Of a stretch of DNA of 32,000 nucleotides, positions 1 to 32,000 are shown piece by piece. Within the stretch, counting starts at the first letter, position 1. Each line of letters starts with the position of its first letter. The notes under the pieces were generated by a model. That model was not told where the DNA came from, did no database searches, and worked only from the letters and a program-made list of their open reading frames with translations. Location of the stretch: contig CAZETV010000002.1 in the NCBI GenBank assembly GCA_964514965.1, positions 188,545 to 220,544 on the forward strand, read 5' to 3'. The DNA is from Candidatus Hadarchaeota archaeon (lineage in GTDB: Archaea; Hadarchaeota; Hadarchaeia; Hadarchaeales; Hadarchaeaceae). A program made the translations under genes and the position numbers.

Positions 1-335
1 TGTTGTCAAAACTGCTGGCGGCGATATAGGAACCATCAGAAGAGATTGAAACTGAGTGGACCCAACCGCCAGCCGTGTATGACCAAAGCGGAGTGCTGCT
101 GCTCTTAGAGAAGAGATAAACATTGTTACCACTGCCGGCGGCGATATAAGAGCCATCAGAAGAGATTGAAACTGAGTAGACCTGAGCACCAGTCCTGTAT
201 AACCAAAGCGGAGTGCTGCTGCTCTTAGAGAAGAGATAAACATTGTTGTCAAAACTGCTGGCGGCGATATAGGAACCATCAGAAGAGATTGAAACTGACA
301 AAACCACACTGCCAGCCGTGTATGGCCAAGGTGTT
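1..335. repeat. 120-bp tandem repeat, about 2.8 copies, in an A-B-A pattern (240-bp higher-order period)
   Basis: Positions 1-55 and 241-295 are identical by eye (tgttgtcaaaactgctggcggcgatataggaaccatcagaagagattgaaactga). The copy at 121-240 is a diverged variant. All copies share ...caaagcggagtgctgctgctcttagagaagagataaacat. The repeat encodes the 40-aa propeller blades of the minus-strand CDS. Confidence 0.9.
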
Positions 336-472
336 GTGGTTGTAGTTGTGGACGGGTTTGTTGTGGTTGTAGTTGTCGAGAGAATGACGGCAGATGCAAT
401 AACAACTACAACAACTGTAACTACTATCCCCACTATCGCGTTTGTACTAATCCCCTTCTCCTCTCTTTTCAT
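1..472 (-). CDS. Membrane-anchored beta-propeller repeat protein, N-terminal part (gene continues past the left edge, so it is absent from the ORF track)
   Basis: Hand translation of the minus strand from the ATG at 472-470 gives MKREEKGISTNAIVGIVVTVVVVVIASAVILS (one hydrophobic helix). This is followed by a TTTTTTNPSTTTTTT stalk and then 40-aa units VYLFSKSSSTPLW.Y..G..V.SVSISSDGSYIAA.S..N, typical of WD40/PQQ/YVTN-like propeller blades. The frame stays open to position 1. Confidence 0.7.
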   Translation of the reverse strand, partial: MKREEKGISTNAIVGIVVTVVVVVIASAVILSTTTTTTNPSTTTTTTPWPYTAGSVVLSVSISSDGSYIAASSFDNNVYLFSKSSSTPLWLYRTGAQVYSVSISSDGSYIAAGSGNNVYLFSKSSSTPLWSYTAGGWVHSVSISSDGSYIAASSFDN

Positions 473-948
473 TTCATACCTTCACAAGTGTCGGCTTTGA
501 TACCTATTAAGGTGAGCTTAAGTTTTTAGGGCGTCTTTTCCGATGGCCAGCCAACTTTTCATAATCACCTCAATGTCTACATCTGAAAAGGGAAATTCAC
601 CAACCTTGATAGACGTAGCCGATCTGAGGAAAAAGTTATGGTTAGCCTCTCGGCATTGGGTGGCTCTAGAATCGGAACCTTAACTAAGTACCGCCATGTT
701 AAGCGAGACTTGTAAGCCGAAAAACCGTTTATTCAAGTTCACGTAGAAGCCGAGATAGCCAAGGGGAAGTATCACGATTACGATACTTTTCTCGGTTGCG
801 AGGCGGACCAGCTCAAGGTTTTCGCTCAGGGGTTAGGGTTGAATCCTAGACAAGTTATAATGTCGGGGGCTTTCACCAAACCCCACCAGACTGTTATGTA
901 ATCGAGGAAATTAACATCCCCCAACGTAAACTTGATTCCATATATTAG

Positions 949-1023
949 TGGGGCCGCCGGAATTTGAATCCGGGTCACCAGCACCCCAAGCTGGGAGGCT
1001 AGACCAAGCTACCCCACGGCCCC
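949..1023 (-). tRNA. tRNA-Pro (anticodon GGG)
   Basis: The minus strand reads GGGGCCG-TG-GGGT-AGCTTGGTCTA-GCCT-C-CCAGC-TTGGGGT-GCTGG-TGAC-CCGGA-TTCAAAT-TCCGG-CGGCCCC-A. It folds as a cloverleaf with 7/4/5/5-bp stems, T33 and G37 flanking GGG, and a canonical TTCAAAT T-loop. It is 75 nt with no encoded CCA. Confidence 0.85.
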
Positions 1024-1066
1024 TGAGGAATCTAGTTCCATCTACATAAAAACAAGTTGTCGAAGA

Positions 1067-2014
1067 TTATGTATTGATAATATTAACTATCTGTTTATTT
1101 GTCTCTTGCGGCGGCTCAATAGTATTAACCATATAAACATCCGTCAATTTGAAAAGCTTTTTGAAAAAATCCTTCCTGAGTTGCAGCTTTCGTTGGTCTC
1201 TTACCAATTGATGAGGGTTGCAAAAATCATTCGCCAGCAAATAATCCAGTGCCTCCTCAGGGCTGAGCTTTCTGATCACTTTTGGGTCATCTTTATCCCT
1301 CTTGAGCAGGATAATTTTTCTGAGTGTCGTCATCGGTATTACCCCACCACTACCTACTATCCACCTCACATTTACGACCGCCCTTCCACGCGAATCGAAA
1401 CGGGCTTTTTTCACGAGCCCCTCATATTCCTTCCATATGCTCCCGATATCTGCCTCGACATAGCAGTTCTTCTCCGAGCCGAAAGCAAGAGGGCCCTGCT
1501 CGTAAATTCTCACGAAATACCAGTCATCCGTCACCAGCCTCGCCCCTTCCAATCTCAACAGACCCCATGAGTGAGTCGTCTTGCCAGTTTTAGGTGGCGC
1601 TATGATGGAAACACCCGTTCCCTTCACGTCTATCGCTGCTCCGTGGACGGAGTATATCCCGTGTTCGTCTTCGAGAACATCACCCGCCACGGAAAGGGTG
1701 ATGCTCTTTATCCACCCATAGTAGTCGACATTGGTCAGGAACGCTGTATTCGTATAGGGGTCATACTTGACATCGAGCTGGTTCCCCTCCTCTCTCAAAA
1801 CGACGATGCGACCATGCGATCGGATGTTCTCGTCCATTGTGTAAAAGTTTTCATCCCATAGGTCTTTCACGTCCTCCAATTCTGTCAGGAGCTTTATGCA
1901 ACAACCGTAGATGTTCGCCTTCTTGGTATACAGGTACCGCTTTAAATTGAGCTCGAAGAGCCTCTGCTTCTCCTCGGGCATGATTAACTTTACCTCATAT
2001 TTCAAGGAACTCAT
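1067..2014 (-). CDS. HPr kinase/PEPCK-like P-loop kinase family protein, substrate unknown; downstream partner of RuBisCO
   Basis: ORF track 1067..2017 (TTG); the ATG one codon in, at 2014, is more likely. The mid-protein motif HGAAIDVKGTGVSIIAPPKTGKTTHSWGLLRLEGARLVTDDWYFV matches the HprK C-terminal kinase pattern hG..vd..G.GVli.G.sG.GKS..al.L...G..LvaDD. It is co-oriented with RuBisCO and starts 10 nt after its stop. Confidence 0.7.
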   Translation of the reverse strand: MSSLKYEVKLIMPEEKQRLFELNLKRYLYTKKANIYGCCIKLLTELEDVKDLWDENFYTMDENIRSHGRIVVLREEGNQLDVKYDPYTNTAFLTNVDYYGWIKSITLSVAGDVLEDEHGIYSVHGAAIDVKGTGVSIIAPPKTGKTTHSWGLLRLEGARLVTDDWYFVRIYEQGPLAFGSEKNCYVEADIGSIWKEYEGLVKKARFDSRGRAVVNVRWIVGSGGVIPMTTLRKIILLKRDKDDPKVIRKLSPEEALDYLLANDFCNPHQLVRDQRKLQLRKDFFKKLFKLTDVYMVNTIEPPQETNKQIVNIINT

Positions 2015-2024
2015 CAAATCACAT

Positions 2025-3320
2025 TTACTTGGGCCTGATATATCCCCACTTCTCTATGGCGGCCCTCAATTCTCCTCTTCCCTTGGCGTATTCTTCAAGC
2101 GGAACTTTCCTTAGCGTAGCATCGATGGCCTGACGCACAGCTGCTGCCCCCGCTCGTCCACCTAGCGGATGTCCCCAAACACCGCCCCCAACTTGGATGA
2201 TAATATCTGTTCCAAACATGCCGATGATCTCGGGTACCAAACCTGGGTGCAACCCGCCTGAGATGACGGGGAAAACAGGTCTGATCGCGCGCCACTCTTG
2301 AGCTAGAATTTGCCGTCCCCTTTTAACGTTACTATTCATGATTTCTCTTTGTAGCGCCAGAACCTCCTCCCGTGGCGCCTCAAGCTTCCCTATTGCGGTG
2401 CCGATGTGGAGCTGGTCAACGCCCACAAGGCGAGCTATTTTTGCAACGGCTAACATAGACATCCCATGCTCTGGCTTGCGCGTGAATGCGGCGTGGAACG
2501 CACGGTGAGCGTGGATCGCGAGCCCTAAATCTTCACAATCATCGCGCAGCGATTGAACTCCTGCCCACCCCGCCGTCAGGATATCTACCATCACATACTC
2601 CCCACCTTGCTCCTTTACGAATTTCGCGCGGCGGAGCATTTCTCGCGTCTCGGCGGTCACGTTAATCAAATAGCTCTTTCGTTCTCCAGTTTCGTGCTCG
2701 GCTCGGTCGCGCAGCTCAAGCGACTTAGTCACCCTGCGTTCGAATTGGTTGAATCGCTGCCCAGAGAGGTTCTCATCGTCCTTGAGCAGGTCAATGCCGC
2801 CTACCCAAGCTTCGTATCCCGCTCGAGCGTGCTCCTCGCTGCTCATCCCGACTTTGGGCTTTGGCACCGTTGCGGTCAGCGGCCCCTCTCTCCCCTTGAA
2901 TATCTTTCTGATGCCCTTGATACCAAACTGAGGACCCTTGAAAGATTTTATGAGCTCCGGAGGCCACCGCACGTCCTCGAGCCTGAGATTGCGCACGGCT
3001 TTCATCCCGAAGATGTTGCCCGCGATCGAGCTAAGCACTTGGGGCATGTTCCCCGCCTCGAAGAGGTCAAGCGGGTAGGCCACCTTCACCCACCGCCCTT
3101 TAATTTCGTAGGCCTTCGCCATGAGTCGTCGCTTTTCGGGCGTCATCGTCGTAAGGGTGGTCCAAGTGCCAATCGAGCTCTCCGAGGCCACGCGCCCCAC
3201 GGCTTCTCGCATGCTAATGCCGTTCGCAGGCTCAACTCTAAACAAAACGATCAAGTCCTCGCGGGCGGGCCTGTAGCTCGGGTCGACGAAATCTAAATAC
3301 CATTCGGTCTTCATGCTCAT
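2025..3320 (-). CDS. rbcL: Ribulose-1,5-bisphosphate carboxylase/oxygenase large subunit, archaeal form III type
   Basis: 431 aa. Catalytic signatures are present: TVPKPKVG, GGIDLLKDDE (carbamylated Lys context), HAHRAFHAA and a C-terminal GGG loop. There is no small-subunit gene nearby. Confidence 0.95.
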   Translation of the reverse strand: MSMKTEWYLDFVDPSYRPAREDLIVLFRVEPANGISMREAVGRVASESSIGTWTTLTTMTPEKRRLMAKAYEIKGRWVKVAYPLDLFEAGNMPQVLSSIAGNIFGMKAVRNLRLEDVRWPPELIKSFKGPQFGIKGIRKIFKGREGPLTATVPKPKVGMSSEEHARAGYEAWVGGIDLLKDDENLSGQRFNQFERRVTKSLELRDRAEHETGERKSYLINVTAETREMLRRAKFVKEQGGEYVMVDILTAGWAGVQSLRDDCEDLGLAIHAHRAFHAAFTRKPEHGMSMLAVAKIARLVGVDQLHIGTAIGKLEAPREEVLALQREIMNSNVKRGRQILAQEWRAIRPVFPVISGGLHPGLVPEIIGMFGTDIIIQVGGGVWGHPLGGRAGAAAVRQAIDATLRKVPLEEYAKGRGELRAAIEKWGYIRPK

Positions 3321-3561
3321 GAACCAATTAACAATAGCTTTTCAAGTAAAAATACACTTAGCGCTTGAATTTCGCTCTATCGTCTCAAATGGGCTGAGAT
3401 ACATTTGCGAATCCACATCCATTTTATCCAACCGTCAGATCCATTGTCTCTCCACTAGGTTAGGACTAAGCAATACCGCTTATTTCTTTTCTTTCTCTTC
3501 GGCGGTTCGTTTCGATTCACATTTCCCCATCTCACGTTTGGCTAAGCCGCCAACGACTGAA

Positions 3562-3798
3562 TCAAGCCAGCACCACGAATACCACGCTATCGCCGCGAAT
3601 GAAAAGCAAACCGTATCGCTTTCTCACTCGGTCCCCCTCAAGGCTCGTGGCATCGTCGAGCACCAAATTCATGTGCATATCGTAAGCGCGCAACTTGCCA
3701 CGGAGCCTAGCCGCCCCTTTTAGCCCAACGATCACCTCGTTGCTCGAAGCGCGACCCAGTATTTCAGACAGAAGGCTTTCGGGACGAACTTGCACCAT
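3562..3798 (-). CDS. Sm-like archaeal protein (SmAP/LSm)
   Basis: 78 aa with Sm1 (VIVGLKGAARLRGKLRAYDMHMNLVLDDA) and Sm2 (LFIRGDSVVFV) motifs. Confidence 0.9.
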   Translation of the reverse strand: MVQVRPESLLSEILGRASSNEVIVGLKGAARLRGKLRAYDMHMNLVLDDATSLEGDRVRKRYGLLFIRGDSVVFVVLA

Positions 3799-4188
3799 CT
3801 ACCTACCCTCGCTCTTGCAGAGAATTTGTAGACTTTTCTGCAACTGCCCTCTCATCTGCACACGTATCTTCCGCTCGATGTGCATCCTCTCGCAGAGACT
3901 TTGAAGCCTTTTCTTCAACTGCTCCAGTTCATTGGTCCCTTCGCGGAGGTTTTCCAAGGTGGACTGGAGCTTGATCGCGAGGGATTGCTGCTCGTACAGG
4001 GGGCGTGAGTCCGGGAGCTCCCCGCGGTTTATCGATTCCTCGAGGTTGCTTGTGATTCGACTTATAAGCCCTTCCATCTCCTCGAGCTTCTTTGGGTCGA
4101 CCTTTACCGCCTCGAGCATCATCAAGGCTTTTCTCCATTGCTCAGCCCTTTTACTCATGCTATCTTCTCCACCAAACGAGCGAGCCAT
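3799..4188 (-). CDS. Coiled-coil protein, unknown function
   Basis: 129-aa ORF whose stop abuts the Sm start. It has long heptad-like Leu/Gln/Glu/Lys stretches (NELEQLKKRLQSLCERMHIERKIRVQMRGQLQKSLQIL). The start could be M11 (4158). No family recognised. Confidence 0.55.
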   Translation of the reverse strand: MARSFGGEDSMSKRAEQWRKALMMLEAVKVDPKKLEEMEGLISRITSNLEESINRGELPDSRPLYEQQSLAIKLQSTLENLREGTNELEQLKKRLQSLCERMHIERKIRVQMRGQLQKSLQILCKSEGR

Positions 4189-4224
4189 GGCACACTAAAA
4201 AGAGATTTCCTTCCAACAAATCTA

Positions 4225-4235
4225 TCGAATTTCGA
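4225..4235. promoter_or_regulatory. Perfect copy of palindrome TCGAAWTTCGA (tcgaatttcga), 7 nt from an AT-rich TATA-like element at 4243-4253
   Basis: Read directly. It lies in the divergent intergenic region between the coiled-coil/Sm operon and the MEDS/PadR gene. Confidence 0.55.
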
Positions 4236-4273
4236 CACGAAATTAATATAAAAGCTGCAATGTAGTCATTTTA

Positions 4274-5149
4274 GTGTCATCCATGGTGAGCGAGGTGTCT
4301 TCCAACATAGAAACCGTGCTGTCGAGCATCGAGTTCAAACACACTCTACACCTCTACAGCTCCGATGTGAACAAGTACTCGGTTCAGGCACCCTTCCTAG
4401 CGGCCGCAAAGAAGGGCGAAACCGTTGTATACGTCACCAACGAGAGCCCCGCAGCGATGATGAAGGAGTTTGAGGGACTCGGTATCAAACTTTCCGTCAT
4501 AAAGCCCGAAGAGTTAGGAAAATTACCAATCACCAATCGCGGTCTGAGAGTAGTCGTAGACGCTGGCTCGATCGACCCGAGCATGCTCCGAAGGCTGAGA
4601 AGTCGAACACGGGAAGCGATAGCTAAGTACATCGACCACTCCAAGCGGGAAAAATACTTGGCTGAGAGATGTAAAGACTGCCTCATCTTGTGCACTTACG
4701 ACATGGGCAAGCTCGGTCCCGATTTGGTCAAACAACTCGTCGCATCCCACGATAAGCTGGTGCTAACGACGAGCGATGCGACCATCCTAGCGGCGGAGTC
4801 GCTGGATCGGGCTGGGCTTGCGGCTGAATCGGTTCAGCGGTTTGTGAAGGATGAACTTGAGACCATAGTTCTGGCGCTCGTGCTCAGGGAGCCAATGTGC
4901 GGCACCGACATAATAAAAACAATCCACAGCAAGTTCAACGTACTTTTGAGCCCGGGCACGATATACCCTCTCTTGCACGACCTTGAGAAGAAGGGGCTAT
5001 TGAAATGCGAGTACGGCGTAAAGACTAAGACCTACAAGCCGATGGAAGGCGCCGAGGAAAAAATCCGCGCCATGCTTGAGGAGCACGTCAAAGCGAGCAG
5101 GTTCCTGAGCAAGTTTTTGCAGGTCACCAGCGCGAGCGAAAAGCGGTAA
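4274..5149 (+). CDS. Transcription regulator: N-terminal MEDS-like sensory domain plus C-terminal PadR-type winged helix
   Basis: 291 aa (GTG 4274, or ATG 4283). The C-terminus LVLREPMCGTDIIKTIHSKFNVLLSPGTIYPLLHDLEKKGLLKCEY..KTYKP fits the PadR signature. The N-terminus HTLHLYSSDVNKYSVQAPFLAAAKKGETVVYV resembles MEDS. It is a paralog of 15819..16805. Confidence 0.8.
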   Translation: MSSMVSEVSSNIETVLSSIEFKHTLHLYSSDVNKYSVQAPFLAAAKKGETVVYVTNESPAAMMKEFEGLGIKLSVIKPEELGKLPITNRGLRVVVDAGSIDPSMLRRLRSRTREAIAKYIDHSKREKYLAERCKDCLILCTYDMGKLGPDLVKQLVASHDKLVLTTSDATILAAESLDRAGLAAESVQRFVKDELETIVLALVLREPMCGTDIIKTIHSKFNVLLSPGTIYPLLHDLEKKGLLKCEYGVKTKTYKPMEGAEEKIRAMLEEHVKASRFLSKFLQVTSASEKR

Positions 5150-5161
5150 CGGTTTTAGCGT

Positions 5162-5172
5162 TCAAATTTCGA
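5162..5172. promoter_or_regulatory. One-mismatch copy of the TCGAAWTTCGA palindrome (tcaaatttcga) upstream of the RHH gene
   Basis: Read directly; it lies 58 nt upstream of the ATG at 5230. Confidence 0.4.
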
Positions 5173-5229
5173 AACACAAACTTATTAGGGATTTTTTCAG
5201 CGGACTTTATGTGGTGGGGGTGATTTCAG

Positions 5230-5436
5230 ATGCTCGGAAGGCGATCAATTATGGGGATTGTTTCCTCCGCGGATTACGATAAACTTCAAAATATGTGTGC
5301 TCGAGAGGGATGTCGCATCTCAGATATAGTCGGCAGAATCGTTTCCCAGTACTTGGCCAGAGTCCCCGCGGAAAAAGTTGTGAAAGTAAAGAAAATAAAA
5401 AGGATTAAAAAGGCCAAGAAACGGGCCCCCAAGTAA
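5230..5436 (+). CDS. Small ribbon-helix-helix (CopG/Arc-like) DNA-binding protein with a Lys-rich tail
   Basis: 68 aa. A GGTGAT Shine-Dalgarno sequence lies about 6 nt upstream of the ATG. IVSSADYDKLQNMCAREGCRISDIVGRIVSQYL fits the RHH strand-helix-helix pattern. The tail is KVKKIKRIKKAKKRAPK. Confidence 0.6.
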   Translation: MLGRRSIMGIVSSADYDKLQNMCAREGCRISDIVGRIVSQYLARVPAEKVVKVKKIKRIKKAKKRAPK

Positions 5437-5620
5437 AATCCGCTCAAAACGAGGTGAACCCATGGGAAAATTGAAGGAGTGGTTTCGTAAGAAATCGAAG
5501 CGTAAGGCAAAGAAAAAGGGAAAATGATTCAGGGTTGATGGCTCATCTTTTTGCTTCTCAATTACCACCTTCGAAATCAGCTAGAATTCAGGCCCATTTT
5601 AATGTCGGATTTCTTTTGCG

Positions 5621-6970
5621 ATGGGTTGTATGTTTTCGAAGCTCGACACAAAACGTTTAAATCCCGCATATATCGAAATTCGATACGAGATTAGATACAA
5701 GGTGAAGTGTGTGGAGGTAAAACCACTTAGTAATATCATAGCTATCGGAAAGACGACGCGGGGGGGCAGACCATTCCCTGTCAGAAGGCATCGGGGCCTG
5801 TACTTTTTCATCCCGGTTGAGCAGTTCGACTGGTTAAGGGAAGTAAATGATGCTTACAAGACCCTCTACCGAATGGAGGGGGGGGTAGAGCCGCTTCAGA
5901 AGATAAAGATAGTTGGGAGAGGAGGCGTTGAGGGATACAAGCCATTCTTGCTCAGGGGGCACTACGGACGGTATTTGTGCATCCTCGCCGAGCATCTTAG
6001 ACAGCTCAAGCAGATCAACCGCGCGTATGCGGAACTACTTGAAGCTAAAGGGCTGGAGAAAGAGCGCAAGAGGAGGTTAGAAGAGAAGGAACGAGCGAGC
6101 AAAATTGTAGAAAGCGTGAAAGCGGCGGTAGAGGACGCCCGAAAGATAGGAGCACCCGAACATGGGGCCGAACTCATGCGGCCCGTCGACGAATCCCTTG
6201 CCGAAATCGAGGCTGCGTTCATCGCCGAGGAATACAACAAGACCATTGAGCTGGCATCAAAAGTGGATGAACTGGTCCGAGAAGCTAGGGCAAAAGCGCT
6301 CAAGAAAATCGAGGAAACGAAAAAGATCGAAGCGGTGAAAAGACCTCCAGAAGAGGGGAGGTACGTTTACTGCATCATCCCTTGGGAGGGGAGCCACAGC
6401 AGGCTTAGCTTTGGAGACTTGGGTGTAGAGGGCAACGGCGAGGTGTACGCCATACCCTTTGGAGACATCGCAGCGGTCGTGAGCAACGCCCCCTTCAAGG
6501 AATACGTGCTCACCGAGGACAACATACGCACCCATAACCAAGTCATAACGCGCGTGATGCAGGAGTACCCTGTCGTGCCAATGGCTTTCGGCATGGCGTT
6601 CAAAAATGAGGGGGTGCTCAAAGGGTTGCTCGGGAGGATGCGCGATGATTTGAAAAATGCCCTAAATGAAGTCAAGAGCAAGGTCGAACTCGGCGTCAAG
6701 GTGATCTTGCCGGAGGGGACCGAGTTCGACGAGAACGCATTTGCATCTGAGATCAAGGCGCTTCACGAGCTGGCGACCCAATGCAAGCTCGGCAAGCGGT
6801 TCAGCAAGCGTTTGATCTTGAACGCGTTTTATCTAGTAGCGAAAGAAAAAGTGGAAGATTTCCTAGGCGCGGCTAAAGCGCTGGAGGAGAAGTTCAAACA
6901 GCTGAGTATACAGTGCACTGGTCCATGGCCCCCGTTCAACTTCGCAACAATAAAAGTTGGAGGTAGGTGA
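5621..6970 (+). CDS. gvpF: GvpF/GvpL-family gas vesicle protein with a novel N-terminal duplicated ~45-aa module and a coiled-coil linker
   Basis: The C-terminal ~200 aa (GRYVYCIIP...FGDIAAVVS...PVVPMAFG...CTGPWPPFNFA) is classic GvpF/L. The N-terminal ~130 aa holds two repeats homologous to the 101-aa ORF at 9969..10274. The true start may be GVG-type: GTG 5702 or 5711 (see findings). Confidence 0.9.
   Translation: MGCMFSKLDTKRLNPAYIEIRYEIRYKVKCVEVKPLSNIIAIGKTTRGGRPFPVRRHRGLYFFIPVEQFDWLREVNDAYKTLYRMEGGVEPLQKIKIVGRGGVEGYKPFLLRGHYGRYLCILAEHLRQLKQINRAYAELLEAKGLEKERKRRLEEKERASKIVESVKAAVEDARKIGAPEHGAELMRPVDESLAEIEAAFIAEEYNKTIELASKVDELVREARAKALKKIEETKKIEAVKRPPEEGRYVYCIIPWEGSHSRLSFGDLGVEGNGEVYAIPFGDIAAVVSNAPFKEYVLTEDNIRTHNQVITRVMQEYPVVPMAFGMAFKNEGVLKGLLGRMRDDLKNALNEVKSKVELGVKVILPEGTEFDENAFASEIKALHELATQCKLGKRFSKRLILNAFYLVAKEKVEDFLGAAKALEEKFKQLSIQCTGPWPPFNFATIKVGGR
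5673..5683. promoter_or_regulatory. Perfect copy of the TCGAAWTTCGA palindrome preceded by ATATA (atatatcgaaattcga), inside the nominal 5' end of the gvpF ORF
   Basis: Read directly. The same 16-nt arrangement ATATATCGAAWTTCGA occurs upstream of gvpN (14339-14354, opposite strand). Confidence 0.55.
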
Positions 6971-6971
6971 G

Positions 6972-7265
6972 GTGCCCTTCCTAGTCGATGACATAGTTCT
7001 CCGAATGCTCGGGATTTCGATCCCGCCCTTCGACATGATCTGGTTGCTGGAGACCATACGGGACTTCGCCGTTCGGGAAGTCTATGATCCTGAAAAGATA
7101 AGCGACTCGATAAAGGAAAACCGGATGCTCTACGAACTCGGGGAGATCACGAAGGAGGAGTATGAGCGGGTCAATACAGAGCTCCTCGAGGCGCTCGAGA
7201 TAGCAAAGCGTGCTAGGGAGACGAAGATCGAGCACCGCATCGATATTTTGGGAATTGGTGGGTAG
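6972..7265 (+). CDS. gvpG: Gas vesicle protein GvpG
   Basis: PFLVDDIVLRMLG...REVYDPEKISDSIKENRMLYELGEITKEEYERVNTELLEALE matches the GvpG pattern. A GTG at 6972 sits right after the gvpF stop, with GGAGGT at 6959-6964. The ORF track starts at TTG 6957. Confidence 0.85.
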   Translation: MPFLVDDIVLRMLGISIPPFDMIWLLETIRDFAVREVYDPEKISDSIKENRMLYELGEITKEEYERVNTELLEALEIAKRARETKIEHRIDILGIGG

Positions 7266-7266
7266 G

Positions 7267-7791
7267 ATGAAAAGGCACCCTATGCAACTATGCAGGCTCC
7301 TCTTTGGCAACATATTTCACGACCTAGAAAAGCTGGCGAGGACAGTAGATGCGCTCGCCAAAGAGGGAGAGGTCCGGAAGGGGTACAAAGAGGGCCCCTT
7401 CATCGTCGAGTACCGGCGGACCGTTCGCTACATCCGCCCTGAGTCCACCGCTCCAGCCCCCGAAGCACCGCGAATCGAAATCAAGCCGAAACCAATCGAG
7501 GCCGAGGCCAAGCCTAGGGAATCGCTAGTGGACGTTTTCGACATGGGAGATCATATCTTGGTCATGGTCGGGCTCCCCGGTGTGAAGGAGGAAGATATCG
7601 AGTTCGAGACCGTGGGCAGCGCGCTCAAGATCAAGATTCACACACCCGGTGGCGATGTCGAGGGCGATATCTCGATTGCGGGAGTTGAACAGGTTAAAGA
7701 AATCATGGGTGCCTCTTTCAAGAACGGCACCCTCGAAATCAAACTGAAAAAAATAAGGGAGGTGAAGAGATGGGAACCAGCACAGCGATAG
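7267..7791 (+). CDS. gvpH: Hsp20/alpha-crystallin domain protein in the GvpH slot
   Basis: The ATG at 7267 comes 1 nt after the gvpG stop. Alpha-crystallin domain: LVDVFDMGDHILVMVGLPGVKEEDIEFE...FKNGTLEIKLKK. The position between G and the basic I-slot gene matches halobacterial gvpH. Confidence 0.8.
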   Translation: MKRHPMQLCRLLFGNIFHDLEKLARTVDALAKEGEVRKGYKEGPFIVEYRRTVRYIRPESTAPAPEAPRIEIKPKPIEAEAKPRESLVDVFDMGDHILVMVGLPGVKEEDIEFETVGSALKIKIHTPGGDVEGDISIAGVEQVKEIMGASFKNGTLEIKLKKIREVKRWEPAQR

Positions 7792-8174
7792 GGGTCGGGG
7801 GGCTGAGGAGGCGCAGGCGAAAGGCCATGATATCTAAAACAGTTGCGCGGAGCAAGCTGAGCAGGGACAGATCGAGAGTCAAGCTGCTGCACGCGAGGGA
7901 GCGGTACAAGATGAAGGTGTGGAAGCACGAGCGCGGGATGGCAGCCAGAAAGGCGGAGCAACCAAGCAAGCTTGGTCCGCTTGCGGTATCGTTCATGCCT
8001 TCGAAAGAGTCCGCCAAGCGATCCAGGCTGGTGCAGCCCCGCTGGTCGGCCGTGCCCAGCAAGCCCAAGTATTCCGATGTGAAGCCGAAGGAGAGGCTCT
8101 ACGGGCTGAGGTTCGAGGCGCGCGAGAAGCGACTCGCAAAGCAGGAGTCCGAGGAGAAAAAGCCCAAGGAATAG
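7770..8174 (+). CDS. Very basic Arg/Lys-rich protein in the GvpI slot (possible GvpI analog)
   Basis: 134-aa ORF (an alternative ATG at 7827 would give 115 aa). Third-position codon usage is like its neighbours (aag/gag/ctg). It fills the H-J gap exactly. No motif beyond its basicity. The start is uncertain. Confidence 0.5.
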   Translation: MGTSTAIGVGGLRRRRRKAMISKTVARSKLSRDRSRVKLLHARERYKMKVWKHERGMAARKAEQPSKLGPLAVSFMPSKESAKRSRLVQPRWSAVPSKPKYSDVKPKERLYGLRFEAREKRLAKQESEEKKPKE

Positions 8175-8184
8175 GTAGGTGTGG

Positions 8185-8544
8185 ATGATGGTAGCTATCG
8201 CCCCGACAAGGGAGGGCCCGAGCGACTTAGCTCAAACAATCGAGAAGATTCTCGACAAGGGACTCGTGCTAGACGCCGACATCGCGGTTTCGGTCGCCGG
8301 TACCGAGTTGCTGGGCATAAAGATTCGCGCCGCACTCGCCTCTTTCGAAACCGCCGCGAAATATGGTCTCGAGTTTCCGAGCGGCGTCAACCTCAATGCC
8401 CCTGCATGGAAAGAGATAAACGTGAAAAAGGCGAAGTGCCCGGGCTGTGGAAACGAGTGTCCGGAGGAGGAGCTGCTCAAGCGGGGTTGTCCAATCTGTG
8501 GCTGGATGAGCCCGCTGAAGCCAAGACAGGCCCCGATCCCCTAG
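8185..8544 (+). CDS. gvpJ: GvpA/J/M-family protein (GvpJ slot) with a C-terminal CxxC...CxxC zinc-ribbon extension
   Basis: The core LAQTIEKILDKGLVLDADIAVSVAGTELLGIKIRAALASFETAAKYGL is the GvpA-family fold. The tail is KCPGCGNECPEEELLKRGCPICGW. AGGTAGGTG lies upstream of ATG 8185/8188. Confidence 0.85.
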   Translation: MMVAIAPTREGPSDLAQTIEKILDKGLVLDADIAVSVAGTELLGIKIRAALASFETAAKYGLEFPSGVNLNAPAWKEINVKKAKCPGCGNECPEEELLKRGCPICGWMSPLKPRQAPIP

Positions 8545-8553
8545 GTGGTAAAC

Positions 8554-8868
8554 ATGGCAATCGAGATCGATGAGTACAACCTCAAACAAGGGTTGCTGGG
8601 GCTGGTAGTCGCTCTCGCCGAAGTCATCCAAGAGGTGCTCGAGCACCAAGCGCTGCGGAGGATGGAGTCGGGTGGGCTGACCGATGCTGAGGTGGAGCGG
8701 CTCGGCAACGCTCTCATCGAGCTCGACGAGGCACTTGAACGCATCAAGCGGGAGAACGGAATCGAGGAGTGCGTGAGGTCCGTGCGAGATGGGCTCGACC
8801 AAGTAGCGGACGAGGCCATCCGTAAGCTAGCCGACCCGCAGGAGTGGGCAAGGGAGGCCACATCGTGA
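8554..8868 (+). CDS. gvpK: Gas vesicle protein GvpK
   Basis: LLGLVVALAEVIQEVLEHQALRRMESGGLTDAEVERLGNALIELDEAL matches the GvpK signature. AGGTGGT lies 4 nt upstream of ATG 8554. The ORF track starts at GTG 8545. Confidence 0.9.
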   Translation: MAIEIDEYNLKQGLLGLVVALAEVIQEVLEHQALRRMESGGLTDAEVERLGNALIELDEALERIKRENGIEECVRSVRDGLDQVADEAIRKLADPQEWAREATS

Positions 8869-9653
8869 ACGGAACCCAAAAAGCGACCGAGGGGAGGTAC
8901 CTATACTGTATAGCCAGCTGCGGCGATGGGTTGTCACTGGGAGAGATAGGGATAGACAAGGGCCAAGTTTACACGATTACGCATAACGACATCGCTGCAG
9001 TAGTACACGTTTGCCCGCCCAAGCCCTATGAGTCCAAGGACGAGGAGCGCGTGAAGCGCTGGGTCTTCACCCACAACTACATCATCGACCAAGCCACCAA
9101 GCGATTCGGCACGGTGCTGCCTTTCTCTTTCGATTCTATCGTCAAGGGGGACGACGACGCGGTGGAGGGATGGCTGAGCGAGAATTACTCCCGATTTAAA
9201 GGTGAGCTCGAGAGGCTCAGAGGGAAGTCGGAACACACGGTACAGATCTTCTGTGACGCCTCCTTGTTAGCGCGGAGGATTGAAAAAGACAACCAGGAGA
9301 TTGGGTGGCTCGCGGAAGAGATCAAAGTAGCTCCCAAGGGAAAAGCCCACCTACTCGAACGGAAGCTCCAAAAGATGATTAGGGAGGCCGTGGCAGCTCA
9401 GGTTCGCGATTGGTCCAAAAAGTTCCATGTGCAGATAGAAGAACATGTCGAGGAGGCGAGGGAGGAGCGAAGCAGGTTCGTGCCCGAGCGGTTCAAGGAT
9501 AAGAAACTCGTGCTAGGCCTATCGTGCTTGGTCAGCGAGGGGAAAGTCGAAAAACTCGGAGAGGTGCTCCGCCAAATAAACGAGCAAGAAGGGTTCTCGG
9601 TGCGGTTCACGGGGCCTTGGGCGCCATTCAGCTTTGTGAGGTTGACCAAATGA
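8865..9653 (+). CDS. gvpL: GvpF/GvpL-family gas vesicle protein (GvpL slot)
   Basis: GRYLYCIAS...HNDIAAVVH...TVLPFSF...FTGPWAPFSF. The GTG at 8865 overlaps the gvpK TGA (GTGA). The ORF track starts at 8844. Confidence 0.9.
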   Translation: MNGTQKATEGRYLYCIASCGDGLSLGEIGIDKGQVYTITHNDIAAVVHVCPPKPYESKDEERVKRWVFTHNYIIDQATKRFGTVLPFSFDSIVKGDDDAVEGWLSENYSRFKGELERLRGKSEHTVQIFCDASLLARRIEKDNQEIGWLAEEIKVAPKGKAHLLERKLQKMIREAVAAQVRDWSKKFHVQIEEHVEEAREERSRFVPERFKDKKLVLGLSCLVSEGKVEKLGEVLRQINEQEGFSVRFTGPWAPFSFVRLTK

Positions 9654-9883
9654 GGCCGACGCGGGAGTGCGGGCTCGTCGAGTTGCTCGATAAGATTTTG
9701 GACAAGGGCGTGGTGCTCAACGCAGATGTTATCATCTCGGTCGCTGGGGTTCCACTGGTGGGGGTGAGCCTCCGCGCTGCGCTTGCCGGAATCGAAACGA
9801 TGTTGGACTACGGCATAATGGAGGCTTGGGACCAGAGCATTAGGGAGCATTACTCAGAGGAGCTGGCGAAGAGAAAAGCGTAG
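9650..9883 (+). CDS. gvpM: Small GvpA/J/M-family protein (GvpM slot)
   Basis: 77 aa from the ATG at 9650, which overlaps the gvpL stop (ATGA). Core: LVELLDKILDKGVVLNADVIISVAGVPLVGVSLRAALAGIETMLDYG. Confidence 0.85.
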   Translation: MRPTRECGLVELLDKILDKGVVLNADVIISVAGVPLVGVSLRAALAGIETMLDYGIMEAWDQSIREHYSEELAKRKA

Positions 9884-9910
9884 GTGGGGCTTGCAGGGAA
9901 TGCTATTTCT

Positions 9911-9936
9911 GCTTGATTATGGCTGAAAAATCAAGC
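9911..9936. terminator. Hairpin between the two convergent gvp operons (possible bidirectional terminator)
   Basis: gcttgatt (9911-9918) and aatcaagc (9929-9936) form a perfect 8-bp stem with a 10-nt loop. T-rich runs flank it on both sides, within the 85-nt convergent gap. Confidence 0.5.
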
Positions 9937-9968
9937 CACTGCTTTCTTGCATTTACCTGCTTCCTTTG

Positions 9969-10274
9969 TTAAAGCTCTCGATACGCTTCGTTGACCGCCC
10001 GAAGCCGCTCGAAGTCCTCCGCAAGGATGCAGAGGCAGCGTTCCCCCCTCACAAGAAATAGCTTGAAACCAAGTACGCCACCTCTGCCCACGATTTTTGG
10101 CTTGCTGAGTGGCTTCACCTTGGCCCTCCCCCTAGACAGCGCCTTGTAAGCTTCATTAATTTTCAGTAGTCTCTCGATGTCCCTTGCCGAGATAAATAAA
10201 TAGTCGCCTTTTTGCCCGGTGATTCTGAATGGCTCCTCGGTCCCTCGCTTACCTATAACCTTTATCCTCTTCAA
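9969..10274 (-). CDS. Stand-alone two-repeat protein, paralog of the N-terminal module of the gvpF fusion
   Basis: 101 aa (TTG start). IKVIGKRGTEEPFRITGQKGDYLFISARDIERLLKINEAYKAL plus KIVGRGGVLGFKLFLVRGERCLCILAEDFERLRAVNEAYREL. These align with IIAIGKTTRGGRPFPVRRHRGLYFFIPVEQFDWLREVNDAYKTL and KIVGRGGVEGYKPFLLRGHYGRYLCILAEHLRQLKQINRAYAEL of 5621..6970. Confidence 0.7.
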   Translation of the reverse strand: MKRIKVIGKRGTEEPFRITGQKGDYLFISARDIERLLKINEAYKALSRGRAKVKPLSKPKIVGRGGVLGFKLFLVRGERCLCILAEDFERLRAVNEAYREL

Positions 10275-10385
10275 CGCTCTTACCGCCAGAGGTTCACCTT
10301 CATCCAGTCCCTCTTACCCATAGGGTTTTTCCATTTCCTTTCGCCCTTCGACATATCGCATGAACTCCCGCATGATGTCCTCGTA

Positions 10386-12551
10386 CTACCTTACCATCTC
10401 CGGAGTCATCGTCGGTCGAACCTTCTTTATCGCCCCATCGAAGTGCTTGCACTCGATCCGCTTGTCCTTGAGCGCCTTCCGCATCGCTTCCTTAGTCATC
10501 CCGGGCTTAATCGCCTCCCGGAGCGAGAGCATCACTGCCTCCCTGCATATCGCCGCTATGTCCGCGCCCACGTAGCCTTCGGTCCCCTTGGCGAGCGCGC
10601 TCAAGGAAACGTCCTTTGCAAGAGGTTTCTCCTTGAGGTGGACCTTGAAGATTTCCTCGCGCTCCTTCGGGTCGGGAGGTAGAACGTAAATCAGCCTGTC
10701 GATTCGGCCCGGCCTCAGCAGCGCCCGGTCGATCATGTCGGGCCGGTTGCTAGCGCACAGCACGAGCACATCCTTCAGCTCCTCCAACCCATCGAGTTCG
10801 GTCAACATCTGACTAACGACGCGCTCGGAGACATGCGAGTCGAAACTCACCGCGCGCGTCGGGCACATCGCATCGATTTCATCGAAAAAGACGATGCAGG
10901 GGCTTGCTTGCCTCGCCTTCCTGAACATCTCCCTCACGCCCCGCTCGCTCTCGCCAACCCACTTCGACAGCAGCTCTGGGCCTTTAATCGAGATGAAGTT
11001 CGCCTCGCTCTCGGTCGCGACGGCCTTCGCCAGCATTGTCTTGCCAGTGCCGGGGGGTCCGAACAATAAAATCCCCTTGGGGGGCTTGGTCTTGAAGCGC
11101 TCGAAAGCTTCGGGGTACTTGAGTGGCCACTCCACCGCCTCGATCAGCTCCTGTTTTGCCTGCTCCAAGCCGCCTATGTCATCCCAGTGCACGTTGGGGG
11201 CTTCGATGAACACCTCCCGCATCGCGCTGGGAGTCACAGTCTTGAACGCATTTGAAAAATCATTCATCGTGACTTCAAGTGCCTCAATGATCTCAGCTGG
11301 AATCTCCTTCTCGATCTCGATTTTCGGCAGGATCTTGCGCAGGGCGCTCATCGCCGCCTCCTTGCATAGCCCAGCGAGGTCAGCGCCTACAAAGCCGTGA
11401 GTTATGTCGGCGAGGTAGTTGAGGTTGACATCTTCTGTGAGTGGCATCCCGCGCGTGTGGATCTGCAGGATCTCGTAGCGCCCGTTTCGGTCTGGGATGC
11501 CTATCTCGATTTCGCGGTCGAATCTTCCTCCTCGGCGCAACGCCTCATCGAGAAGGTTGGGTTGGTTAGTTGCACCAATTACAACAACTTTTCCGCGCGT
11601 CTTAAGACCATCCATCAGCGAGAGAAGTTGCGCCACCACCCGCCGCTCAACCATCCGCTCCCCAGTCATCTCCGAGCGTTTTGGGGCAATCGCGTCTATC
11701 TCATCGATTAGGACGATCGCTGGAGGGTTCGCCTCCGCCTGCTCGAATATCTCCCTGAGGCGGGCCTCTGACTCCCCATAGTACTTACCGATCACTTCTG
11801 GACCCGAGACGAAAACGAAGTTCGCATCGGTCTCGTTTGCTACCGCCTTCGCTATTAGCGTTTTGCCTGTGCCTGGGGGGCCATGGAGCAGTACCCCTTT
11901 AGGGGGCTCAATCCCCAGCCTCTGAAAGAGTTCGGGATGCTTTAGCGGTAGCTCGATCATCTCACGGATGAGTCCTACCTCGCGCTTCAGCCCGCCGATG
12001 TCCTCGTAGGTGACGTAGGTCCGCATAGCCTCGATTGGCTTCTCTGCGAGCGTGACCTCGGTCTCCGGGACAACGATAACAACGCCCGTGGGCTGGGTGG
12101 AGGTGACGATGAAAGTAAGTGGTCTACCTAGAATATCGACTCGAATTTGCTGGTCCTTGATGATCGGCTGCCCCTCGAGCACCTTGCGGATGTACTCGTC
12201 GCCCTCCACTATCCTTATCGGCTCCGTGGGGGCAACACTTATTCTCCTCGCCTTCTCGGCGGCGGCCTTCCTGATCTCAACCCGCTCACCGATTCCAATG
12301 CTTGCGTTGCTCCGAATGTTACCATCGATCCGAATTATCCCACTGCCCGAATCCTCGGGATAGCACGGCCAAACAATCGCGTAAGCAGACCCCTTCCCCT
12401 TAATCTCGACGATGTCCCCGCTGACCATACCTAACTTTTTCATCACCTCTGAGTCTACCCGCGCTATCCCCCGACCTGCGTCGCGGTGCTTCGCCTCAGC
12501 AACTAGCAGGATTTGGGGCACGTTACCACGATTTTGTTCTCGCTTCCTCAA
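10386..12551 (-). CDS. cdc48: Cdc48/VCP-type double AAA+ ATPase
   Basis: 721 aa. N-domain: [27 protein letters not shown]. Two Walker A sites ([18 protein letters not shown]) with matching Walker B/SRH regions. The start is uncertain (TTG 12551 or GTG 12521). Confidence 0.95.
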
Positions 12552-12585
12552 CCTTTAAACGTGAAAAAAATGTGCTCGATACGGG

Positions 12586-12873
12586 TCATGTCATAAATTC
12601 TAATCCCTCTCGATCAGACCTGCGCCTTACCCGCACCTGATTGAACCCCTGTACTCCGCCATCCTCGCTGAGCGAGAGTTCGTACCTGCCGATCAAATCC
12701 TGAGCGTCGGGTATCGCTTTTCGCTCGAGCACTTCAACGAGCAGTTTCCACCCTCCCCCCTTCTCCTTCGAGACACCGATCACCGACTCAAACGGTTTCT
12801 TTATTGTCTCCTTGACAAATGCCGGAGCCATGTCAACTATCTCGACCGCTTTCCTCTCTTTTTTCTCCGCCAT
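12586..12873 (-). CDS. gvpO: Gas vesicle protein GvpO
   Basis: 95 aa from the ATG at 12873, preceded by AGGAGGT. VIGVSKEKGGGWKLLVEVLERKAIPDAQDLIGRYELSLSEDGGVQGFNQVRVRRRSD fits the GvpO pattern. The longer ORF-track start would overlap the upstream gene. Confidence 0.85.
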   Translation of the reverse strand: MAEKKERKAVEIVDMAPAFVKETIKKPFESVIGVSKEKGGGWKLLVEVLERKAIPDAQDLIGRYELSLSEDGGVQGFNQVRVRRRSDREGLEFMT

Positions 12874-12883
12874 GTTTAACCTC

Positions 12884-13249
12884 CTACGGCACGTAGATGT
12901 AGCCACCGCGCTTGTAGGGTACCACCTTGACGCTTTTGCCCTTCCAGTTCGCAACCCCCTCACGGACGTTATAGCGCTCCACATCTTTGGCCAGCTTGTA
13001 GTATTTGAGGAACTTCGCAAATCGCTGCTGCTTGGCCCTGCCGCCCGCGCGGAGCGCCGATGTGCTGAAAGTGCCGTCCGATTTTAGTCGTAAGTAAAAC
13101 GTCGTGCTCACGGTTCGCCCGTCTGGAGTTTTAGCCGCCACTATTACAGCATCGGTGTCTGCGATTGTCAGCCCTGGTGGCTTCTTCCGCCATAGCTTGC
13201 TTATCTTGCAGACCCTTACATCCTCTATCGTCGCACTCAACCTTTCCAT
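12884..13249 (-). CDS. Hypothetical protein inserted between gvpN and gvpO
   Basis: 121 aa. The ATG at 13249 is preceded by GGTGAGGT, 10 nt after the gvpN stop, and the gene's stop lies 10 nt before the gvpO ATG. Codon usage is like its neighbours. No family recognised. Confidence 0.7.
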   Translation of the reverse strand: MERLSATIEDVRVCKISKLWRKKPPGLTIADTDAVIVAAKTPDGRTVSTTFYLRLKSDGTFSTSALRAGGRAKQQRFAKFLKYYKLAKDVERYNVREGVANWKGKSVKVVPYKRGGYIYVP

Positions 13250-13259
13250 AACCTCACCC

Positions 13260-14288
13260 CTAACTTGGTATCACCTCTTTCACGAGGCGTTGCTTATTGA
13301 CAAGATCGACGGGCCCCTTAACCTTCGTCGCTAAGATATCGAGAACCAGTTCTTCGAGCCGCTTCTCGCCGTCGCCTAGCACCATGAGTCCTTGAGCGAC
13401 CATTATACAGGCCCGCGTCCCAGGCTTCTCGGCATCGGGCAGTTTTTCCCTTATCTTTCTGATAATCTCCACTATCCTCCGCGCATCTGCGTCGGATACT
13501 CCCGAATGCGCCGTCGTGATCTCCACCTCGGTCTCTGGGTCGTAGAAGTCCATGTAGATTCCAACGGTGCGATCAAGCAGCGCGTCCTGCGGGCGGTGCA
13601 CCCCGGCGTAGTCGACCGAGTTGCTCGTGAATATCGCCATGAATTCCGGATGGGCCTTGATGTATCGCTCCTCGCCGAATCGCGTGGGGAGTTCCAGCAC
13701 GCCCTCTTGGAACACCGAAAGCAGGACGTTGTTAGCTTCAGGCTTCGCTCGGGAGAAATCGTTATAGACGAAGATGTAACCATTCTTGCACGCGATCGTC
13801 AGCGGGTTGTCCACCCAACCAGCTTTCAGGATATTTTTCGCCTTGAGGACGGTGTGAACGTAACGGTCGCGGATGCTCTCACTCTCCACCTGTGAGTAAC
13901 CACCAACGAGATCAGTCGTAGTCATTGACTCGTCTCCGTTCAGCCAGACCGTCGGCTTTCCCAGCTCTTCGGCCACTTTCATCGCGAGCGTGGTCTTCCC
14001 GCAGCCGGTCGGGCCAATGATGTGAACAGGGTAGCCGGCGTTGAGCCAGAGCTTCACCTTCTCCTTGAGTTTTTTGACTTGCTCGGTCTCGACGAAATGC
14101 TCGACCTTCGGCATCAGGTATCTGGTCTCCACCGTTTCAGCAGCGAGTTCAGGTCTCACAGTAATCGCTCGCTTAACGAATTCCGCGCGCTTCGCACGTT
14201 CCTCGCGCCACCGCTCTTTTGCCTCCTCCAAGGTCTCGGTGATTCGCTCTCCCCTGACTTTCTTAGGATGGGCCCGTCTCCATCTCAC
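13260..14288 (-). CDS. gvpN: Gas vesicle protein GvpN (MoxR-like AAA+ ATPase)
   Basis: FVETEQVKKLKEKVKLWLNAGYPVHIIGPTGCGKTTLAMKVAEELG. The 342-aa length is typical. The GTG at 14288 is preceded by GGAGG. Confidence 0.92.
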   Translation of the reverse strand: MRWRRAHPKKVRGERITETLEEAKERWREERAKRAEFVKRAITVRPELAAETVETRYLMPKVEHFVETEQVKKLKEKVKLWLNAGYPVHIIGPTGCGKTTLAMKVAEELGKPTVWLNGDESMTTTDLVGGYSQVESESIRDRYVHTVLKAKNILKAGWVDNPLTIACKNGYIFVYNDFSRAKPEANNVLLSVFQEGVLELPTRFGEERYIKAHPEFMAIFTSNSVDYAGVHRPQDALLDRTVGIYMDFYDPETEVEITTAHSGVSDADARRIVEIIRKIREKLPDAEKPGTRACIMVAQGLMVLGDGEKRLEELVLDILATKVKGPVDLVNKQRLVKEVIPS

Positions 14289-14338
14289 ATAATTGCCTCC
14301 GCTAACCCCTCCATGATAGGCTTATTTAGTTTTTCGTT

Positions 14339-14349
14339 TCGAAATTCGA
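14339..14349. promoter_or_regulatory. Perfect copy of the TCGAAWTTCGA palindrome abutting a TATA-like ATATAT element upstream of gvpN
   Basis: Plus strand tcgaaattcgatatatct. Read on the gvpN strand this is AGATATATCGAATTTCGA, 51-61 nt upstream of GTG 14288. Confidence 0.55.
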
Positions 14350-14397
14350 TATATCTAAGAAGTAAAATTTGAAAAAAGTAAGGGAATCAACCGTTAG

Positions 14398-14577
14398 CTA
14401 CTCGTACCAAAAGTCATTTACGTACTTGCCCACATCTTCTTTGTGGTATCTTTCAATCTCGTTTTGAAATTTTTTGGCTTCTCCGAGTAACTCCTTAGCG
14501 CCCCGTTCGATTTTTTTCACCGCAGCATCAATCGCTGCGCGCTTCGCCATCACGCCAGTCTTTTCCTTTTCAGCCAC
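14398..14577 (-). CDS. Short helical Lys/Glu-rich protein, paralog of 14637..15065 (GvpC slot)
   Basis: GVMAKRAAIDAAVKKIERGAKELL...FQNEIERYHKEDVGKYVNDFWYE aligns with both ends of the 142-aa neighbour. The GTG at 14577 follows a G6 Shine-Dalgarno-like run. The ORF track starts at TTG 14595. Confidence 0.6.
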   Translation of the reverse strand: MAEKEKTGVMAKRAAIDAAVKKIERGAKELLGEAKKFQNEIERYHKEDVGKYVNDFWYE

Positions 14578-14603
14578 CCTGCGCCCCCCTAACAATCATA
14601 ATT

Positions 14604-14630
14604 TGATAATAAATAAAAATAAAAGAAAGG
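14604..14630 (-). terminator. Oligo-T-rich stretch after the 142-aa gene (archaeal terminator-like; may also carry a TATA element)
   Basis: The minus strand reads CCCTTTCTTTTATTTTTATTTATTATC directly after the TAG at 14637-14639. Confidence 0.4.
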
Positions 14631-14636
14631 GGTAAT

Positions 14637-15065
14637 CTAACCGTACCAGAAGTTTTGGATAGCGTTACTGAAGTCTTCTTTCCTGTACCGCTTGAACTCG
14701 TTGCCTAACCGCTTGCATTCGTTGCTTAACTTCTTTGCATTGCTCAGGATTTGTTCGGTCCCCTTGCCGATCTTCGCTACTGCCTCCTCGTTCTCTTTGA
14801 CTTGCGCTTGGATCGCCGACTGAAGTTCACCTGCCCCAGTCTCTATCTTTTTGACAGCTTCCTCCACTTTATTGGTTGTCTCTTTAACTGCTGCTGTCAT
14901 CTGCTTGACTCCCTCGGTCATTCGTCTCTCTCCTTCTTTGTAAATGTCTTTGCCTGCTTTTTGAACATCTCTACTTGTCTTCTCAATCGCGGCACGCTTC
15001 GCTAAAACCCCCTTCTTCCCAATCTTCGGTTTTTCCACCTTAGGTGTATACTCCTCTTCTACCAT
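14637..15065 (-). CDS. Helical Lys/Glu/Ala-rich protein immediately downstream of gvpA (GvpC slot)
   Basis: 142 aa. GGGGGT lies 5 nt upstream of the ATG. The sequence is low in hydrophobic residues and repeat-like (AVKETTNKVEEAVKKIETGAGELQSAIQAQVKENEEAVAKIGKG). The C-terminus is EFKRYRKEDFSNAIQNFWYG. Confidence 0.7.
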   Translation of the reverse strand: MVEEEYTPKVEKPKIGKKGVLAKRAAIEKTSRDVQKAGKDIYKEGERRMTEGVKQMTAAVKETTNKVEEAVKKIETGAGELQSAIQAQVKENEEAVAKIGKGTEQILSNAKKLSNECKRLGNEFKRYRKEDFSNAIQNFWYG

Positions 15066-15088
15066 TTTCTACCCCCTAAATAATTGAA

Positions 15089-15107
15089 CGGGCCCTCGCG
15101 GGGCCCG
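15089..15107 (-). terminator. GC-rich hairpin between gvpA and the next gene (attenuator/terminator-like)
   Basis: cgggccc (15089-15095) pairs with gggcccg (15101-15107): a 7-bp G/C stem with a 5-nt loop, 24 nt after the gvpA stop. Confidence 0.5.
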
Positions 15108-15130
15108 CCACGATCTCAGGCCGAGGCTCT

Positions 15131-15352
15131 CTAAGGCGCAGCTGGTGCACCGATCGCAGCTGCCTCGATTTTCGTCATCTCTTCCGCGTAGTGGACGAAG
15201 GTGTCGACTGACGCCACTACCACACGAGCCTCAACAGTAAGTATCTCAATTCCAACTAGCGAAACTCGTGCCCAGACATCGACGACAATCCCCTTGTCGA
15301 GGATTCGATCGAGAACCTCTGCCAAGTTACTAATTGCTGGTCTAGCTGCCAT
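15131..15352 (-). CDS. gvpA: Major gas vesicle structural protein GvpA
   Basis: 73 aa. [48 protein letters not shown] is near-canonical GvpA. GGGAGGT lies 6 nt upstream of the ATG. Confidence 0.97.
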
Positions 15353-15389
15353 TTCCTAACCTCCCTATTTTTTCATATGAACTTCCCCG

Positions 15390-15818
15390 ATGTTTTTAAA
15401 CGAATTTTTTCTCGAAACTCACATCAGGAGTTGTTTTGAAATTCGAAAGTTGCATGATTCAGAAAGTTTATTTACAATCAATTCCAACTCTAAACGATGG
15501 GGTGAAGATTTGTCTGCTCGTAGAAATTTTTACAGAAGGATTGAGTTGCGCAGGGCATGGCTCGAGCGAAAGAAGCGAGCGACCGCCGCGATACAGGATC
15601 TCCGCTGGAAGCGACGGGCAGCCAAGCTGGGGAAAAAGCCTGCCCCTGAGGAAAAAGAAGCCCCAACTGAGGAAAAGGCCCCCGTGGAGGAAACCAGAGA
15701 GGAAGTTCCCGAAGAGAAAGCTCCCCAAGCGCCAAAAGATGAAGCGCCTGAGAAAAAGCCCACAGAAGAGGCGCCGCCCGAGAAGACTGGAGTCCCGCCC
15801 GCGCTCTTTCCCGAGTAA
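15390..15818 (+). CDS. Possible low-complexity protein: basic N-terminal half, Pro/Glu/Lys-rich (PEEK-type) C-terminal half
   Basis: 142-aa ORF divergent from gvpA. Several frames are open here because of GA-rich low complexity. This frame has neighbour-like codon choice (gag/aag/gcc). The nominal ATG overlaps the gvpA TATA box, so the start is doubtful. Confidence 0.3.
   Translation: MFLNEFFLETHIRSCFEIRKLHDSESLFTINSNSKRWGEDLSARRNFYRRIELRRAWLERKKRATAAIQDLRWKRRAAKLGKKPAPEEKEAPTEEKAPVEETREEVPEEKAPQAPKDEAPEKKPTEEAPPEKTGVPPALFPE
15393..15400 (-). promoter_or_regulatory. Candidate gvpA TATA box (TTTAAAAA on the gvpA strand)
   Basis: It lies 41-48 nt upstream of the gvpA ATG, leaving room for a leader of about 20 nt that carries the Shine-Dalgarno sequence. 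Confidence 0.5.
15436..15446. promoter_or_regulatory. One-mismatch copy of the TCGAAWTTCGA palindrome (ttgaaattcga) about 36-46 nt upstream of the gvpA TATA box
   Basis: Read directly. This is a UAS-like position relative to the putative TATA at 15393-15400. Confidence 0.45.
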
Positions 15819-16805
15819 TCACTTCCGAATAGAATCGAGCAGATATTTTTGAGCCGAGATGAAATCGTTTATTTTATCCTCCGCCACCCGCTTGCCCTCC
15901 TCAGTCAGCGTATAGACCTTCGAGCGCAGGTTCCCAGATTTCATGTCCAGAAGCTCGCGCCTTTTCAAGTCGTACAAAAGTGGGTAAACGGTGCCCTGGC
16001 TGAGGAAGGTGTGGTACTTCCGATAAATCGTCCGGATCAGATCGTAGCCGCACATCGGGTTTCGCAATAGCAGGGAAAGGGTGATGACCTCGAGGTGCTT
16101 CTTGACGAGCCTTTCCAAGGCTTTTCTGGGAATGGTCTCGGTTGAGAGCAGGCTTGGCAACTCGGATGAGCGGTAGTTGAATATCGACATTCGGTGCTCG
16201 TTGCGCGTCGAAACCACGACGTTTTCATGGAACTCCAACAACCTTCCGACCGCGTCATCCCTCAGGAAGTTGACATTGAATGCCGTTATCATCCGAAGCG
16301 GAAGGGATGATTTCACATTTCTCTGTTTGTATCTTCTCCTACCCCAGGCCAAGGGGATCTTCTCGCCCCTCTTCTCTAGGATTCCCCTCACGCAATCGAT
16401 GATAGTGTCGAAGGTGCTACGGGTCGGCAAAGAGCCGAAGTCAATACCCACCCTTATACCTTTGCCCTCTTGGGATCTGACGCGCCTGCATAATTCCCAA
16501 ACCTTGGAATTGAGTTCTTTGATTCCCCGCAAAATCCCTCCCTTCTCCATCGGGAGGAGATACAGCTTACCGGCTTCAACATACTTCCCGAGAACGTTCT
16601 CCGGATGTAGCTGGTCCTCCGTATTGTCGTACGCGAAAATACAGAGCTCGTCGTTCTCCAAACCACTCTCGATGAAAGAGAGAAGTGCCCCATAGACCTC
16701 GGTGCCTTCCCCATACAGAAAAAGTGAACAATCGTTTTTTTTCTGCTTGAAAAGAAAGACTTTATCGCTGATTGGCAGGGACACTTGTTGACCAACAGCC
16801 GTCAT
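15819..16805 (-). CDS. Transcription regulator: MEDS-like domain plus PadR-type winged helix (paralog of 4274..5149)
   Basis: 328 aa. LLLRNPMCGYDLIRTIYRKYHTFLSQGTVYPLLYDLKRRELLD...KVYTLTEEGKRV fits the PadR signature. The N-terminus CSLFLYGEGTEVYGALLSFIESGLENDELCIF parallels the other copy. Confidence 0.8.
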   Translation of the reverse strand: MTAVGQQVSLPISDKVFLFKQKKNDCSLFLYGEGTEVYGALLSFIESGLENDELCIFAYDNTEDQLHPENVLGKYVEAGKLYLLPMEKGGILRGIKELNSKVWELCRRVRSQEGKGIRVGIDFGSLPTRSTFDTIIDCVRGILEKRGEKIPLAWGRRRYKQRNVKSSLPLRMITAFNVNFLRDDAVGRLLEFHENVVVSTRNEHRMSIFNYRSSELPSLLSTETIPRKALERLVKKHLEVITLSLLLRNPMCGYDLIRTIYRKYHTFLSQGTVYPLLYDLKRRELLDMKSGNLRSKVYTLTEEGKRVAEDKINDFISAQKYLLDSIRK

Positions 16806-16810
16806 CGCCG

Positions 16811-16822
16811 CCCCCCCCCCCC
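16811..16822. repeat. Homopolymer C12 (G12 on the coding strand), 5 nt upstream of the ATG of the MEDS/PadR gene
   Basis: Counted directly: gtcatcgccg cccccccccc ccgacg. Confidence 0.95.
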
Positions 16823-17020
16823 GACGAATGAAGTTTTGCTAGACCCCTGTTGGTGTGGCGGGAGCGCGGCATAGAACTCCGATTTTTACCCGCTATAGGT
16901 GAACCTCCTCCCGTCTCTAACATGTCCAGCCTCCGAAATCTGGGTCAAGAGTTCCACCGGATGAAGTGAAAATGAACCCTAGAATAAAAGAGAGTCTAGC
17001 ATTTTTATCCGTTTTCATTT

Positions 17021-17031
17021 TTGAAATCCGA
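17021..17031. promoter_or_regulatory. Two-mismatch copy of the palindrome (ttgaaatccga) in the divergent region between the MEDS/PadR-2 and wHTH genes
   Basis: Read directly. This is weaker than the other sites. Confidence 0.3.
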
Positions 17032-17098
17032 AACGAAAGTCGTTTTGTAAATCGAAAAAATACAAAAGGGCGCGCTGTGATTTTATAGCGGGATTAGA

Positions 17099-17407
17099 TT
17101 GGACGTGAAAACCTTGAACACACTGAAGGAACTTGAAAGGTCCGGCACGGTGCCGATACTCTTAGCCATAAGCCGACTGGGGAGAGGGAAATTTACCGAC
17201 ATCCATTACGAGAGCATCCGGATGGGCTTTAGGGTCGGGAGCGGTGTCGTCAGCAGGCGACTTGACCAGTTATGCGCTCTGGGATGGGTTCAAAAGATAA
17301 AGAATGAAGAAAGGAGTAAAGTTTTCACCCTAACCGAGAAGTGGTTAAGGCTAGCTAAAGCTATCAAGGAATTCATCCGAAGTTTAGAACGAAACAAAGT
17401 TGAGTAA
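17099..17407 (+). CDS. Small winged-helix (MarR/ArsR-like) DNA-binding protein
   Basis: 102 aa (TTG 17099 or GTG 17105). The ...GTVPILLAISRLGRGKFTDI...GVVSRRLDQLCALGWVQKIKNEERSKVFTLTEKW pattern reads as helix-turn-helix plus wing. Confidence 0.65.
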   Translation: MDVKTLNTLKELERSGTVPILLAISRLGRGKFTDIHYESIRMGFRVGSGVVSRRLDQLCALGWVQKIKNEERSKVFTLTEKWLRLAKAIKEFIRSLERNKVE

Positions 17408-17450
17408 AATGAAACCGATGTTTTCCTGAGCGTTTTACCGCTGTCCTCAT

Positions 17451-18035
17451 TCAGGGCAACGACTCTACTAAGATGTCGGAGAGCAACCTCGACTTGACAT
17501 CGTGATCCGCCCCGATGAATAGGAGTCCTATCTCGTCGTCTTTTAGGGTGTCCCCGATCTCCCCTGCTATAAATGCATCGCGTGCGCGAAGGAGCTCACC
17601 CTTAACCTGATTATATCTGCGCTCGGCCTCAGCCCTCTCCTTACCCGTCCTAGCCTCGACGATCGCCTTGATGTGCTCGCGCTCCTTTTTCGATAGGTCT
17701 GGTTCCTCGGTGGCCTCGAGGGTCGCTCCCTTGCCGATTAATTTCCGAATGAGCTGGAAGTTCTTGCTCCCGGCATCTGCCACGGAGTTAACGATCTTCA
17801 TCCCGAGCTCCCCGCCGCACGGCAACCCGTCCTGATATATCCTGACGCGTGAATAATCCAGCCCGAGGGCATCCAGCTCGCGCTCGACCTCGCTCCAGAA
17901 TCGCTCAATCCTCCGCACATTCTCGATCCATCTCTGCTTCCCTAGCTTTGCGGCACTCACCCGCTCCAAGCTCTCGCGCACCGAGCCCATATCCTCCGGT
18001 GTGTGAACGATCGGTATGTACATAAGTTTTCTCAT
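17451..18035 (-). CDS. Hypothetical protein, last gene of the Hsp20-Hsp20 operon
   Basis: 194 aa, starting 14 nt after the upstream Hsp20 stop. No family recognised (N-terminus MRKLMYIPIVHTPEDMGS). Confidence 0.7.
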   Translation of the reverse strand: MRKLMYIPIVHTPEDMGSVRESLERVSAAKLGKQRWIENVRRIERFWSEVERELDALGLDYSRVRIYQDGLPCGGELGMKIVNSVADAGSKNFQLIRKLIGKGATLEATEEPDLSKKEREHIKAIVEARTGKERAEAERRYNQVKGELLRARDAFIAGEIGDTLKDDEIGLLFIGADHDVKSRLLSDILVESLP

Positions 18036-18049
18036 CTGACCATCAAATT

Positions 18050-18595
18050 TCAGCTTTCCGTCCTAGCTTTCTTCAGCTTTATCTCGAGGACGCCATGCTT
18101 GTAGCTTGTCGTTAGCTCGCCGCTGACGGGGGCCGGGAGTTCCACCCGCTCGCTGCAGTTTCGATCCCCTCGCTCGGCTGAAATCGTCAATACCGTCCCT
18201 TTTGCCTCGGCTCTTATATCGTGCTCCTCGACGCCGGGGAGCTCCGCCACCACTCGCAGGTGGTCTCCTTCATCGAAGACATCCACGGGGGGTTCCGTCC
18301 TTTCGGGCTCTCTCGGTGCGATCTTTTTAATCGGTCCCCTTCGTGTGGTTCTCGGCTTCTCACCCTCGATGATGTGCTTGACCGAATAGCCGCTTTCCAC
18401 ATGCGGGCGCAGGCTTCGATGCACGCCCCCGCGTATGTTTTCCTCTATTTGTTCGTTGACTTCCCTAAACCTCTGCTGGAACGCTGGCGATTGTAGCGCG
18501 AGGTCGACCAGATTGCTTAATCCGAGCTCCCTCAGTACGCCTTCCGCCATGCCCTCGCTTTTCTCTTCGGGCCTTTTCTTCTTCGCCATTTTCAC
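18050..18595 (-). CDS. Hsp20/alpha-crystallin small heat shock protein (GvpH-like paralog)
   Basis: PPVDVFDEGDHLRVVAELPGVEEHDIRAEAKGTVLTISAER...YKHGVLEIKLKK. The start is GTG 18595 (overlapping the upstream stop) or ATG 18589. Confidence 0.85.
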   Translation of the reverse strand: MKMAKKKRPEEKSEGMAEGVLRELGLSNLVDLALQSPAFQQRFREVNEQIEENIRGGVHRSLRPHVESGYSVKHIIEGEKPRTTRRGPIKKIAPREPERTEPPVDVFDEGDHLRVVAELPGVEEHDIRAEAKGTVLTISAERGDRNCSERVELPAPVSGELTTSYKHGVLEIKLKKARTES

Positions 18596-19119
18596 TCTGC
18601 CTTCTTCTTGAGCTTTACCTCTAGAACGCCGTTCTTGTAAGTCGACTCGAGTTCGCCCGTCACAGCCGCAGGAAGCTCAATTTCCTTCGAGTACTTTCGC
18701 TCCTTGGTCTCCGCTGAAATTTTCAGCGTTCGCTCTTTTATCTCGGTCTTGATGTCTTTCTCTTCAACCCCAGGAAGTTCCGCGATCACCGTTATCTCCT
18801 TCTCGTTCTCGAAGATGTCGACGAGTGGCTCCCTAACTTCTGCGACACCTAGCTTGAGCGTTGGTTTAATCGTGCCAAACCTGCTGAGCACCGGACCCTT
18901 TGGGCCGATCTTGACGCTCACCCCATACATCCCGTGGGGCAGCCTCCTTCGCTCGACTGAAACACCCGCCTTCTCTAGCTCCTTCGCCTCCTCGGCCAGC
19001 TTGGTAACTTGGCCGATAAACTCGCCGATCCCTGCGAACAATCCGCCTAGGTTGAGCCCCCACTCGATCACTGGCTCTGGCTTCTTCTCGGGATCTTTCT
19101 CCTTTTTTTCCTCCACCAT
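18592..19119 (-). CDS. Hsp20/alpha-crystallin small heat shock protein (GvpH-like paralog)
   Basis: 175 aa from the ATG at 19119 (GGAGGG lies 6-7 nt upstream). EPLVDIFENEKEITVIAELPGVEEKDIKTEIKERTLKISAE...YKNGVLEVKLKKK. The ORF-track start at 19197 adds an unlikely hydrophobic leader. Confidence 0.85.
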   Translation of the reverse strand: MVEEKKEKDPEKKPEPVIEWGLNLGGLFAGIGEFIGQVTKLAEEAKELEKAGVSVERRRLPHGMYGVSVKIGPKGPVLSRFGTIKPTLKLGVAEVREPLVDIFENEKEITVIAELPGVEEKDIKTEIKERTLKISAETKERKYSKEIELPAAVTGELESTYKNGVLEVKLKKKAE

Positions 19120-19241
19120 TTTTACATCCCTCCGAATCTCTATTTGGAATCCCCCATATATAAATGTTATCATTAGTGATGATATTTTTATAACCAAAAG
19201 TGATAAATATTAGAATGCGTTATTGTTATTTGGCGGTCAAC

Positions 19242-19598
19242 ATGGCAGTCTACCTGAGTCCTGAAGCCAGGCTTAAGCTCTGCAAGCTAATAGCGGACCG
19301 GATAAAGCGAGGGGATCTGAAGTTCTATGCAACTTTGAACAAGGTTGGGCTGAAGGGGCCGGCATTCTATGCGTACGTCGAGGGGCGAAGCGTGCCATCC
19401 GAGGAGGTCGTACCGAAGATAGTCTCTCTCGCCTTGGCGCTCGACCACGATGGGACGGTGAAGATTGTGGGGGAGGACCTGAAGGGGCTCACGGAGTTTG
19501 TCAATCAGATCTTGGGATTTGCCTCGGCGAGCATCTCTACCGTAGATCAAATCCTGGCGGGTATTATCGGGAGGACAAAGAAAAGGCCGAGGGGCTGA
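19242..19598 (+). CDS. Hypothetical protein divergent from the Hsp20 operon
   Basis: 118 aa from the ATG at 19242 (ORF track 19200). No family recognised. Confidence 0.5.
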   Translation: MAVYLSPEARLKLCKLIADRIKRGDLKFYATLNKVGLKGPAFYAYVEGRSVPSEEVVPKIVSLALALDHDGTVKIVGEDLKGLTEFVNQILGFASASISTVDQILAGIIGRTKKRPRG

Positions 19599-19663
19599 GA
19601 AATAGTCTGGCTCTGTAAAGCACCATTTTTGAAGTGGCCAGCCCAGTGATTATTTGCCCAGGA

Positions 19664-19879
19664 TTATCTCAATCGTTGACACGTTGGATTTCCCGCCTTC
19701 CTAGTCGTGATCTCCTCGATGCCAGTACGAATCTCCTTCACCTTAATACCCGAAAGGAACTGTCTTCTAGCTATCTCGGTGGCATCGACTGTCCAATCCC
19801 ACGAGGAAGAAAAGGCGCAAAGGCTGAAAGGTGGTACTCTATCCAATTTCTTTTTACTGGGAATTTTAATCCCGGCCAT
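19664..19879 (-). CDS. Possible small protein downstream of rpoN
   Basis: 71-aa ORF whose ATG lies 12 nt after the rpoN stop, on the same strand as the operon. No recognisable motif, so it could be non-coding. Confidence 0.35.
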   Translation of the reverse strand: MAGIKIPSKKKLDRVPPFSLCAFSSSWDWTVDATEIARRQFLSGIKVKEIRTGIEEITTRKAGNPTCQRLR

Positions 19880-19891
19880 ACAGCTTGCCCA

Positions 19892-20083
19892 TTAGCGCTT
19901 GAATTTCGCTATTTCTTCCGTCAGGTCTATGCTCGTGAGTATCGTACTCCTGCAACAGTAGCGCTTGATTCCCAACTCGTCGAGTACTCGCTTAGGCTCC
20001 TCCCCTCTTTTGACGCGCTGCTCGAACTCTTCGTACTTGTTGCCCAGCAGCTTGCCGCAAGTTATACAACGAACTACCCGCAT
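19892..20083 (-). CDS. rpoN: DNA-directed RNA polymerase subunit N (Rpo10/RpoN)
   Basis: 63 aa from the ATG at 20083: MRVVRCITCGKLLGNKYEEFEQRV...LGIKRYCCRSTILTSIDL (zinc-binding CxxC...CC). Confidence 0.9.
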   Translation of the reverse strand: MRVVRCITCGKLLGNKYEEFEQRVKRGEEPKRVLDELGIKRYCCRSTILTSIDLTEEIAKFKR

Positions 20084-20087
20084 GCAA

Positions 20088-20486
20088 TCACCTGTAGCTC
20101 TTCTGATATTTTGCGCGCGCGCCGGGCCCTCCCGGTTTTTTGGGCTCCTTGAAGCGCACATCGCTCTTTATCAAAGTCCAGTCGTGCTGCTTAAAAAGCT
20201 CACGTACTTCAGGGGCACCCGACCACTCGATGAGTCCTCTGGCGATAGCCGTGCGAACGGCATCAGCCTGCCCCATGAAACCCCCACCCTCGACGCTAAC
20301 CTCGATGTCAACGCGACGTGCGAGCTCGGGCACTAAAGCCAATGGCTCAAAAATCTTGCGTCGCGCGAGTTCCGGTTCGTAAACCTCGAGCGCGCAGCGG
20401 TTGACAAAAACTTGCCCTTTACCATCCCTAACTCTGGCCCTAGCAAGTGCAGCCTTACGTCTGCCAGTTGCGAGTACAACCTTCAT
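20088..20486 (-). CDS. rps9: 30S ribosomal protein S9 (uS9)
   Basis: 132 aa with GGGFMGQADAVRTAIARGL and a C-terminal ...KYQKSYR. Confidence 0.95.
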   Translation of the reverse strand: MKVVLATGRRKAALARARVRDGKGQVFVNRCALEVYEPELARRKIFEPLALVPELARRVDIEVSVEGGGFMGQADAVRTAIARGLIEWSGAPEVRELFKQHDWTLIKSDVRFKEPKKPGGPGARAKYQKSYR

Positions 20487-20920
20487 CAGAATCTCGCTCC
20501 TAAGTGTTTGCTGAGGTTCTCAACTCTTATAAAACGTCGTGTGCCGAGCCGCTTAAGGCTGGCTTCAGGCAAATCTTGTATTTCCTTGCCGGCGAGCTCT
20601 TGTGGCACCCCGATGTAAACACGGAGGCGATGATAGGCCGACCGCCCTTTAGGTTTGTCGAAGGGCAGCATTCCTCTAATAGCCCGACGTACGAGTTCCT
20701 CAGGGCGCTTAAGATGGAAAGGCCCCTTGCGGGGGTTAGTAAGGTTTCGAACCTCAAGCCAAGCATCGTAAACGCCAAAGGTAGCTTCTTTTCTACCGGA
20801 AACTACGATCTTTTCGGAGTTCACCACAATCACATGTTCACCATCGAGCAGACGTTTCGCCACGAAGCTCGCGAGCCTCCCCAAGACCAAATCCTCTCCA
20901 TCAATTATCACGTTTCTCAC
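20486..20920 (-). CDS. rpl13: 50S ribosomal protein L13 (uL13)
   Basis: 144 aa. IIDGEDLVLGRLASFVAKRLLDGEHVIVVNSEKIVVSG. Canonical position upstream of S9. Confidence 0.95.
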   Translation of the reverse strand: MRNVIIDGEDLVLGRLASFVAKRLLDGEHVIVVNSEKIVVSGRKEATFGVYDAWLEVRNLTNPRKGPFHLKRPEELVRRAIRGMLPFDKPKGRSAYHRLRVYIGVPQELAGKEIQDLPEASLKRLGTRRFIRVENLSKHLGARF

Positions 20921-21282
20921 TCCATCAGTTTGATGTCTTTGCCATTCGGGTTTTGCTCGAATAGCTGTTGAATAGTCAGAACATTACCGCCAGCGGTCAC
21001 TATTTTTCGTCTAGCCGCGCCCGAGAACTTAAAAGCAGCAACGGAGATTGCGTGATTCAATTTGCCAGCAGCTAAGACCTTGCCAGGTACGACAATTGTG
21101 CTCCCCTCGCCAGAATAACGGTTCAGCTGGCTAAGATTGACTTCTGCCCGAGCTCGGCGAGGCTGCTCGAGACGCTCCGCTAAATCACGCCAAAGACTTA
21201 CCTTTTGCTTTTTACCTCTTGCCCGAAGCTCTCTCACGAGCCTTCGCAGCACGGGGTTCGTTGGTCCTGTTGGTCTCGGCAT
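20917..21282 (-). CDS. rpl18e: 50S ribosomal protein L18e
   Basis: 121 aa. PTNPVLRRLVRELR...LWRDLAERL...VNLSQLNRY...VVPGKVLAAG. A TATA-like TTTATTTTAAGG and GAGGTG lie upstream. Confidence 0.92.
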   Translation of the reverse strand: MPRPTGPTNPVLRRLVRELRARGKKQKVSLWRDLAERLEQPRRARAEVNLSQLNRYSGEGSTIVVPGKVLAAGKLNHAISVAAFKFSGAARRKIVTAGGNVLTIQQLFEQNPNGKDIKLME

Positions 21283-21437
21283 TTAGACACCTCAAACAGT
21301 TGACACATTTTCTAGCTTCCTTAAAATAAACCTATGGTGGTGCGAGCGGAAAGGGGTTAAGCACAAATCACGAACTCTTTTGGAGTCGCTGTTGCAAGAG
21401 TCCGGCTATCCGTTTGAATAAGCGTGAAACGAAAAGA

Positions 21438-23045
21438 TTAAGTTTTGATTCTTTTAGCGAGAGCTGCTTTGATAAAAGCGCTGAACACTGACGCTGGTCT
21501 AGCTGGTCTTGACTTGTACTCTGGATGAAATTGGGTGGCCAAGAAGAACGGATGCTTTGAGAGTTCTAGAATCTCCATGCGTCTCCTGTCGGGCGATTTT
21601 CCCGAGAAAACTAGCCCAGCTTTGCTTAACTTATCTATATAGCACGGATTAACTTCGTAGCGATGTCTGTGTCGCTCGGAAATTCGCTCGCTTCTGTAAA
21701 TCTTGAAAGCTTTCGTCCCCTTAGTGATACGCACTTCATGCGCTCCGAGCCTCATCGTTCCACCCATCTCTTTGACCTTCTTCTGTTCGGGGAGAAGATC
21801 GATTACGGGGTGAGAAGTTCTAGAATCTATCTCTGCGCTGGCGGCCCGCTTCAAACCCAAGACGTTTCTAGCGAATTCTACGACCGCAAGCTGGAAACCA
21901 AAGCATAAACCTAAGAAGGGTATCGAGTGTTTGCGCGAATAACCTATCGCAGCTATTTTTCCTTCAACCCCCCGCGAACCGAACCCGCCCGGCACAAGGA
22001 CGCCATTGTACGCGGTCAATGTTTCAAGTTTATCTTTGCATTCTTCGTACGTCTCAGCATCTATCCAATCTATCTCGACTCTACAATCGTGCCAACCTGC
22101 AGCGTGCTTAAGGGCTTCATTTATGCTTAAGTAAGTGTCCGCGAACTTGATGTATTTTCCAACCATCGCGATTTTCACAACTCTCTGCGCGCGCTCCATA
22201 CGGTCAACAATTTTTTTCCATCCCTCGAGATTCCTCTCCTTTAGCGGGAGATTTAGCCTTTCCAGTAACTTAGTGCATAGGCCCTCTTTCTCAAGCCAAA
22301 GAGGTACTCTATAAATATTTTCAACATCAGGAGCACTTACCACGGCACCTTCCGGGACGTTGCAGAATAGTGAGATCTTCCGCTTCGCCTCTTCATCGAG
22401 AGGTTTCTCCGCCCTGCAAACGATGACATCAGGTGTTATGCCGATTTCGAGAAGCTCCTTGACCGAGTGCTGGGTGGGTTTGGTCTTTTGTTCGCCCACC
22501 ACATTTAGCACTGGCACCAATGTGACATGAACGAAAATCACGTTAGTCTGTCCTTCCTCAAGCCTCAACTGCCGAACAGCCTCAAGGAAAGGCATACTCT
22601 CGATATCTCCCACCGTGCCCCCAATTTCAACCAAGCAAATGTCTGCTCCGCTTTTCTTCGCGACTTGCCGAATGCGATTTTTGATCACATCGGTGACGTG
22701 AGGGATTATCTGAACCGTACGACCCAAGTAGTCGCCTTTTCGCTCTTTCCTTATTACCTCGTCATAAATCTGCCCAGTTGTGATATTGTGATCTTTTGTC
22801 AGATTGATGTCTAGGAAACGTTCATAGTGCCCCATGTCCAAATCTATCTCGCCTCCATCCTCAGTCACGAAAATTTCACCGTGCTCAAAAGGGTTCATAG
22901 TCCCCGCGTCGACATTTAGATAAGGATCGATTTTGATTGCTGTGATTTCAAATTTGCACGATTGAAGTAGCTTTCCTATCGAGGCCGCGGTTATACCTTT
23001 CCCAAGACCGCTAATCACCCCGCCAGTAACGACGATATATTTCAT
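21438..23045 (-). CDS. pyrG: CTP synthase
   Basis: [24 protein letters not shown] at the N-terminus. The C-terminal GATase has GLCFGFQ and HRHRYEVN. The ORF track starts 6 codons earlier. Confidence 0.95.
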
Positions 23046-23151
23046 CCGCTCACCTACGTACATCCAATATTTTCCTTTACGCTTTTAAATCCATAAATAT
23101 CGAGGCAATGTTTGATGGTGCACCACACATTTTTTCTCCAACCACATAAAA

Positions 23152-24660
23152 TCACGAAGTTTCATATATCCTCCCGATTTCCCTCTCTCCCTTATCAAAT
23201 CTAGCTTTCATCTCATCTGCCAGTTTTTGTGCGAGCGCTGTTGGATACCGGCAGGTGAGACAGCCAAGGCAAAGTTCATTCCTCCCCAAACCCGTTGCTT
23301 TGACGAAATTTTCAAGCGATTGATAGTGCACCGAATCTGCCCCGATGATCTTCGCCACTCCGGCCGCATCATTATTCGCCCCAATCAGCTCGCCGAAAGT
23401 CGCCATGTCAATACCATAGAAGCACGGAGATATTATCCGCGGGAAGGTGATATACATGTGCACCTCTTTCGCCCCCGCCTCCCTAATCTTTTTAATCACC
23501 CTACGGCAGGTGTCGCCCCTCACGATAGAATCCTCGACTACTGCAACTCGTTTTCCCTTTATCTCGCGCCCCACATTCAATTTCTTAGTTATTATCGTCT
23601 CGCGCTCTTTGGACTTGACGATGAACGCACGATCCGTCACATAACGGTGCCTCCTCAGTGCCCGTTCCCAAGGGATTCCTGTTTGTTCGTGCAACCCATA
23701 AGTCGCGTCGTCACCGGTCTCTGGTATCGAAACTACGACTTCAGCTTTCTTCGCTATGTCTGGGTCTTCCTTCCCCAGATTCCTCCCGAAAGCTTCCCTA
23801 ATTTTGTACACGGGCTTAGTGCCGTTTAAAACTGAATCAGGTCTAGCAAAATATGCAAACTCAAAACTACAGAAAGCTCGCTTTTCACATTTAACAATCT
23901 GCTCTCGTTTAAAGCCTTCCTTAGACCAAGTCAGCAGTTCACCCGGTTTCACCTCGGACTCATACCGAAAATTATTGATTCTTAGACCAACGTTCTCCGA
24001 GGCCACCGCGAAAACCGCATTGTCCTCGCTGCACCCGTAACAGAGAGGTTTTATCCCCAAAGGATCCCTAAATGCGAAAAAATCTCCATCTTGATTCAAC
24101 CCAATGACGGAAAAAGACCCCTCCACTTCTCGCATACAATCAGATACGGCGGAGGCCAAATCGGAGCCATTCAACCCATGCATCAATTTTTTGGCGATCA
24201 GCTCCACATCCGATGAGGAGGATAGACCCCCAAACTCCGATTTGAACTCCGCCTTGAGCTGTGCGACATTGACGAGGTTACCATTATACGCGAGACCAAT
24301 CTTGGCTTTCGCATCACCCACGATGAATGGTTGGGCATCCCCCCAAAGCCGTTGTTTAGCGTCCCTGCCAGAGGTGACATACCTAACGTGTCCTATGCCA
24401 GTGCTCCCTCCAAGTTTCTTGAATAACCTCTGAATGAGAGGATGTCTTACGGGCGGCAAAAGACCCAGTCCGTGGTGCAGCCTAAACCCTTCGGCGGACG
24501 TGAGGAAACCGTAAGAATGATGCCCACGGTGGTTTTGGGATATCAACCCCCAATAGATATAAGGGATTACCGGTCTGCTATCGAAACTATAGGCTCCGAA
24601 GACTCCACAGGATTCTCCTAGCGAATCAGACATGGCAACAAAGTTAGAGCCAGGCGACAT
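23152..24660 (-). CDS. purF: Amidophosphoribosyltransferase (glutamine PRPP amidotransferase)
   Basis: Propeptide followed by the CGVFG N-terminal nucleophile, a PRTase motif VAVVEDSIVRGDT, and C-terminal Cys ligands (CLGCLTC). Confidence 0.95.
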   Translation of the reverse strand: MSPGSNFVAMSDSLGESCGVFGAYSFDSRPVIPYIYWGLISQNHRGHHSYGFLTSAEGFRLHHGLGLLPPVRHPLIQRLFKKLGGSTGIGHVRYVTSGRDAKQRLWGDAQPFIVGDAKAKIGLAYNGNLVNVAQLKAEFKSEFGGLSSSSDVELIAKKLMHGLNGSDLASAVSDCMREVEGSFSVIGLNQDGDFFAFRDPLGIKPLCYGCSEDNAVFAVASENVGLRINNFRYESEVKPGELLTWSKEGFKREQIVKCEKRAFCSFEFAYFARPDSVLNGTKPVYKIREAFGRNLGKEDPDIAKKAEVVVSIPETGDDATYGLHEQTGIPWERALRRHRYVTDRAFIVKSKERETIITKKLNVGREIKGKRVAVVEDSIVRGDTCRRVIKKIREAGAKEVHMYITFPRIISPCFYGIDMATFGELIGANNDAAGVAKIIGADSVHYQSLENFVKATGLGRNELCLGCLTCRYPTALAQKLADEMKARFDKGEREIGRIYETS

Positions 24661-24663
24661 TTG

Positions 24664-25746
24664 TCATCTCCTTTTATTTTTCAACATCTCAACGAAGCGG
24701 TCAAAAAGGTACTGATTATCCTGCGGTCCTGGGGAGCCTTCCGGATGATATTGCACGGAGAAAACAGGGAGTTCCTCGTGATCGATTCCTTCAACCGTGC
24801 CGTCGTTGCAGTTGATTTTTGTAACTTTGAATCCAGTACCTTGTAGGCTTTCCGCGTCAATCGCAAAACCGTGGTTCTGCGCGGTTATGTGAACTTTCCC
24901 AGTTTGAAGGTCCTTAACTGGCTGATTAGTCCCGCGATGTCCAAACTTGAGTTTAAAAGTCTTCGTTCCAGCAGCCAAAGCCAAAATTTGATTACCCAAA
25001 CATATACCCATAATCGGATATTTTTCCATTAGTTGCCCAACGGTCTTGTGGAGGTGGGTCAAAACCGCTGGGTCACCCGGGCCATTTGATATCACGATGC
25101 CATCTGGCTCCAATGCCTCAATTTGGCTCACGTCCATCGTTGCGGGAACAGCGATTACTGAGAGTCCTCTTTTGACTAGACTTCTGAGGATACTTCTTTT
25201 AACTCCGCAGTCGATGAGCACGATTTTTAACTTACCCCCATTGCCAAATCTGTTTATTTCCTTCCGAGTTGTTTCCCCAACCAAGTCCTGCTCTGAAATG
25301 TCTGGATGCTTCCTAACCTTTTCAAGCAACTCTTCGACATGGGGCTCTTTACCTTCATAAGTAACCATGCCGCATTTCATCGTGCCATATTTTCTAACCT
25401 TGATCGTTAACGCGCGAGTATCCACGCTCATGATGCCAGGAATCTTGAATTCCTCCAAGAACTCTTCGAGCTTTTTTGTTCCCTTCCAATGAGATGGCTC
25501 CTCGCAGAGTTCCCTGAGTACCAATCCCTTAACCCAAATTCTATCTGACTCGAACCAATCGGGATGCACTTTGTAGTTCCCAATCAACGGATAGGTAAAC
25601 ATCAGGATTTGCCCATTGTAAGAAGGGTCCGTCAAAGACTCAACGTAGCCTGTCATCGATGTGTTGAAAACGATTTCACCAAGCGCTTCCCTTTTAGCTC
25701 CTAATCCCGCTCCCCTGAATACTGTTCCATCTTCGAGCACTAGCAT
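24664..25746 (-). CDS. carA: Carbamoyl-phosphate synthase small (glutaminase) subunit
   Basis: MLVLEDGTVFRGAGLG N-terminus. GATase triad context: ICLGNQILALA, QNHGFAID and QYHPEGSPGP. The TTG at 25788 (ORF track) would overlap the nrpR stop. Confidence 0.93.
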   Translation of the reverse strand: MLVLEDGTVFRGAGLGAKREALGEIVFNTSMTGYVESLTDPSYNGQILMFTYPLIGNYKVHPDWFESDRIWVKGLVLRELCEEPSHWKGTKKLEEFLEEFKIPGIMSVDTRALTIKVRKYGTMKCGMVTYEGKEPHVEELLEKVRKHPDISEQDLVGETTRKEINRFGNGGKLKIVLIDCGVKRSILRSLVKRGLSVIAVPATMDVSQIEALEPDGIVISNGPGDPAVLTHLHKTVGQLMEKYPIMGICLGNQILALAAGTKTFKLKFGHRGTNQPVKDLQTGKVHITAQNHGFAIDAESLQGTGFKVTKINCNDGTVEGIDHEELPVFSVQYHPEGSPGPQDNQYLFDRFVEMLKNKRR

Positions 25747-25784
25747 CGCTTTAATGTTCTCGCTCAGATTTGAGTGGTGGGATT

Positions 25785-26771
25785 TCAAATTTTTTTCAAC
25801 TCCTTAACAGAGATGAGGCAGTGCGGTGCAAATGTTTCGATCTTGGCTCCGCGTTCTTTCATGATGACAGCGGGTATCAACCCACCAACCATAGAAATTC
25901 CAACTCTGTCCATGCTTACTGGAATACCCAGAATGGCTTCATTGGGCTTACCAAAGGCTAAGATTCCACCCCATCCTTTATCTTTTAGGTTTGAAATCAC
26001 TCGTTGCGTAGCATCCCCCGCAGTCATTGGAAGCTCTCTTAAACCAGCGGTTAACATCCCAGAACCGGTCTTGAGGACGCTATCTATTGAAGTCATGCCC
26101 CTGTAAACGAACACCTCCAGAGGCGGTATTGTTGTTCCATTGTAGGAAATCAGCTCCACGAAGCGGATGGGTTTGTATTTCAAAAATTGAACCAGACCTC
26201 CATAAGTAGGGATTATCGGAATACCTGAGTGCATAAGGACGCCATCTATTGTAAGATTGCAAACGGTAAAAATAGCTATTTGCCCTTTTGGAACGGATAT
26301 TTCGCCATGTTCTTCTCCTTCATCCAACACTTTGATGTAAGGAGCCAACAGGAGATCCTTTTCGTGGAGGGAATCCAAGACCTTGAGAACCCGATCGTGA
26401 AGGGCCTTGTCCACGAAGGAAACATTAGCGACCACCTTTCCTTTATCACTCCTAGGTTCGTAAGTCACAGTATACGCTAAAGATAGGAAACGCGTGGTAA
26501 CGAAGCCCACTCTTTCATAAGCTAACGCCCTGCCAAGCTCTTTTAGTCCCTCCTGAGTTATCGTTCTCCCACTCCGATCATGCCCATGAATGAGACCTCT
26601 AGCTTGTAATAATTGAAGGTGATATCTTATCGCCCTCTCGCTGAGCAGAAAACCTCTTCTCCTCAGTTCTCGGCTAAGCATCGTAGAGCCTAAGGGTTTA
26701 TCATGCCCGCTCAAAGCCTTTAAAATCTCAATCTCCTTCCTGTTGCTCTCGTTCTGCCCAGAATCAAGCAT
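25785..26771 (-). CDS. nrpR: NrpR-family nitrogen regulatory repressor (wHTH plus a single NRD/DUF128-type domain)
   Basis: 328 aa. EILKALSGHDKPLGSTMLSRELRRRGFLLSERAIRYHLQLLQARGLI (wHTH) is followed by an NRD-like region (...VCNLTIDGVLMHSGIPI...). It is divergent from glnA. Confidence 0.8.
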   Translation of the reverse strand: MLDSGQNESNRKEIEILKALSGHDKPLGSTMLSRELRRRGFLLSERAIRYHLQLLQARGLIHGHDRSGRTITQEGLKELGRALAYERVGFVTTRFLSLAYTVTYEPRSDKGKVVANVSFVDKALHDRVLKVLDSLHEKDLLLAPYIKVLDEGEEHGEISVPKGQIAIFTVCNLTIDGVLMHSGIPIIPTYGGLVQFLKYKPIRFVELISYNGTTIPPLEVFVYRGMTSIDSVLKTGSGMLTAGLRELPMTAGDATQRVISNLKDKGWGGILAFGKPNEAILGIPVSMDRVGISMVGGLIPAVIMKERGAKIETFAPHCLISVKELKKI

Positions 26772-26806
26772 GCCCTACCCGAAAATCACTACAACCTCTA
26801 CCCTTA

Positions 26807-26828
26807 AATAGGTAAACGGCTACCTATT
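26807..26828. promoter_or_regulatory. Perfect 8-bp inverted repeat AATAGGTA-N6-TACCTATT overlapping the TATA-like TTAAATA between nrpR and glnA; candidate NrpR operator
   Basis: Read directly. The core GGTA-N6-TACC has the geometry of the published NrpR operator GGAA-N6-TTCC. Confidence 0.55.
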
Positions 26829-26842
26829 ACCGAGGATAGACC

Positions 26843-28171
26843 ATGGTAAGCCACACTAAAGAAGATGTCTTAAAGGTTGTAACTGAGAATGATGTCAGGT
26901 TCATAAGGCTTTGGTTTACCGATATCTTGGGGCAACTGAAGAGTTTTTCCATTACATCAGGGGAATTAGAGACAGCTTTTACCGAAGGGATGGGATTTGA
27001 TGGTTCGTCCATAAAAGGTTTTGCACGAATCGATGAGAGCGATATGATCGCCAAACCGGACCCCACAACCTTTACTATTCTTCCTTGGAGACCAAAAGAA
27101 AAAGCTGTTGCGAGGATGTTTTGTGACATTCTGGAACCGGACGGGAGACCCCACGAAGGTGACCCTCGCTATATATTGAAGCGAAATTTGGAGCGATTGA
27201 AGGAAAAAAATTATACTTTTTACGTCGGGCCTGAAGTAGAGTATTTTTACTTTAAAGATGCAGAGCATCCAGACGTTTTAGACAAGGGCGGGTACTTTGA
27301 CCTCACTACCTTAGATGCAGCGAGCGACTTACGAAGAGACACGATTTTGACATTGGAAGCAATGGGAGTAAAGGCTGAATATAGCCATCACGAAGTCGCG
27401 CCTTCTCAACATGAGATAGACCTGTACTATATGGACGCACTTACCATGGCCGATAACGTAATGACTTACAAGGTAGTGGTGAAGGAGATTGCACACAAAT
27501 ACGGCTACTATGCTACCTTCATGCCCAAGCCGATCTTCGGGGAAAATGGAAGTGGGATGCATACTCACCAATCTTTGTTCAAAGGAGACAAAAACGTCTT
27601 CTTTGATGCAAGTGATGAATATCACCTATCCCCAATTGCTAAAGGATACATCGCTGGATTGCTAAAACATGCCCCGGAAATCACCGCCATTACTAACCAA
27701 TGGGTCAATTCTTACAAGAGGCTGGTCCCCGGCTATGAGGCGCCAGTTTATCTAAGTTGGGCTCGTCGGAATAGGTCCACGTTAGTAAGAGTGCCCATGT
27801 ACAAACCAGGGAAGGAGAAGGCCACACGAATTGAATTCCGTAGTCCAGATCCAGCTTGCAATCCTTATTTGGCATTTGCTGTTATGCTAGCAGCTGGACT
27901 CGAGGGAATTGAGAAAGGATATTCGCTTCCGGGTCCAATCGAAAAAGATGTTTACCACCTCAGCGAAAAAGAAAGAAAAAAACTGGGCGTAGAAACACTT
28001 CCGGGAAGCTTGGTTGAGGCTATAGAATTAGCGGAAAAAAGCGAGCTGATGCACAAGACCTTAGGGGCCCATATTTTCAACAATTTTATCGAGAGCAAAA
28101 AGGTTGAGTGGGACAATTATAGAAAACAAATCCACCCTTGGGAAGTGAAAGAGTACCTCCCTATCCTGTAG
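26843..28171 (+). CDS. glnA: Glutamine synthetase, type I
   Basis: 442 aa with FMPKPIFGENGSGMHTHQSLF, NSYKRLVPGYEAP and the RIEFRSPDPACNPYLA signatures. Confidence 0.96.
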   Translation: MVSHTKEDVLKVVTENDVRFIRLWFTDILGQLKSFSITSGELETAFTEGMGFDGSSIKGFARIDESDMIAKPDPTTFTILPWRPKEKAVARMFCDILEPDGRPHEGDPRYILKRNLERLKEKNYTFYVGPEVEYFYFKDAEHPDVLDKGGYFDLTTLDAASDLRRDTILTLEAMGVKAEYSHHEVAPSQHEIDLYYMDALTMADNVMTYKVVVKEIAHKYGYYATFMPKPIFGENGSGMHTHQSLFKGDKNVFFDASDEYHLSPIAKGYIAGLLKHAPEITAITNQWVNSYKRLVPGYEAPVYLSWARRNRSTLVRVPMYKPGKEKATRIEFRSPDPACNPYLAFAVMLAAGLEGIEKGYSLPGPIEKDVYHLSEKERKKLGVETLPGSLVEAIELAEKSELMHKTLGAHIFNNFIESKKVEWDNYRKQIHPWEVKEYLPIL

Positions 28172-28218
28172 GAATCTGGGGTTTGAAAAGATGAAATCCT
28201 CGGGAAAAAGGTGGAAAA

Positions 28219-29301
28219 ATGAATCGCTATCTGGAAAAAGAAAGAAGTGGCTGTTCCCTTGTGGGGATAATGAACGAACAGGGAAAGAGATTTAGCGGCA
28301 AATTAGTGATAAAATCTATCGCCGTGATGCGCGAACGGGCAAATGGTTTGGGCGCGGGGTTCGCCGGTTATGGTATATACCCCAAATACAGCGATTTTTA
28401 CGCCTTCCATTTGCTGTATGATAACGATAAAGCCAAAGATTTAACTGAGGAATACTTAGAAAAAAATTATCTAATCCAGAAAGACGAAGCCATTCCGTCT
28501 AGGGAAGTAGAGGCAATAAAAAATTCACCCTGTATCTGGCGATATTTTCTAAAGATAAAAGAAGAGAGAAAAGAAGAACGTTGCGACCTTGCTGAAGAAG
28601 ATTTCATTGTCAAAACAGTGATGGACATAAACACCGGCATTGACGGGGCATTTGTATTCTCAAGTGGGAAAAACATGGGCATCTTTAAAGGCGTAGGTTT
28701 TCCTGAAGACATCGGCGCCTTTTACAGGTTGGAGGATTATAAAGGCTACAACTGGATTGCCCACGGGAGATTTCCAACAAACACGGGCGCATGGTGGGGG
28801 GGAGCTCATCCTTTAGGGCTTTTAGATTGGTCTGTGGTCCATAACGGAGAGATTTCATCTTACGGGACAAACAGAAGGTTTTTGCTCAACTACGGATATC
28901 ACTGTGCCCTTTTTACTGACACAGAGGTAATGACATACCTCTTCGACCTGCTGGCGAGAAAACACAAACTAGATTTTGGGGTGATATCAAAAATTCTCGC
29001 CGCCCCATTTTGGGATGAGATAGATAGAGCCCAGAACGGCGAATCTACGTTGGTTAAGGCCCTGCGCATGACTTATAGCAGCGCTCTGGTTAACGGCCCG
29101 TTCTCGGTTATAGTGGGGCGCAACAGGGAATTGGTGGGCCTAAACGATCGCATCAAGTTAAGGCCGTTAGTAGCTGGAAGAAAAGATGATATGCTCTATA
29201 TGTCTAGCGAAGAGTCCGGCATTAGGGAAGTATGTCCTTCGCCTGACAGAGTCTGGGCGCCGAAAGCGGGAGAGCCGGTAATCGGACGGTTGAGGGGGTA
29301 A
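28219..29301 (+). CDS. Glutamate synthase, class-II glutamine amidotransferase subunit (archaeal split GltS)
   Basis: 360 aa. Short propeptide then CSLVGIM (N-terminal nucleophile Cys). AHGRFPTNT and HNGEISSYG motifs are typical of Ntn GATases. Confidence 0.85.
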
Positions 29302-29303
29302 AA

Positions 29304-30824
29304 ATGCCTATCACTTTCATTCCACCCGAATTCATTATCGAAAGAGACGATGAAAAATGTATCACTTGCCAAGTTTGTTGTAGGCAGTGTGCAAACGATG
29401 CTCATACCTACGATGCTGAAGACGACAAAGTTTACACCGATAATTCTAAATGTGTGGGATGCCATCGCTGCGTGACACTTTGCCCAACCGGTGCACTAAA
29501 TGTCATACGCAATCCTCTGCACTTTAAAGATAATCCCAACTGGACGCCTCGTGCGATAAAAGACATCTATAAGCAGGCCGAGTCTGGCGGGGTGCTGTTG
29601 ACTGGGATGGGCTGTGACCGACCCTACTTTGATTACTTTAGCCATATTGTACTCAACGCGTCACAAGTGACTAACCCATCAATCGACCCCCTCCGGGAGC
29701 CGATGGAACTACGTACCTACATCGGGAAAAAACCAGACAAAGTCGAAATAGAGGGTACTAGCGAGAGGGCCCGACTAAAGACCAAGATACTCCCGCAGCT
29801 GGAGTTGAGTACTCCAATCCTCTTCTCGGCGATGTCGTTCGGCTCGATAAGTTACAATGCTCATTTGTCTTTGGCTAAGGCAGCCCAAGAGTTCGGGATT
29901 TTTTATAACACTGGAGAGGGCGGATTACACCCGGACCTGTACAAATACGGTAAACACACGATAGTCCAAGTCGCCTCGGGTCGGTTCGGTGTACATCGGG
30001 ACTACTTGGAGGTAGCTGCCGCGATAGAGATAAAAATCGGCCAGGGTGCAAAACCGGGAATAGGCGGACATCTCCCGGGAGAGAAAGTAAGCGAACAAAT
30101 AAGTCGAACCAGGATGATTCCAGAAGGAACGGATGCCCTTTCCCCAGCCCCGCATCACGACATTTATTCGATAGAGGACCTGCGACAACTCATTTATGCG
30201 TTAAAAGAGGCAACGAGCTACACGAAACCAGTGGGGGTAAAGATTGCCGCCGTGCATAACGTGGCCCCCATCGCGAGCGGCATAGTTCGTGCGGGTGCTG
30301 ATTTTGTAGCCATTGACGGGATTCGTGGTGGCACTGGTGCCGCCCCTACAGTAATCCGAGACAACGTGGGGATACCGATAGAACTCGCTGCTGCTGTAGT
30401 TGACAGCCGTCTTAGGGAGGAGGGGATTAGACATCGAGCTTCGCTTATAGTTGGTGGCGGTATAAGATCCAGCGCGGATGTCGTAAAGGCTATTGCGTTA
30501 GGCGCAGATGCTGTCTATATCGGGACCGCCTCATTGGTAGCAATGGGTTGCCGCGTTTGCCAAAAATGTTATACTGGAAAATGCAACTGGGGTATCGCTA
30601 CTCAAGACCCCTATTTGACCAAAAGATTGAATCCTGAGATTGGCGCCCGAAGATTGCTAAACTTACTCCGTGCGTGGTCATTGGAAATCAAGGATATGCT
30701 CGGCGGCATGGGCATCAACGCAATTGAAAGCCTGCGGGGGAATAGAGATCAATTAAGAGGCGTTGGACTTACGGATGTGGATTTGAAAATGCTGGGGATA
30801 AAGCCAGCTGGAGAGGCGTGGTAA
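29304..30824 (+). CDS. Glutamate synthase FMN-binding subunit with an N-terminal 2x[4Fe-4S] ferredoxin domain
   Basis: 506 aa. CITCQVCCRQC and CVGCHRCVTLCP, followed by the GltS central-domain signatures NTGEGGLHP and IKIGQGAKPGIGGHLPGEKV. Confidence 0.9.
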   Translation: MPITFIPPEFIIERDDEKCITCQVCCRQCANDAHTYDAEDDKVYTDNSKCVGCHRCVTLCPTGALNVIRNPLHFKDNPNWTPRAIKDIYKQAESGGVLLTGMGCDRPYFDYFSHIVLNASQVTNPSIDPLREPMELRTYIGKKPDKVEIEGTSERARLKTKILPQLELSTPILFSAMSFGSISYNAHLSLAKAAQEFGIFYNTGEGGLHPDLYKYGKHTIVQVASGRFGVHRDYLEVAAAIEIKIGQGAKPGIGGHLPGEKVSEQISRTRMIPEGTDALSPAPHHDIYSIEDLRQLIYALKEATSYTKPVGVKIAAVHNVAPIASGIVRAGADFVAIDGIRGGTGAAPTVIRDNVGIPIELAAAVVDSRLREEGIRHRASLIVGGGIRSSADVVKAIALGADAVYIGTASLVAMGCRVCQKCYTGKCNWGIATQDPYLTKRLNPEIGARRLLNLLRAWSLEIKDMLGGMGINAIESLRGNRDQLRGVGLTDVDLKMLGIKPAGEAW

Positions 30825-30836
30825 GCGGGGATAGAA

Positions 30837-31271
30837 ATGAAACGGATCTACATAAAAGAAGATGTTTGCATTGGATGCCGGCTTTGTGAGATTTATTGTC
30901 TGGTTCAACATTCGAAGTCAAAAAAGATAATCAAAGCCTACAAAGGGGAGTATCCCAAAGCCATCCCTAGGATTTTGGTGGAAGAGAAAGGGCACGTGTC
31001 CTTTGCCCTTCAATGCCGTCACTGTGAGGATGCCCCATGCATTGACGCTTGCATAACAGGAGCAATGTACCGGGATAAAAAGACGGGAGCCATCCTCTGT
31101 GACGAAAAGAAGTGCGTCGGCTGTTGGATGTGCATCATGGTATGCCCGTTCGGGGTTATAATGAGGGATGTGGAAGGCAAGAAAGTCGCCTCCAAATGCG
31201 ACTTGTGTTGCGGGGAGGAAATCCCTGTTTGCGTGGCGAATTGTCCTAATGAAGCGCTGGAATTCAGGTGA
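30837..31271 (+). CDS. 4Fe-4S dicluster (polyferredoxin-like) protein
   Basis: 144 aa with four Cys groups: CIGCRLCEIYC, CRHCEDAPCIDAC, CVGCWMCIMVCP and CDLCCGEEIPVCVANCP. Confidence 0.85.
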   Translation: MKRIYIKEDVCIGCRLCEIYCLVQHSKSKKIIKAYKGEYPKAIPRILVEEKGHVSFALQCRHCEDAPCIDACITGAMYRDKKTGAILCDEKKCVGCWMCIMVCPFGVIMRDVEGKKVASKCDLCCGEEIPVCVANCPNEALEFR

Positions 31272-31276
31272 AATGA

Positions 31277-32000
31277 ATGACCCACTACGTGATTATCGGA
31301 AACTCGGTAGCCTCCATAGCTGCGGTTGAGGCGATTCGCAATCAGGACAAAGATGGTGCAATAACCATCATCTCCGATGAACCTCACCACGCTTACTCGC
31401 GGCCGCTTATTTCGTACCTACTCGCTGGCAAGGTTTCAGAAGAATCGATGTTATATCGAGATAGAAACTTTTACAAAAAGAATAAGGTCGAGGTTCTCTT
31501 GGGCAAGAAAGCCATCGCCTTAAACCCGAAGAAGAAGTTGATTACTCTCGCTGACAAAAAGAAAATCCATTTCGACAAGCTATTGATTGCAACCGGGGGA
31601 ACTCCGATTCTCCCAAAAGTTAAAGGCAAAAATCTAGACGGTGTCTTCACTTTCACCAAATGGGACGATGCCAAGAAGATTAAGGAGTACATCAACAAAA
31701 ACAAGGTAAAAAAAGTAATCGTAGTAGGAGGCGGGCTAATAGGACTAAAAACTGTCGAAGGCTTGATTGGGCTTAAAGTAAAGGTGAGTATTGTCGAACT
31801 TGCCGACAGGATATTAAGTGCCACTTTCGATAAGAAAGCTTCCAATCTCATAAAGACTTGTTTGAATAAAATGGGTTGTAACGTAATCACCAAAAATACC
31901 GTGACTAAAATCAGGGGCAAAAAGAAAGTAACCAGCGTGATTTTAAAGGATGGATTGAAACTCGATTGCGGCATGGTCATCTTCGCTATCGGCGTTGCTC
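31277..32000 (+). CDS. FAD/NAD(P)-dependent pyridine nucleotide-disulfide-type oxidoreductase, N-terminal part (runs off the right edge; not in the ORF track)
   Basis: Hand translation from the ATG at 31277: MTHYVIIGNSVASIAAVEAIR (FAD GxGxxA) ... LLIATGGTP ... KVIVVGGGLIGLKTVE (NAD(P) GxGxxG). The frame is open to 32000. The ORF-track entry 31471..31980(-) is its antisense shadow. Confidence 0.85.
   Translation, partial: MTHYVIIGNSVASIAAVEAIRNQDKDGAITIISDEPHHAYSRPLISYLLAGKVSEESMLYRDRNFYKKNKVEVLLGKKAIALNPKKKLITLADKKKIHFDKLLIATGGTPILPKVKGKNLDGVFTFTKWDDAKKIKEYINKNKVKKVIVVGGGLIGLKTVEGLIGLKVKVSIVELADRILSATFDKKASNLIKTCLNKMGCNVITKNTVTKIRGKKKVTSVILKDGLKLDCGMVIFAIGVA

Follow-up and report, generated by a model that had tools for sequence, protein, structure and literature searches.

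A palindromic TCGA-N3-TCGA element as probable operator of an archaeal gas-vesicle cluster, with a PadR-type protein as candidate regulator

The window (the whole 32,000-nt stretch of DNA analysed here) contains a gas-vesicle cluster whose promoters carry a palindromic element, TCGA-N3-TCGA, best written in its full form of about 15 bp as TnTCGA-N3-TCGAnA. The element exists, is cluster-specific and is conserved in position among relatives, and the PadR-type gene that accompanies it is almost always linked to gvp genes. Its reading as an operator is well supported; very probably a regulator that the cluster itself encodes binds it, and a PadR-type protein is the most likely one. To the complete reading, a gas-vesicle regulon operator bound by a dimeric, cluster-encoded winged-helix regulator that is most likely MEDS-PadR-1, we assign a probability of about 0.6. 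The identity of the binder, where the transcripts start and whether regulation is positive or negative are what we infer from these observations.

An earlier note on this DNA had described an 11-bp palindrome, TCGAAWTTCGA. An exact search of the window recovers the three perfect copies that it listed (4225-4235, 5673-5683 and 14339-14349), where 0.02 would be expected and where 0 of 100 dinucleotide shuffles give three or more, and finds no strict copy in coding DNA. The only one-mismatch copies are likewise those already known, at 5162-5172 (TCAAATTTCGA) and 15436-15446 (TTGAAATTCGA); at up to one mismatch there are five copies (1.21 expected; 1 of 100 shuffles gives five). The 16-mer said to be common to two sites, ATATATCGAAWTTCGA, is present at 5668-5683 (+) and 14354-14339 (-). 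Two-mismatch copies are not enriched in the window (20 found, 13.8 expected), so that a further copy claimed at 17021-17031 is indistinguishable from chance by its core alone, although it lies inside a block of about 40 nt conserved upstream of MEDS-PadR-2 orthologs. The core itself has to be rewritten: only TCGA-N3-TCGA is specified and the centre is free. In this relaxed form the window holds five matches (0.88 expected; this count is reached in 0 of 100 shuffles), including two copies absent from the earlier list, at 5636-5646 (TCGAAGCTCGA) and 4322-4332. The 8.8 kb of the source contig outside the window contain one extra copy, which is intragenic, and the element was not found at housekeeping promoters in the window or in these 8.8 kb. 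The earlier gene map is correct by Pfam, except that the 'RHH' label of the 68-aa protein has no Pfam support.

We compared 58 non-redundant related loci (590 kb; individual loci are numbered with an L), gathered by anchoring on the MEDS-PadR gene. In their intergenic DNA the N3 spacing of TCGA-Nx-TCGA occurs 36 times and each other spacing from N0 to N9 between 0 and 3 times. Motif density is 0.66/kb in intergenic DNA inside clusters, 0.14/kb in intergenic DNA outside them and 0.016-0.07/kb in coding DNA. N3 matches stand at corresponding promoters in relatives (those of the MEDS-PadR gene, gvpF, gvpJ, gvpN and gvpA) within flanks that have diverged; the position of the site at gvpJ/U134 promoters is also conserved, and locus L095, with a regulator only 55% identical, has sites at five promoters. 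The order palindrome, cA, C(g/a)AAA, TATA box occurs in 42 unique contexts. Its 2-nt gap between palindrome and BRE-like box is constant at five promoters and across lineages, and the A and C that are invariant 3' of the palindrome could belong to the operator rather than to the BRE. In the most distant clade (regulator identity 43-48%), TATCG-N5-CGATA is found in 15 of 18 gvpA promoters, with 19 matches in 415 kb. The proposal of a locus-specific, non-random regulon motif at gvp promoters is therefore much strengthened by the comparative data. The host lineages are non-halophilic, uncultured archaea, and a literature search found no paper describing such an operator for archaeal gas-vesicle genes.

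BRE and TATA boxes were called throughout from the archaeal promoter consensus and are putative assignments. Between MEDS-PadR-1 and the divergent coiled-coil/LSM unit the operator is TATCGAATTTCGACA (4223-4237, unstranded), with the perfect core 4225-4235. It is followed by the MEDS-PadR-1 promoter (4238-4253 (+)), with a BRE-like CGAAA at 4238-4242 and a TATA box, TTAATATAAAA, at 4243-4253, both conserved in sequence and position in orthologous promoters. The composite TCGAnnnTCGA-cA-CGAAA-TTgATATAAAA is retained in front of the MEDS-PadR-1 gene in orthologs with as little as 51% protein identity, while the flanks diverge. It is also present in L038 (46% protein identity) and in L088 and L089, where no gvp gene is nearby. 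The MEDS-PadR-1 mRNA is predicted from this arrangement to be leaderless or nearly so, with a start near 4274-4283. On the other strand, the coiled-coil/LSM unit has a TATA-like TCTTTTTAG (4196-4204 (-)) about 20 nt from the palindrome, and a block, GGAAATCTCTTTTTAG, that is conserved in five relatives and probably serves as its promoter. The copy TCGAGCATCGA (4322-4332, unstranded) falls within the coding region of MEDS-PadR-1, where its codons read LSSIEF, and is ambiguous in status: its conservation in close relatives is no proof of DNA binding because the encoded peptide is itself conserved.

In front of the 68-aa gene (5160-5188 (+)) the operator, with its core at 5162-5172, is followed by aACACAAA and the BRE/TATA-like CTTATTAG; in seven relatives the site directly 3' of MEDS-PadR-1 is a perfect TCGAATTTCGA. 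The 68-aa protein was set aside as a general binder, since it is missing from most loci with several sites. Further downstream, gvpF (5711-6970 (+); Pfam GvpL_GvpF) heads an F-G-(sHSP-like)-?-J-K-L unit. Its start is likely GTG 5711 (or 5702) and not ATG 5621: orthologs show similarity only from residue 31 of the long ORF onwards, and an SD-like AGGTGA lies at 5699-5704. Two sites are present at its promoter, the 5636 site lying 37 nt upstream of the 5673 site. The distal operator, TTTCGAAGCTCGACA (5634-5648 (+), core 5636-5646), abuts a BRE-like CACAAAAC on the upstream side and is conserved as TCGAAGCTCGA or TCGAATTTCGA in L007, L017 and L020 and degenerate in L008 and L027. The proximal operator is a perfect 15-bp palindrome, TATCGAAATTCGATA (5671-5685, unstranded, core 5673-5683), placed between the probable TATA box, GTTTAAAT (5655-5662 (+)), and the SD/GTG start at 5711. 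The sequence cTTAAAA/TTTAAAT is conserved between both operators at gvpF and likewise in the gvpJ promoters of relatives; at least 10 relatives have TATCGAAnTTCGATA-CGAgATTaGATA..GGTG conserved upstream of gvpF, and three (L008, L011 and L027) have it upstream of gvpJ. An 'ATATA' before two sites had been taken for the TATA box but is most likely the outer arm of the 15-bp palindrome (TATCGAAnTTCGATA). The repressor-type position proposed for the 5673 site is retained, the site being downstream of TATA, for a different reason: the TATA box is probably the TTTAAAT at 5656-5662.

The gvpN promoter (14321-14351 (-)) comprises the operator TATCGAATTTCGAAA (14351-14337; perfect core 14339-14349), CGAAA at 14336-14332 and the TATA box CTAAATAAG at 14329-14321. 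This block is the sole conserved island in an alignment (A2) of seven gvpN upstream regions and recurs in five loci, L095 among them. Here the earlier assignment to a repressor-type position does not hold: the conserved BRE/TATA (ACGAAAAA-CTAAATAAG) flanks the palindrome on its opposite side, and the site is therefore upstream of the BRE, in an activator-type position. At the gvpA promoter (15393-15448 (-)) the distal site TCGAATTTCAA (core 15446-15436) precedes the TATA box TTTAAAAA (15400-15393) by about 35 nt, with a proximal conserved TTTCGAGA at 15418-15410; a conserved half-site lies beside the BRE. Four relatives conserve both the left half, TTTCGAAT, and the proximal TTCGAGAAAAAAT, and in L095 the site orthologous to the distal one is a perfect TCGAAGTTCGA. 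The intergenic region between MEDS-PadR-2 and a small winged-helix protein (wHTH) has a conserved block (17017-17062, unstranded) that includes the two-mismatch copy; relatives L086, L090, L092 and L093 share this block, cGATTTACAAAACGAtTTTCGTTTcGGATTTCAAAA, and L088 has conserved part of it. The 17021 palindrome is poor. It has TTTCGrATTTCAAAA in common with the gvpA distal site, and the two may form a separate subclass of this sequence.

The candidate binder, MEDS-PadR-1 (4274-5149 (+); alternative in-frame ATG 4283), matches Pfam PadR (1.9e-08) in its C-terminal 100 residues, which are preceded by a RecA-like (MEDS) domain of about 180 residues; the MEDS score of 29.4 bits is just under the 29.8-bit cut-off. 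Run against PDB sequences, a family profile hits PadR proteins of solved structure. In an AF2 model (pLDDT 78) the C-terminal part superimposes on LmrR/PadR at TM 0.7-0.8, and a RecA/F1-like fold is seen in the N-terminal part. Its own promoter has the best-conserved site, even without a gvp gene nearby, an observation that favours it as the binder. In the alignment it reads GT (PMCGT) where the GY dipeptide is usual in PadR proteins, a correspondence that we assume and that counts against it. The paralog MEDS-PadR-2 (15819-16805 (-); PadR 1.3e-10, MEDS 18.5 bits) is a second candidate and possibly binds alongside; the two are 25% identical, with a nearly identical helix stretch, LSxGTxYPLL, and MEDS-PadR-2 orthologs adjoin gvpA in five loci. 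MEDS-PadR homologs adjoin gvp genes in 80 of 80 loci of a metagenome scan that was itself anchored on MEDS-PadR. Four further loci were fetched via the paralog; one of them has the two regulators but lacks gvp genes, and another likewise lacks gvp genes. Because the loci were anchored on the MEDS-PadR gene, it is partly a matter of design that every locus with the motif contains it.

Several other explanations have to be weighed. That the motif clusters by chance, or arises from TCGA-specific restriction-modification or from a small repeat element, has a next to negligible probability: TCGA is a common restriction-site palindrome and the two-mismatch class is not enriched, but the observed counts are reached in 0 of 100 shuffles, N3 alone is enriched and solely in the intergenic DNA of clusters, and the sites keep orthologous places in diverged flanks with no surrounding repeat unit. 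An extended core-promoter element for a dedicated TFB/TBP paralog, or a DNA-structural element, marking a class of promoters, would explain why the register with the BRE/TATA pair is fixed at most sites. This is very improbable, for the palindrome also stands downstream of TATA at the proximal gvpF and gvpJ sites and, at gvpA, about 35 nt upstream of TATA, its dyad symmetry points to a dimeric binder, and it is absent from housekeeping promoters in the window and the 8.8 kb beyond. A same operator with a different binder, the MEDS-PadR proteins being targets, is unlikely to a lesser degree. Such a binder might be the wHTH (102 aa, 17099-17407 (+); weak Pfam HTH_27/MarR matches), a small PadR/HTH protein or a regulator encoded elsewhere. 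The wHTH gene adjoins MEDS-PadR-2 in all close-clade loci fetched through the latter (homolog at most about 1.2 kb upstream), and the cluster of L094, in the distant clade, includes two small PadR genes plus one HTH_5 gene; both observations count against a MEDS-PadR binder, and the anchoring means that MEDS-PadR presence is no independent test. However, the upstream region of the wHTH has only the poor two-mismatch copy, compared with the best-conserved site at MEDS-PadR-1; the 12-kb L095 locus, with its five sites, yielded no wHTH homolog, and none was detected in any distant-clade locus, where the outer palindrome is kept.

In the mode of regulation that we propose, the dimeric winged-helix regulator from the cluster would bind TnTCGA-N3-TCGAnA. 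Five sites (MEDS-PadR-1, the 68-aa gene, gvpN and distal gvpF, plus gvpJ in relatives) touch the upstream edge of the BRE-like CGAAA/CAAAA and TATA at a fixed 2 nt. We infer activation here, including positive autoregulation, because an archaeal regulator can contact TFB/TBP from a position upstream of the BRE. A protein on the proximal gvpF site, between TATA and transcript start, would block RNA polymerase and thereby repress the gvpF operon or set a ceiling on it. PadR-family proteins are classically repressors, which speaks against the activation part. A purely repressive PadR-like system, with all sites bound without signal and no activation, is accordingly a tentative alternative, though somewhat unlikely: at the upstream sites the protein would mask contacts between BRE and TFB, and at gvpF the initiation region, until a MEDS-sensed signal released it. 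Characterised PadR proteins are ligand-released repressors on palindromes in the promoters they control (PMC5728393); with 0-2 nt between its end and CGAAA, a 15-bp footprint would overlap the BRE, and the palindrome in the repressor position is the most perfect one. However, a strictly fixed gap of 2 nt between palindrome and BRE-like box, as seen at five promoters and across lineages, is typical of activator sites such as the GvpE UAS described below, and simple occlusion would not demand it; nor can the distal site at gvpA, which precedes TATA by about 35 nt, occlude the core promoter.

Among the closest known systems is the UAS of GvpE (of the GvpD/GvpE pair) at the haloarchaeal gas-vesicle promoters PA and PD. 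This bipartite element spans about 20 nt and adjoins the BRE on its upstream side; any change in the UAS-BRE distance abolishes activation, and one central element serves two divergent promoters 35 nt apart (PMC2241852). Both are cis elements specific to archaeal gas-vesicle promoters; here the palindrome is 2 nt from the BRE-like box at five promoters and the 4225 copy lies between divergent TATA-like boxes about 36 nt apart. The sequences are unrelated, ours being the dyad TCGA-N3-TCGA, with an additional gvpF site downstream of TATA and with non-halophilic, uncultured hosts. Pfam finds no gvpD or gvpE homolog in the cluster, whose candidate binder joins a PadR winged helix to a MEDS domain. 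The PadR dimer reads an 18-bp palindrome (PMC5728393), compared with a dyad of about 15 bp here. The candidate resembles B. subtilis PadR and LmrR in its C-terminal 100 residues (by Pfam, PDB-sequence profile and fold) and in having a site at its own promoter. It differs in that its wHTH is C-terminal to the RecA-like domain, whereas that of PadR/LmrR is N-terminal to a short dimerisation helix; in half-site sequence and spacing; in its archaeal host with TATA/BRE promoters; and, PadR proteins being known repressors, in that most sites are in an activator-type position. DcmR-type proteins combine MEDS with a DNA-binding domain, and the candidate similarly has a MEDS-like sensor and a DNA-binding domain in a single polypeptide (Pfam MEDS matches), but its MEDS score is marginal (18.5 bits in the paralog), its DNA-binding domain is PadR and its targets are gas-vesicle and not dehalogenase genes. 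Some archaeal regulators act according to position, activating from upstream of BRE/TATA and repressing from downstream of TATA. The two classes of site described here occupy exactly these two positions, although the rule was established for different, unrelated families of proteins and is carried over by analogy. The geometry would be compatible with one dimeric factor having opposite effects at different gas-vesicle promoters.

The gene map proposed in the earlier note is correct as judged by Pfam. The gvp locus includes an LSM gene and a coiled-coil gene on the minus strand, followed by the regulator gene MEDS-PadR-1 (4274-5149) and a gene for a 68-aa protein (at 5230). The plus strand then carries gvpF, gvpG, an sHSP-like gene, an unknown gene, gvpJ, gvpK and gvpL, in that order, and the minus strand gvpA, two small coiled-coil genes, gvpN, an unknown gene, gvpO and a CDC48-type ATPase gene. 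The paralogous regulator gene MEDS-PadR-2 (15819-16805, minus strand) and a small winged-helix gene (wHTH, 17099-17407) complete the locus.

Several of these genes have features of their own. The first GvpF/L-family protein (5621-6970) is about 420 to 450 aa long and its Pfam GvpL_GvpF match begins only at residue 246. The approximately 215 N-terminal residues have no family assignment, but close relatives retain this extension, as tblastn similarity from residue 31 onwards shows. The CDC48-type double-AAA ATPase (10386-12551) is a conserved member of the gvp cluster in all clades examined, and one related cluster (L094) also holds a DnaJ-fused GvpL/F gene and an HSP70 gene; together these suggest dedicated chaperone or unfoldase help in gas-vesicle assembly. 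Elsewhere, the window contains a RuBisCO large-subunit gene (2025-3320) and a CTP synthase that is 73 to 76% identical to proteins labelled Hadarchaeales or Hadesarchaea; the organism is probably a relative of these groups.

The earlier note had described an 11-bp palindrome, TCGAAWTTCGA, at the promoters of this locus. An exact search recovers its three perfect copies (4225-4235, 5673-5683 and 14339-14349), against 0.02 expected, and none of 100 dinucleotide-preserving shuffles reaches three. The one-mismatch copies are those at 5162-5172 and 15436-15446 and no others, giving a total of 5 against 1.21 expected. The two-mismatch class is not enriched (20 against 13.8 expected), so that the copy at 17021 carries no weight on its core alone, where it is at chance level; it does, however, lie within a 40-nt block conserved upstream of MEDS-PadR-2 orthologs. 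As had been claimed, the motif is not random, but its specified core is TCGA-N3-TCGA with a free centre. This core occurs 5 times in the window (0.88 expected), and none of 100 shuffles reaches that count. The search by eye had overlooked copies: the relaxed core adds one at 5636-5646, in the gvpF promoter 37 nt upstream of the 5673 site, and one at 4322-4332, inside the MEDS-PadR-1 gene, whose conservation could equally reflect the peptide it encodes (LSSIEF). With further positions on either side, the palindrome grows to some 15 bp (TnTCGA-N3-TCGAnA); at the proximal gvpF site (5671-5685) it is perfect, TATCGAAATTCGATA.

At E below 1e-5 there are 340 homologs of MEDS-PadR-1, from MAGs that carry the labels Bathyarchaeia, Thermoplasmatota and 'Thaumarchaeota'. 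Searching metagenomes with an alignment of the family provided 80 loci. In all 80, gvp genes adjoin the regulator gene, so that the family is, judged by its gene neighbourhood, a gas-vesicle-cluster regulator family, although the collection is anchored on the MEDS-PadR gene itself. Six further loci were gathered through the MEDS-PadR-2 paralog. One of them, L092, has no gvp gene across its 13.6 kb. Another, L088/L089, is the sole locus with orthologs of both regulators together and no gvp genes within 6 kb, and here the MEDS-PadR-1 ortholog is preceded by a perfect palindrome and BRE/TATA boxes. Either this genome has its gvp genes elsewhere, or the regulators have persisted after loss of the cluster. 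The two orthologs (81% and 70% identity to MEDS-PadR-1 and MEDS-PadR-2, respectively) are arranged tail to tail on a 300-kb contig, together with the wHTH gene (L088 5730-8100, and L089), and the neighbouring genes encode glycosyltransferases, RNase HII and ribonucleotide reductase.

A scan of a collection of genome contigs with GvpN gave only spurious bacterial AAA matches, and the source contig beyond the right edge of the window offers 8.8 kb, with one further copy, inside a gene. Enrichment was tested over 590 kb of related loci, in place of a whole genome, using 58 non-redundant loci of which 12% is intergenic by a greedy ORF call. In intergenic DNA, TCGA-N3-TCGA occurs 36 times while each of the other spacings from N0 to N9 occurs 0 to 3 times. 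The density of intergenic matches is 0.66 per kb inside gvp clusters and 0.14 per kb outside; the corresponding values for coding DNA are 0.07 and 0.016 per kb. A site lies upstream of MEDS-PadR-1 in every lineage in which this gene has a promoter to itself; this holds down to 51% protein identity, with L038 (46%) as a further case. Sites are also found in relatives upstream of gvpF, where they are mostly paired, of gvpA, and of gvpJ and an unknown 134-aa gene where each has its own promoter. In the upstream alignment for gvpN (A2), conservation is confined to an island containing the palindrome, BRE and TATA box. The regulator of L095 (NCBI MAG GCA_011605775.1) is only 55% identical, yet five promoters in that locus carry the site; its gvpA has the perfect TCGAAGTTCGA, which validates the one-mismatch copy at gvpA of the window.

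In a more distant clade (43 to 48% regulator identity) the regulator gene lies within the gvpN-O operon. Here, TATCG-N5-CGATA occurs at 15 of 18 non-redundant gvpA promoters, with 19 matches in 415 kb, and the gvpN promoters have a degenerate form, TTCAATTTTTGACACAAAT, with CG changed to CA/TG. Because this clade retains TATCG...CGATA at gvpA and a degenerate version at gvpN, the outer arms are, from the sequence comparison, the oldest part of the operator. In this distant, Bathyarchaeia-like clade (for example, L036 6700-6830 and 7860-7940) the promoters of gvpA and gvpN have a second conserved element in common, TTGAATATTnCTTAA(A/G)TA, some 25 nt downstream of the operator. This element may correspond to the BRE/TATA region or be the site of a second regulator; no counterpart was seen in the window.

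The element is thus over-represented, is located at the promoters of a linked gene set and keeps orthologous positions within diverged flanks, as is generally required of an operator or regulon motif. That it is a conserved, cluster-specific cis element, an operator, is strongly supported, and we would be surprised to see this overturned. We rate it as belonging to a known kind, the transcription-factor operator and its regulon.

Two classes of site can be distinguished. In type A (42 unique contexts) exactly two bases separate the palindrome from C(G/A)AAA, which a TATA box follows; the A and C directly after the palindrome vary little or not at all. In the window this class includes the sites at 4225 (TCGAATTTCGA-CA-CGAAA-TTAATATAAAA), 5162, 5636 (followed by CACAAAAC-GTTTAAAT) and, on the gvpN strand, 14339 (TCGAATTTCGA-AA-CGAAA-AA-CTAAATAAG). 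The archaeal BRE resembles CGAAA directly 5' of the TATA box and, for this reason, type A sites would be centred near -44 and touch a putative BRE. In type B the 15-bp palindrome is followed by CGAgATTaGATA..GGTG. It lies, at gvpF, between the TATA box (TTTAAAT, 5656-5662, assigned by consensus) and the SD/start, and likewise at gvpJ in relatives. On this promoter model, transcripts would begin near 4274-4283, 5686, 14303 and 15370. The promoter positions in the earlier note were partly wrong: the 'ATATA' preceding the 5673 and 14339 copies, taken there as a TATA box, is shown by comparison to be the outer arm of the palindrome, with the conserved BRE/TATA elsewhere, and at gvpN the promoter boxes are on the other side of the site.

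The gvpA promoter differs from these: its distal site is located 35 nt upstream of the TATA box (15393-15400). The left half of this site, TTTCGAAT, is conserved and the right half variable; a conserved TTCGAGAAAAAAT adjoins the TATA box. The sequence TTTCGrATTTCAAAA is common to this site and the 17021 copy and may represent a subclass read by the paralog. On the opposite strand, the interval from gvpA to MEDS-PadR-2 is occupied by a putative gene, a 142-aa ORF (15390-15818, plus strand) rich in acidic Pro/Glu/Lys repeats (EEKAP-like). The ATG of this ORF overlaps the TATA box of gvpA, whose distal operator falls within the ORF. The source assembly annotates it as a gene, and L086 has a 90-aa counterpart.

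A second palindrome, TATCAT-N5-ATGATA (19168-19184), is situated between the TATA-like boxes CATATATAAAT and TTTTTATAAC, in the divergent region separating an sHSP (HSP20-like) operon from a 118-132-aa gene adjoining the gvp cluster. Its outer arms (TATC...GATA) are like those of the gvp operator, with a spacing 2 bp longer. In L011, L063 and L094 a true TCGA-N3-T(C/T)GA is found upstream of the sHSP gene instead.

The leader of MEDS-PadR-2 (16806-17000, minus strand), about 150 nt from the promoter block to the ATG, is conserved at the nucleotide level in L086, L088, L090, L092 and L093. It includes, in relatives, a hairpin (TTCCACT-gcatca-AGTGGAA) and, just before the ATG, a run of G residues (the C-run 16811-16822), 12 long in the window and 8 to 10 in relatives. 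A basic peptide encoded there is also conserved (..GGSPxxGKxxSxxPRxRxTxRxxAKL..); L090 and L093 have it in frame with the regulator (gene calls of 356 to 365 aa), whereas the window, L086 and L088 have it in a different frame. This arrangement may reflect a uORF with coupling, frameshifting or phase switching at the G-run, or assembly errors in the homopolymer. Rfam has no match in this leader.

Which protein binds the operator? Both MEDS-PadR proteins match the PadR profile PF03551 (MEDS-PadR-1 at 1.9e-08, 34.6 bits with a cut-off of 27; MEDS-PadR-2 at 1.3e-10). A profile of 30 family members finds the PadR structures 5h20, 4esb and 5dym at about 1e-06 among PDB sequences, and an AF2 model of MEDS-PadR-1 (pLDDT 78) superposes on 1xma, 4esf, LmrR and Rv3488 with a target TM of 0.70 to 0.80 and an rmsd of 2.4 to 3.0 over about 100 residues. 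By Pfam, profile search and modelled fold, the PadR domain of MEDS-PadR-1 is bona fide. PadR contacts DNA through two Tyr and one basic residue (PMC5728393). In the family alignment a Tyr is invariant both in GTIYPLL and in the wing (KTY), and K250/K252 are nearly invariant. The usual PadR GY position would correspond to GT in MEDS-PadR-1 (PMCGT) and to GY in MEDS-PadR-2; the stretch LSxGTxYPLL is common to both. The MEDS assignment is marginal: with PF14417, MEDS-PadR-1 scores 29.4 bits against a cut-off of 29.8 and MEDS-PadR-2 18.5 bits, and many homologs have a precomputed match. The N-terminal domain of MEDS-PadR-1 has a RecA/F1-ATPase-like fold in the AF2 model; no Walker A motif was seen in the N-terminal sequence, nor any GvpD/KaiC-type Pfam match in these proteins at E up to 5.

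PadR-domain proteins are the sole regulator type seen in all clades. The best-conserved site of all is that at the MEDS-PadR-1 promoter, and a best-conserved site at a regulator's own promoter is the usual signature of autoregulation. This site is dyad-symmetric and compatible with binding of a PadR dimer to its own promoter. The 15-bp dyad fits such a binder because a PadR dimer reads an 18-bp palindrome (PMC5728393). With the PadR domain, presence in all clades, the fit to the palindrome and the site at the MEDS-PadR-1 promoter, the MEDS-PadR proteins are probably the operator binders, and we hold this with modest confidence. The main rival is that wHTH or another factor binds it. The wHTH gene does adjoin MEDS-PadR-2 in the close clade, but its upstream region has only a poor copy, no homolog was found in L095, where five promoters carry the site, and none was detected in any distant-clade locus. 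The 68-aa protein as a general binder was rejected: its 'RHH' label is without Pfam support, and most of the loci that have several sites lack the gene. A role at the RNA level is also unlikely, since most sites lie upstream of TATA boxes; Rfam has no match in the window.

We infer both the identity of the binder and the sign of regulation. A dimer at a type A site would touch the BRE at a distance fixed across promoters and lineages. Archaeal activators occupy just such a position, touching the upstream side of the BRE. A dimer at a type B site would cover roughly -15 to -1 and block polymerase recruitment. Because the gvpF and gvpJ promoters carry both types, they would have an activating and a repressing site, 35 to 38 bp apart around the TATA box. 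The outcome could be a band-pass or ceiling-type response, or two dimers could be bridged through their MEDS domains. A serious alternative regarding the sign is repression at every site, as in PadR, with a signal lifting the occlusion of the BRE; we think this the less probable answer, at somewhat under one chance in three. A more far-reaching reading, with a probability of roughly 0.4, is that MEDS-PadR proteins are master gas-vesicle regulators in several uncultured, non-halophilic archaeal lineages (Hadarchaeia-like, Bathyarchaeia and Thermoplasmatota-like by source labels). They would act by way of a single ancient 15-bp operator in two registers: at most promoters it would be a UAS next to the BRE, and at gvpF and gvpJ a repressing site downstream of the TATA box. 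The paralogs may then read two subclasses, the symmetric TCGA-N3-TCGA and TTTCGrATTTCAAAA (gvpA and the MEDS-PadR-2 promoter).

To our knowledge, archaeal gas-vesicle regulation is understood for haloarchaea only (GvpD/GvpE). The GvpE UAS system is the closest functional analogue: the haloarchaeal UAS abuts the upstream side of the BRE, and activation is lost when their distance is altered in any way (PMC2241852). The apparent likeness is the fixed 2-nt gap between palindrome and BRE-like box in 42 contexts, the BRE/TATA and activation being predicted here; the operator sequence is unrelated (PMC2241852). No gvpD or gvpE homolog was matched by Pfam among the 20 locus ORFs scanned, or in the regulators at E up to 5. 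Among protein families the nearest are PadR, to which the DNA-binding domain belongs, and, marginally, the MEDS-domain regulators. Our literature search found no paper linking PadR or MEDS proteins to gas vesicles, and none on gvp regulation in these lineages or on gas-vesicle clusters in the lineage of the window or in Bathyarchaeia.

The operator suggests a regulatory code for the gvp clusters of several uncultured archaeal lineages, with a candidate binder. For archaea of sediments and the subsurface this code is testable, consisting of a 15-bp operator, its promoter positions and candidate binders. It predicts co-regulation of gvpA, the gvpN-O-CDC48 unit, the gvpF-L unit and the regulators themselves, as well as sHSP genes in some lineages. 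UAS-type and operator-type sites around one TATA box provide a compact model of position-dependent archaeal regulation, and operator and regulator are possible parts for controlled heterologous gas-vesicle expression. The MEDS-PadR family, with its hundreds of members, would acquire a first, predicted biological role. If the far-reaching reading is true, these proteins would be the functional equivalent of GvpD/GvpE, assembled from unrelated components, and their MEDS domain would couple buoyancy to a signal.

Follow-up and report, generated by a model that had tools for sequence, protein, structure and literature searches.

A MEDS-like/PadR protein related to GvpE and its candidate operator in a gas-vesicle gene cluster of Hadarchaeota

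Which regulator controls the gas-vesicle (gvp) genes of archaea that are not haloarchaea? GvpE has been described as bZIP-like, GvpD and GvpE as specific to haloarchaea, and the gvp clusters of methanogens as devoid of gvpDE (PMC9501494). The question is raised anew by a gvp cluster in a 32,000-nt stretch of DNA (the window) from a Candidatus Hadarchaeota archaeon. On the forward strand this cluster contains a gvpF-G-H-...-K-L-J/M run, whose first gene, gvpF (GvpL_GvpF family), extends from a GTG codon at position 5711 to position 6970 (the mechanical ORF begins at 5621). On the reverse strand it contains gvpN (GTG start at 14288) and gvpA (15131-15352; Pfam Gas_vesicle, E = 1.8e-14). The initial annotation had placed two paralogous regulator genes around these genes, and both reading frames were found where it had put them. 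The gene for P0001 (291 aa; 4274-5149, forward strand) lies directly 5′ of gvpF, and that for P0002 (328 aa; 15819-16805, reverse strand) precedes gvpA in the same orientation. The two bracket gvpF...gvpA as proposed; P0002 is, however, no strict end of the locus, because GvpH/Hsp20-like genes are located beyond it. A 102-aa winged-helix protein is encoded at 17099-17407.

The architecture postulated for the two proteins, an N-terminal MEDS-like domain followed by a PadR domain, was confirmed. P0001 probably starts with the ATG at 4283, because its homologues begin with MVSEVSS, and its mRNA is likely to be leaderless. Its N-domain (residues ~20 to 168) is MEDS-like with a predicted KaiC/RecA fold lacking the P-loop, and its C-domain (residues ~184 to 288), which follows a linker, is composed of a GvpE-type PadR winged helix and a long C-terminal helix. 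P0002 combines a diverged MEDS-like N-domain with a GvpE-type PadR domain. The Pfam family PadR (PF03551; cut-off 27 bits) was matched by P0001 with 34.6 bits (E = 1.9e-8) and by P0002 with 41.6 bits (E = 1.3e-10), and PadR chains of the PDB were matched with E values down to 8e-7. For the Pfam family MEDS (PF14417; cut-off 29.8 bits), P0001 scored 29.4 bits in hmmscan, just under the cut-off, and 32.2 bits, above it, when its two pieces were summed in the genome search; the score of P0002 was below the cut-off (18.5 to 19.4 bits). All 22 aligned members of the P0001 family matched both PadR and MEDS, the latter at E values of ≤1 with a best value of 1.2e-8. The N-domains of the two proteins are homologous according to hhalign (96.5%, E = 1e-9, 137 columns), BLASTP of P0001 against P0002 gave 28% identity (E = 3e-24), and no other MEDS-like gene was present in the whole genome.

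An AlphaFold2 (AF2) model of P0001 (pLDDT of 79) showed residues 184 to 288 as a winged helix plus C-terminal helix, and in Foldseek this part matched 4esf, 1xma, LmrR, and Rv3488 with TM scores (target) of 0.75 to 0.81. The modeled N-domain matched FlaH, KaiC, RadA, and Sak4 at E values of ~6e-4; between its strand 1 (KHTLHLY) and helix 1, no glycine-rich loop of the Walker A type was present. The recognition helices of P0001 and P0002 are nearly identical (LSQGTVYPLLYDL versus LSPGTIYPLLHDL). In the family of P0001 (F1; that of P0002 is termed F2), residues P207, C209, G210, S226, G228, T229, Y231, P232, L233, and L234 of the winged helix-turn-helix (wHTH) are invariant. Such residues are among the most conserved of F1, which argues for a retained DNA-reading function. 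Invariant positions of the MEDS domain are H23, Q38, D96, E126, C140, Y142, H159, and D168.

The annotation had P0001, together with a small protein, occupy the position of gvpD and gvpE and had stated that no PadR-type gvp regulator was known to it. A replacement of gvpD and gvpE by an unrelated PadR-type regulator was not supported, and the premise that no such regulator exists in the literature proved wrong. Both proteins have PadR domains with specific homology to GvpE (hhalign probabilities of 97.4 to 98.3%; E = 2e-14 for P0001 and 4.5e-13 for P0002). Against the conserved domain of GvpE (residues ~79 to 171), E values ranged from 1e-11 to 2e-14 at ~33% identity, and the motif CG...F..(L)LSPGT(I/V)YP.L is shared. 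Halobacterium GvpE itself exceeded the Pfam PadR cut-off (30 versus 27 bits). In a phylogenetic tree, F1, F2, and GvpE formed one group (SH-aLRT of 93) apart from 37 other PadR proteins. The best match of the F1 profile was the gene directly 3′ of gvpD in all five haloarchaeal genomes (5/5). Conversely, GvpE found P0001 as its best match in the Hadarchaeota genome, followed by P0002, so that P0001 and GvpE are reciprocal best matches genome-wide. As a GvpE relative, P0001 therefore occupies the gvpE position. The database label "PadR transcriptional regulator-GvpE" was used in one 2024 paper (PMC11218638); in the literature searched we found no description of a PadR or MEDS gvp regulator outside the haloarchaea.

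The proposed linkage of P0001 relatives to gvp genes was supported and is strong. In each of the 41 loci that contained a relative, either full-length or truncated by a contig end (L017 to L056 and L058), which represent at least eight archaeal lineages, gvpF-gvpG directly followed the regulator gene, and the contexts of called genes agreed with this linkage. Among 41 relatives, gvpA was present only in G000 and G024, and a MEDS-type gene was present in those two only. For Methanosarcinia, 23 of the 31 genomes matched by the profile were among the 63 of 251 genomes possessing GvpK, compared to ~8 expected. The profile also matched eight genomes that lack GvpK. Of these matches, L121 was inspected and proved to be a fusion of a receiver domain with PadR rather than of MEDS with PadR. 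The GvpK-less matches are no counter-examples to the association of full-length family members with gvp genes. In many clusters there is a further PadR gene of the GvpE-like kind, which is a full-length F2 gene in the window, L011, L013, and L024 and elsewhere mostly codes for a PadR-only protein of 97 to 146 aa. F1 was the only regulator found in every cluster of the MEDS-PadR type.

An adjacent convergent pair of F1-like and F2-like genes without gvp genes occurs on a JGI contig (L011) and in several Ca. Hadarchaeum genomes, where only the PadR part of F1 is left. As some Hadarchaeota thus keep the regulator pair without gvp genes, P0001 and P0002 may have other targets. These pairs look like deletion remnants. 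The arrangement in L011 is exactly as expected after loss of the intervening DNA, and in G024 a junction joins F1, at approximately codon 168, to the 5′ end of gvpA in antisense orientation.

Two small reading frames separate P0001 from gvpF. The first encodes P0003 (5230-5436, forward strand), a small basic protein of 68 aa, or of 61 aa if started from the ATG at 5251, which had been annotated as a ribbon-helix-helix (RHH) protein. This is a genuine ORF that the closest relatives have conserved, but its assignment to the RHH proteins is unproven. P0003 matched no Pfam or NCBIfam family, and in HMMER homologues were found in one cluster only among 1.8 billion representatives. Its pattern of a short N-terminal stretch, helix, turn, helix, and K-rich tail is compatible with an RHH protein, and a single-sequence AF2 model (pLDDT of 71) consisted of a coil, two helices about as long as those of RHH proteins, and a helix of basic character. 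The top Foldseek matches of this model were RHH proteins (ORF56, CopG, AtaR, omega) at a nonsignificant best E value of 2.3. A general role of P0003 in the system was not supported; it is a recent lineage-specific insert, which relatives with a P0001 homologue of 75 to 84% identity lack. The second reading frame (5462-5527, forward strand) encodes 21 aa (MGKLKEWFRKKSKRKAKKKGK), is preceded by a strong Shine-Dalgarno (SD) sequence, GAGGTGA, and is intact in L119 and L120.

The regulator gene and several gvp promoters share a palindrome, TCGAAWTTCGA, which the annotation had considered a plausible target of the PadR domains. Upstream of P0001, an exact copy, TCGAATTTCGA (O1, 4225-4235), is followed one base on by a BRE-like ACGAAA (4237-4242) and a TATA-like TTAATATAAAA (4243-4253). 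This palindrome-cACGAAA-TATA module was also found 5′ of the regulator gene in L017, L018, L013, L097, L098, L011, and G024. A site with one mismatch, TCAAATTTCGA (5162-5172), lies 8 nt upstream of a TATA-like CTTATTAGG in the putative promoter of the small ORFs and is an exact TCGAATTTCGA in L119/L120. Upstream of gvpF, an exact TCGAAATTCGA (O3, 5673-5683) is embedded in a 15-bp palindrome, TATCGAAATTCGATA, between TTTAAAT (5656-5662) and the SD sequence and GTG (5711) of the gene; a 1-nt indel relative to L119/L120 at ~5663 indicates that the sequence upstream of it is not coding. A further exact copy precedes gvpN (O4, 14339-14349; agATATA-TCGAATTTCGA-aACGAAA on the gene strand), and modules of this type also precede gvpN in Methanoperedens and in another Hadarchaeota genome. 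A site with one mismatch, TTGAAATTCGA (15436-15446), is located 84 to 94 nt 5′ of the start of gvpA and has a conserved counterpart in G024; similarly spaced sites ahead of gvpA were present in L013, L027/28, L038/40, and L051. In the 5′ region of P0002, a two-mismatch copy, TCGGATTTCAA (17021-17031, reverse strand), followed by a TATA-like GATAAAAAT, is not distinguishable from chance. The centers of the half-sites are 6 bp apart, a narrow spacing for a dimer of winged helices if the flanking bases do not take part.

The significance of the palindrome was judged by its expected density and by shuffles, as the control column given by the pattern search carries no information in the case of palindromes. 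All three exact copies in the 1.28-Mb genome are located at promoters of the gvp locus, and 5 of the 26 sites with at most one mismatch fall within 1% of the genome. In 45 gvp loci, 52 sites were counted compared to 12.6 in shuffled sequences, and 28 of the 52 were located ≤160 nt 5′ of gvpA, gvpN, F1, or gvpF (2.2 expected); both of these cross-locus statistics are inflated by shared ancestry. Within the windows examined, 22 of the 45 loci had no site with at most one mismatch. The regulator gene lacks a promoter of its own in most Methanoperedens and Bathyarchaeia clusters. In Thermococcus (L085 and L095), the promoters of standalone PadR proteins with the same recognition helix also bear this palindrome. 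As far as sequence comparison can indicate, the palindrome, being locus-specific here and conserved at gvp promoters of distant archaea, is a plausible target of the regulator. This conservation, together with that of P0001 beside gvpF in many non-halophilic archaea, suggests that GvpE-type control extends beyond the haloarchaea.

We consider it probable (roughly 0.7) that P0001 is a cluster-specific one-component regulator of the GvpE type that acts on this palindrome, with either sign of regulation. A dimer formed via the long C-terminal helix would bind (tA)TCGAAWTTCGA(Ta), with predicted sites beside or over the BRE/TATA elements of the P0001 and small-ORF promoters, at gvpF and gvpN, and, more weakly, at gvpA. 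The MEDS domain might sense a small molecule or a partner protein and gate DNA binding or stability accordingly; by analogy, it would be an intramolecular counterpart of the action of GvpD on GvpE. As its recognition helix is almost the same, P0002 might compete for the sites or form heterodimers with P0001. The sign of the regulation is ambiguous, as the palindrome is located 5′ of BRE/TATA at P0001 and probably 3′ of TATA at gvpF and gvpN. The P0001 site abuts ACGAAA and TATA as the upstream activating sequence (UAS) of GvpE does, and GvpE-like activation and positive autoregulation are therefore expected at this promoter. The sites at gvpF and gvpN may lie between TATA and the transcription start, and a dual, activating and repressing, action is therefore conceivable.

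A purely repressing P0001 is a possibility to which we give some, if limited, credence. It would be a classical PadR repressor without activator function, whose apo or ligand-free dimer blocks TBP/TFB or RNA polymerase on the palindrome until it is released by a signal sensed by MEDS. Characterized PadR family members are mostly repressors, and the matched PDB entries are named accordingly. The position of the gvpF palindrome between TTTAAAT and the SD-led start would suit this mode of action, as would the ATATA directly 5′ of the palindrome at gvpN and in Methanoperedens, with SD sequence and start codon within 20 to 50 nt. However, at the probably leaderless P0001 promoter and at the small-ORF promoter, the palindrome is located at constant spacing 1 to 8 nt 5′ of BRE/TATA-like elements, and GvpE, the nearest relative that has been characterized, is an activator and requires its UAS to be directly adjacent to the BRE (PMC4390858).

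It appears rather unlikely that another protein (P0002, a PadR-only paralogue, P0003, or the winged-helix protein at 17099-17407) binds the palindrome and that P0001 acts mainly via protein contacts, for example by titration as GvpD does on GvpE. The frequent second GvpE-like PadR gene and the F2 recognition helix resembling that of F1 would fit such a division of labor. So would the Methanosarcinia gvp clusters L123 to L127 and L133, in which a PadR-only gene is immediately followed by the gene for a separate KaiC-family protein. P0003, however, is missing wherever else the palindrome is retained in a cluster, and F1 is the one regulator common to every cluster of the MEDS-PadR type and has an invariant set of wHTH residues. 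Finally, we regard it as highly improbable that the regulator pair is a mobile or general module traveling with gvp islands and controlling other genes; the gvp-less pairs of L011 and Ca. Hadarchaeum and the 21 one-mismatch sites elsewhere in the genome could be taken in this sense, but chance alone would give ~20 such sites in a genome of 1.28 Mb, the gvp-less arrangements resemble deletion remnants (G024 junction, L011), and the link to gvpF was observed in all 41 loci whose relative is full-length or contig-truncated.

If P0001 is the GvpE-type regulator that we propose, its locus offers a concrete candidate regulator-operator pair by which uncultured anaerobic archaea might control their buoyancy and a handle for the controlled heterologous expression of archaeal gas vesicles as acoustic reporters. 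Contrary to the previous description (PMC9501494), a GvpE-type regulator belongs to the conserved core of the gvp clusters found in Hadarchaeota, Bathyarchaeia, Methanoperedens, Methanosarcina, Methanocellales, Thermoplasmatales, and DPANN. In these clusters it is usually a MEDS/KaiC-like fusion with a conserved candidate operator. The results also suggest that GvpE has a PadR winged helix instead of a bZIP structure, and they hint at how the GvpD/GvpE switch evolved. Tentatively, the MEDS-PadR fusion and the haloarchaeal GvpD/GvpE could be two states of one ancient module of a KaiC-like governor and a GvpE-type DNA binder. The governor would be a separate active ATPase (GvpD) in haloarchaea, an independent KaiC-like protein, its Walker A motif degenerate, beside a PadR-only GvpE-like gene in some Methanosarcinia clusters, and a fused, P-loop-less MEDS domain in F1 and F2. 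If this were true, the MEDS domain would generally be a KaiC-like switch that has decayed, and the poorly understood antagonism of GvpD and GvpE would gain an intramolecular, structurally tractable counterpart.

Comparison with other systems places P0001 between several known types of regulator. The apparently undescribed pair of Methanosarcinia resembles it in having a GvpE-type PadR protein (37 to 46% identical to P0001/P0002) inside a gvp cluster but distributes the two functions over separate polypeptides. Its KaiC-like protein keeps a degenerate Walker A (GGEGTLKS) and matches GvpD (hhalign 91.5%, E = 9e-7), not the MEDS domain. With PadR, LmrR, and Rv3488, P0001 shares the winged helix and the C-terminal dimerization helix, as judged from its model, and a candidate palindromic target beside its own gene. 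It differs in its separate fused N-terminal sensor-like domain, as classical members have 100 to 190 aa and bind the effector inside the PadR dimer, and, together with GvpE, in having CG in place of the usual GY before helix 2. DcmR and Msr proteins, which are reported to carry a MEDS domain (Anantharaman & Aravind 2005; Bose & Metcalf 2008), share with P0001 the layout of a one-component regulator of methanogen-type archaea in which a MEDS-type domain at the N-terminus is joined to an HTH domain at the C-terminus. The Msr family, described as methanol/methylsulfide regulators of Methanosarcina acetivorans (PMC3419521), controls methyltransferase genes and not gvp genes; P0001 itself has a MEDS score right at the Pfam cut-off.

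P0001 resembles GvpD, a KaiC-like P-loop NTPase that antagonizes GvpE, in predicted fold and in position. Its N-domain models as KaiC/RecA-like and GvpD matches Pfam KaiC at 9e-15; GvpD is encoded together with a GvpE-type domain just 5′ of gvpF, and the N-domain of P0001 is fused to one. Weak local alignments always involved the same strand-helix segment, GETVVYVTNESPAAMMKEFEGLGI in P0001 and DSDVLYVSTRVDQETVHE in GvpD. Walker A is essential for GvpD function; P0001 has neither Walker A nor a bR2 domain, did not match the GvpD Pfam families (PF07088/PF20440), and is outside the GvpD family. Sequence homology of the N-domain to GvpD was not significant (hhalign E = 0.2 with a single GvpD and 0.025 with a 13-sequence profile, probability of <2%), and therefore only a fold-level resemblance stands. 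The comparison with the methanogen KaiC-like family was not significant either (E = 0.26).

The closest counterpart of P0001 is GvpE of Halobacterium salinarum and Haloferax mediterranei, which has a homologous DNA-binding domain, PadR by Pfam in both cases, and occupies the same genomic slot directly 5′ of gvpF. Like UAS-D (PMC4390858), the cis-element of P0001 abuts the BRE/TATA of its own promoter. The GvpE UAS, whose layout is described in PMC9501494 and PMC4390858, consists of two 8-nt elements 4 nt apart (PMC4390858), compared to a palindrome of 11 to 15 bp here, and by eye the UAS in the Halobacterium PA-PD intergenic region showed no obvious resemblance to it. GvpE has 191 aa with an acidic unstructured N-terminus, instead of which P0001 has a folded MEDS/KaiC-like domain of ~160 aa according to prediction. 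GvpE is partnered by a separate GvpD, whereas no gvpD was found in the P0001 locus and elsewhere in the genome only a weak generic KaiC-like match was obtained. GvpE is an activator, and P0001 may activate as well.

The gas-vesicle locus in the window is complete and belongs to an archaeal genome of 1.28 Mb in three contigs, from a member of the Hadarchaeaceae (phylum Hadarchaeota), the family of Candidatus Hadarchaeum. On the forward strand, gvpF/L (5621/5711-6970) is followed by gvpG, an Hsp20/GvpH-like gene, two unassigned genes, gvpK, gvpL/F and gvpJ/M. Convergent to this set, gvpA (15131-15352) lies on the reverse strand beside two small genes, gvpN, a 121-aa gene, gvpO, a gene for a Cdc48 AAA+ protein and a 101-aa gene. 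As the initial annotation had proposed, two regulator genes bracket the gvp set: P0001 (4274-5149, forward strand), a member of family F1, and P0002 (15819-16805, reverse strand), a member of family F2. The view that P0002 closes the far end of the locus does not hold strictly, because two GvpH/Hsp20-like genes and an unassigned 194-aa gene (17451-19197, reverse strand) were found beyond it. The functional locus probably extends past P0002, since the same genes adjoin the P0002 orthologue in the homologous locus L099. The homologues of P0001 begin with MVSEVSS, and its true start is therefore probably ATG 4283. A G12 homopolymer (16811-16822, coding strand; cgtcGGGGGGGGGGGGcggcgATG) is present 5 nt upstream of the P0002 ATG; it may represent an assembly artefact or a tract prone to slippage. 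The forward strand contains an ORF (15390-15818) between the gvpA promoter and P0002, with a basic N-terminal part (RRIELRRAWLERKKRATAAIQDLRWKRRAAKLGKK) and a tail that is acidic and rich in Pro and Glu; the stop of this ORF abuts that of P0002 (15818/15819), and a 90-aa gene is called at this place in L099.

The assignment of both proteins to an architecture of MEDS-like domain plus PadR, and their paralogy, proved to be real. P0001 matched Pfam PadR with an E value of 1.9e-8 and Pfam MEDS with 29.4 bits, just below the cut-off of 29.8; the two MEDS pieces summed in the genome search gave 32.2 bits, above this cut-off, and all 22 aligned relatives matched both domains. P0002 matched PadR with an E value of 1.3e-10 and MEDS with 18.5 bits only; its N-terminal domain is homologous to that of P0001 (profile-profile comparison, 96.5%, E 1e-9, 137 columns), and the two proteins align over about 200 residues with 28% identity (E 3e-24). 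A genome search for further MEDS-like genes besides these two found none. In an AlphaFold2 model of P0001 based on the 22-sequence alignment (pLDDT 79), residues 184-288 superpose on the PadR structures 4esf, 1xma, LmrR and Rv3488 with target TM scores of 0.75-0.81, and PDB PadR chains were also matched by a sequence profile.

The initial annotation knew of no PadR-type gvp regulator. This statement fails, as GvpE of Halobacterium, the gas-vesicle activator, belongs to the PadR family itself (30 bits with Pfam PadR versus a cut-off of 27, E 5.3e-7). Alignment of F1 with a single GvpE sequence by hhalign gave 97.4%, E 1.2e-11 and 33% identity over 90 columns, and comparison with an 11-sequence GvpE profile gave 98.3% (E 2.3e-14) for F1 and 97.9% (E 4.5e-13) for F2. 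All three groups have CG replacing the usual GY ahead of helix 2 and share F(N/G)..LSPGT(I/V)YP.L in the recognition helix. In a tree of 89 PadR domains, F1, F2 and GvpE formed one group (SH-aLRT 93) separate from 37 other bacterial and archaeal PadRs, which had been picked because their recognition helices were the most similar; within the group GvpE has a long branch and is placed beside F1, and with so short an alignment this grouping is indicative only. In each of five gvpD-bearing haloarchaeal genomes the best genome-wide match of the F1 profile was the gene directly downstream of gvpD, that is gvpE, and in four of them it was the sole match at E <= 0.01. In one haloarchaeal genome, some 9 kb away from gvpE, a second open frame of 143 aa has a GvpE-like PadR match (G054:C1:13807-14103; E 1.2e-9 against the F1 profile). 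A search of the present genome with Halobacterium GvpE returned P0001 as the best match (E 3.3e-10), followed by P0002 (1e-7) and an unrelated PadR (1.4e-4). Judged from these comparisons, the PadR domains of P0001 and P0002 are specifically related to GvpE. P0001 therefore occupies the gvpE slot as a relative of GvpE, not as a GvpE of the canonical type. The earlier interpretation of P0001 as a gvp-linked regulator with the palindrome as plausible target stands; what it missed is the homology to GvpE.

A search of 5.8 billion proteins yielded 340 relatives of P0001, mostly of 265-300 aa. Scanning one genome per species gave 80 loci, 40 of which (L017-L056) contain a full-length relative, and one more (L058) a relative with only the C-terminal part matching. 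According to their record titles, these 41 loci belong to Thermoplasmatales, Methanocellales, Bathyarchaeia, Aenigmatarchaeota, Micrarchaeota, Nanoarchaeota, Methanoperedens, Methanosarcinales/Methanosarcina and Hadarchaeota; two are in records labelled bacterial. The F1 gene is directly upstream of gvpF-gvpG in 41 of 41 loci, most commonly in the order gvpN-gvpO-F1-gvpF-gvpG, and the called-gene tables concur. Within the Methanosarcinia, GvpK was detected in 63 of 251 genomes, and 23 of the 31 genomes with a profile match at E <= 1e-20 were GvpK-positive, compared to about 8 expected; six of the matched genomes encode the full-length protein, and in most others a PadR-only version is encoded no more than a few kb away from gvpK. 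The linkage to gvp genes, for which co-occurrence had been proposed initially as a check, is strong. The single GvpK-negative match inspected (L121, 3390-4202, reverse strand) is a receiver-domain–PadR fusion adjoining the gene of a PAS/HAMP protein. P0176 and P0177 are likewise such fusions, with PadR domains matching the F1/F2 profile, so that the GvpE-type DNA-binding domain is joined to several sensor modules.

Among 41 relatives of the present genome, only G000 and G024 have gvpA, and only these two have a MEDS-type N-terminal domain. In G024 a deletion junction (L102, G024:C45, 1010-1700) joins F1, cut at about codon 168, to the 5′ end of gvpA in antisense orientation. The JGI contig L011, whose F1 is 81% identical, and Ca. 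Hadarchaeum genomes lack gvp genes and carry an F1-like gene next to, and convergent with, an F2-like one; the Hadarchaeum F1 is shortened to the PadR part. In L011 (10001-11976) nothing lies between the two genes, exactly the arrangement expected from deletion of all DNA between them, and these exceptions to the gvp linkage, G024 included, look like remnants left after cluster loss. The G024 and L011 loci document decay of the gas-vesicle cluster in Hadarchaeota. F2 is far rarer than F1, with 55 relatives, and full-length in the window, L011, L013/14 (split) and L024. In L099, P0124 (84% identical to P0002) occupies the same position upstream of gvpA, and L098 has a 359-aa PadR gene upstream of gvpA. 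Where other clusters have a second PadR-type gene, it is mostly a short PadR-only one of 97-146 aa.

The proposal that the palindrome TCGAAWTTCGA is a plausible target of the regulator was strengthened. Its only three exact copies in the genome are all within the gvp locus (4225, 5673 and 14339); one-mismatch copies are at 5162 and 15436. With up to one mismatch allowed, the genome holds 26 sites, of which 5 are thus found in 1% of its length. At four promoters of the window the palindrome is followed, after one nucleotide, by ACGA(A/G)A and an A/T-rich box with near-constant spacing, and the gvpF copy widens to a 15-bp palindrome (TATCGAAATTCGATA). A survey of 45 non-redundant gvp loci, 620 kb in total, counted 52 sites at the same mismatch tolerance versus 12.6 in shuffles. 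Twenty-eight of them lie within 160 nt upstream of gvpA, gvpN, F1 or gvpF (4.2% of the sequence) versus 2.2 expected, an enrichment whose nominal P of 4e-25 is inflated by the relatedness of the loci. One or more sites with at most one mismatch are present in 23 of the 45 loci. The module TCGAAWTTCGA-cACGAAA-TATATA is kept where the regulator has its own promoter (Thermoplasmatales L017, Methanocellales L018, L013, L097, L098 and G024), and in Methanoperedens ATATA-TCGAATTTCGT-tACGAAAAGGAG directly precedes gvpN. The palindrome also lies at the promoter of a PadR-MFS transporter operon of Thermococcus (L095 7202-7517; L085), which lends independent support to the protein-DNA link: ATATCGAAATTCGATAT is placed 6 nt before the annotated start of a standalone 99-aa PadR with the same recognition helix (SPGTIYPLLH), and an MFS transporter gene comes next. 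Acidobacterial PadR loci lend further support: paired TCGAATTTCGA sites precede the PadR gene by about 1.6-2.3 kb, and in several loci the first site of the pair is followed by a TTGACC hexamer. The two sites of a pair are 46 bp apart in L077 (361-417), L078, L086 (7731-7787) and other loci, whose PadRs have the recognition helix PGT(I/V)YPLLH. The Thermococcus and acidobacterial cases suggest a PadR subfamily with common DNA specificity.

We infer that a P0001 dimer would bind the palindrome, that the MEDS domain presumably gates the PadR domain on a ligand or partner, and that P0002, with an almost identical recognition helix, likely acts as competitor or heterodimer partner. At the P0001 promoter the site at 4225-4235 abuts a BRE-like ACGAAA and a TATA box (4243-4253). 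As this box is located 30 nt before ATG 4283 and no Shine-Dalgarno sequence is present, the mRNA may be leaderless. GvpE requires a UAS-BRE-TATA layout (PMC4390858), and because the P0001 promoter has the same layout, positive autoregulation is plausible. For gvpF, the GTG at 5711, preceded by a Shine-Dalgarno sequence, and a 1-nt indel that close relatives show upstream of this codon point to TTTAAAT (5656-5662) as the TATA box, which would put the palindrome near the transcription start, in a repressor-type position. The position at gvpN is ambiguous, like that at gvpF. Given the two types of layout, dual action, activating and repressing, is possible. An Lsm gene and a 129-aa coiled-coil gene (3562-4188, reverse strand) are divergent from P0001 and have an 85-bp promoter region in common with it, and the copy at 4225-4235 therefore separates the shared A/T box from the start of these two genes.

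The small ORF P0003 (5230-5436, forward strand), read initially as an RHH protein in the gvp regulator slot, is real, with a good Shine-Dalgarno sequence and an intact frame in the two closest relatives; its RHH fold is the one part of the original observation that was not confirmed. A single-sequence model (pLDDT 71) begins with a short coil, followed by two helices whose lengths resemble those of RHH proteins and by a basic helix, and RHH proteins top the Foldseek list, none significantly (best E 2.3). Downstream, a basic 21-aa mini-ORF (MGKLKEWFRKKSKRKAKKKGK; 5462-5527, forward strand) with the near-perfect Shine-Dalgarno sequence GAGGTGA is intact in L119/L120. The region of both ORFs is 95% identical in the two closest relatives; relatives with an F1 of 75-84% identity lack a 470-bp segment containing them, and gvpF follows F1 there after 57-81 bp. 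P0003 has homologues in one cluster among 1.8 billion representatives and none in other gvp loci. It is ruled out as a general reader of the palindrome, which is conserved across phyla.

The N-terminal domain invites comparison with GvpD, the P-loop NTPase antagonist of GvpE, whose own N-terminal domain is KaiC-like (Pfam KaiC 9e-15). In the model, P0001 residues ~20-168 form an alternating strand/helix domain of KaiC/RecA-like fold, with the RecA/KaiC-type proteins FlaH (4yds), KaiC (8dba), Sak4, RadA (4dc9) and Elp4-6 as best structural neighbours (E ~6e-4). No Walker A loop connects strand 1 (KHTLHLY) to helix 1. The invariant polar residues H23, Q38, D96, E126, C140, Y142, H159 and D168 are candidates for a ligand or partner site. 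Sequence comparison with GvpD did not establish homology (E 0.2 and 0.025), and P0001 is not a member of the GvpD family; all weak alignments fall on the same structurally equivalent segment (GETVVYVTNESPAAMMKEFEGLGI in P0001, DSDVLYVSTRVDQETVHE in GvpD, EHGLYASLEQTRDSHLKNMESIGI in a methanogen KaiC-like protein). A true common origin of MEDS and GvpD appears rather unlikely. In one Methanosarcinia clade (L123-L127, L133) a 129-aa GvpE-like gene with only a PadR domain is part of the gvp cluster and is directly followed, overlapping or abutting, by a 231-aa KaiC-family gene (Pfam KaiC 1.4e-27), whose product has a degenerate Walker A motif (GGEGTLKS) and matches the GvpD N-terminal domain with 91.5% (E 8.6e-7). 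A receiver-domain gene and a DUF835 gene precede the PadR gene in these loci (L123, 1218-3787). The two genes look like a GvpE/GvpD-like pair outside the haloarchaea.

GvpE has been described as leucine-zipper-like (PMC4390858), GvpD and GvpE have been called haloarchaea-specific, with methanogen clusters said to lack gvpDE (PMC9501494), and a 2024 paper carries the database label "PadR transcriptional regulator-GvpE" (PMC11218638). Our literature search found no paper reporting regulators of the GvpE or MEDS type in gvp clusters of non-halophiles. In P0001 a MEDS/KaiC-like domain is fused to a PadR regulator of the GvpE type, a form that is widespread outside the haloarchaea and has a conserved candidate operator. 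The combination of a GvpE-type binder with a KaiC-like partner recurs as separate, active proteins in haloarchaea, as separate proteins with a degenerate partner in the L123-type methanogens and, possibly, in fused, P-loop-less form in F1 and F2.

Follow-up and report, generated by a model that had tools for sequence, protein, structure and literature searches.

The engineering of acoustic reporter genes and vesicle nanoparticles works mainly through GvpC, whose binding site in Anabaena is the alpha-2 region of the shell protein GvpA. The cyanobacterial protein (PF01304; Anabaena/Dolichospermum type) is encoded after gvpA, is built from helical tandem repeats with one conserved face, shows length variants within a lineage, and ends in an aromatic residue and glycine ('...FRQDLFVSIFG'). 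Its repeat of 33 residues introduces a phase offset of 60 degrees each time (Huber et al., PMC9994262). The haloarchaeal protein (PF05465, Halo_GVPC), as represented by that of Halobacterium salinarum pNRC100 (WP_010890518.1), occupies the second place in the order gvpA-gvpC-gvpN-gvpO, is likewise an all-helical repeat protein, and continues beyond its repeats into an acidic linker and a C-terminal ROS/MucR zinc finger (ROS_MUCR domain at residues 317-371). The gas-vesicle clusters of methanogenic archaea, by contrast, are said in a review to lack gvpC (PMC9501494).

Here we analysed a gas-vesicle cluster in a 32,000-nucleotide stretch of DNA (the window) from a Candidatus Hadarchaeota archaeon, in which two genes behind gvpA, referred to as X1 and X2, probably encode a long and a short form of a divergent, non-halophilic type of GvpC.

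Two genes follow gvpA

The original prediction was that two genes, encoding 142 and about 59 aa, lie immediately after gvpA, and open reading frames of these sizes are indeed present there on the minus strand. The locus contains the following features:

15131-15352, minus strand: gvpA, 73 aa, major gas-vesicle shell protein, directly upstream of X1
15087-15109, minus strand: GC-rich hairpin with a 9-bp stem, from a terminator-like scan, between gvpA and X1, which lie 65 nt apart
14637-15065, minus strand: X1, 142 aa, ATG start, GvpC-like
14398-14577, minus strand: X2, 59 aa, GTG start, short paralog of X1
13260-14288, minus strand: gvpN (AAA+ protein; NCBIfam TIGR02640, 1.3e-98), after the X genes

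The gvpA product matches Pfam PF00741 (Gas_vesicle, 1.8e-14) and NCBIfam GvpA (4.3e-37), and shares 83.6% identity with Halobacterium GvpA in residues 3-63. The longest open reading frame for X2 spans 14398-14595 (65 aa, TTG start); translation most likely begins at the GTG at 14577, for a protein of 59 aa, because an RBS-like AGGGGG lies 6-7 nt 5' of it, as is also the case for the X1 start, and because the lengths of related proteins agree, the database representative near-identical to X2 (P0055) having 59 aa and the X2 ortholog from a related contig (P0187, contig L023) 58 aa.

The hairpin between gvpA and X1 is weakly supported, since the total returned by the terminator-like scan was not above that of shuffles. 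The haloarchaeal gvpA versus gvpACNO transcripts suggest, by analogy, that it may act as an attenuator and would thereby hold X1 and X2 sub-stoichiometric to GvpA.

In addition to these genes the cluster carries Cdc48 and Hsp20 paralogs and MEDS-PadR regulators, and clusters of its type lack gvpD and gvpE. That absence speaks for a reading in which the X proteins would be regulators of gvp expression standing in for GvpD/GvpE, as does an N-terminal module resembling a helix-extension-helix in the long relatives of X1 and X2 described below. However, X1 and X2 themselves have neither this module nor any DNA-binding domain, the MEDS-PadR proteins are better candidates, and a rod made of tandem repeats is a poor fit for the role, which makes a regulatory function extremely improbable.

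X1 and X2 are paralogs under purifying selection

X1 and X2 are paralogous, as had been proposed: BLASTP aligns them with E=2e-10 and 40% identity across the C-terminal 45 residues. They share an N-terminal motif (GVLAKRAAI in X1, GVMAKRAAI in X2), an internal motif (EAVKKIETGAGEL in X1, AAVKKIERGAKEL in X2) and a C-terminal motif (EFKRYRKEDFSNAIQNFWYG in X1, EIERYHKEDVGKYVNDFWYE in X2). All the motifs originally described are therefore present, the one correction being that the first position of the C-terminal motif, given as 'F(K/Q)', reads F-Q in X2 but L-G in X1. The elements of X1 to which we refer below are:

14985-15023, minus strand: N-cap IGKKGVLAKRAAI, residues 15-27, start of the helix
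14760-14807, minus strand: core repeat signature AQVKENEEAVAKIGKG, residues 87-102, best-conserved stretch of the 58- and 18-residue repeats of the family
14640-14705, minus strand: C-cap GNEFKRYRKEDFSNAIQNFWYG, residues 121-142, aromatic-Gly terminus

Residues Q88, K90, N92, A95 and G102 of the core signature and F139, Y141 and G142 of the C-cap are invariant or nearly so in the wider family. While X1 comprises about 1.5 repeat units, X2 has about 0.5, a single half repeat set between the two caps, in agreement with the view that the short protein is the long one with its middle removed; its terminus is FWYE, compared with FWYG in X1 and a terminal G in the family. Both genes are under purifying selection, because dN/dS is about 0.08-0.15 (0.075-0.15 for X1 and 0.15 for X2, against orthologs from related contigs).

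A family of similar proteins is linked to gvpA

Neither X1 nor X2 matched any Pfam or NCBIfam model above threshold, including the GvpC models PF01304 and PF05465, and no PDB sequence matched the family profile below E=0.03, the hits being designed or coiled-coil proteins only. A profile search, followed by inspection of the related loci, uncovered a large gvpA-linked family of its own (the X family), in line with the initial suggestion to look beside gvpA in other archaea, with about 120 cluster representatives (119 scored) of 59-390 aa. These proteins consist of an N-cap, (G/S/T)V..K.AAI, which is nearly invariant (found in 80 of 119 members, against 17% of shuffles), a variable number of helical repeats, and a C-terminal F(Y/W)(Y)G, this aromatic C-terminus being the most conserved feature of the family. 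Many members have an additional N-terminal module of ~45 residues ('TRRELEEMA..LGI'), absent from X1 and X2.

Members from Methanoperedens, Methanocellales, Methanothrix, Hadarchaeota and metagenomes sit immediately behind gvpA, or behind its last copy, in about 40-41 independent loci (three further loci end at contig edges). The next gene is usually gvpN, as it is after the X genes of the window, and the order is gvpA-X-gvpN-(orf121)-gvpO. Together with the order in the window, these loci confirm that the two genes sit in the GvpC slot, which is also the slot of the haloarchaeal gene. The sole family match without gvp genes nearby (G106/L040, E=2.7e-6) is weak and was treated as spurious, and proteins of 600-2000 aa among the weaker profile matches, which lack the terminal motif, were rejected as coiled-coil false positives.

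Among 401 sampled Halobacteriota genomes, gvpA was present in 49, the X family in 10 (9 of them gvpA-positive) and Halo_GVPC in 8, and none of the 401 carried both the X family and Halo_GVPC. As 32 of the 49 gvpA-positive genomes have neither type, the GvpC slot is dispensable. Genes of the gvpA family were found in 3 of 66 Hadarchaeota genomes, and the hadarchaeote gas-vesicle cluster is a rare, probably horizontally acquired one. In the literature outside subscription journals we found no earlier description of the family, or of a GvpC in Methanothrix, Methanoperedens or Hadarchaeota.

The proteins are predicted to be long helices with one conserved face

AlphaFold2 (51-sequence alignment) predicts for X1 a disordered N-terminus of ~19 residues followed by a continuous helix from residue 20 to 141 (mean pLDDT 92), and for X2 a single helix from residue 3 to 58 (AlphaFold2, pLDDT 86). 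The hydrophobic moment of X1 has its maximum at 100 degrees (z=6.1). In the long members, which are composed of tandem repeats of 58 or 18 aa with the consensus ...QIrENrdAasKM.sGA..., the amphipathic periodicity stays coherent at 3.60-3.64 residues per turn for up to 280 residues (z=5-11). These models, and the coherence of the periodicity, uphold the earlier suggestion of long amphipathic helices.

The conserved repeat positions fall on the hydrophobic face (permutation p<0.0005), as Huber et al. also describe for cyanobacterial GvpC (PMC9994262). The 58- and 18-residue units correspond to 16 and 5 whole helical turns, so that each unit shows the same face, whereas the 33-aa cyanobacterial repeat runs out of phase; neither haloarchaeal GvpC (z=2.3) nor Anabaena GvpC (z=1.0) shows such coherence over the long range. 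A further difference is that the body of X1 has almost no aromatic residues, whereas these predominate at the conserved positions of the haloarchaeal and cyanobacterial repeats. The 18-residue unit measures 27 A and is not commensurate with the ~12.1-12.7 A spacing of GvpA. Conserved positions in the 58-mer form seven clusters; reading these as one contact per GvpA was rejected, because their spacing is simply the two-turn periodicity of the helix.

The architecture of the family bears on an alternative in which the X proteins would be scaffolds or chaperones of the assembly phase, absent or rare on finished vesicles, the helix binding monomeric GvpA or the edge of a growing rib, or bridging accessory Gvps during biogenesis. 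Split-GFP assays show haloarchaeal GvpC to interact with GvpF, H, I, K, L, N and O, and it has been proposed to join the nucleation complex (PMC9501494), the cluster in the window is unusually rich in chaperone-like genes (the Cdc48 and Hsp20 paralogs), and the 'TRRELEEMA..LGI' module of many members could recruit partners. A variable count of face-preserving repeats, however, fits a binder of the lattice and not a chaperone of monomers. The position of the X gene, co-directional and right behind gvpA with only the weakly supported hairpin between them, suits a sub-stoichiometric structural protein, and the mutual exclusion with Halo_GVPC also argues against a scaffold, which we consider unlikely.

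Profile comparison connects the family to haloarchaeal GvpC

When the family was compared with 12 haloarchaeal GvpC sequences using hhalign, the two profiles aligned with 91% probability and E=1.1e-6, at an identity of 6-9% within the alignment. The alignment ends exactly at the invariant F-Y-G with which the haloarchaeal repeat domain finishes, pairing the X1 C-cap with the haloarchaeal segment 'TEDAFVAFARDFYG', and the family's terminal F(Y/W)(Y)G corresponds to this F-Y-G. Reversed and column-shuffled controls gave E~0.8. Removal of the terminal motif left the register unchanged (E=2.5e-4 to 2e-3), while a shallower alignment of 15 sequences reached a probability of only 34.7%. At the other end of the protein, the N-cap region aligns with residues 2-34 of haloarchaeal GvpC ('SVRDK...', E=2.5e-4), so that the family motif (G/S/T)V..K.AAI corresponds to the haloarchaeal N-terminus 'MSVRDK..'. 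An HMM built from haloarchaeal GvpC alone placed 54 of the 119 family proteins above the top-scoring of 1309 decoys; X1 obtained 14.6 bits, compared with 13.6 for the best decoy, and X2 alone 8.2. The PF05465 model itself gave no match at E<=0.01-0.1 to X1, X2 or six other members, its positive control, Halobacterium GvpC, scoring 3.4e-74.

By these profile comparisons, the X family is a remote homolog of haloarchaeal GvpC. The proposal of a distinct family consequently holds in that the X proteins form a family of their own with no match to the GvpC models, but not in the sense that they are unrelated to GvpC; nor are they ordinary GvpC homologs, as the relationship found is a remote one and to the haloarchaeal type. 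The differences are considerable: haloarchaeal GvpC is strongly acidic and has repeats of 32-40 aa with paired Phe, whereas the X family is basic or neutral, has repeats of 58 or 18 aa without paired Phe, and stops at F(Y/W)(Y)G where the haloarchaeal protein goes on to its linker and zinc finger.

Could this likeness reflect a similar helix rather than common ancestry? The X family would then be unrelated to GvpC, a convergent amphipathic helix of the apolipoprotein/phasin/LEA type that is surface-active and would coat vesicles or membranes against aggregation or space the vesicles, in a manner comparable to the clustering role reported for GvpU. Like the X family, exchangeable apolipoproteins, phasins and LEA proteins form long, straight amphipathic helices that complete a turn about every 3.6-3.67 residues and have a narrow apolar face, and a strict 3.6-residue periodicity is typical of helices at flat interfaces, not of coiled coils. 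The best sub-threshold Pfam/NCBIfam matches of X1 (WXG100-like, ApoLp-III, apolipoprotein and phasin, all of coiled-coil type) point the same way, as does the absence of such long-range coherence from haloarchaeal and Anabaena GvpC. However, sub-threshold matches were all that Pfam and NCBIfam returned, with no significant homology between the X family and these proteins, whose 11/22-mer repeats differ in length from those of the X family with its conserved end motifs. Moreover, the reversed controls preserve composition and periodicity and yet the signal was gone, both end motifs are colinear with haloarchaeal GvpC, the family is seen only beside gvpA (the one weak match excepted), and cyanobacterial GvpC, which is also a helical repeat protein, gave no signal with either family. 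Convergence is therefore very unlikely.

Cyanobacterial GvpC is not detectably related

The original prediction saw no likeness to the GvpC with 33-aa repeats, and none was detected. PF01304 did not match the family proteins, nor did it match anything above cut-off across the whole genome of the window, and aligning the family by hhalign with 7 database sequences of cyanobacterial GvpC gave E=0.29, a weak test given their low diversity (Neff 1.7). Haloarchaeal and cyanobacterial GvpC were equally undetectable to each other (hhalign E=0.68). By eye only, the cyanobacterial N-terminus 'SLMAKIRQ' resembles 'GVMAKRAAI', and the aromatic-Gly C-terminus is common to both.

These similarities leave room for a broader and, in our view, doubtful reading, in which the cyanobacterial, haloarchaeal and methanogen/Hadarchaeota proteins would form one ancient superfamily. 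An N-cap [G/S]-[V/L]-x-x-K and an aromatic-Gly C-cap, rather than the repeats, would define it, each cap docking one end of the helix on the GvpA lattice. Its 'ideal' form would be the methanogen type, a helix that keeps its own phase and is also commensurate with the rib, with a 58-residue unit of 16 turns (~87 A) coming near the length of seven GvpA subunits; X1 and X2, being of different lengths, would jointly tune vesicle width and strength.

A probable divergent GvpC of non-halophilic archaea

Returning to the reading that we favour, in which X1 and X2 are length variants of a divergent GvpC, each protein would be a rod-like amphipathic alpha-helix, ~18 nm long in X1 and ~8 nm in X2, lying along the ribs outside the GvpA shell. 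The conserved face, made of small or hydrophobic residues (Gly, Ala, Ser, Ile, Met, Phe), would point toward GvpA, with the N-cap ((G/S/T)V..K.AAI) and the aromatic C-cap (F-W/Y-Y-G) docking the two ends of the helix. Such binding would stiffen the vesicle and probably help to set its width, and the family varies the length of its helix through additional units of 58 or 18 residues. Charge speaks for this reading as well, X1 being basic (net charge +7) and the alpha-2 region of the GvpA in the window acidic. Points that speak against it are the remoteness of the homology signal, repeat lengths unlike those of either known GvpC type, the scarcity of aromatic residues in X1, the mismatch between the 18-residue unit and the GvpA spacing, the final E of X2, the dispensability of the slot and the many accessory Gvps with which haloarchaeal GvpC interacts. 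We infer from these sequences and models that X1 and X2 are present at the surface of the vesicle, how they bind there, that they strengthen it and that the caps act as anchors.

Our results indicate that many gvp clusters of non-halophilic archaea, among them those of Methanothrix, Methanoperedens, Methanocellales and Hadarchaeota, hold a GvpC-type gene annotated as 'hypothetical', making the X family a candidate outer shell protein for the gas vesicles of methanogens. They also tie haloarchaeal GvpC to a far broader family, in which the conserved end motifs are likely docking elements. For vesicle engineering the family would represent a new parts list, with other repeat lengths, a non-halophilic chemistry and natural variants of 59-390 aa.

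One member is encoded by a cultured, gas-vacuolate organism, Methanothrix thermoacetophila (ABK13861.1, 299 aa; by position Mthe_0059). Expression of Mthe_0059 was 2.18-fold higher during growth on acetate than during DIET growth (P=0.0018), and gvpA, gvpN and gvpO were likewise higher in acetate-grown cells (PMC10470525); this member, the gene being identified by position, is co-regulated with the gvp genes.

Two constrained paralogues between gvpA and gvpN

The genome is that of a Hadarchaeote (1.28 Mb), and the window's ribosomal protein S9 belongs to a 90%-identity cluster named Hadarchaeaceae/Hadesarchaea. The minus-strand genes of the gas-vesicle cluster run in the order gvpA, X1, X2, gvpN, an ORF of 121 aa, gvpO and a Cdc48-type ATPase:

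15131-15352, minus strand, gvpA
14637-15065, minus strand, X1 (142-aa ORF)
14398-14595, minus strand, X2 (short ORF, read from a TTG)
14339-14357, between the X2 stop and the gvpN start, palindrome TCGAAATTCGA, then a TATA-like ATATAT
13260-14288, minus strand, gvpN
12884-13249, minus strand, conserved 121-aa ORF between gvpN and gvpO
10386-12551, minus strand, Cdc48-type double AAA+ ATPase, 3' of gvpO
5621-9883, plus strand, convergent gene set including GvpF/L genes

The most likely start of X2 is the GTG at 14577, which would give a protein of 59 aa, because a ribosome-binding-like AGGGGG lies 6-7 nt 5' of it (as it does of the X1 ATG), a near-identical database representative (P0055) has 59 aa and the orthologue in a relative has 58 aa. 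As proposed in the original prediction, X1 and X2 are paralogues (BLASTP E=2e-10) with all three of the motifs first noticed in common, and the short protein does resemble the long one without its middle: between shared N- and C-caps, X1 carries about 1.5 repeat units and X2 half a unit. Against orthologues, dN/dS was 0.075-0.15 for X1 and 0.15 for X2, and therefore both genes are real and constrained.

Close relatives of the window have the same tandem pair in other lengths (121+96 aa and 122+58 aa). Assembly GCA_053537795.1 holds two related, distinct gvpA-X-X'-gvpN-orf121-gvpO-cdc48 blocks (loci L022 and L023), whose X proteins are 63-70% identical to X1, representing either two clusters per genome or a mixed bin.

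The palindrome and the TATA-like element between X2 and gvpN suggest that gvpN starts a separate transcription unit, with gvpA-X1-X2 forming its own. The 121-aa ORF had no Pfam or NCBIfam match. Many related clusters have it in the same place (tblastn 1e-23 to 1e-73; loci L003, L004, L010, L011, L022, L023, L062 and L068-L072). The Cdc48-type ATPase also lies 3' of gvpO in closely related contigs and a Methanocellales MAG (L011, L022, L023; 70-91% identity), and appears to belong to such clusters as a conserved element, not as a chance neighbour.

A widespread family directly downstream of gvpA

Neither X1 nor X2 gave an above-threshold match to Pfam or NCBIfam models, including PF01304 (cyanobacterial GvpC) and PF05465 (Halo_GVPC), and PF01304 had no match above cut-off across the whole genome. 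A word-indexed search found 13 relatives, and a profile search of 1.84 billion representatives gave 165 matches at E<=1e-3 (43 at E<=1e-10), among which long coiled-coil proteins were set aside as false positives. With these left out, 119 representatives of 59-390 aa have one common architecture, which no family model covers. The N-cap (G/S/T)V..K.AAI is present in 80 of the 119, compared with 17% of shuffled sequences; the body is helical, with tandem repeats of 58 residues (for example in P0014, P0018, P0025 and a Methanothrix protein) or 18 (P0010, P0013). The proteins end in FYYG, FYG, FWG or FYFG (51, 21, 20 and 13, respectively, among 147 representatives new from the profile search), and X1 and its closest relatives in FWYG.

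Frequent in the family and absent from X1 and X2 is an N-terminal module of ~45 residues ('TRRELEEMA..LGI') with a Pro/Lys-rich linker. In P0007-P0043 and others (e.g. L003:8001-8681), where the linker is Pro/Lys/Ala-rich, its consensus is 'T(A/V)EEL..(K/E)HTRRELE.MA..LGI....G.K..LAEAII.A'. The module had no Pfam match and by eye resembles a helix-extension-helix or Rho-N-like fold.

The expected linkage to gvpA in other archaea was found at every locus with enough flank, the X gene lying in the same orientation immediately 3' of gvpA, or of its last copy; the sole match without gvp neighbours was a weak one (E=2.7e-6).

Loci of the X family and their gene order
Methanoperedens, Methanocellales and other MAG or metagenome contigs: 14 loci (13 distinct), gvpA-X-gvpN
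Assembly closely related to the window: 2 loci on its contigs, gvpA upstream in one, the other truncated at X
Second Hadarchaeote (G028): 1 locus, gvpA-X-gvpN
Sampled Halobacteriota genomes: 9 loci (8 with gvpA upstream, 1 cut by the contig end), gvpA-X-gvpN
Metagenome loci, FWG subgroup: 13 loci, gvpA-X, gvpN divergent
Metagenome loci, other: 5 loci, gvpA-X-gvpN

Among 401 sampled genomes of the Halobacteriota, the phylum of the Methanocellales MAG, gvpA-family genes were present in 49, the X family in 10 (9 gvpA-positive) and Halo_GVPC in 8 (all gvpA-positive); none of the 401 had both, and 32 of the 49 gvpA-positive genomes had neither. On plasmids of Natronorubrum bangense (L020) and Halocatena salina (L021), gvpA is directly followed by gvpN or gvpO, with no annotated gvpC.

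Phylum-level searches (G000, G026, G028) found gvpA-family genes in 3 of the 66 Hadarchaeota species genomes and the X family in 2, a sporadic distribution. Methanocellales, Methanoperedens and Methanothrix encode the closest counterparts of the window's GvpA, GvpN and X. On both counts, the cluster as a whole was probably acquired horizontally.

Remote homology to haloarchaeal GvpC

The proteins had been thought to show no likeness to the 33-aa-repeat GvpC. This was borne out for the cyanobacterial form: X1 and X2 had no PF01304 match, and a shallow alignment of real PF01304-positive sequences showed no profile similarity to the X family (E=0.29). Nor did that alignment resemble haloarchaeal GvpC (E=0.68). 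The cyanobacterial C-terminus '...LFVSIFG' is another aromatic-Gly end, like that of the X family.

Haloarchaeal GvpC, however, proved to be remotely homologous. The 12 reference sequences (Halobacterium GvpC from pNRC100 and 11 relatives) have an invariant N-terminus 'MSV..K' and an invariant F-Y-G closing the repeat domain ('TEDAFVAFARDFYG'). Compared by hhalign with these, the 51-member family alignment gave 91% probability (E=1.1e-6, score 52) and the alignment stopped exactly on FY(Y)G, while controls with either alignment reversed or the haloarchaeal columns shuffled scored about 10 (E about 0.8). Removing the last 5-20 family columns left the register unchanged (E=2.5e-4 to 2e-3); a shallower 15-sequence family alignment reached only 34.7% probability. 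The N-cap region alone matched residues 2-34 of the 389-column haloarchaeal profile, with E=2.5e-4 against the first 70 columns and 2.4e-3 against the full profile (reversed controls 0.16-0.19). Independently, an HMM built from the haloarchaeal repeat domain only was run against 119 members and 1309 shuffled or reversed decoys: 54 of the 119 scored above the best decoy (13.6 bits), with a top member at 33.6 bits, X1 at 14.6 and X2 at 8.2.

The evidence fits best if X1 and X2 represent a divergent GvpC of non-halophilic type. Less probable alternatives are a scaffold used during vesicle assembly (the likeliest of the three), a coat of apolipoprotein or phasin type that arose by convergence, and a regulator. 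GvpC as a kind of protein is already known, and the X family is a new, widespread variant with a testable haloarchaeal link.

A predicted straight helix with one conserved face

AlphaFold2 with the family alignment predicted one unbroken helix for X1 (residues 20-141, mean pLDDT 92) and one helix for X2 (residues 3-58, pLDDT 86). For the X1 helix, the hydrophobic-moment spectrum has a sharp maximum at 100 degrees per residue, or 3.60 residues per turn (z=6.1, 1000 shuffles); for long members the maximum lies at 99-99.5 degrees (z=7-11) over up to 280 residues. Such a spectrum corresponds to a straight helix carrying one unbroken apolar stripe rather than to a supercoiled coiled coil, and it fits the repeat lengths, 58 residues making 16 turns and 18 residues 5 turns. 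In an alignment of 23 repeats of 58 residues, conservation was highest at S4, G11, I14, G18, G25, F29, Q36, N40, A43, M47, G50 and L54, and these residues lie on the side towards which the hydrophobic moment points (permutation p<0.0005). With a net charge of +7, X1 is basic, and the corresponding GvpA segment in the window is acidic.

Anabaena GvpC follows the ribs and uses one conserved face to bind helix alpha-2 of GvpA; each repeat of 33 residues (49.5 A) covers four GvpA subunits of 12.1-12.7 A, and perfectly helical repeats would each be turned 60 degrees relative to the one before (Huber et al., PMC9994262). By the same arithmetic, a 58-residue unit (87 A) would cover about seven subunits without phase drift; units of 18 residues do not follow this rule. 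On the GvpC reading, the X proteins would be helices lying on the vesicle surface and bound along the ribs of GvpA. Conserved caps would close both ends, the number of face-preserving units would vary, and the two paralogues would provide rods of about 18 nm and about 8 nm. Length variants of Planktothrix GvpC correlate with vesicle width and strength, a precedent for length tuning.

Co-expression with gvp genes in Methanothrix

Methanogen gvp clusters are said to lack gvpC (PMC9501494). In Methanothrix thermoacetophila PT (G173), a 299-aa family member annotated as hypothetical (ABK13861.1 / WP_011695262.1) is encoded between gvpN and four gvpA copies; our literature search found no mention of this gene, nor of GvpC in Methanothrix, Methanoperedens or Hadarchaeota. 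By position it is Mthe_0059, whose transcript in cells grown on acetate was 2.18 times as abundant as in DIET-grown cells (P=0.0018) and, with magnetite, 1.88 times, tracking gvpA (2.6-2.7), gvpN (2.27) and gvpO (2.19) in the same transcriptome (PMC10470525, supplementary file 5). The counterpart of the 121-aa ORF, by position Mthe_0057, is likewise co-regulated with the gvp genes (PMC10470525).
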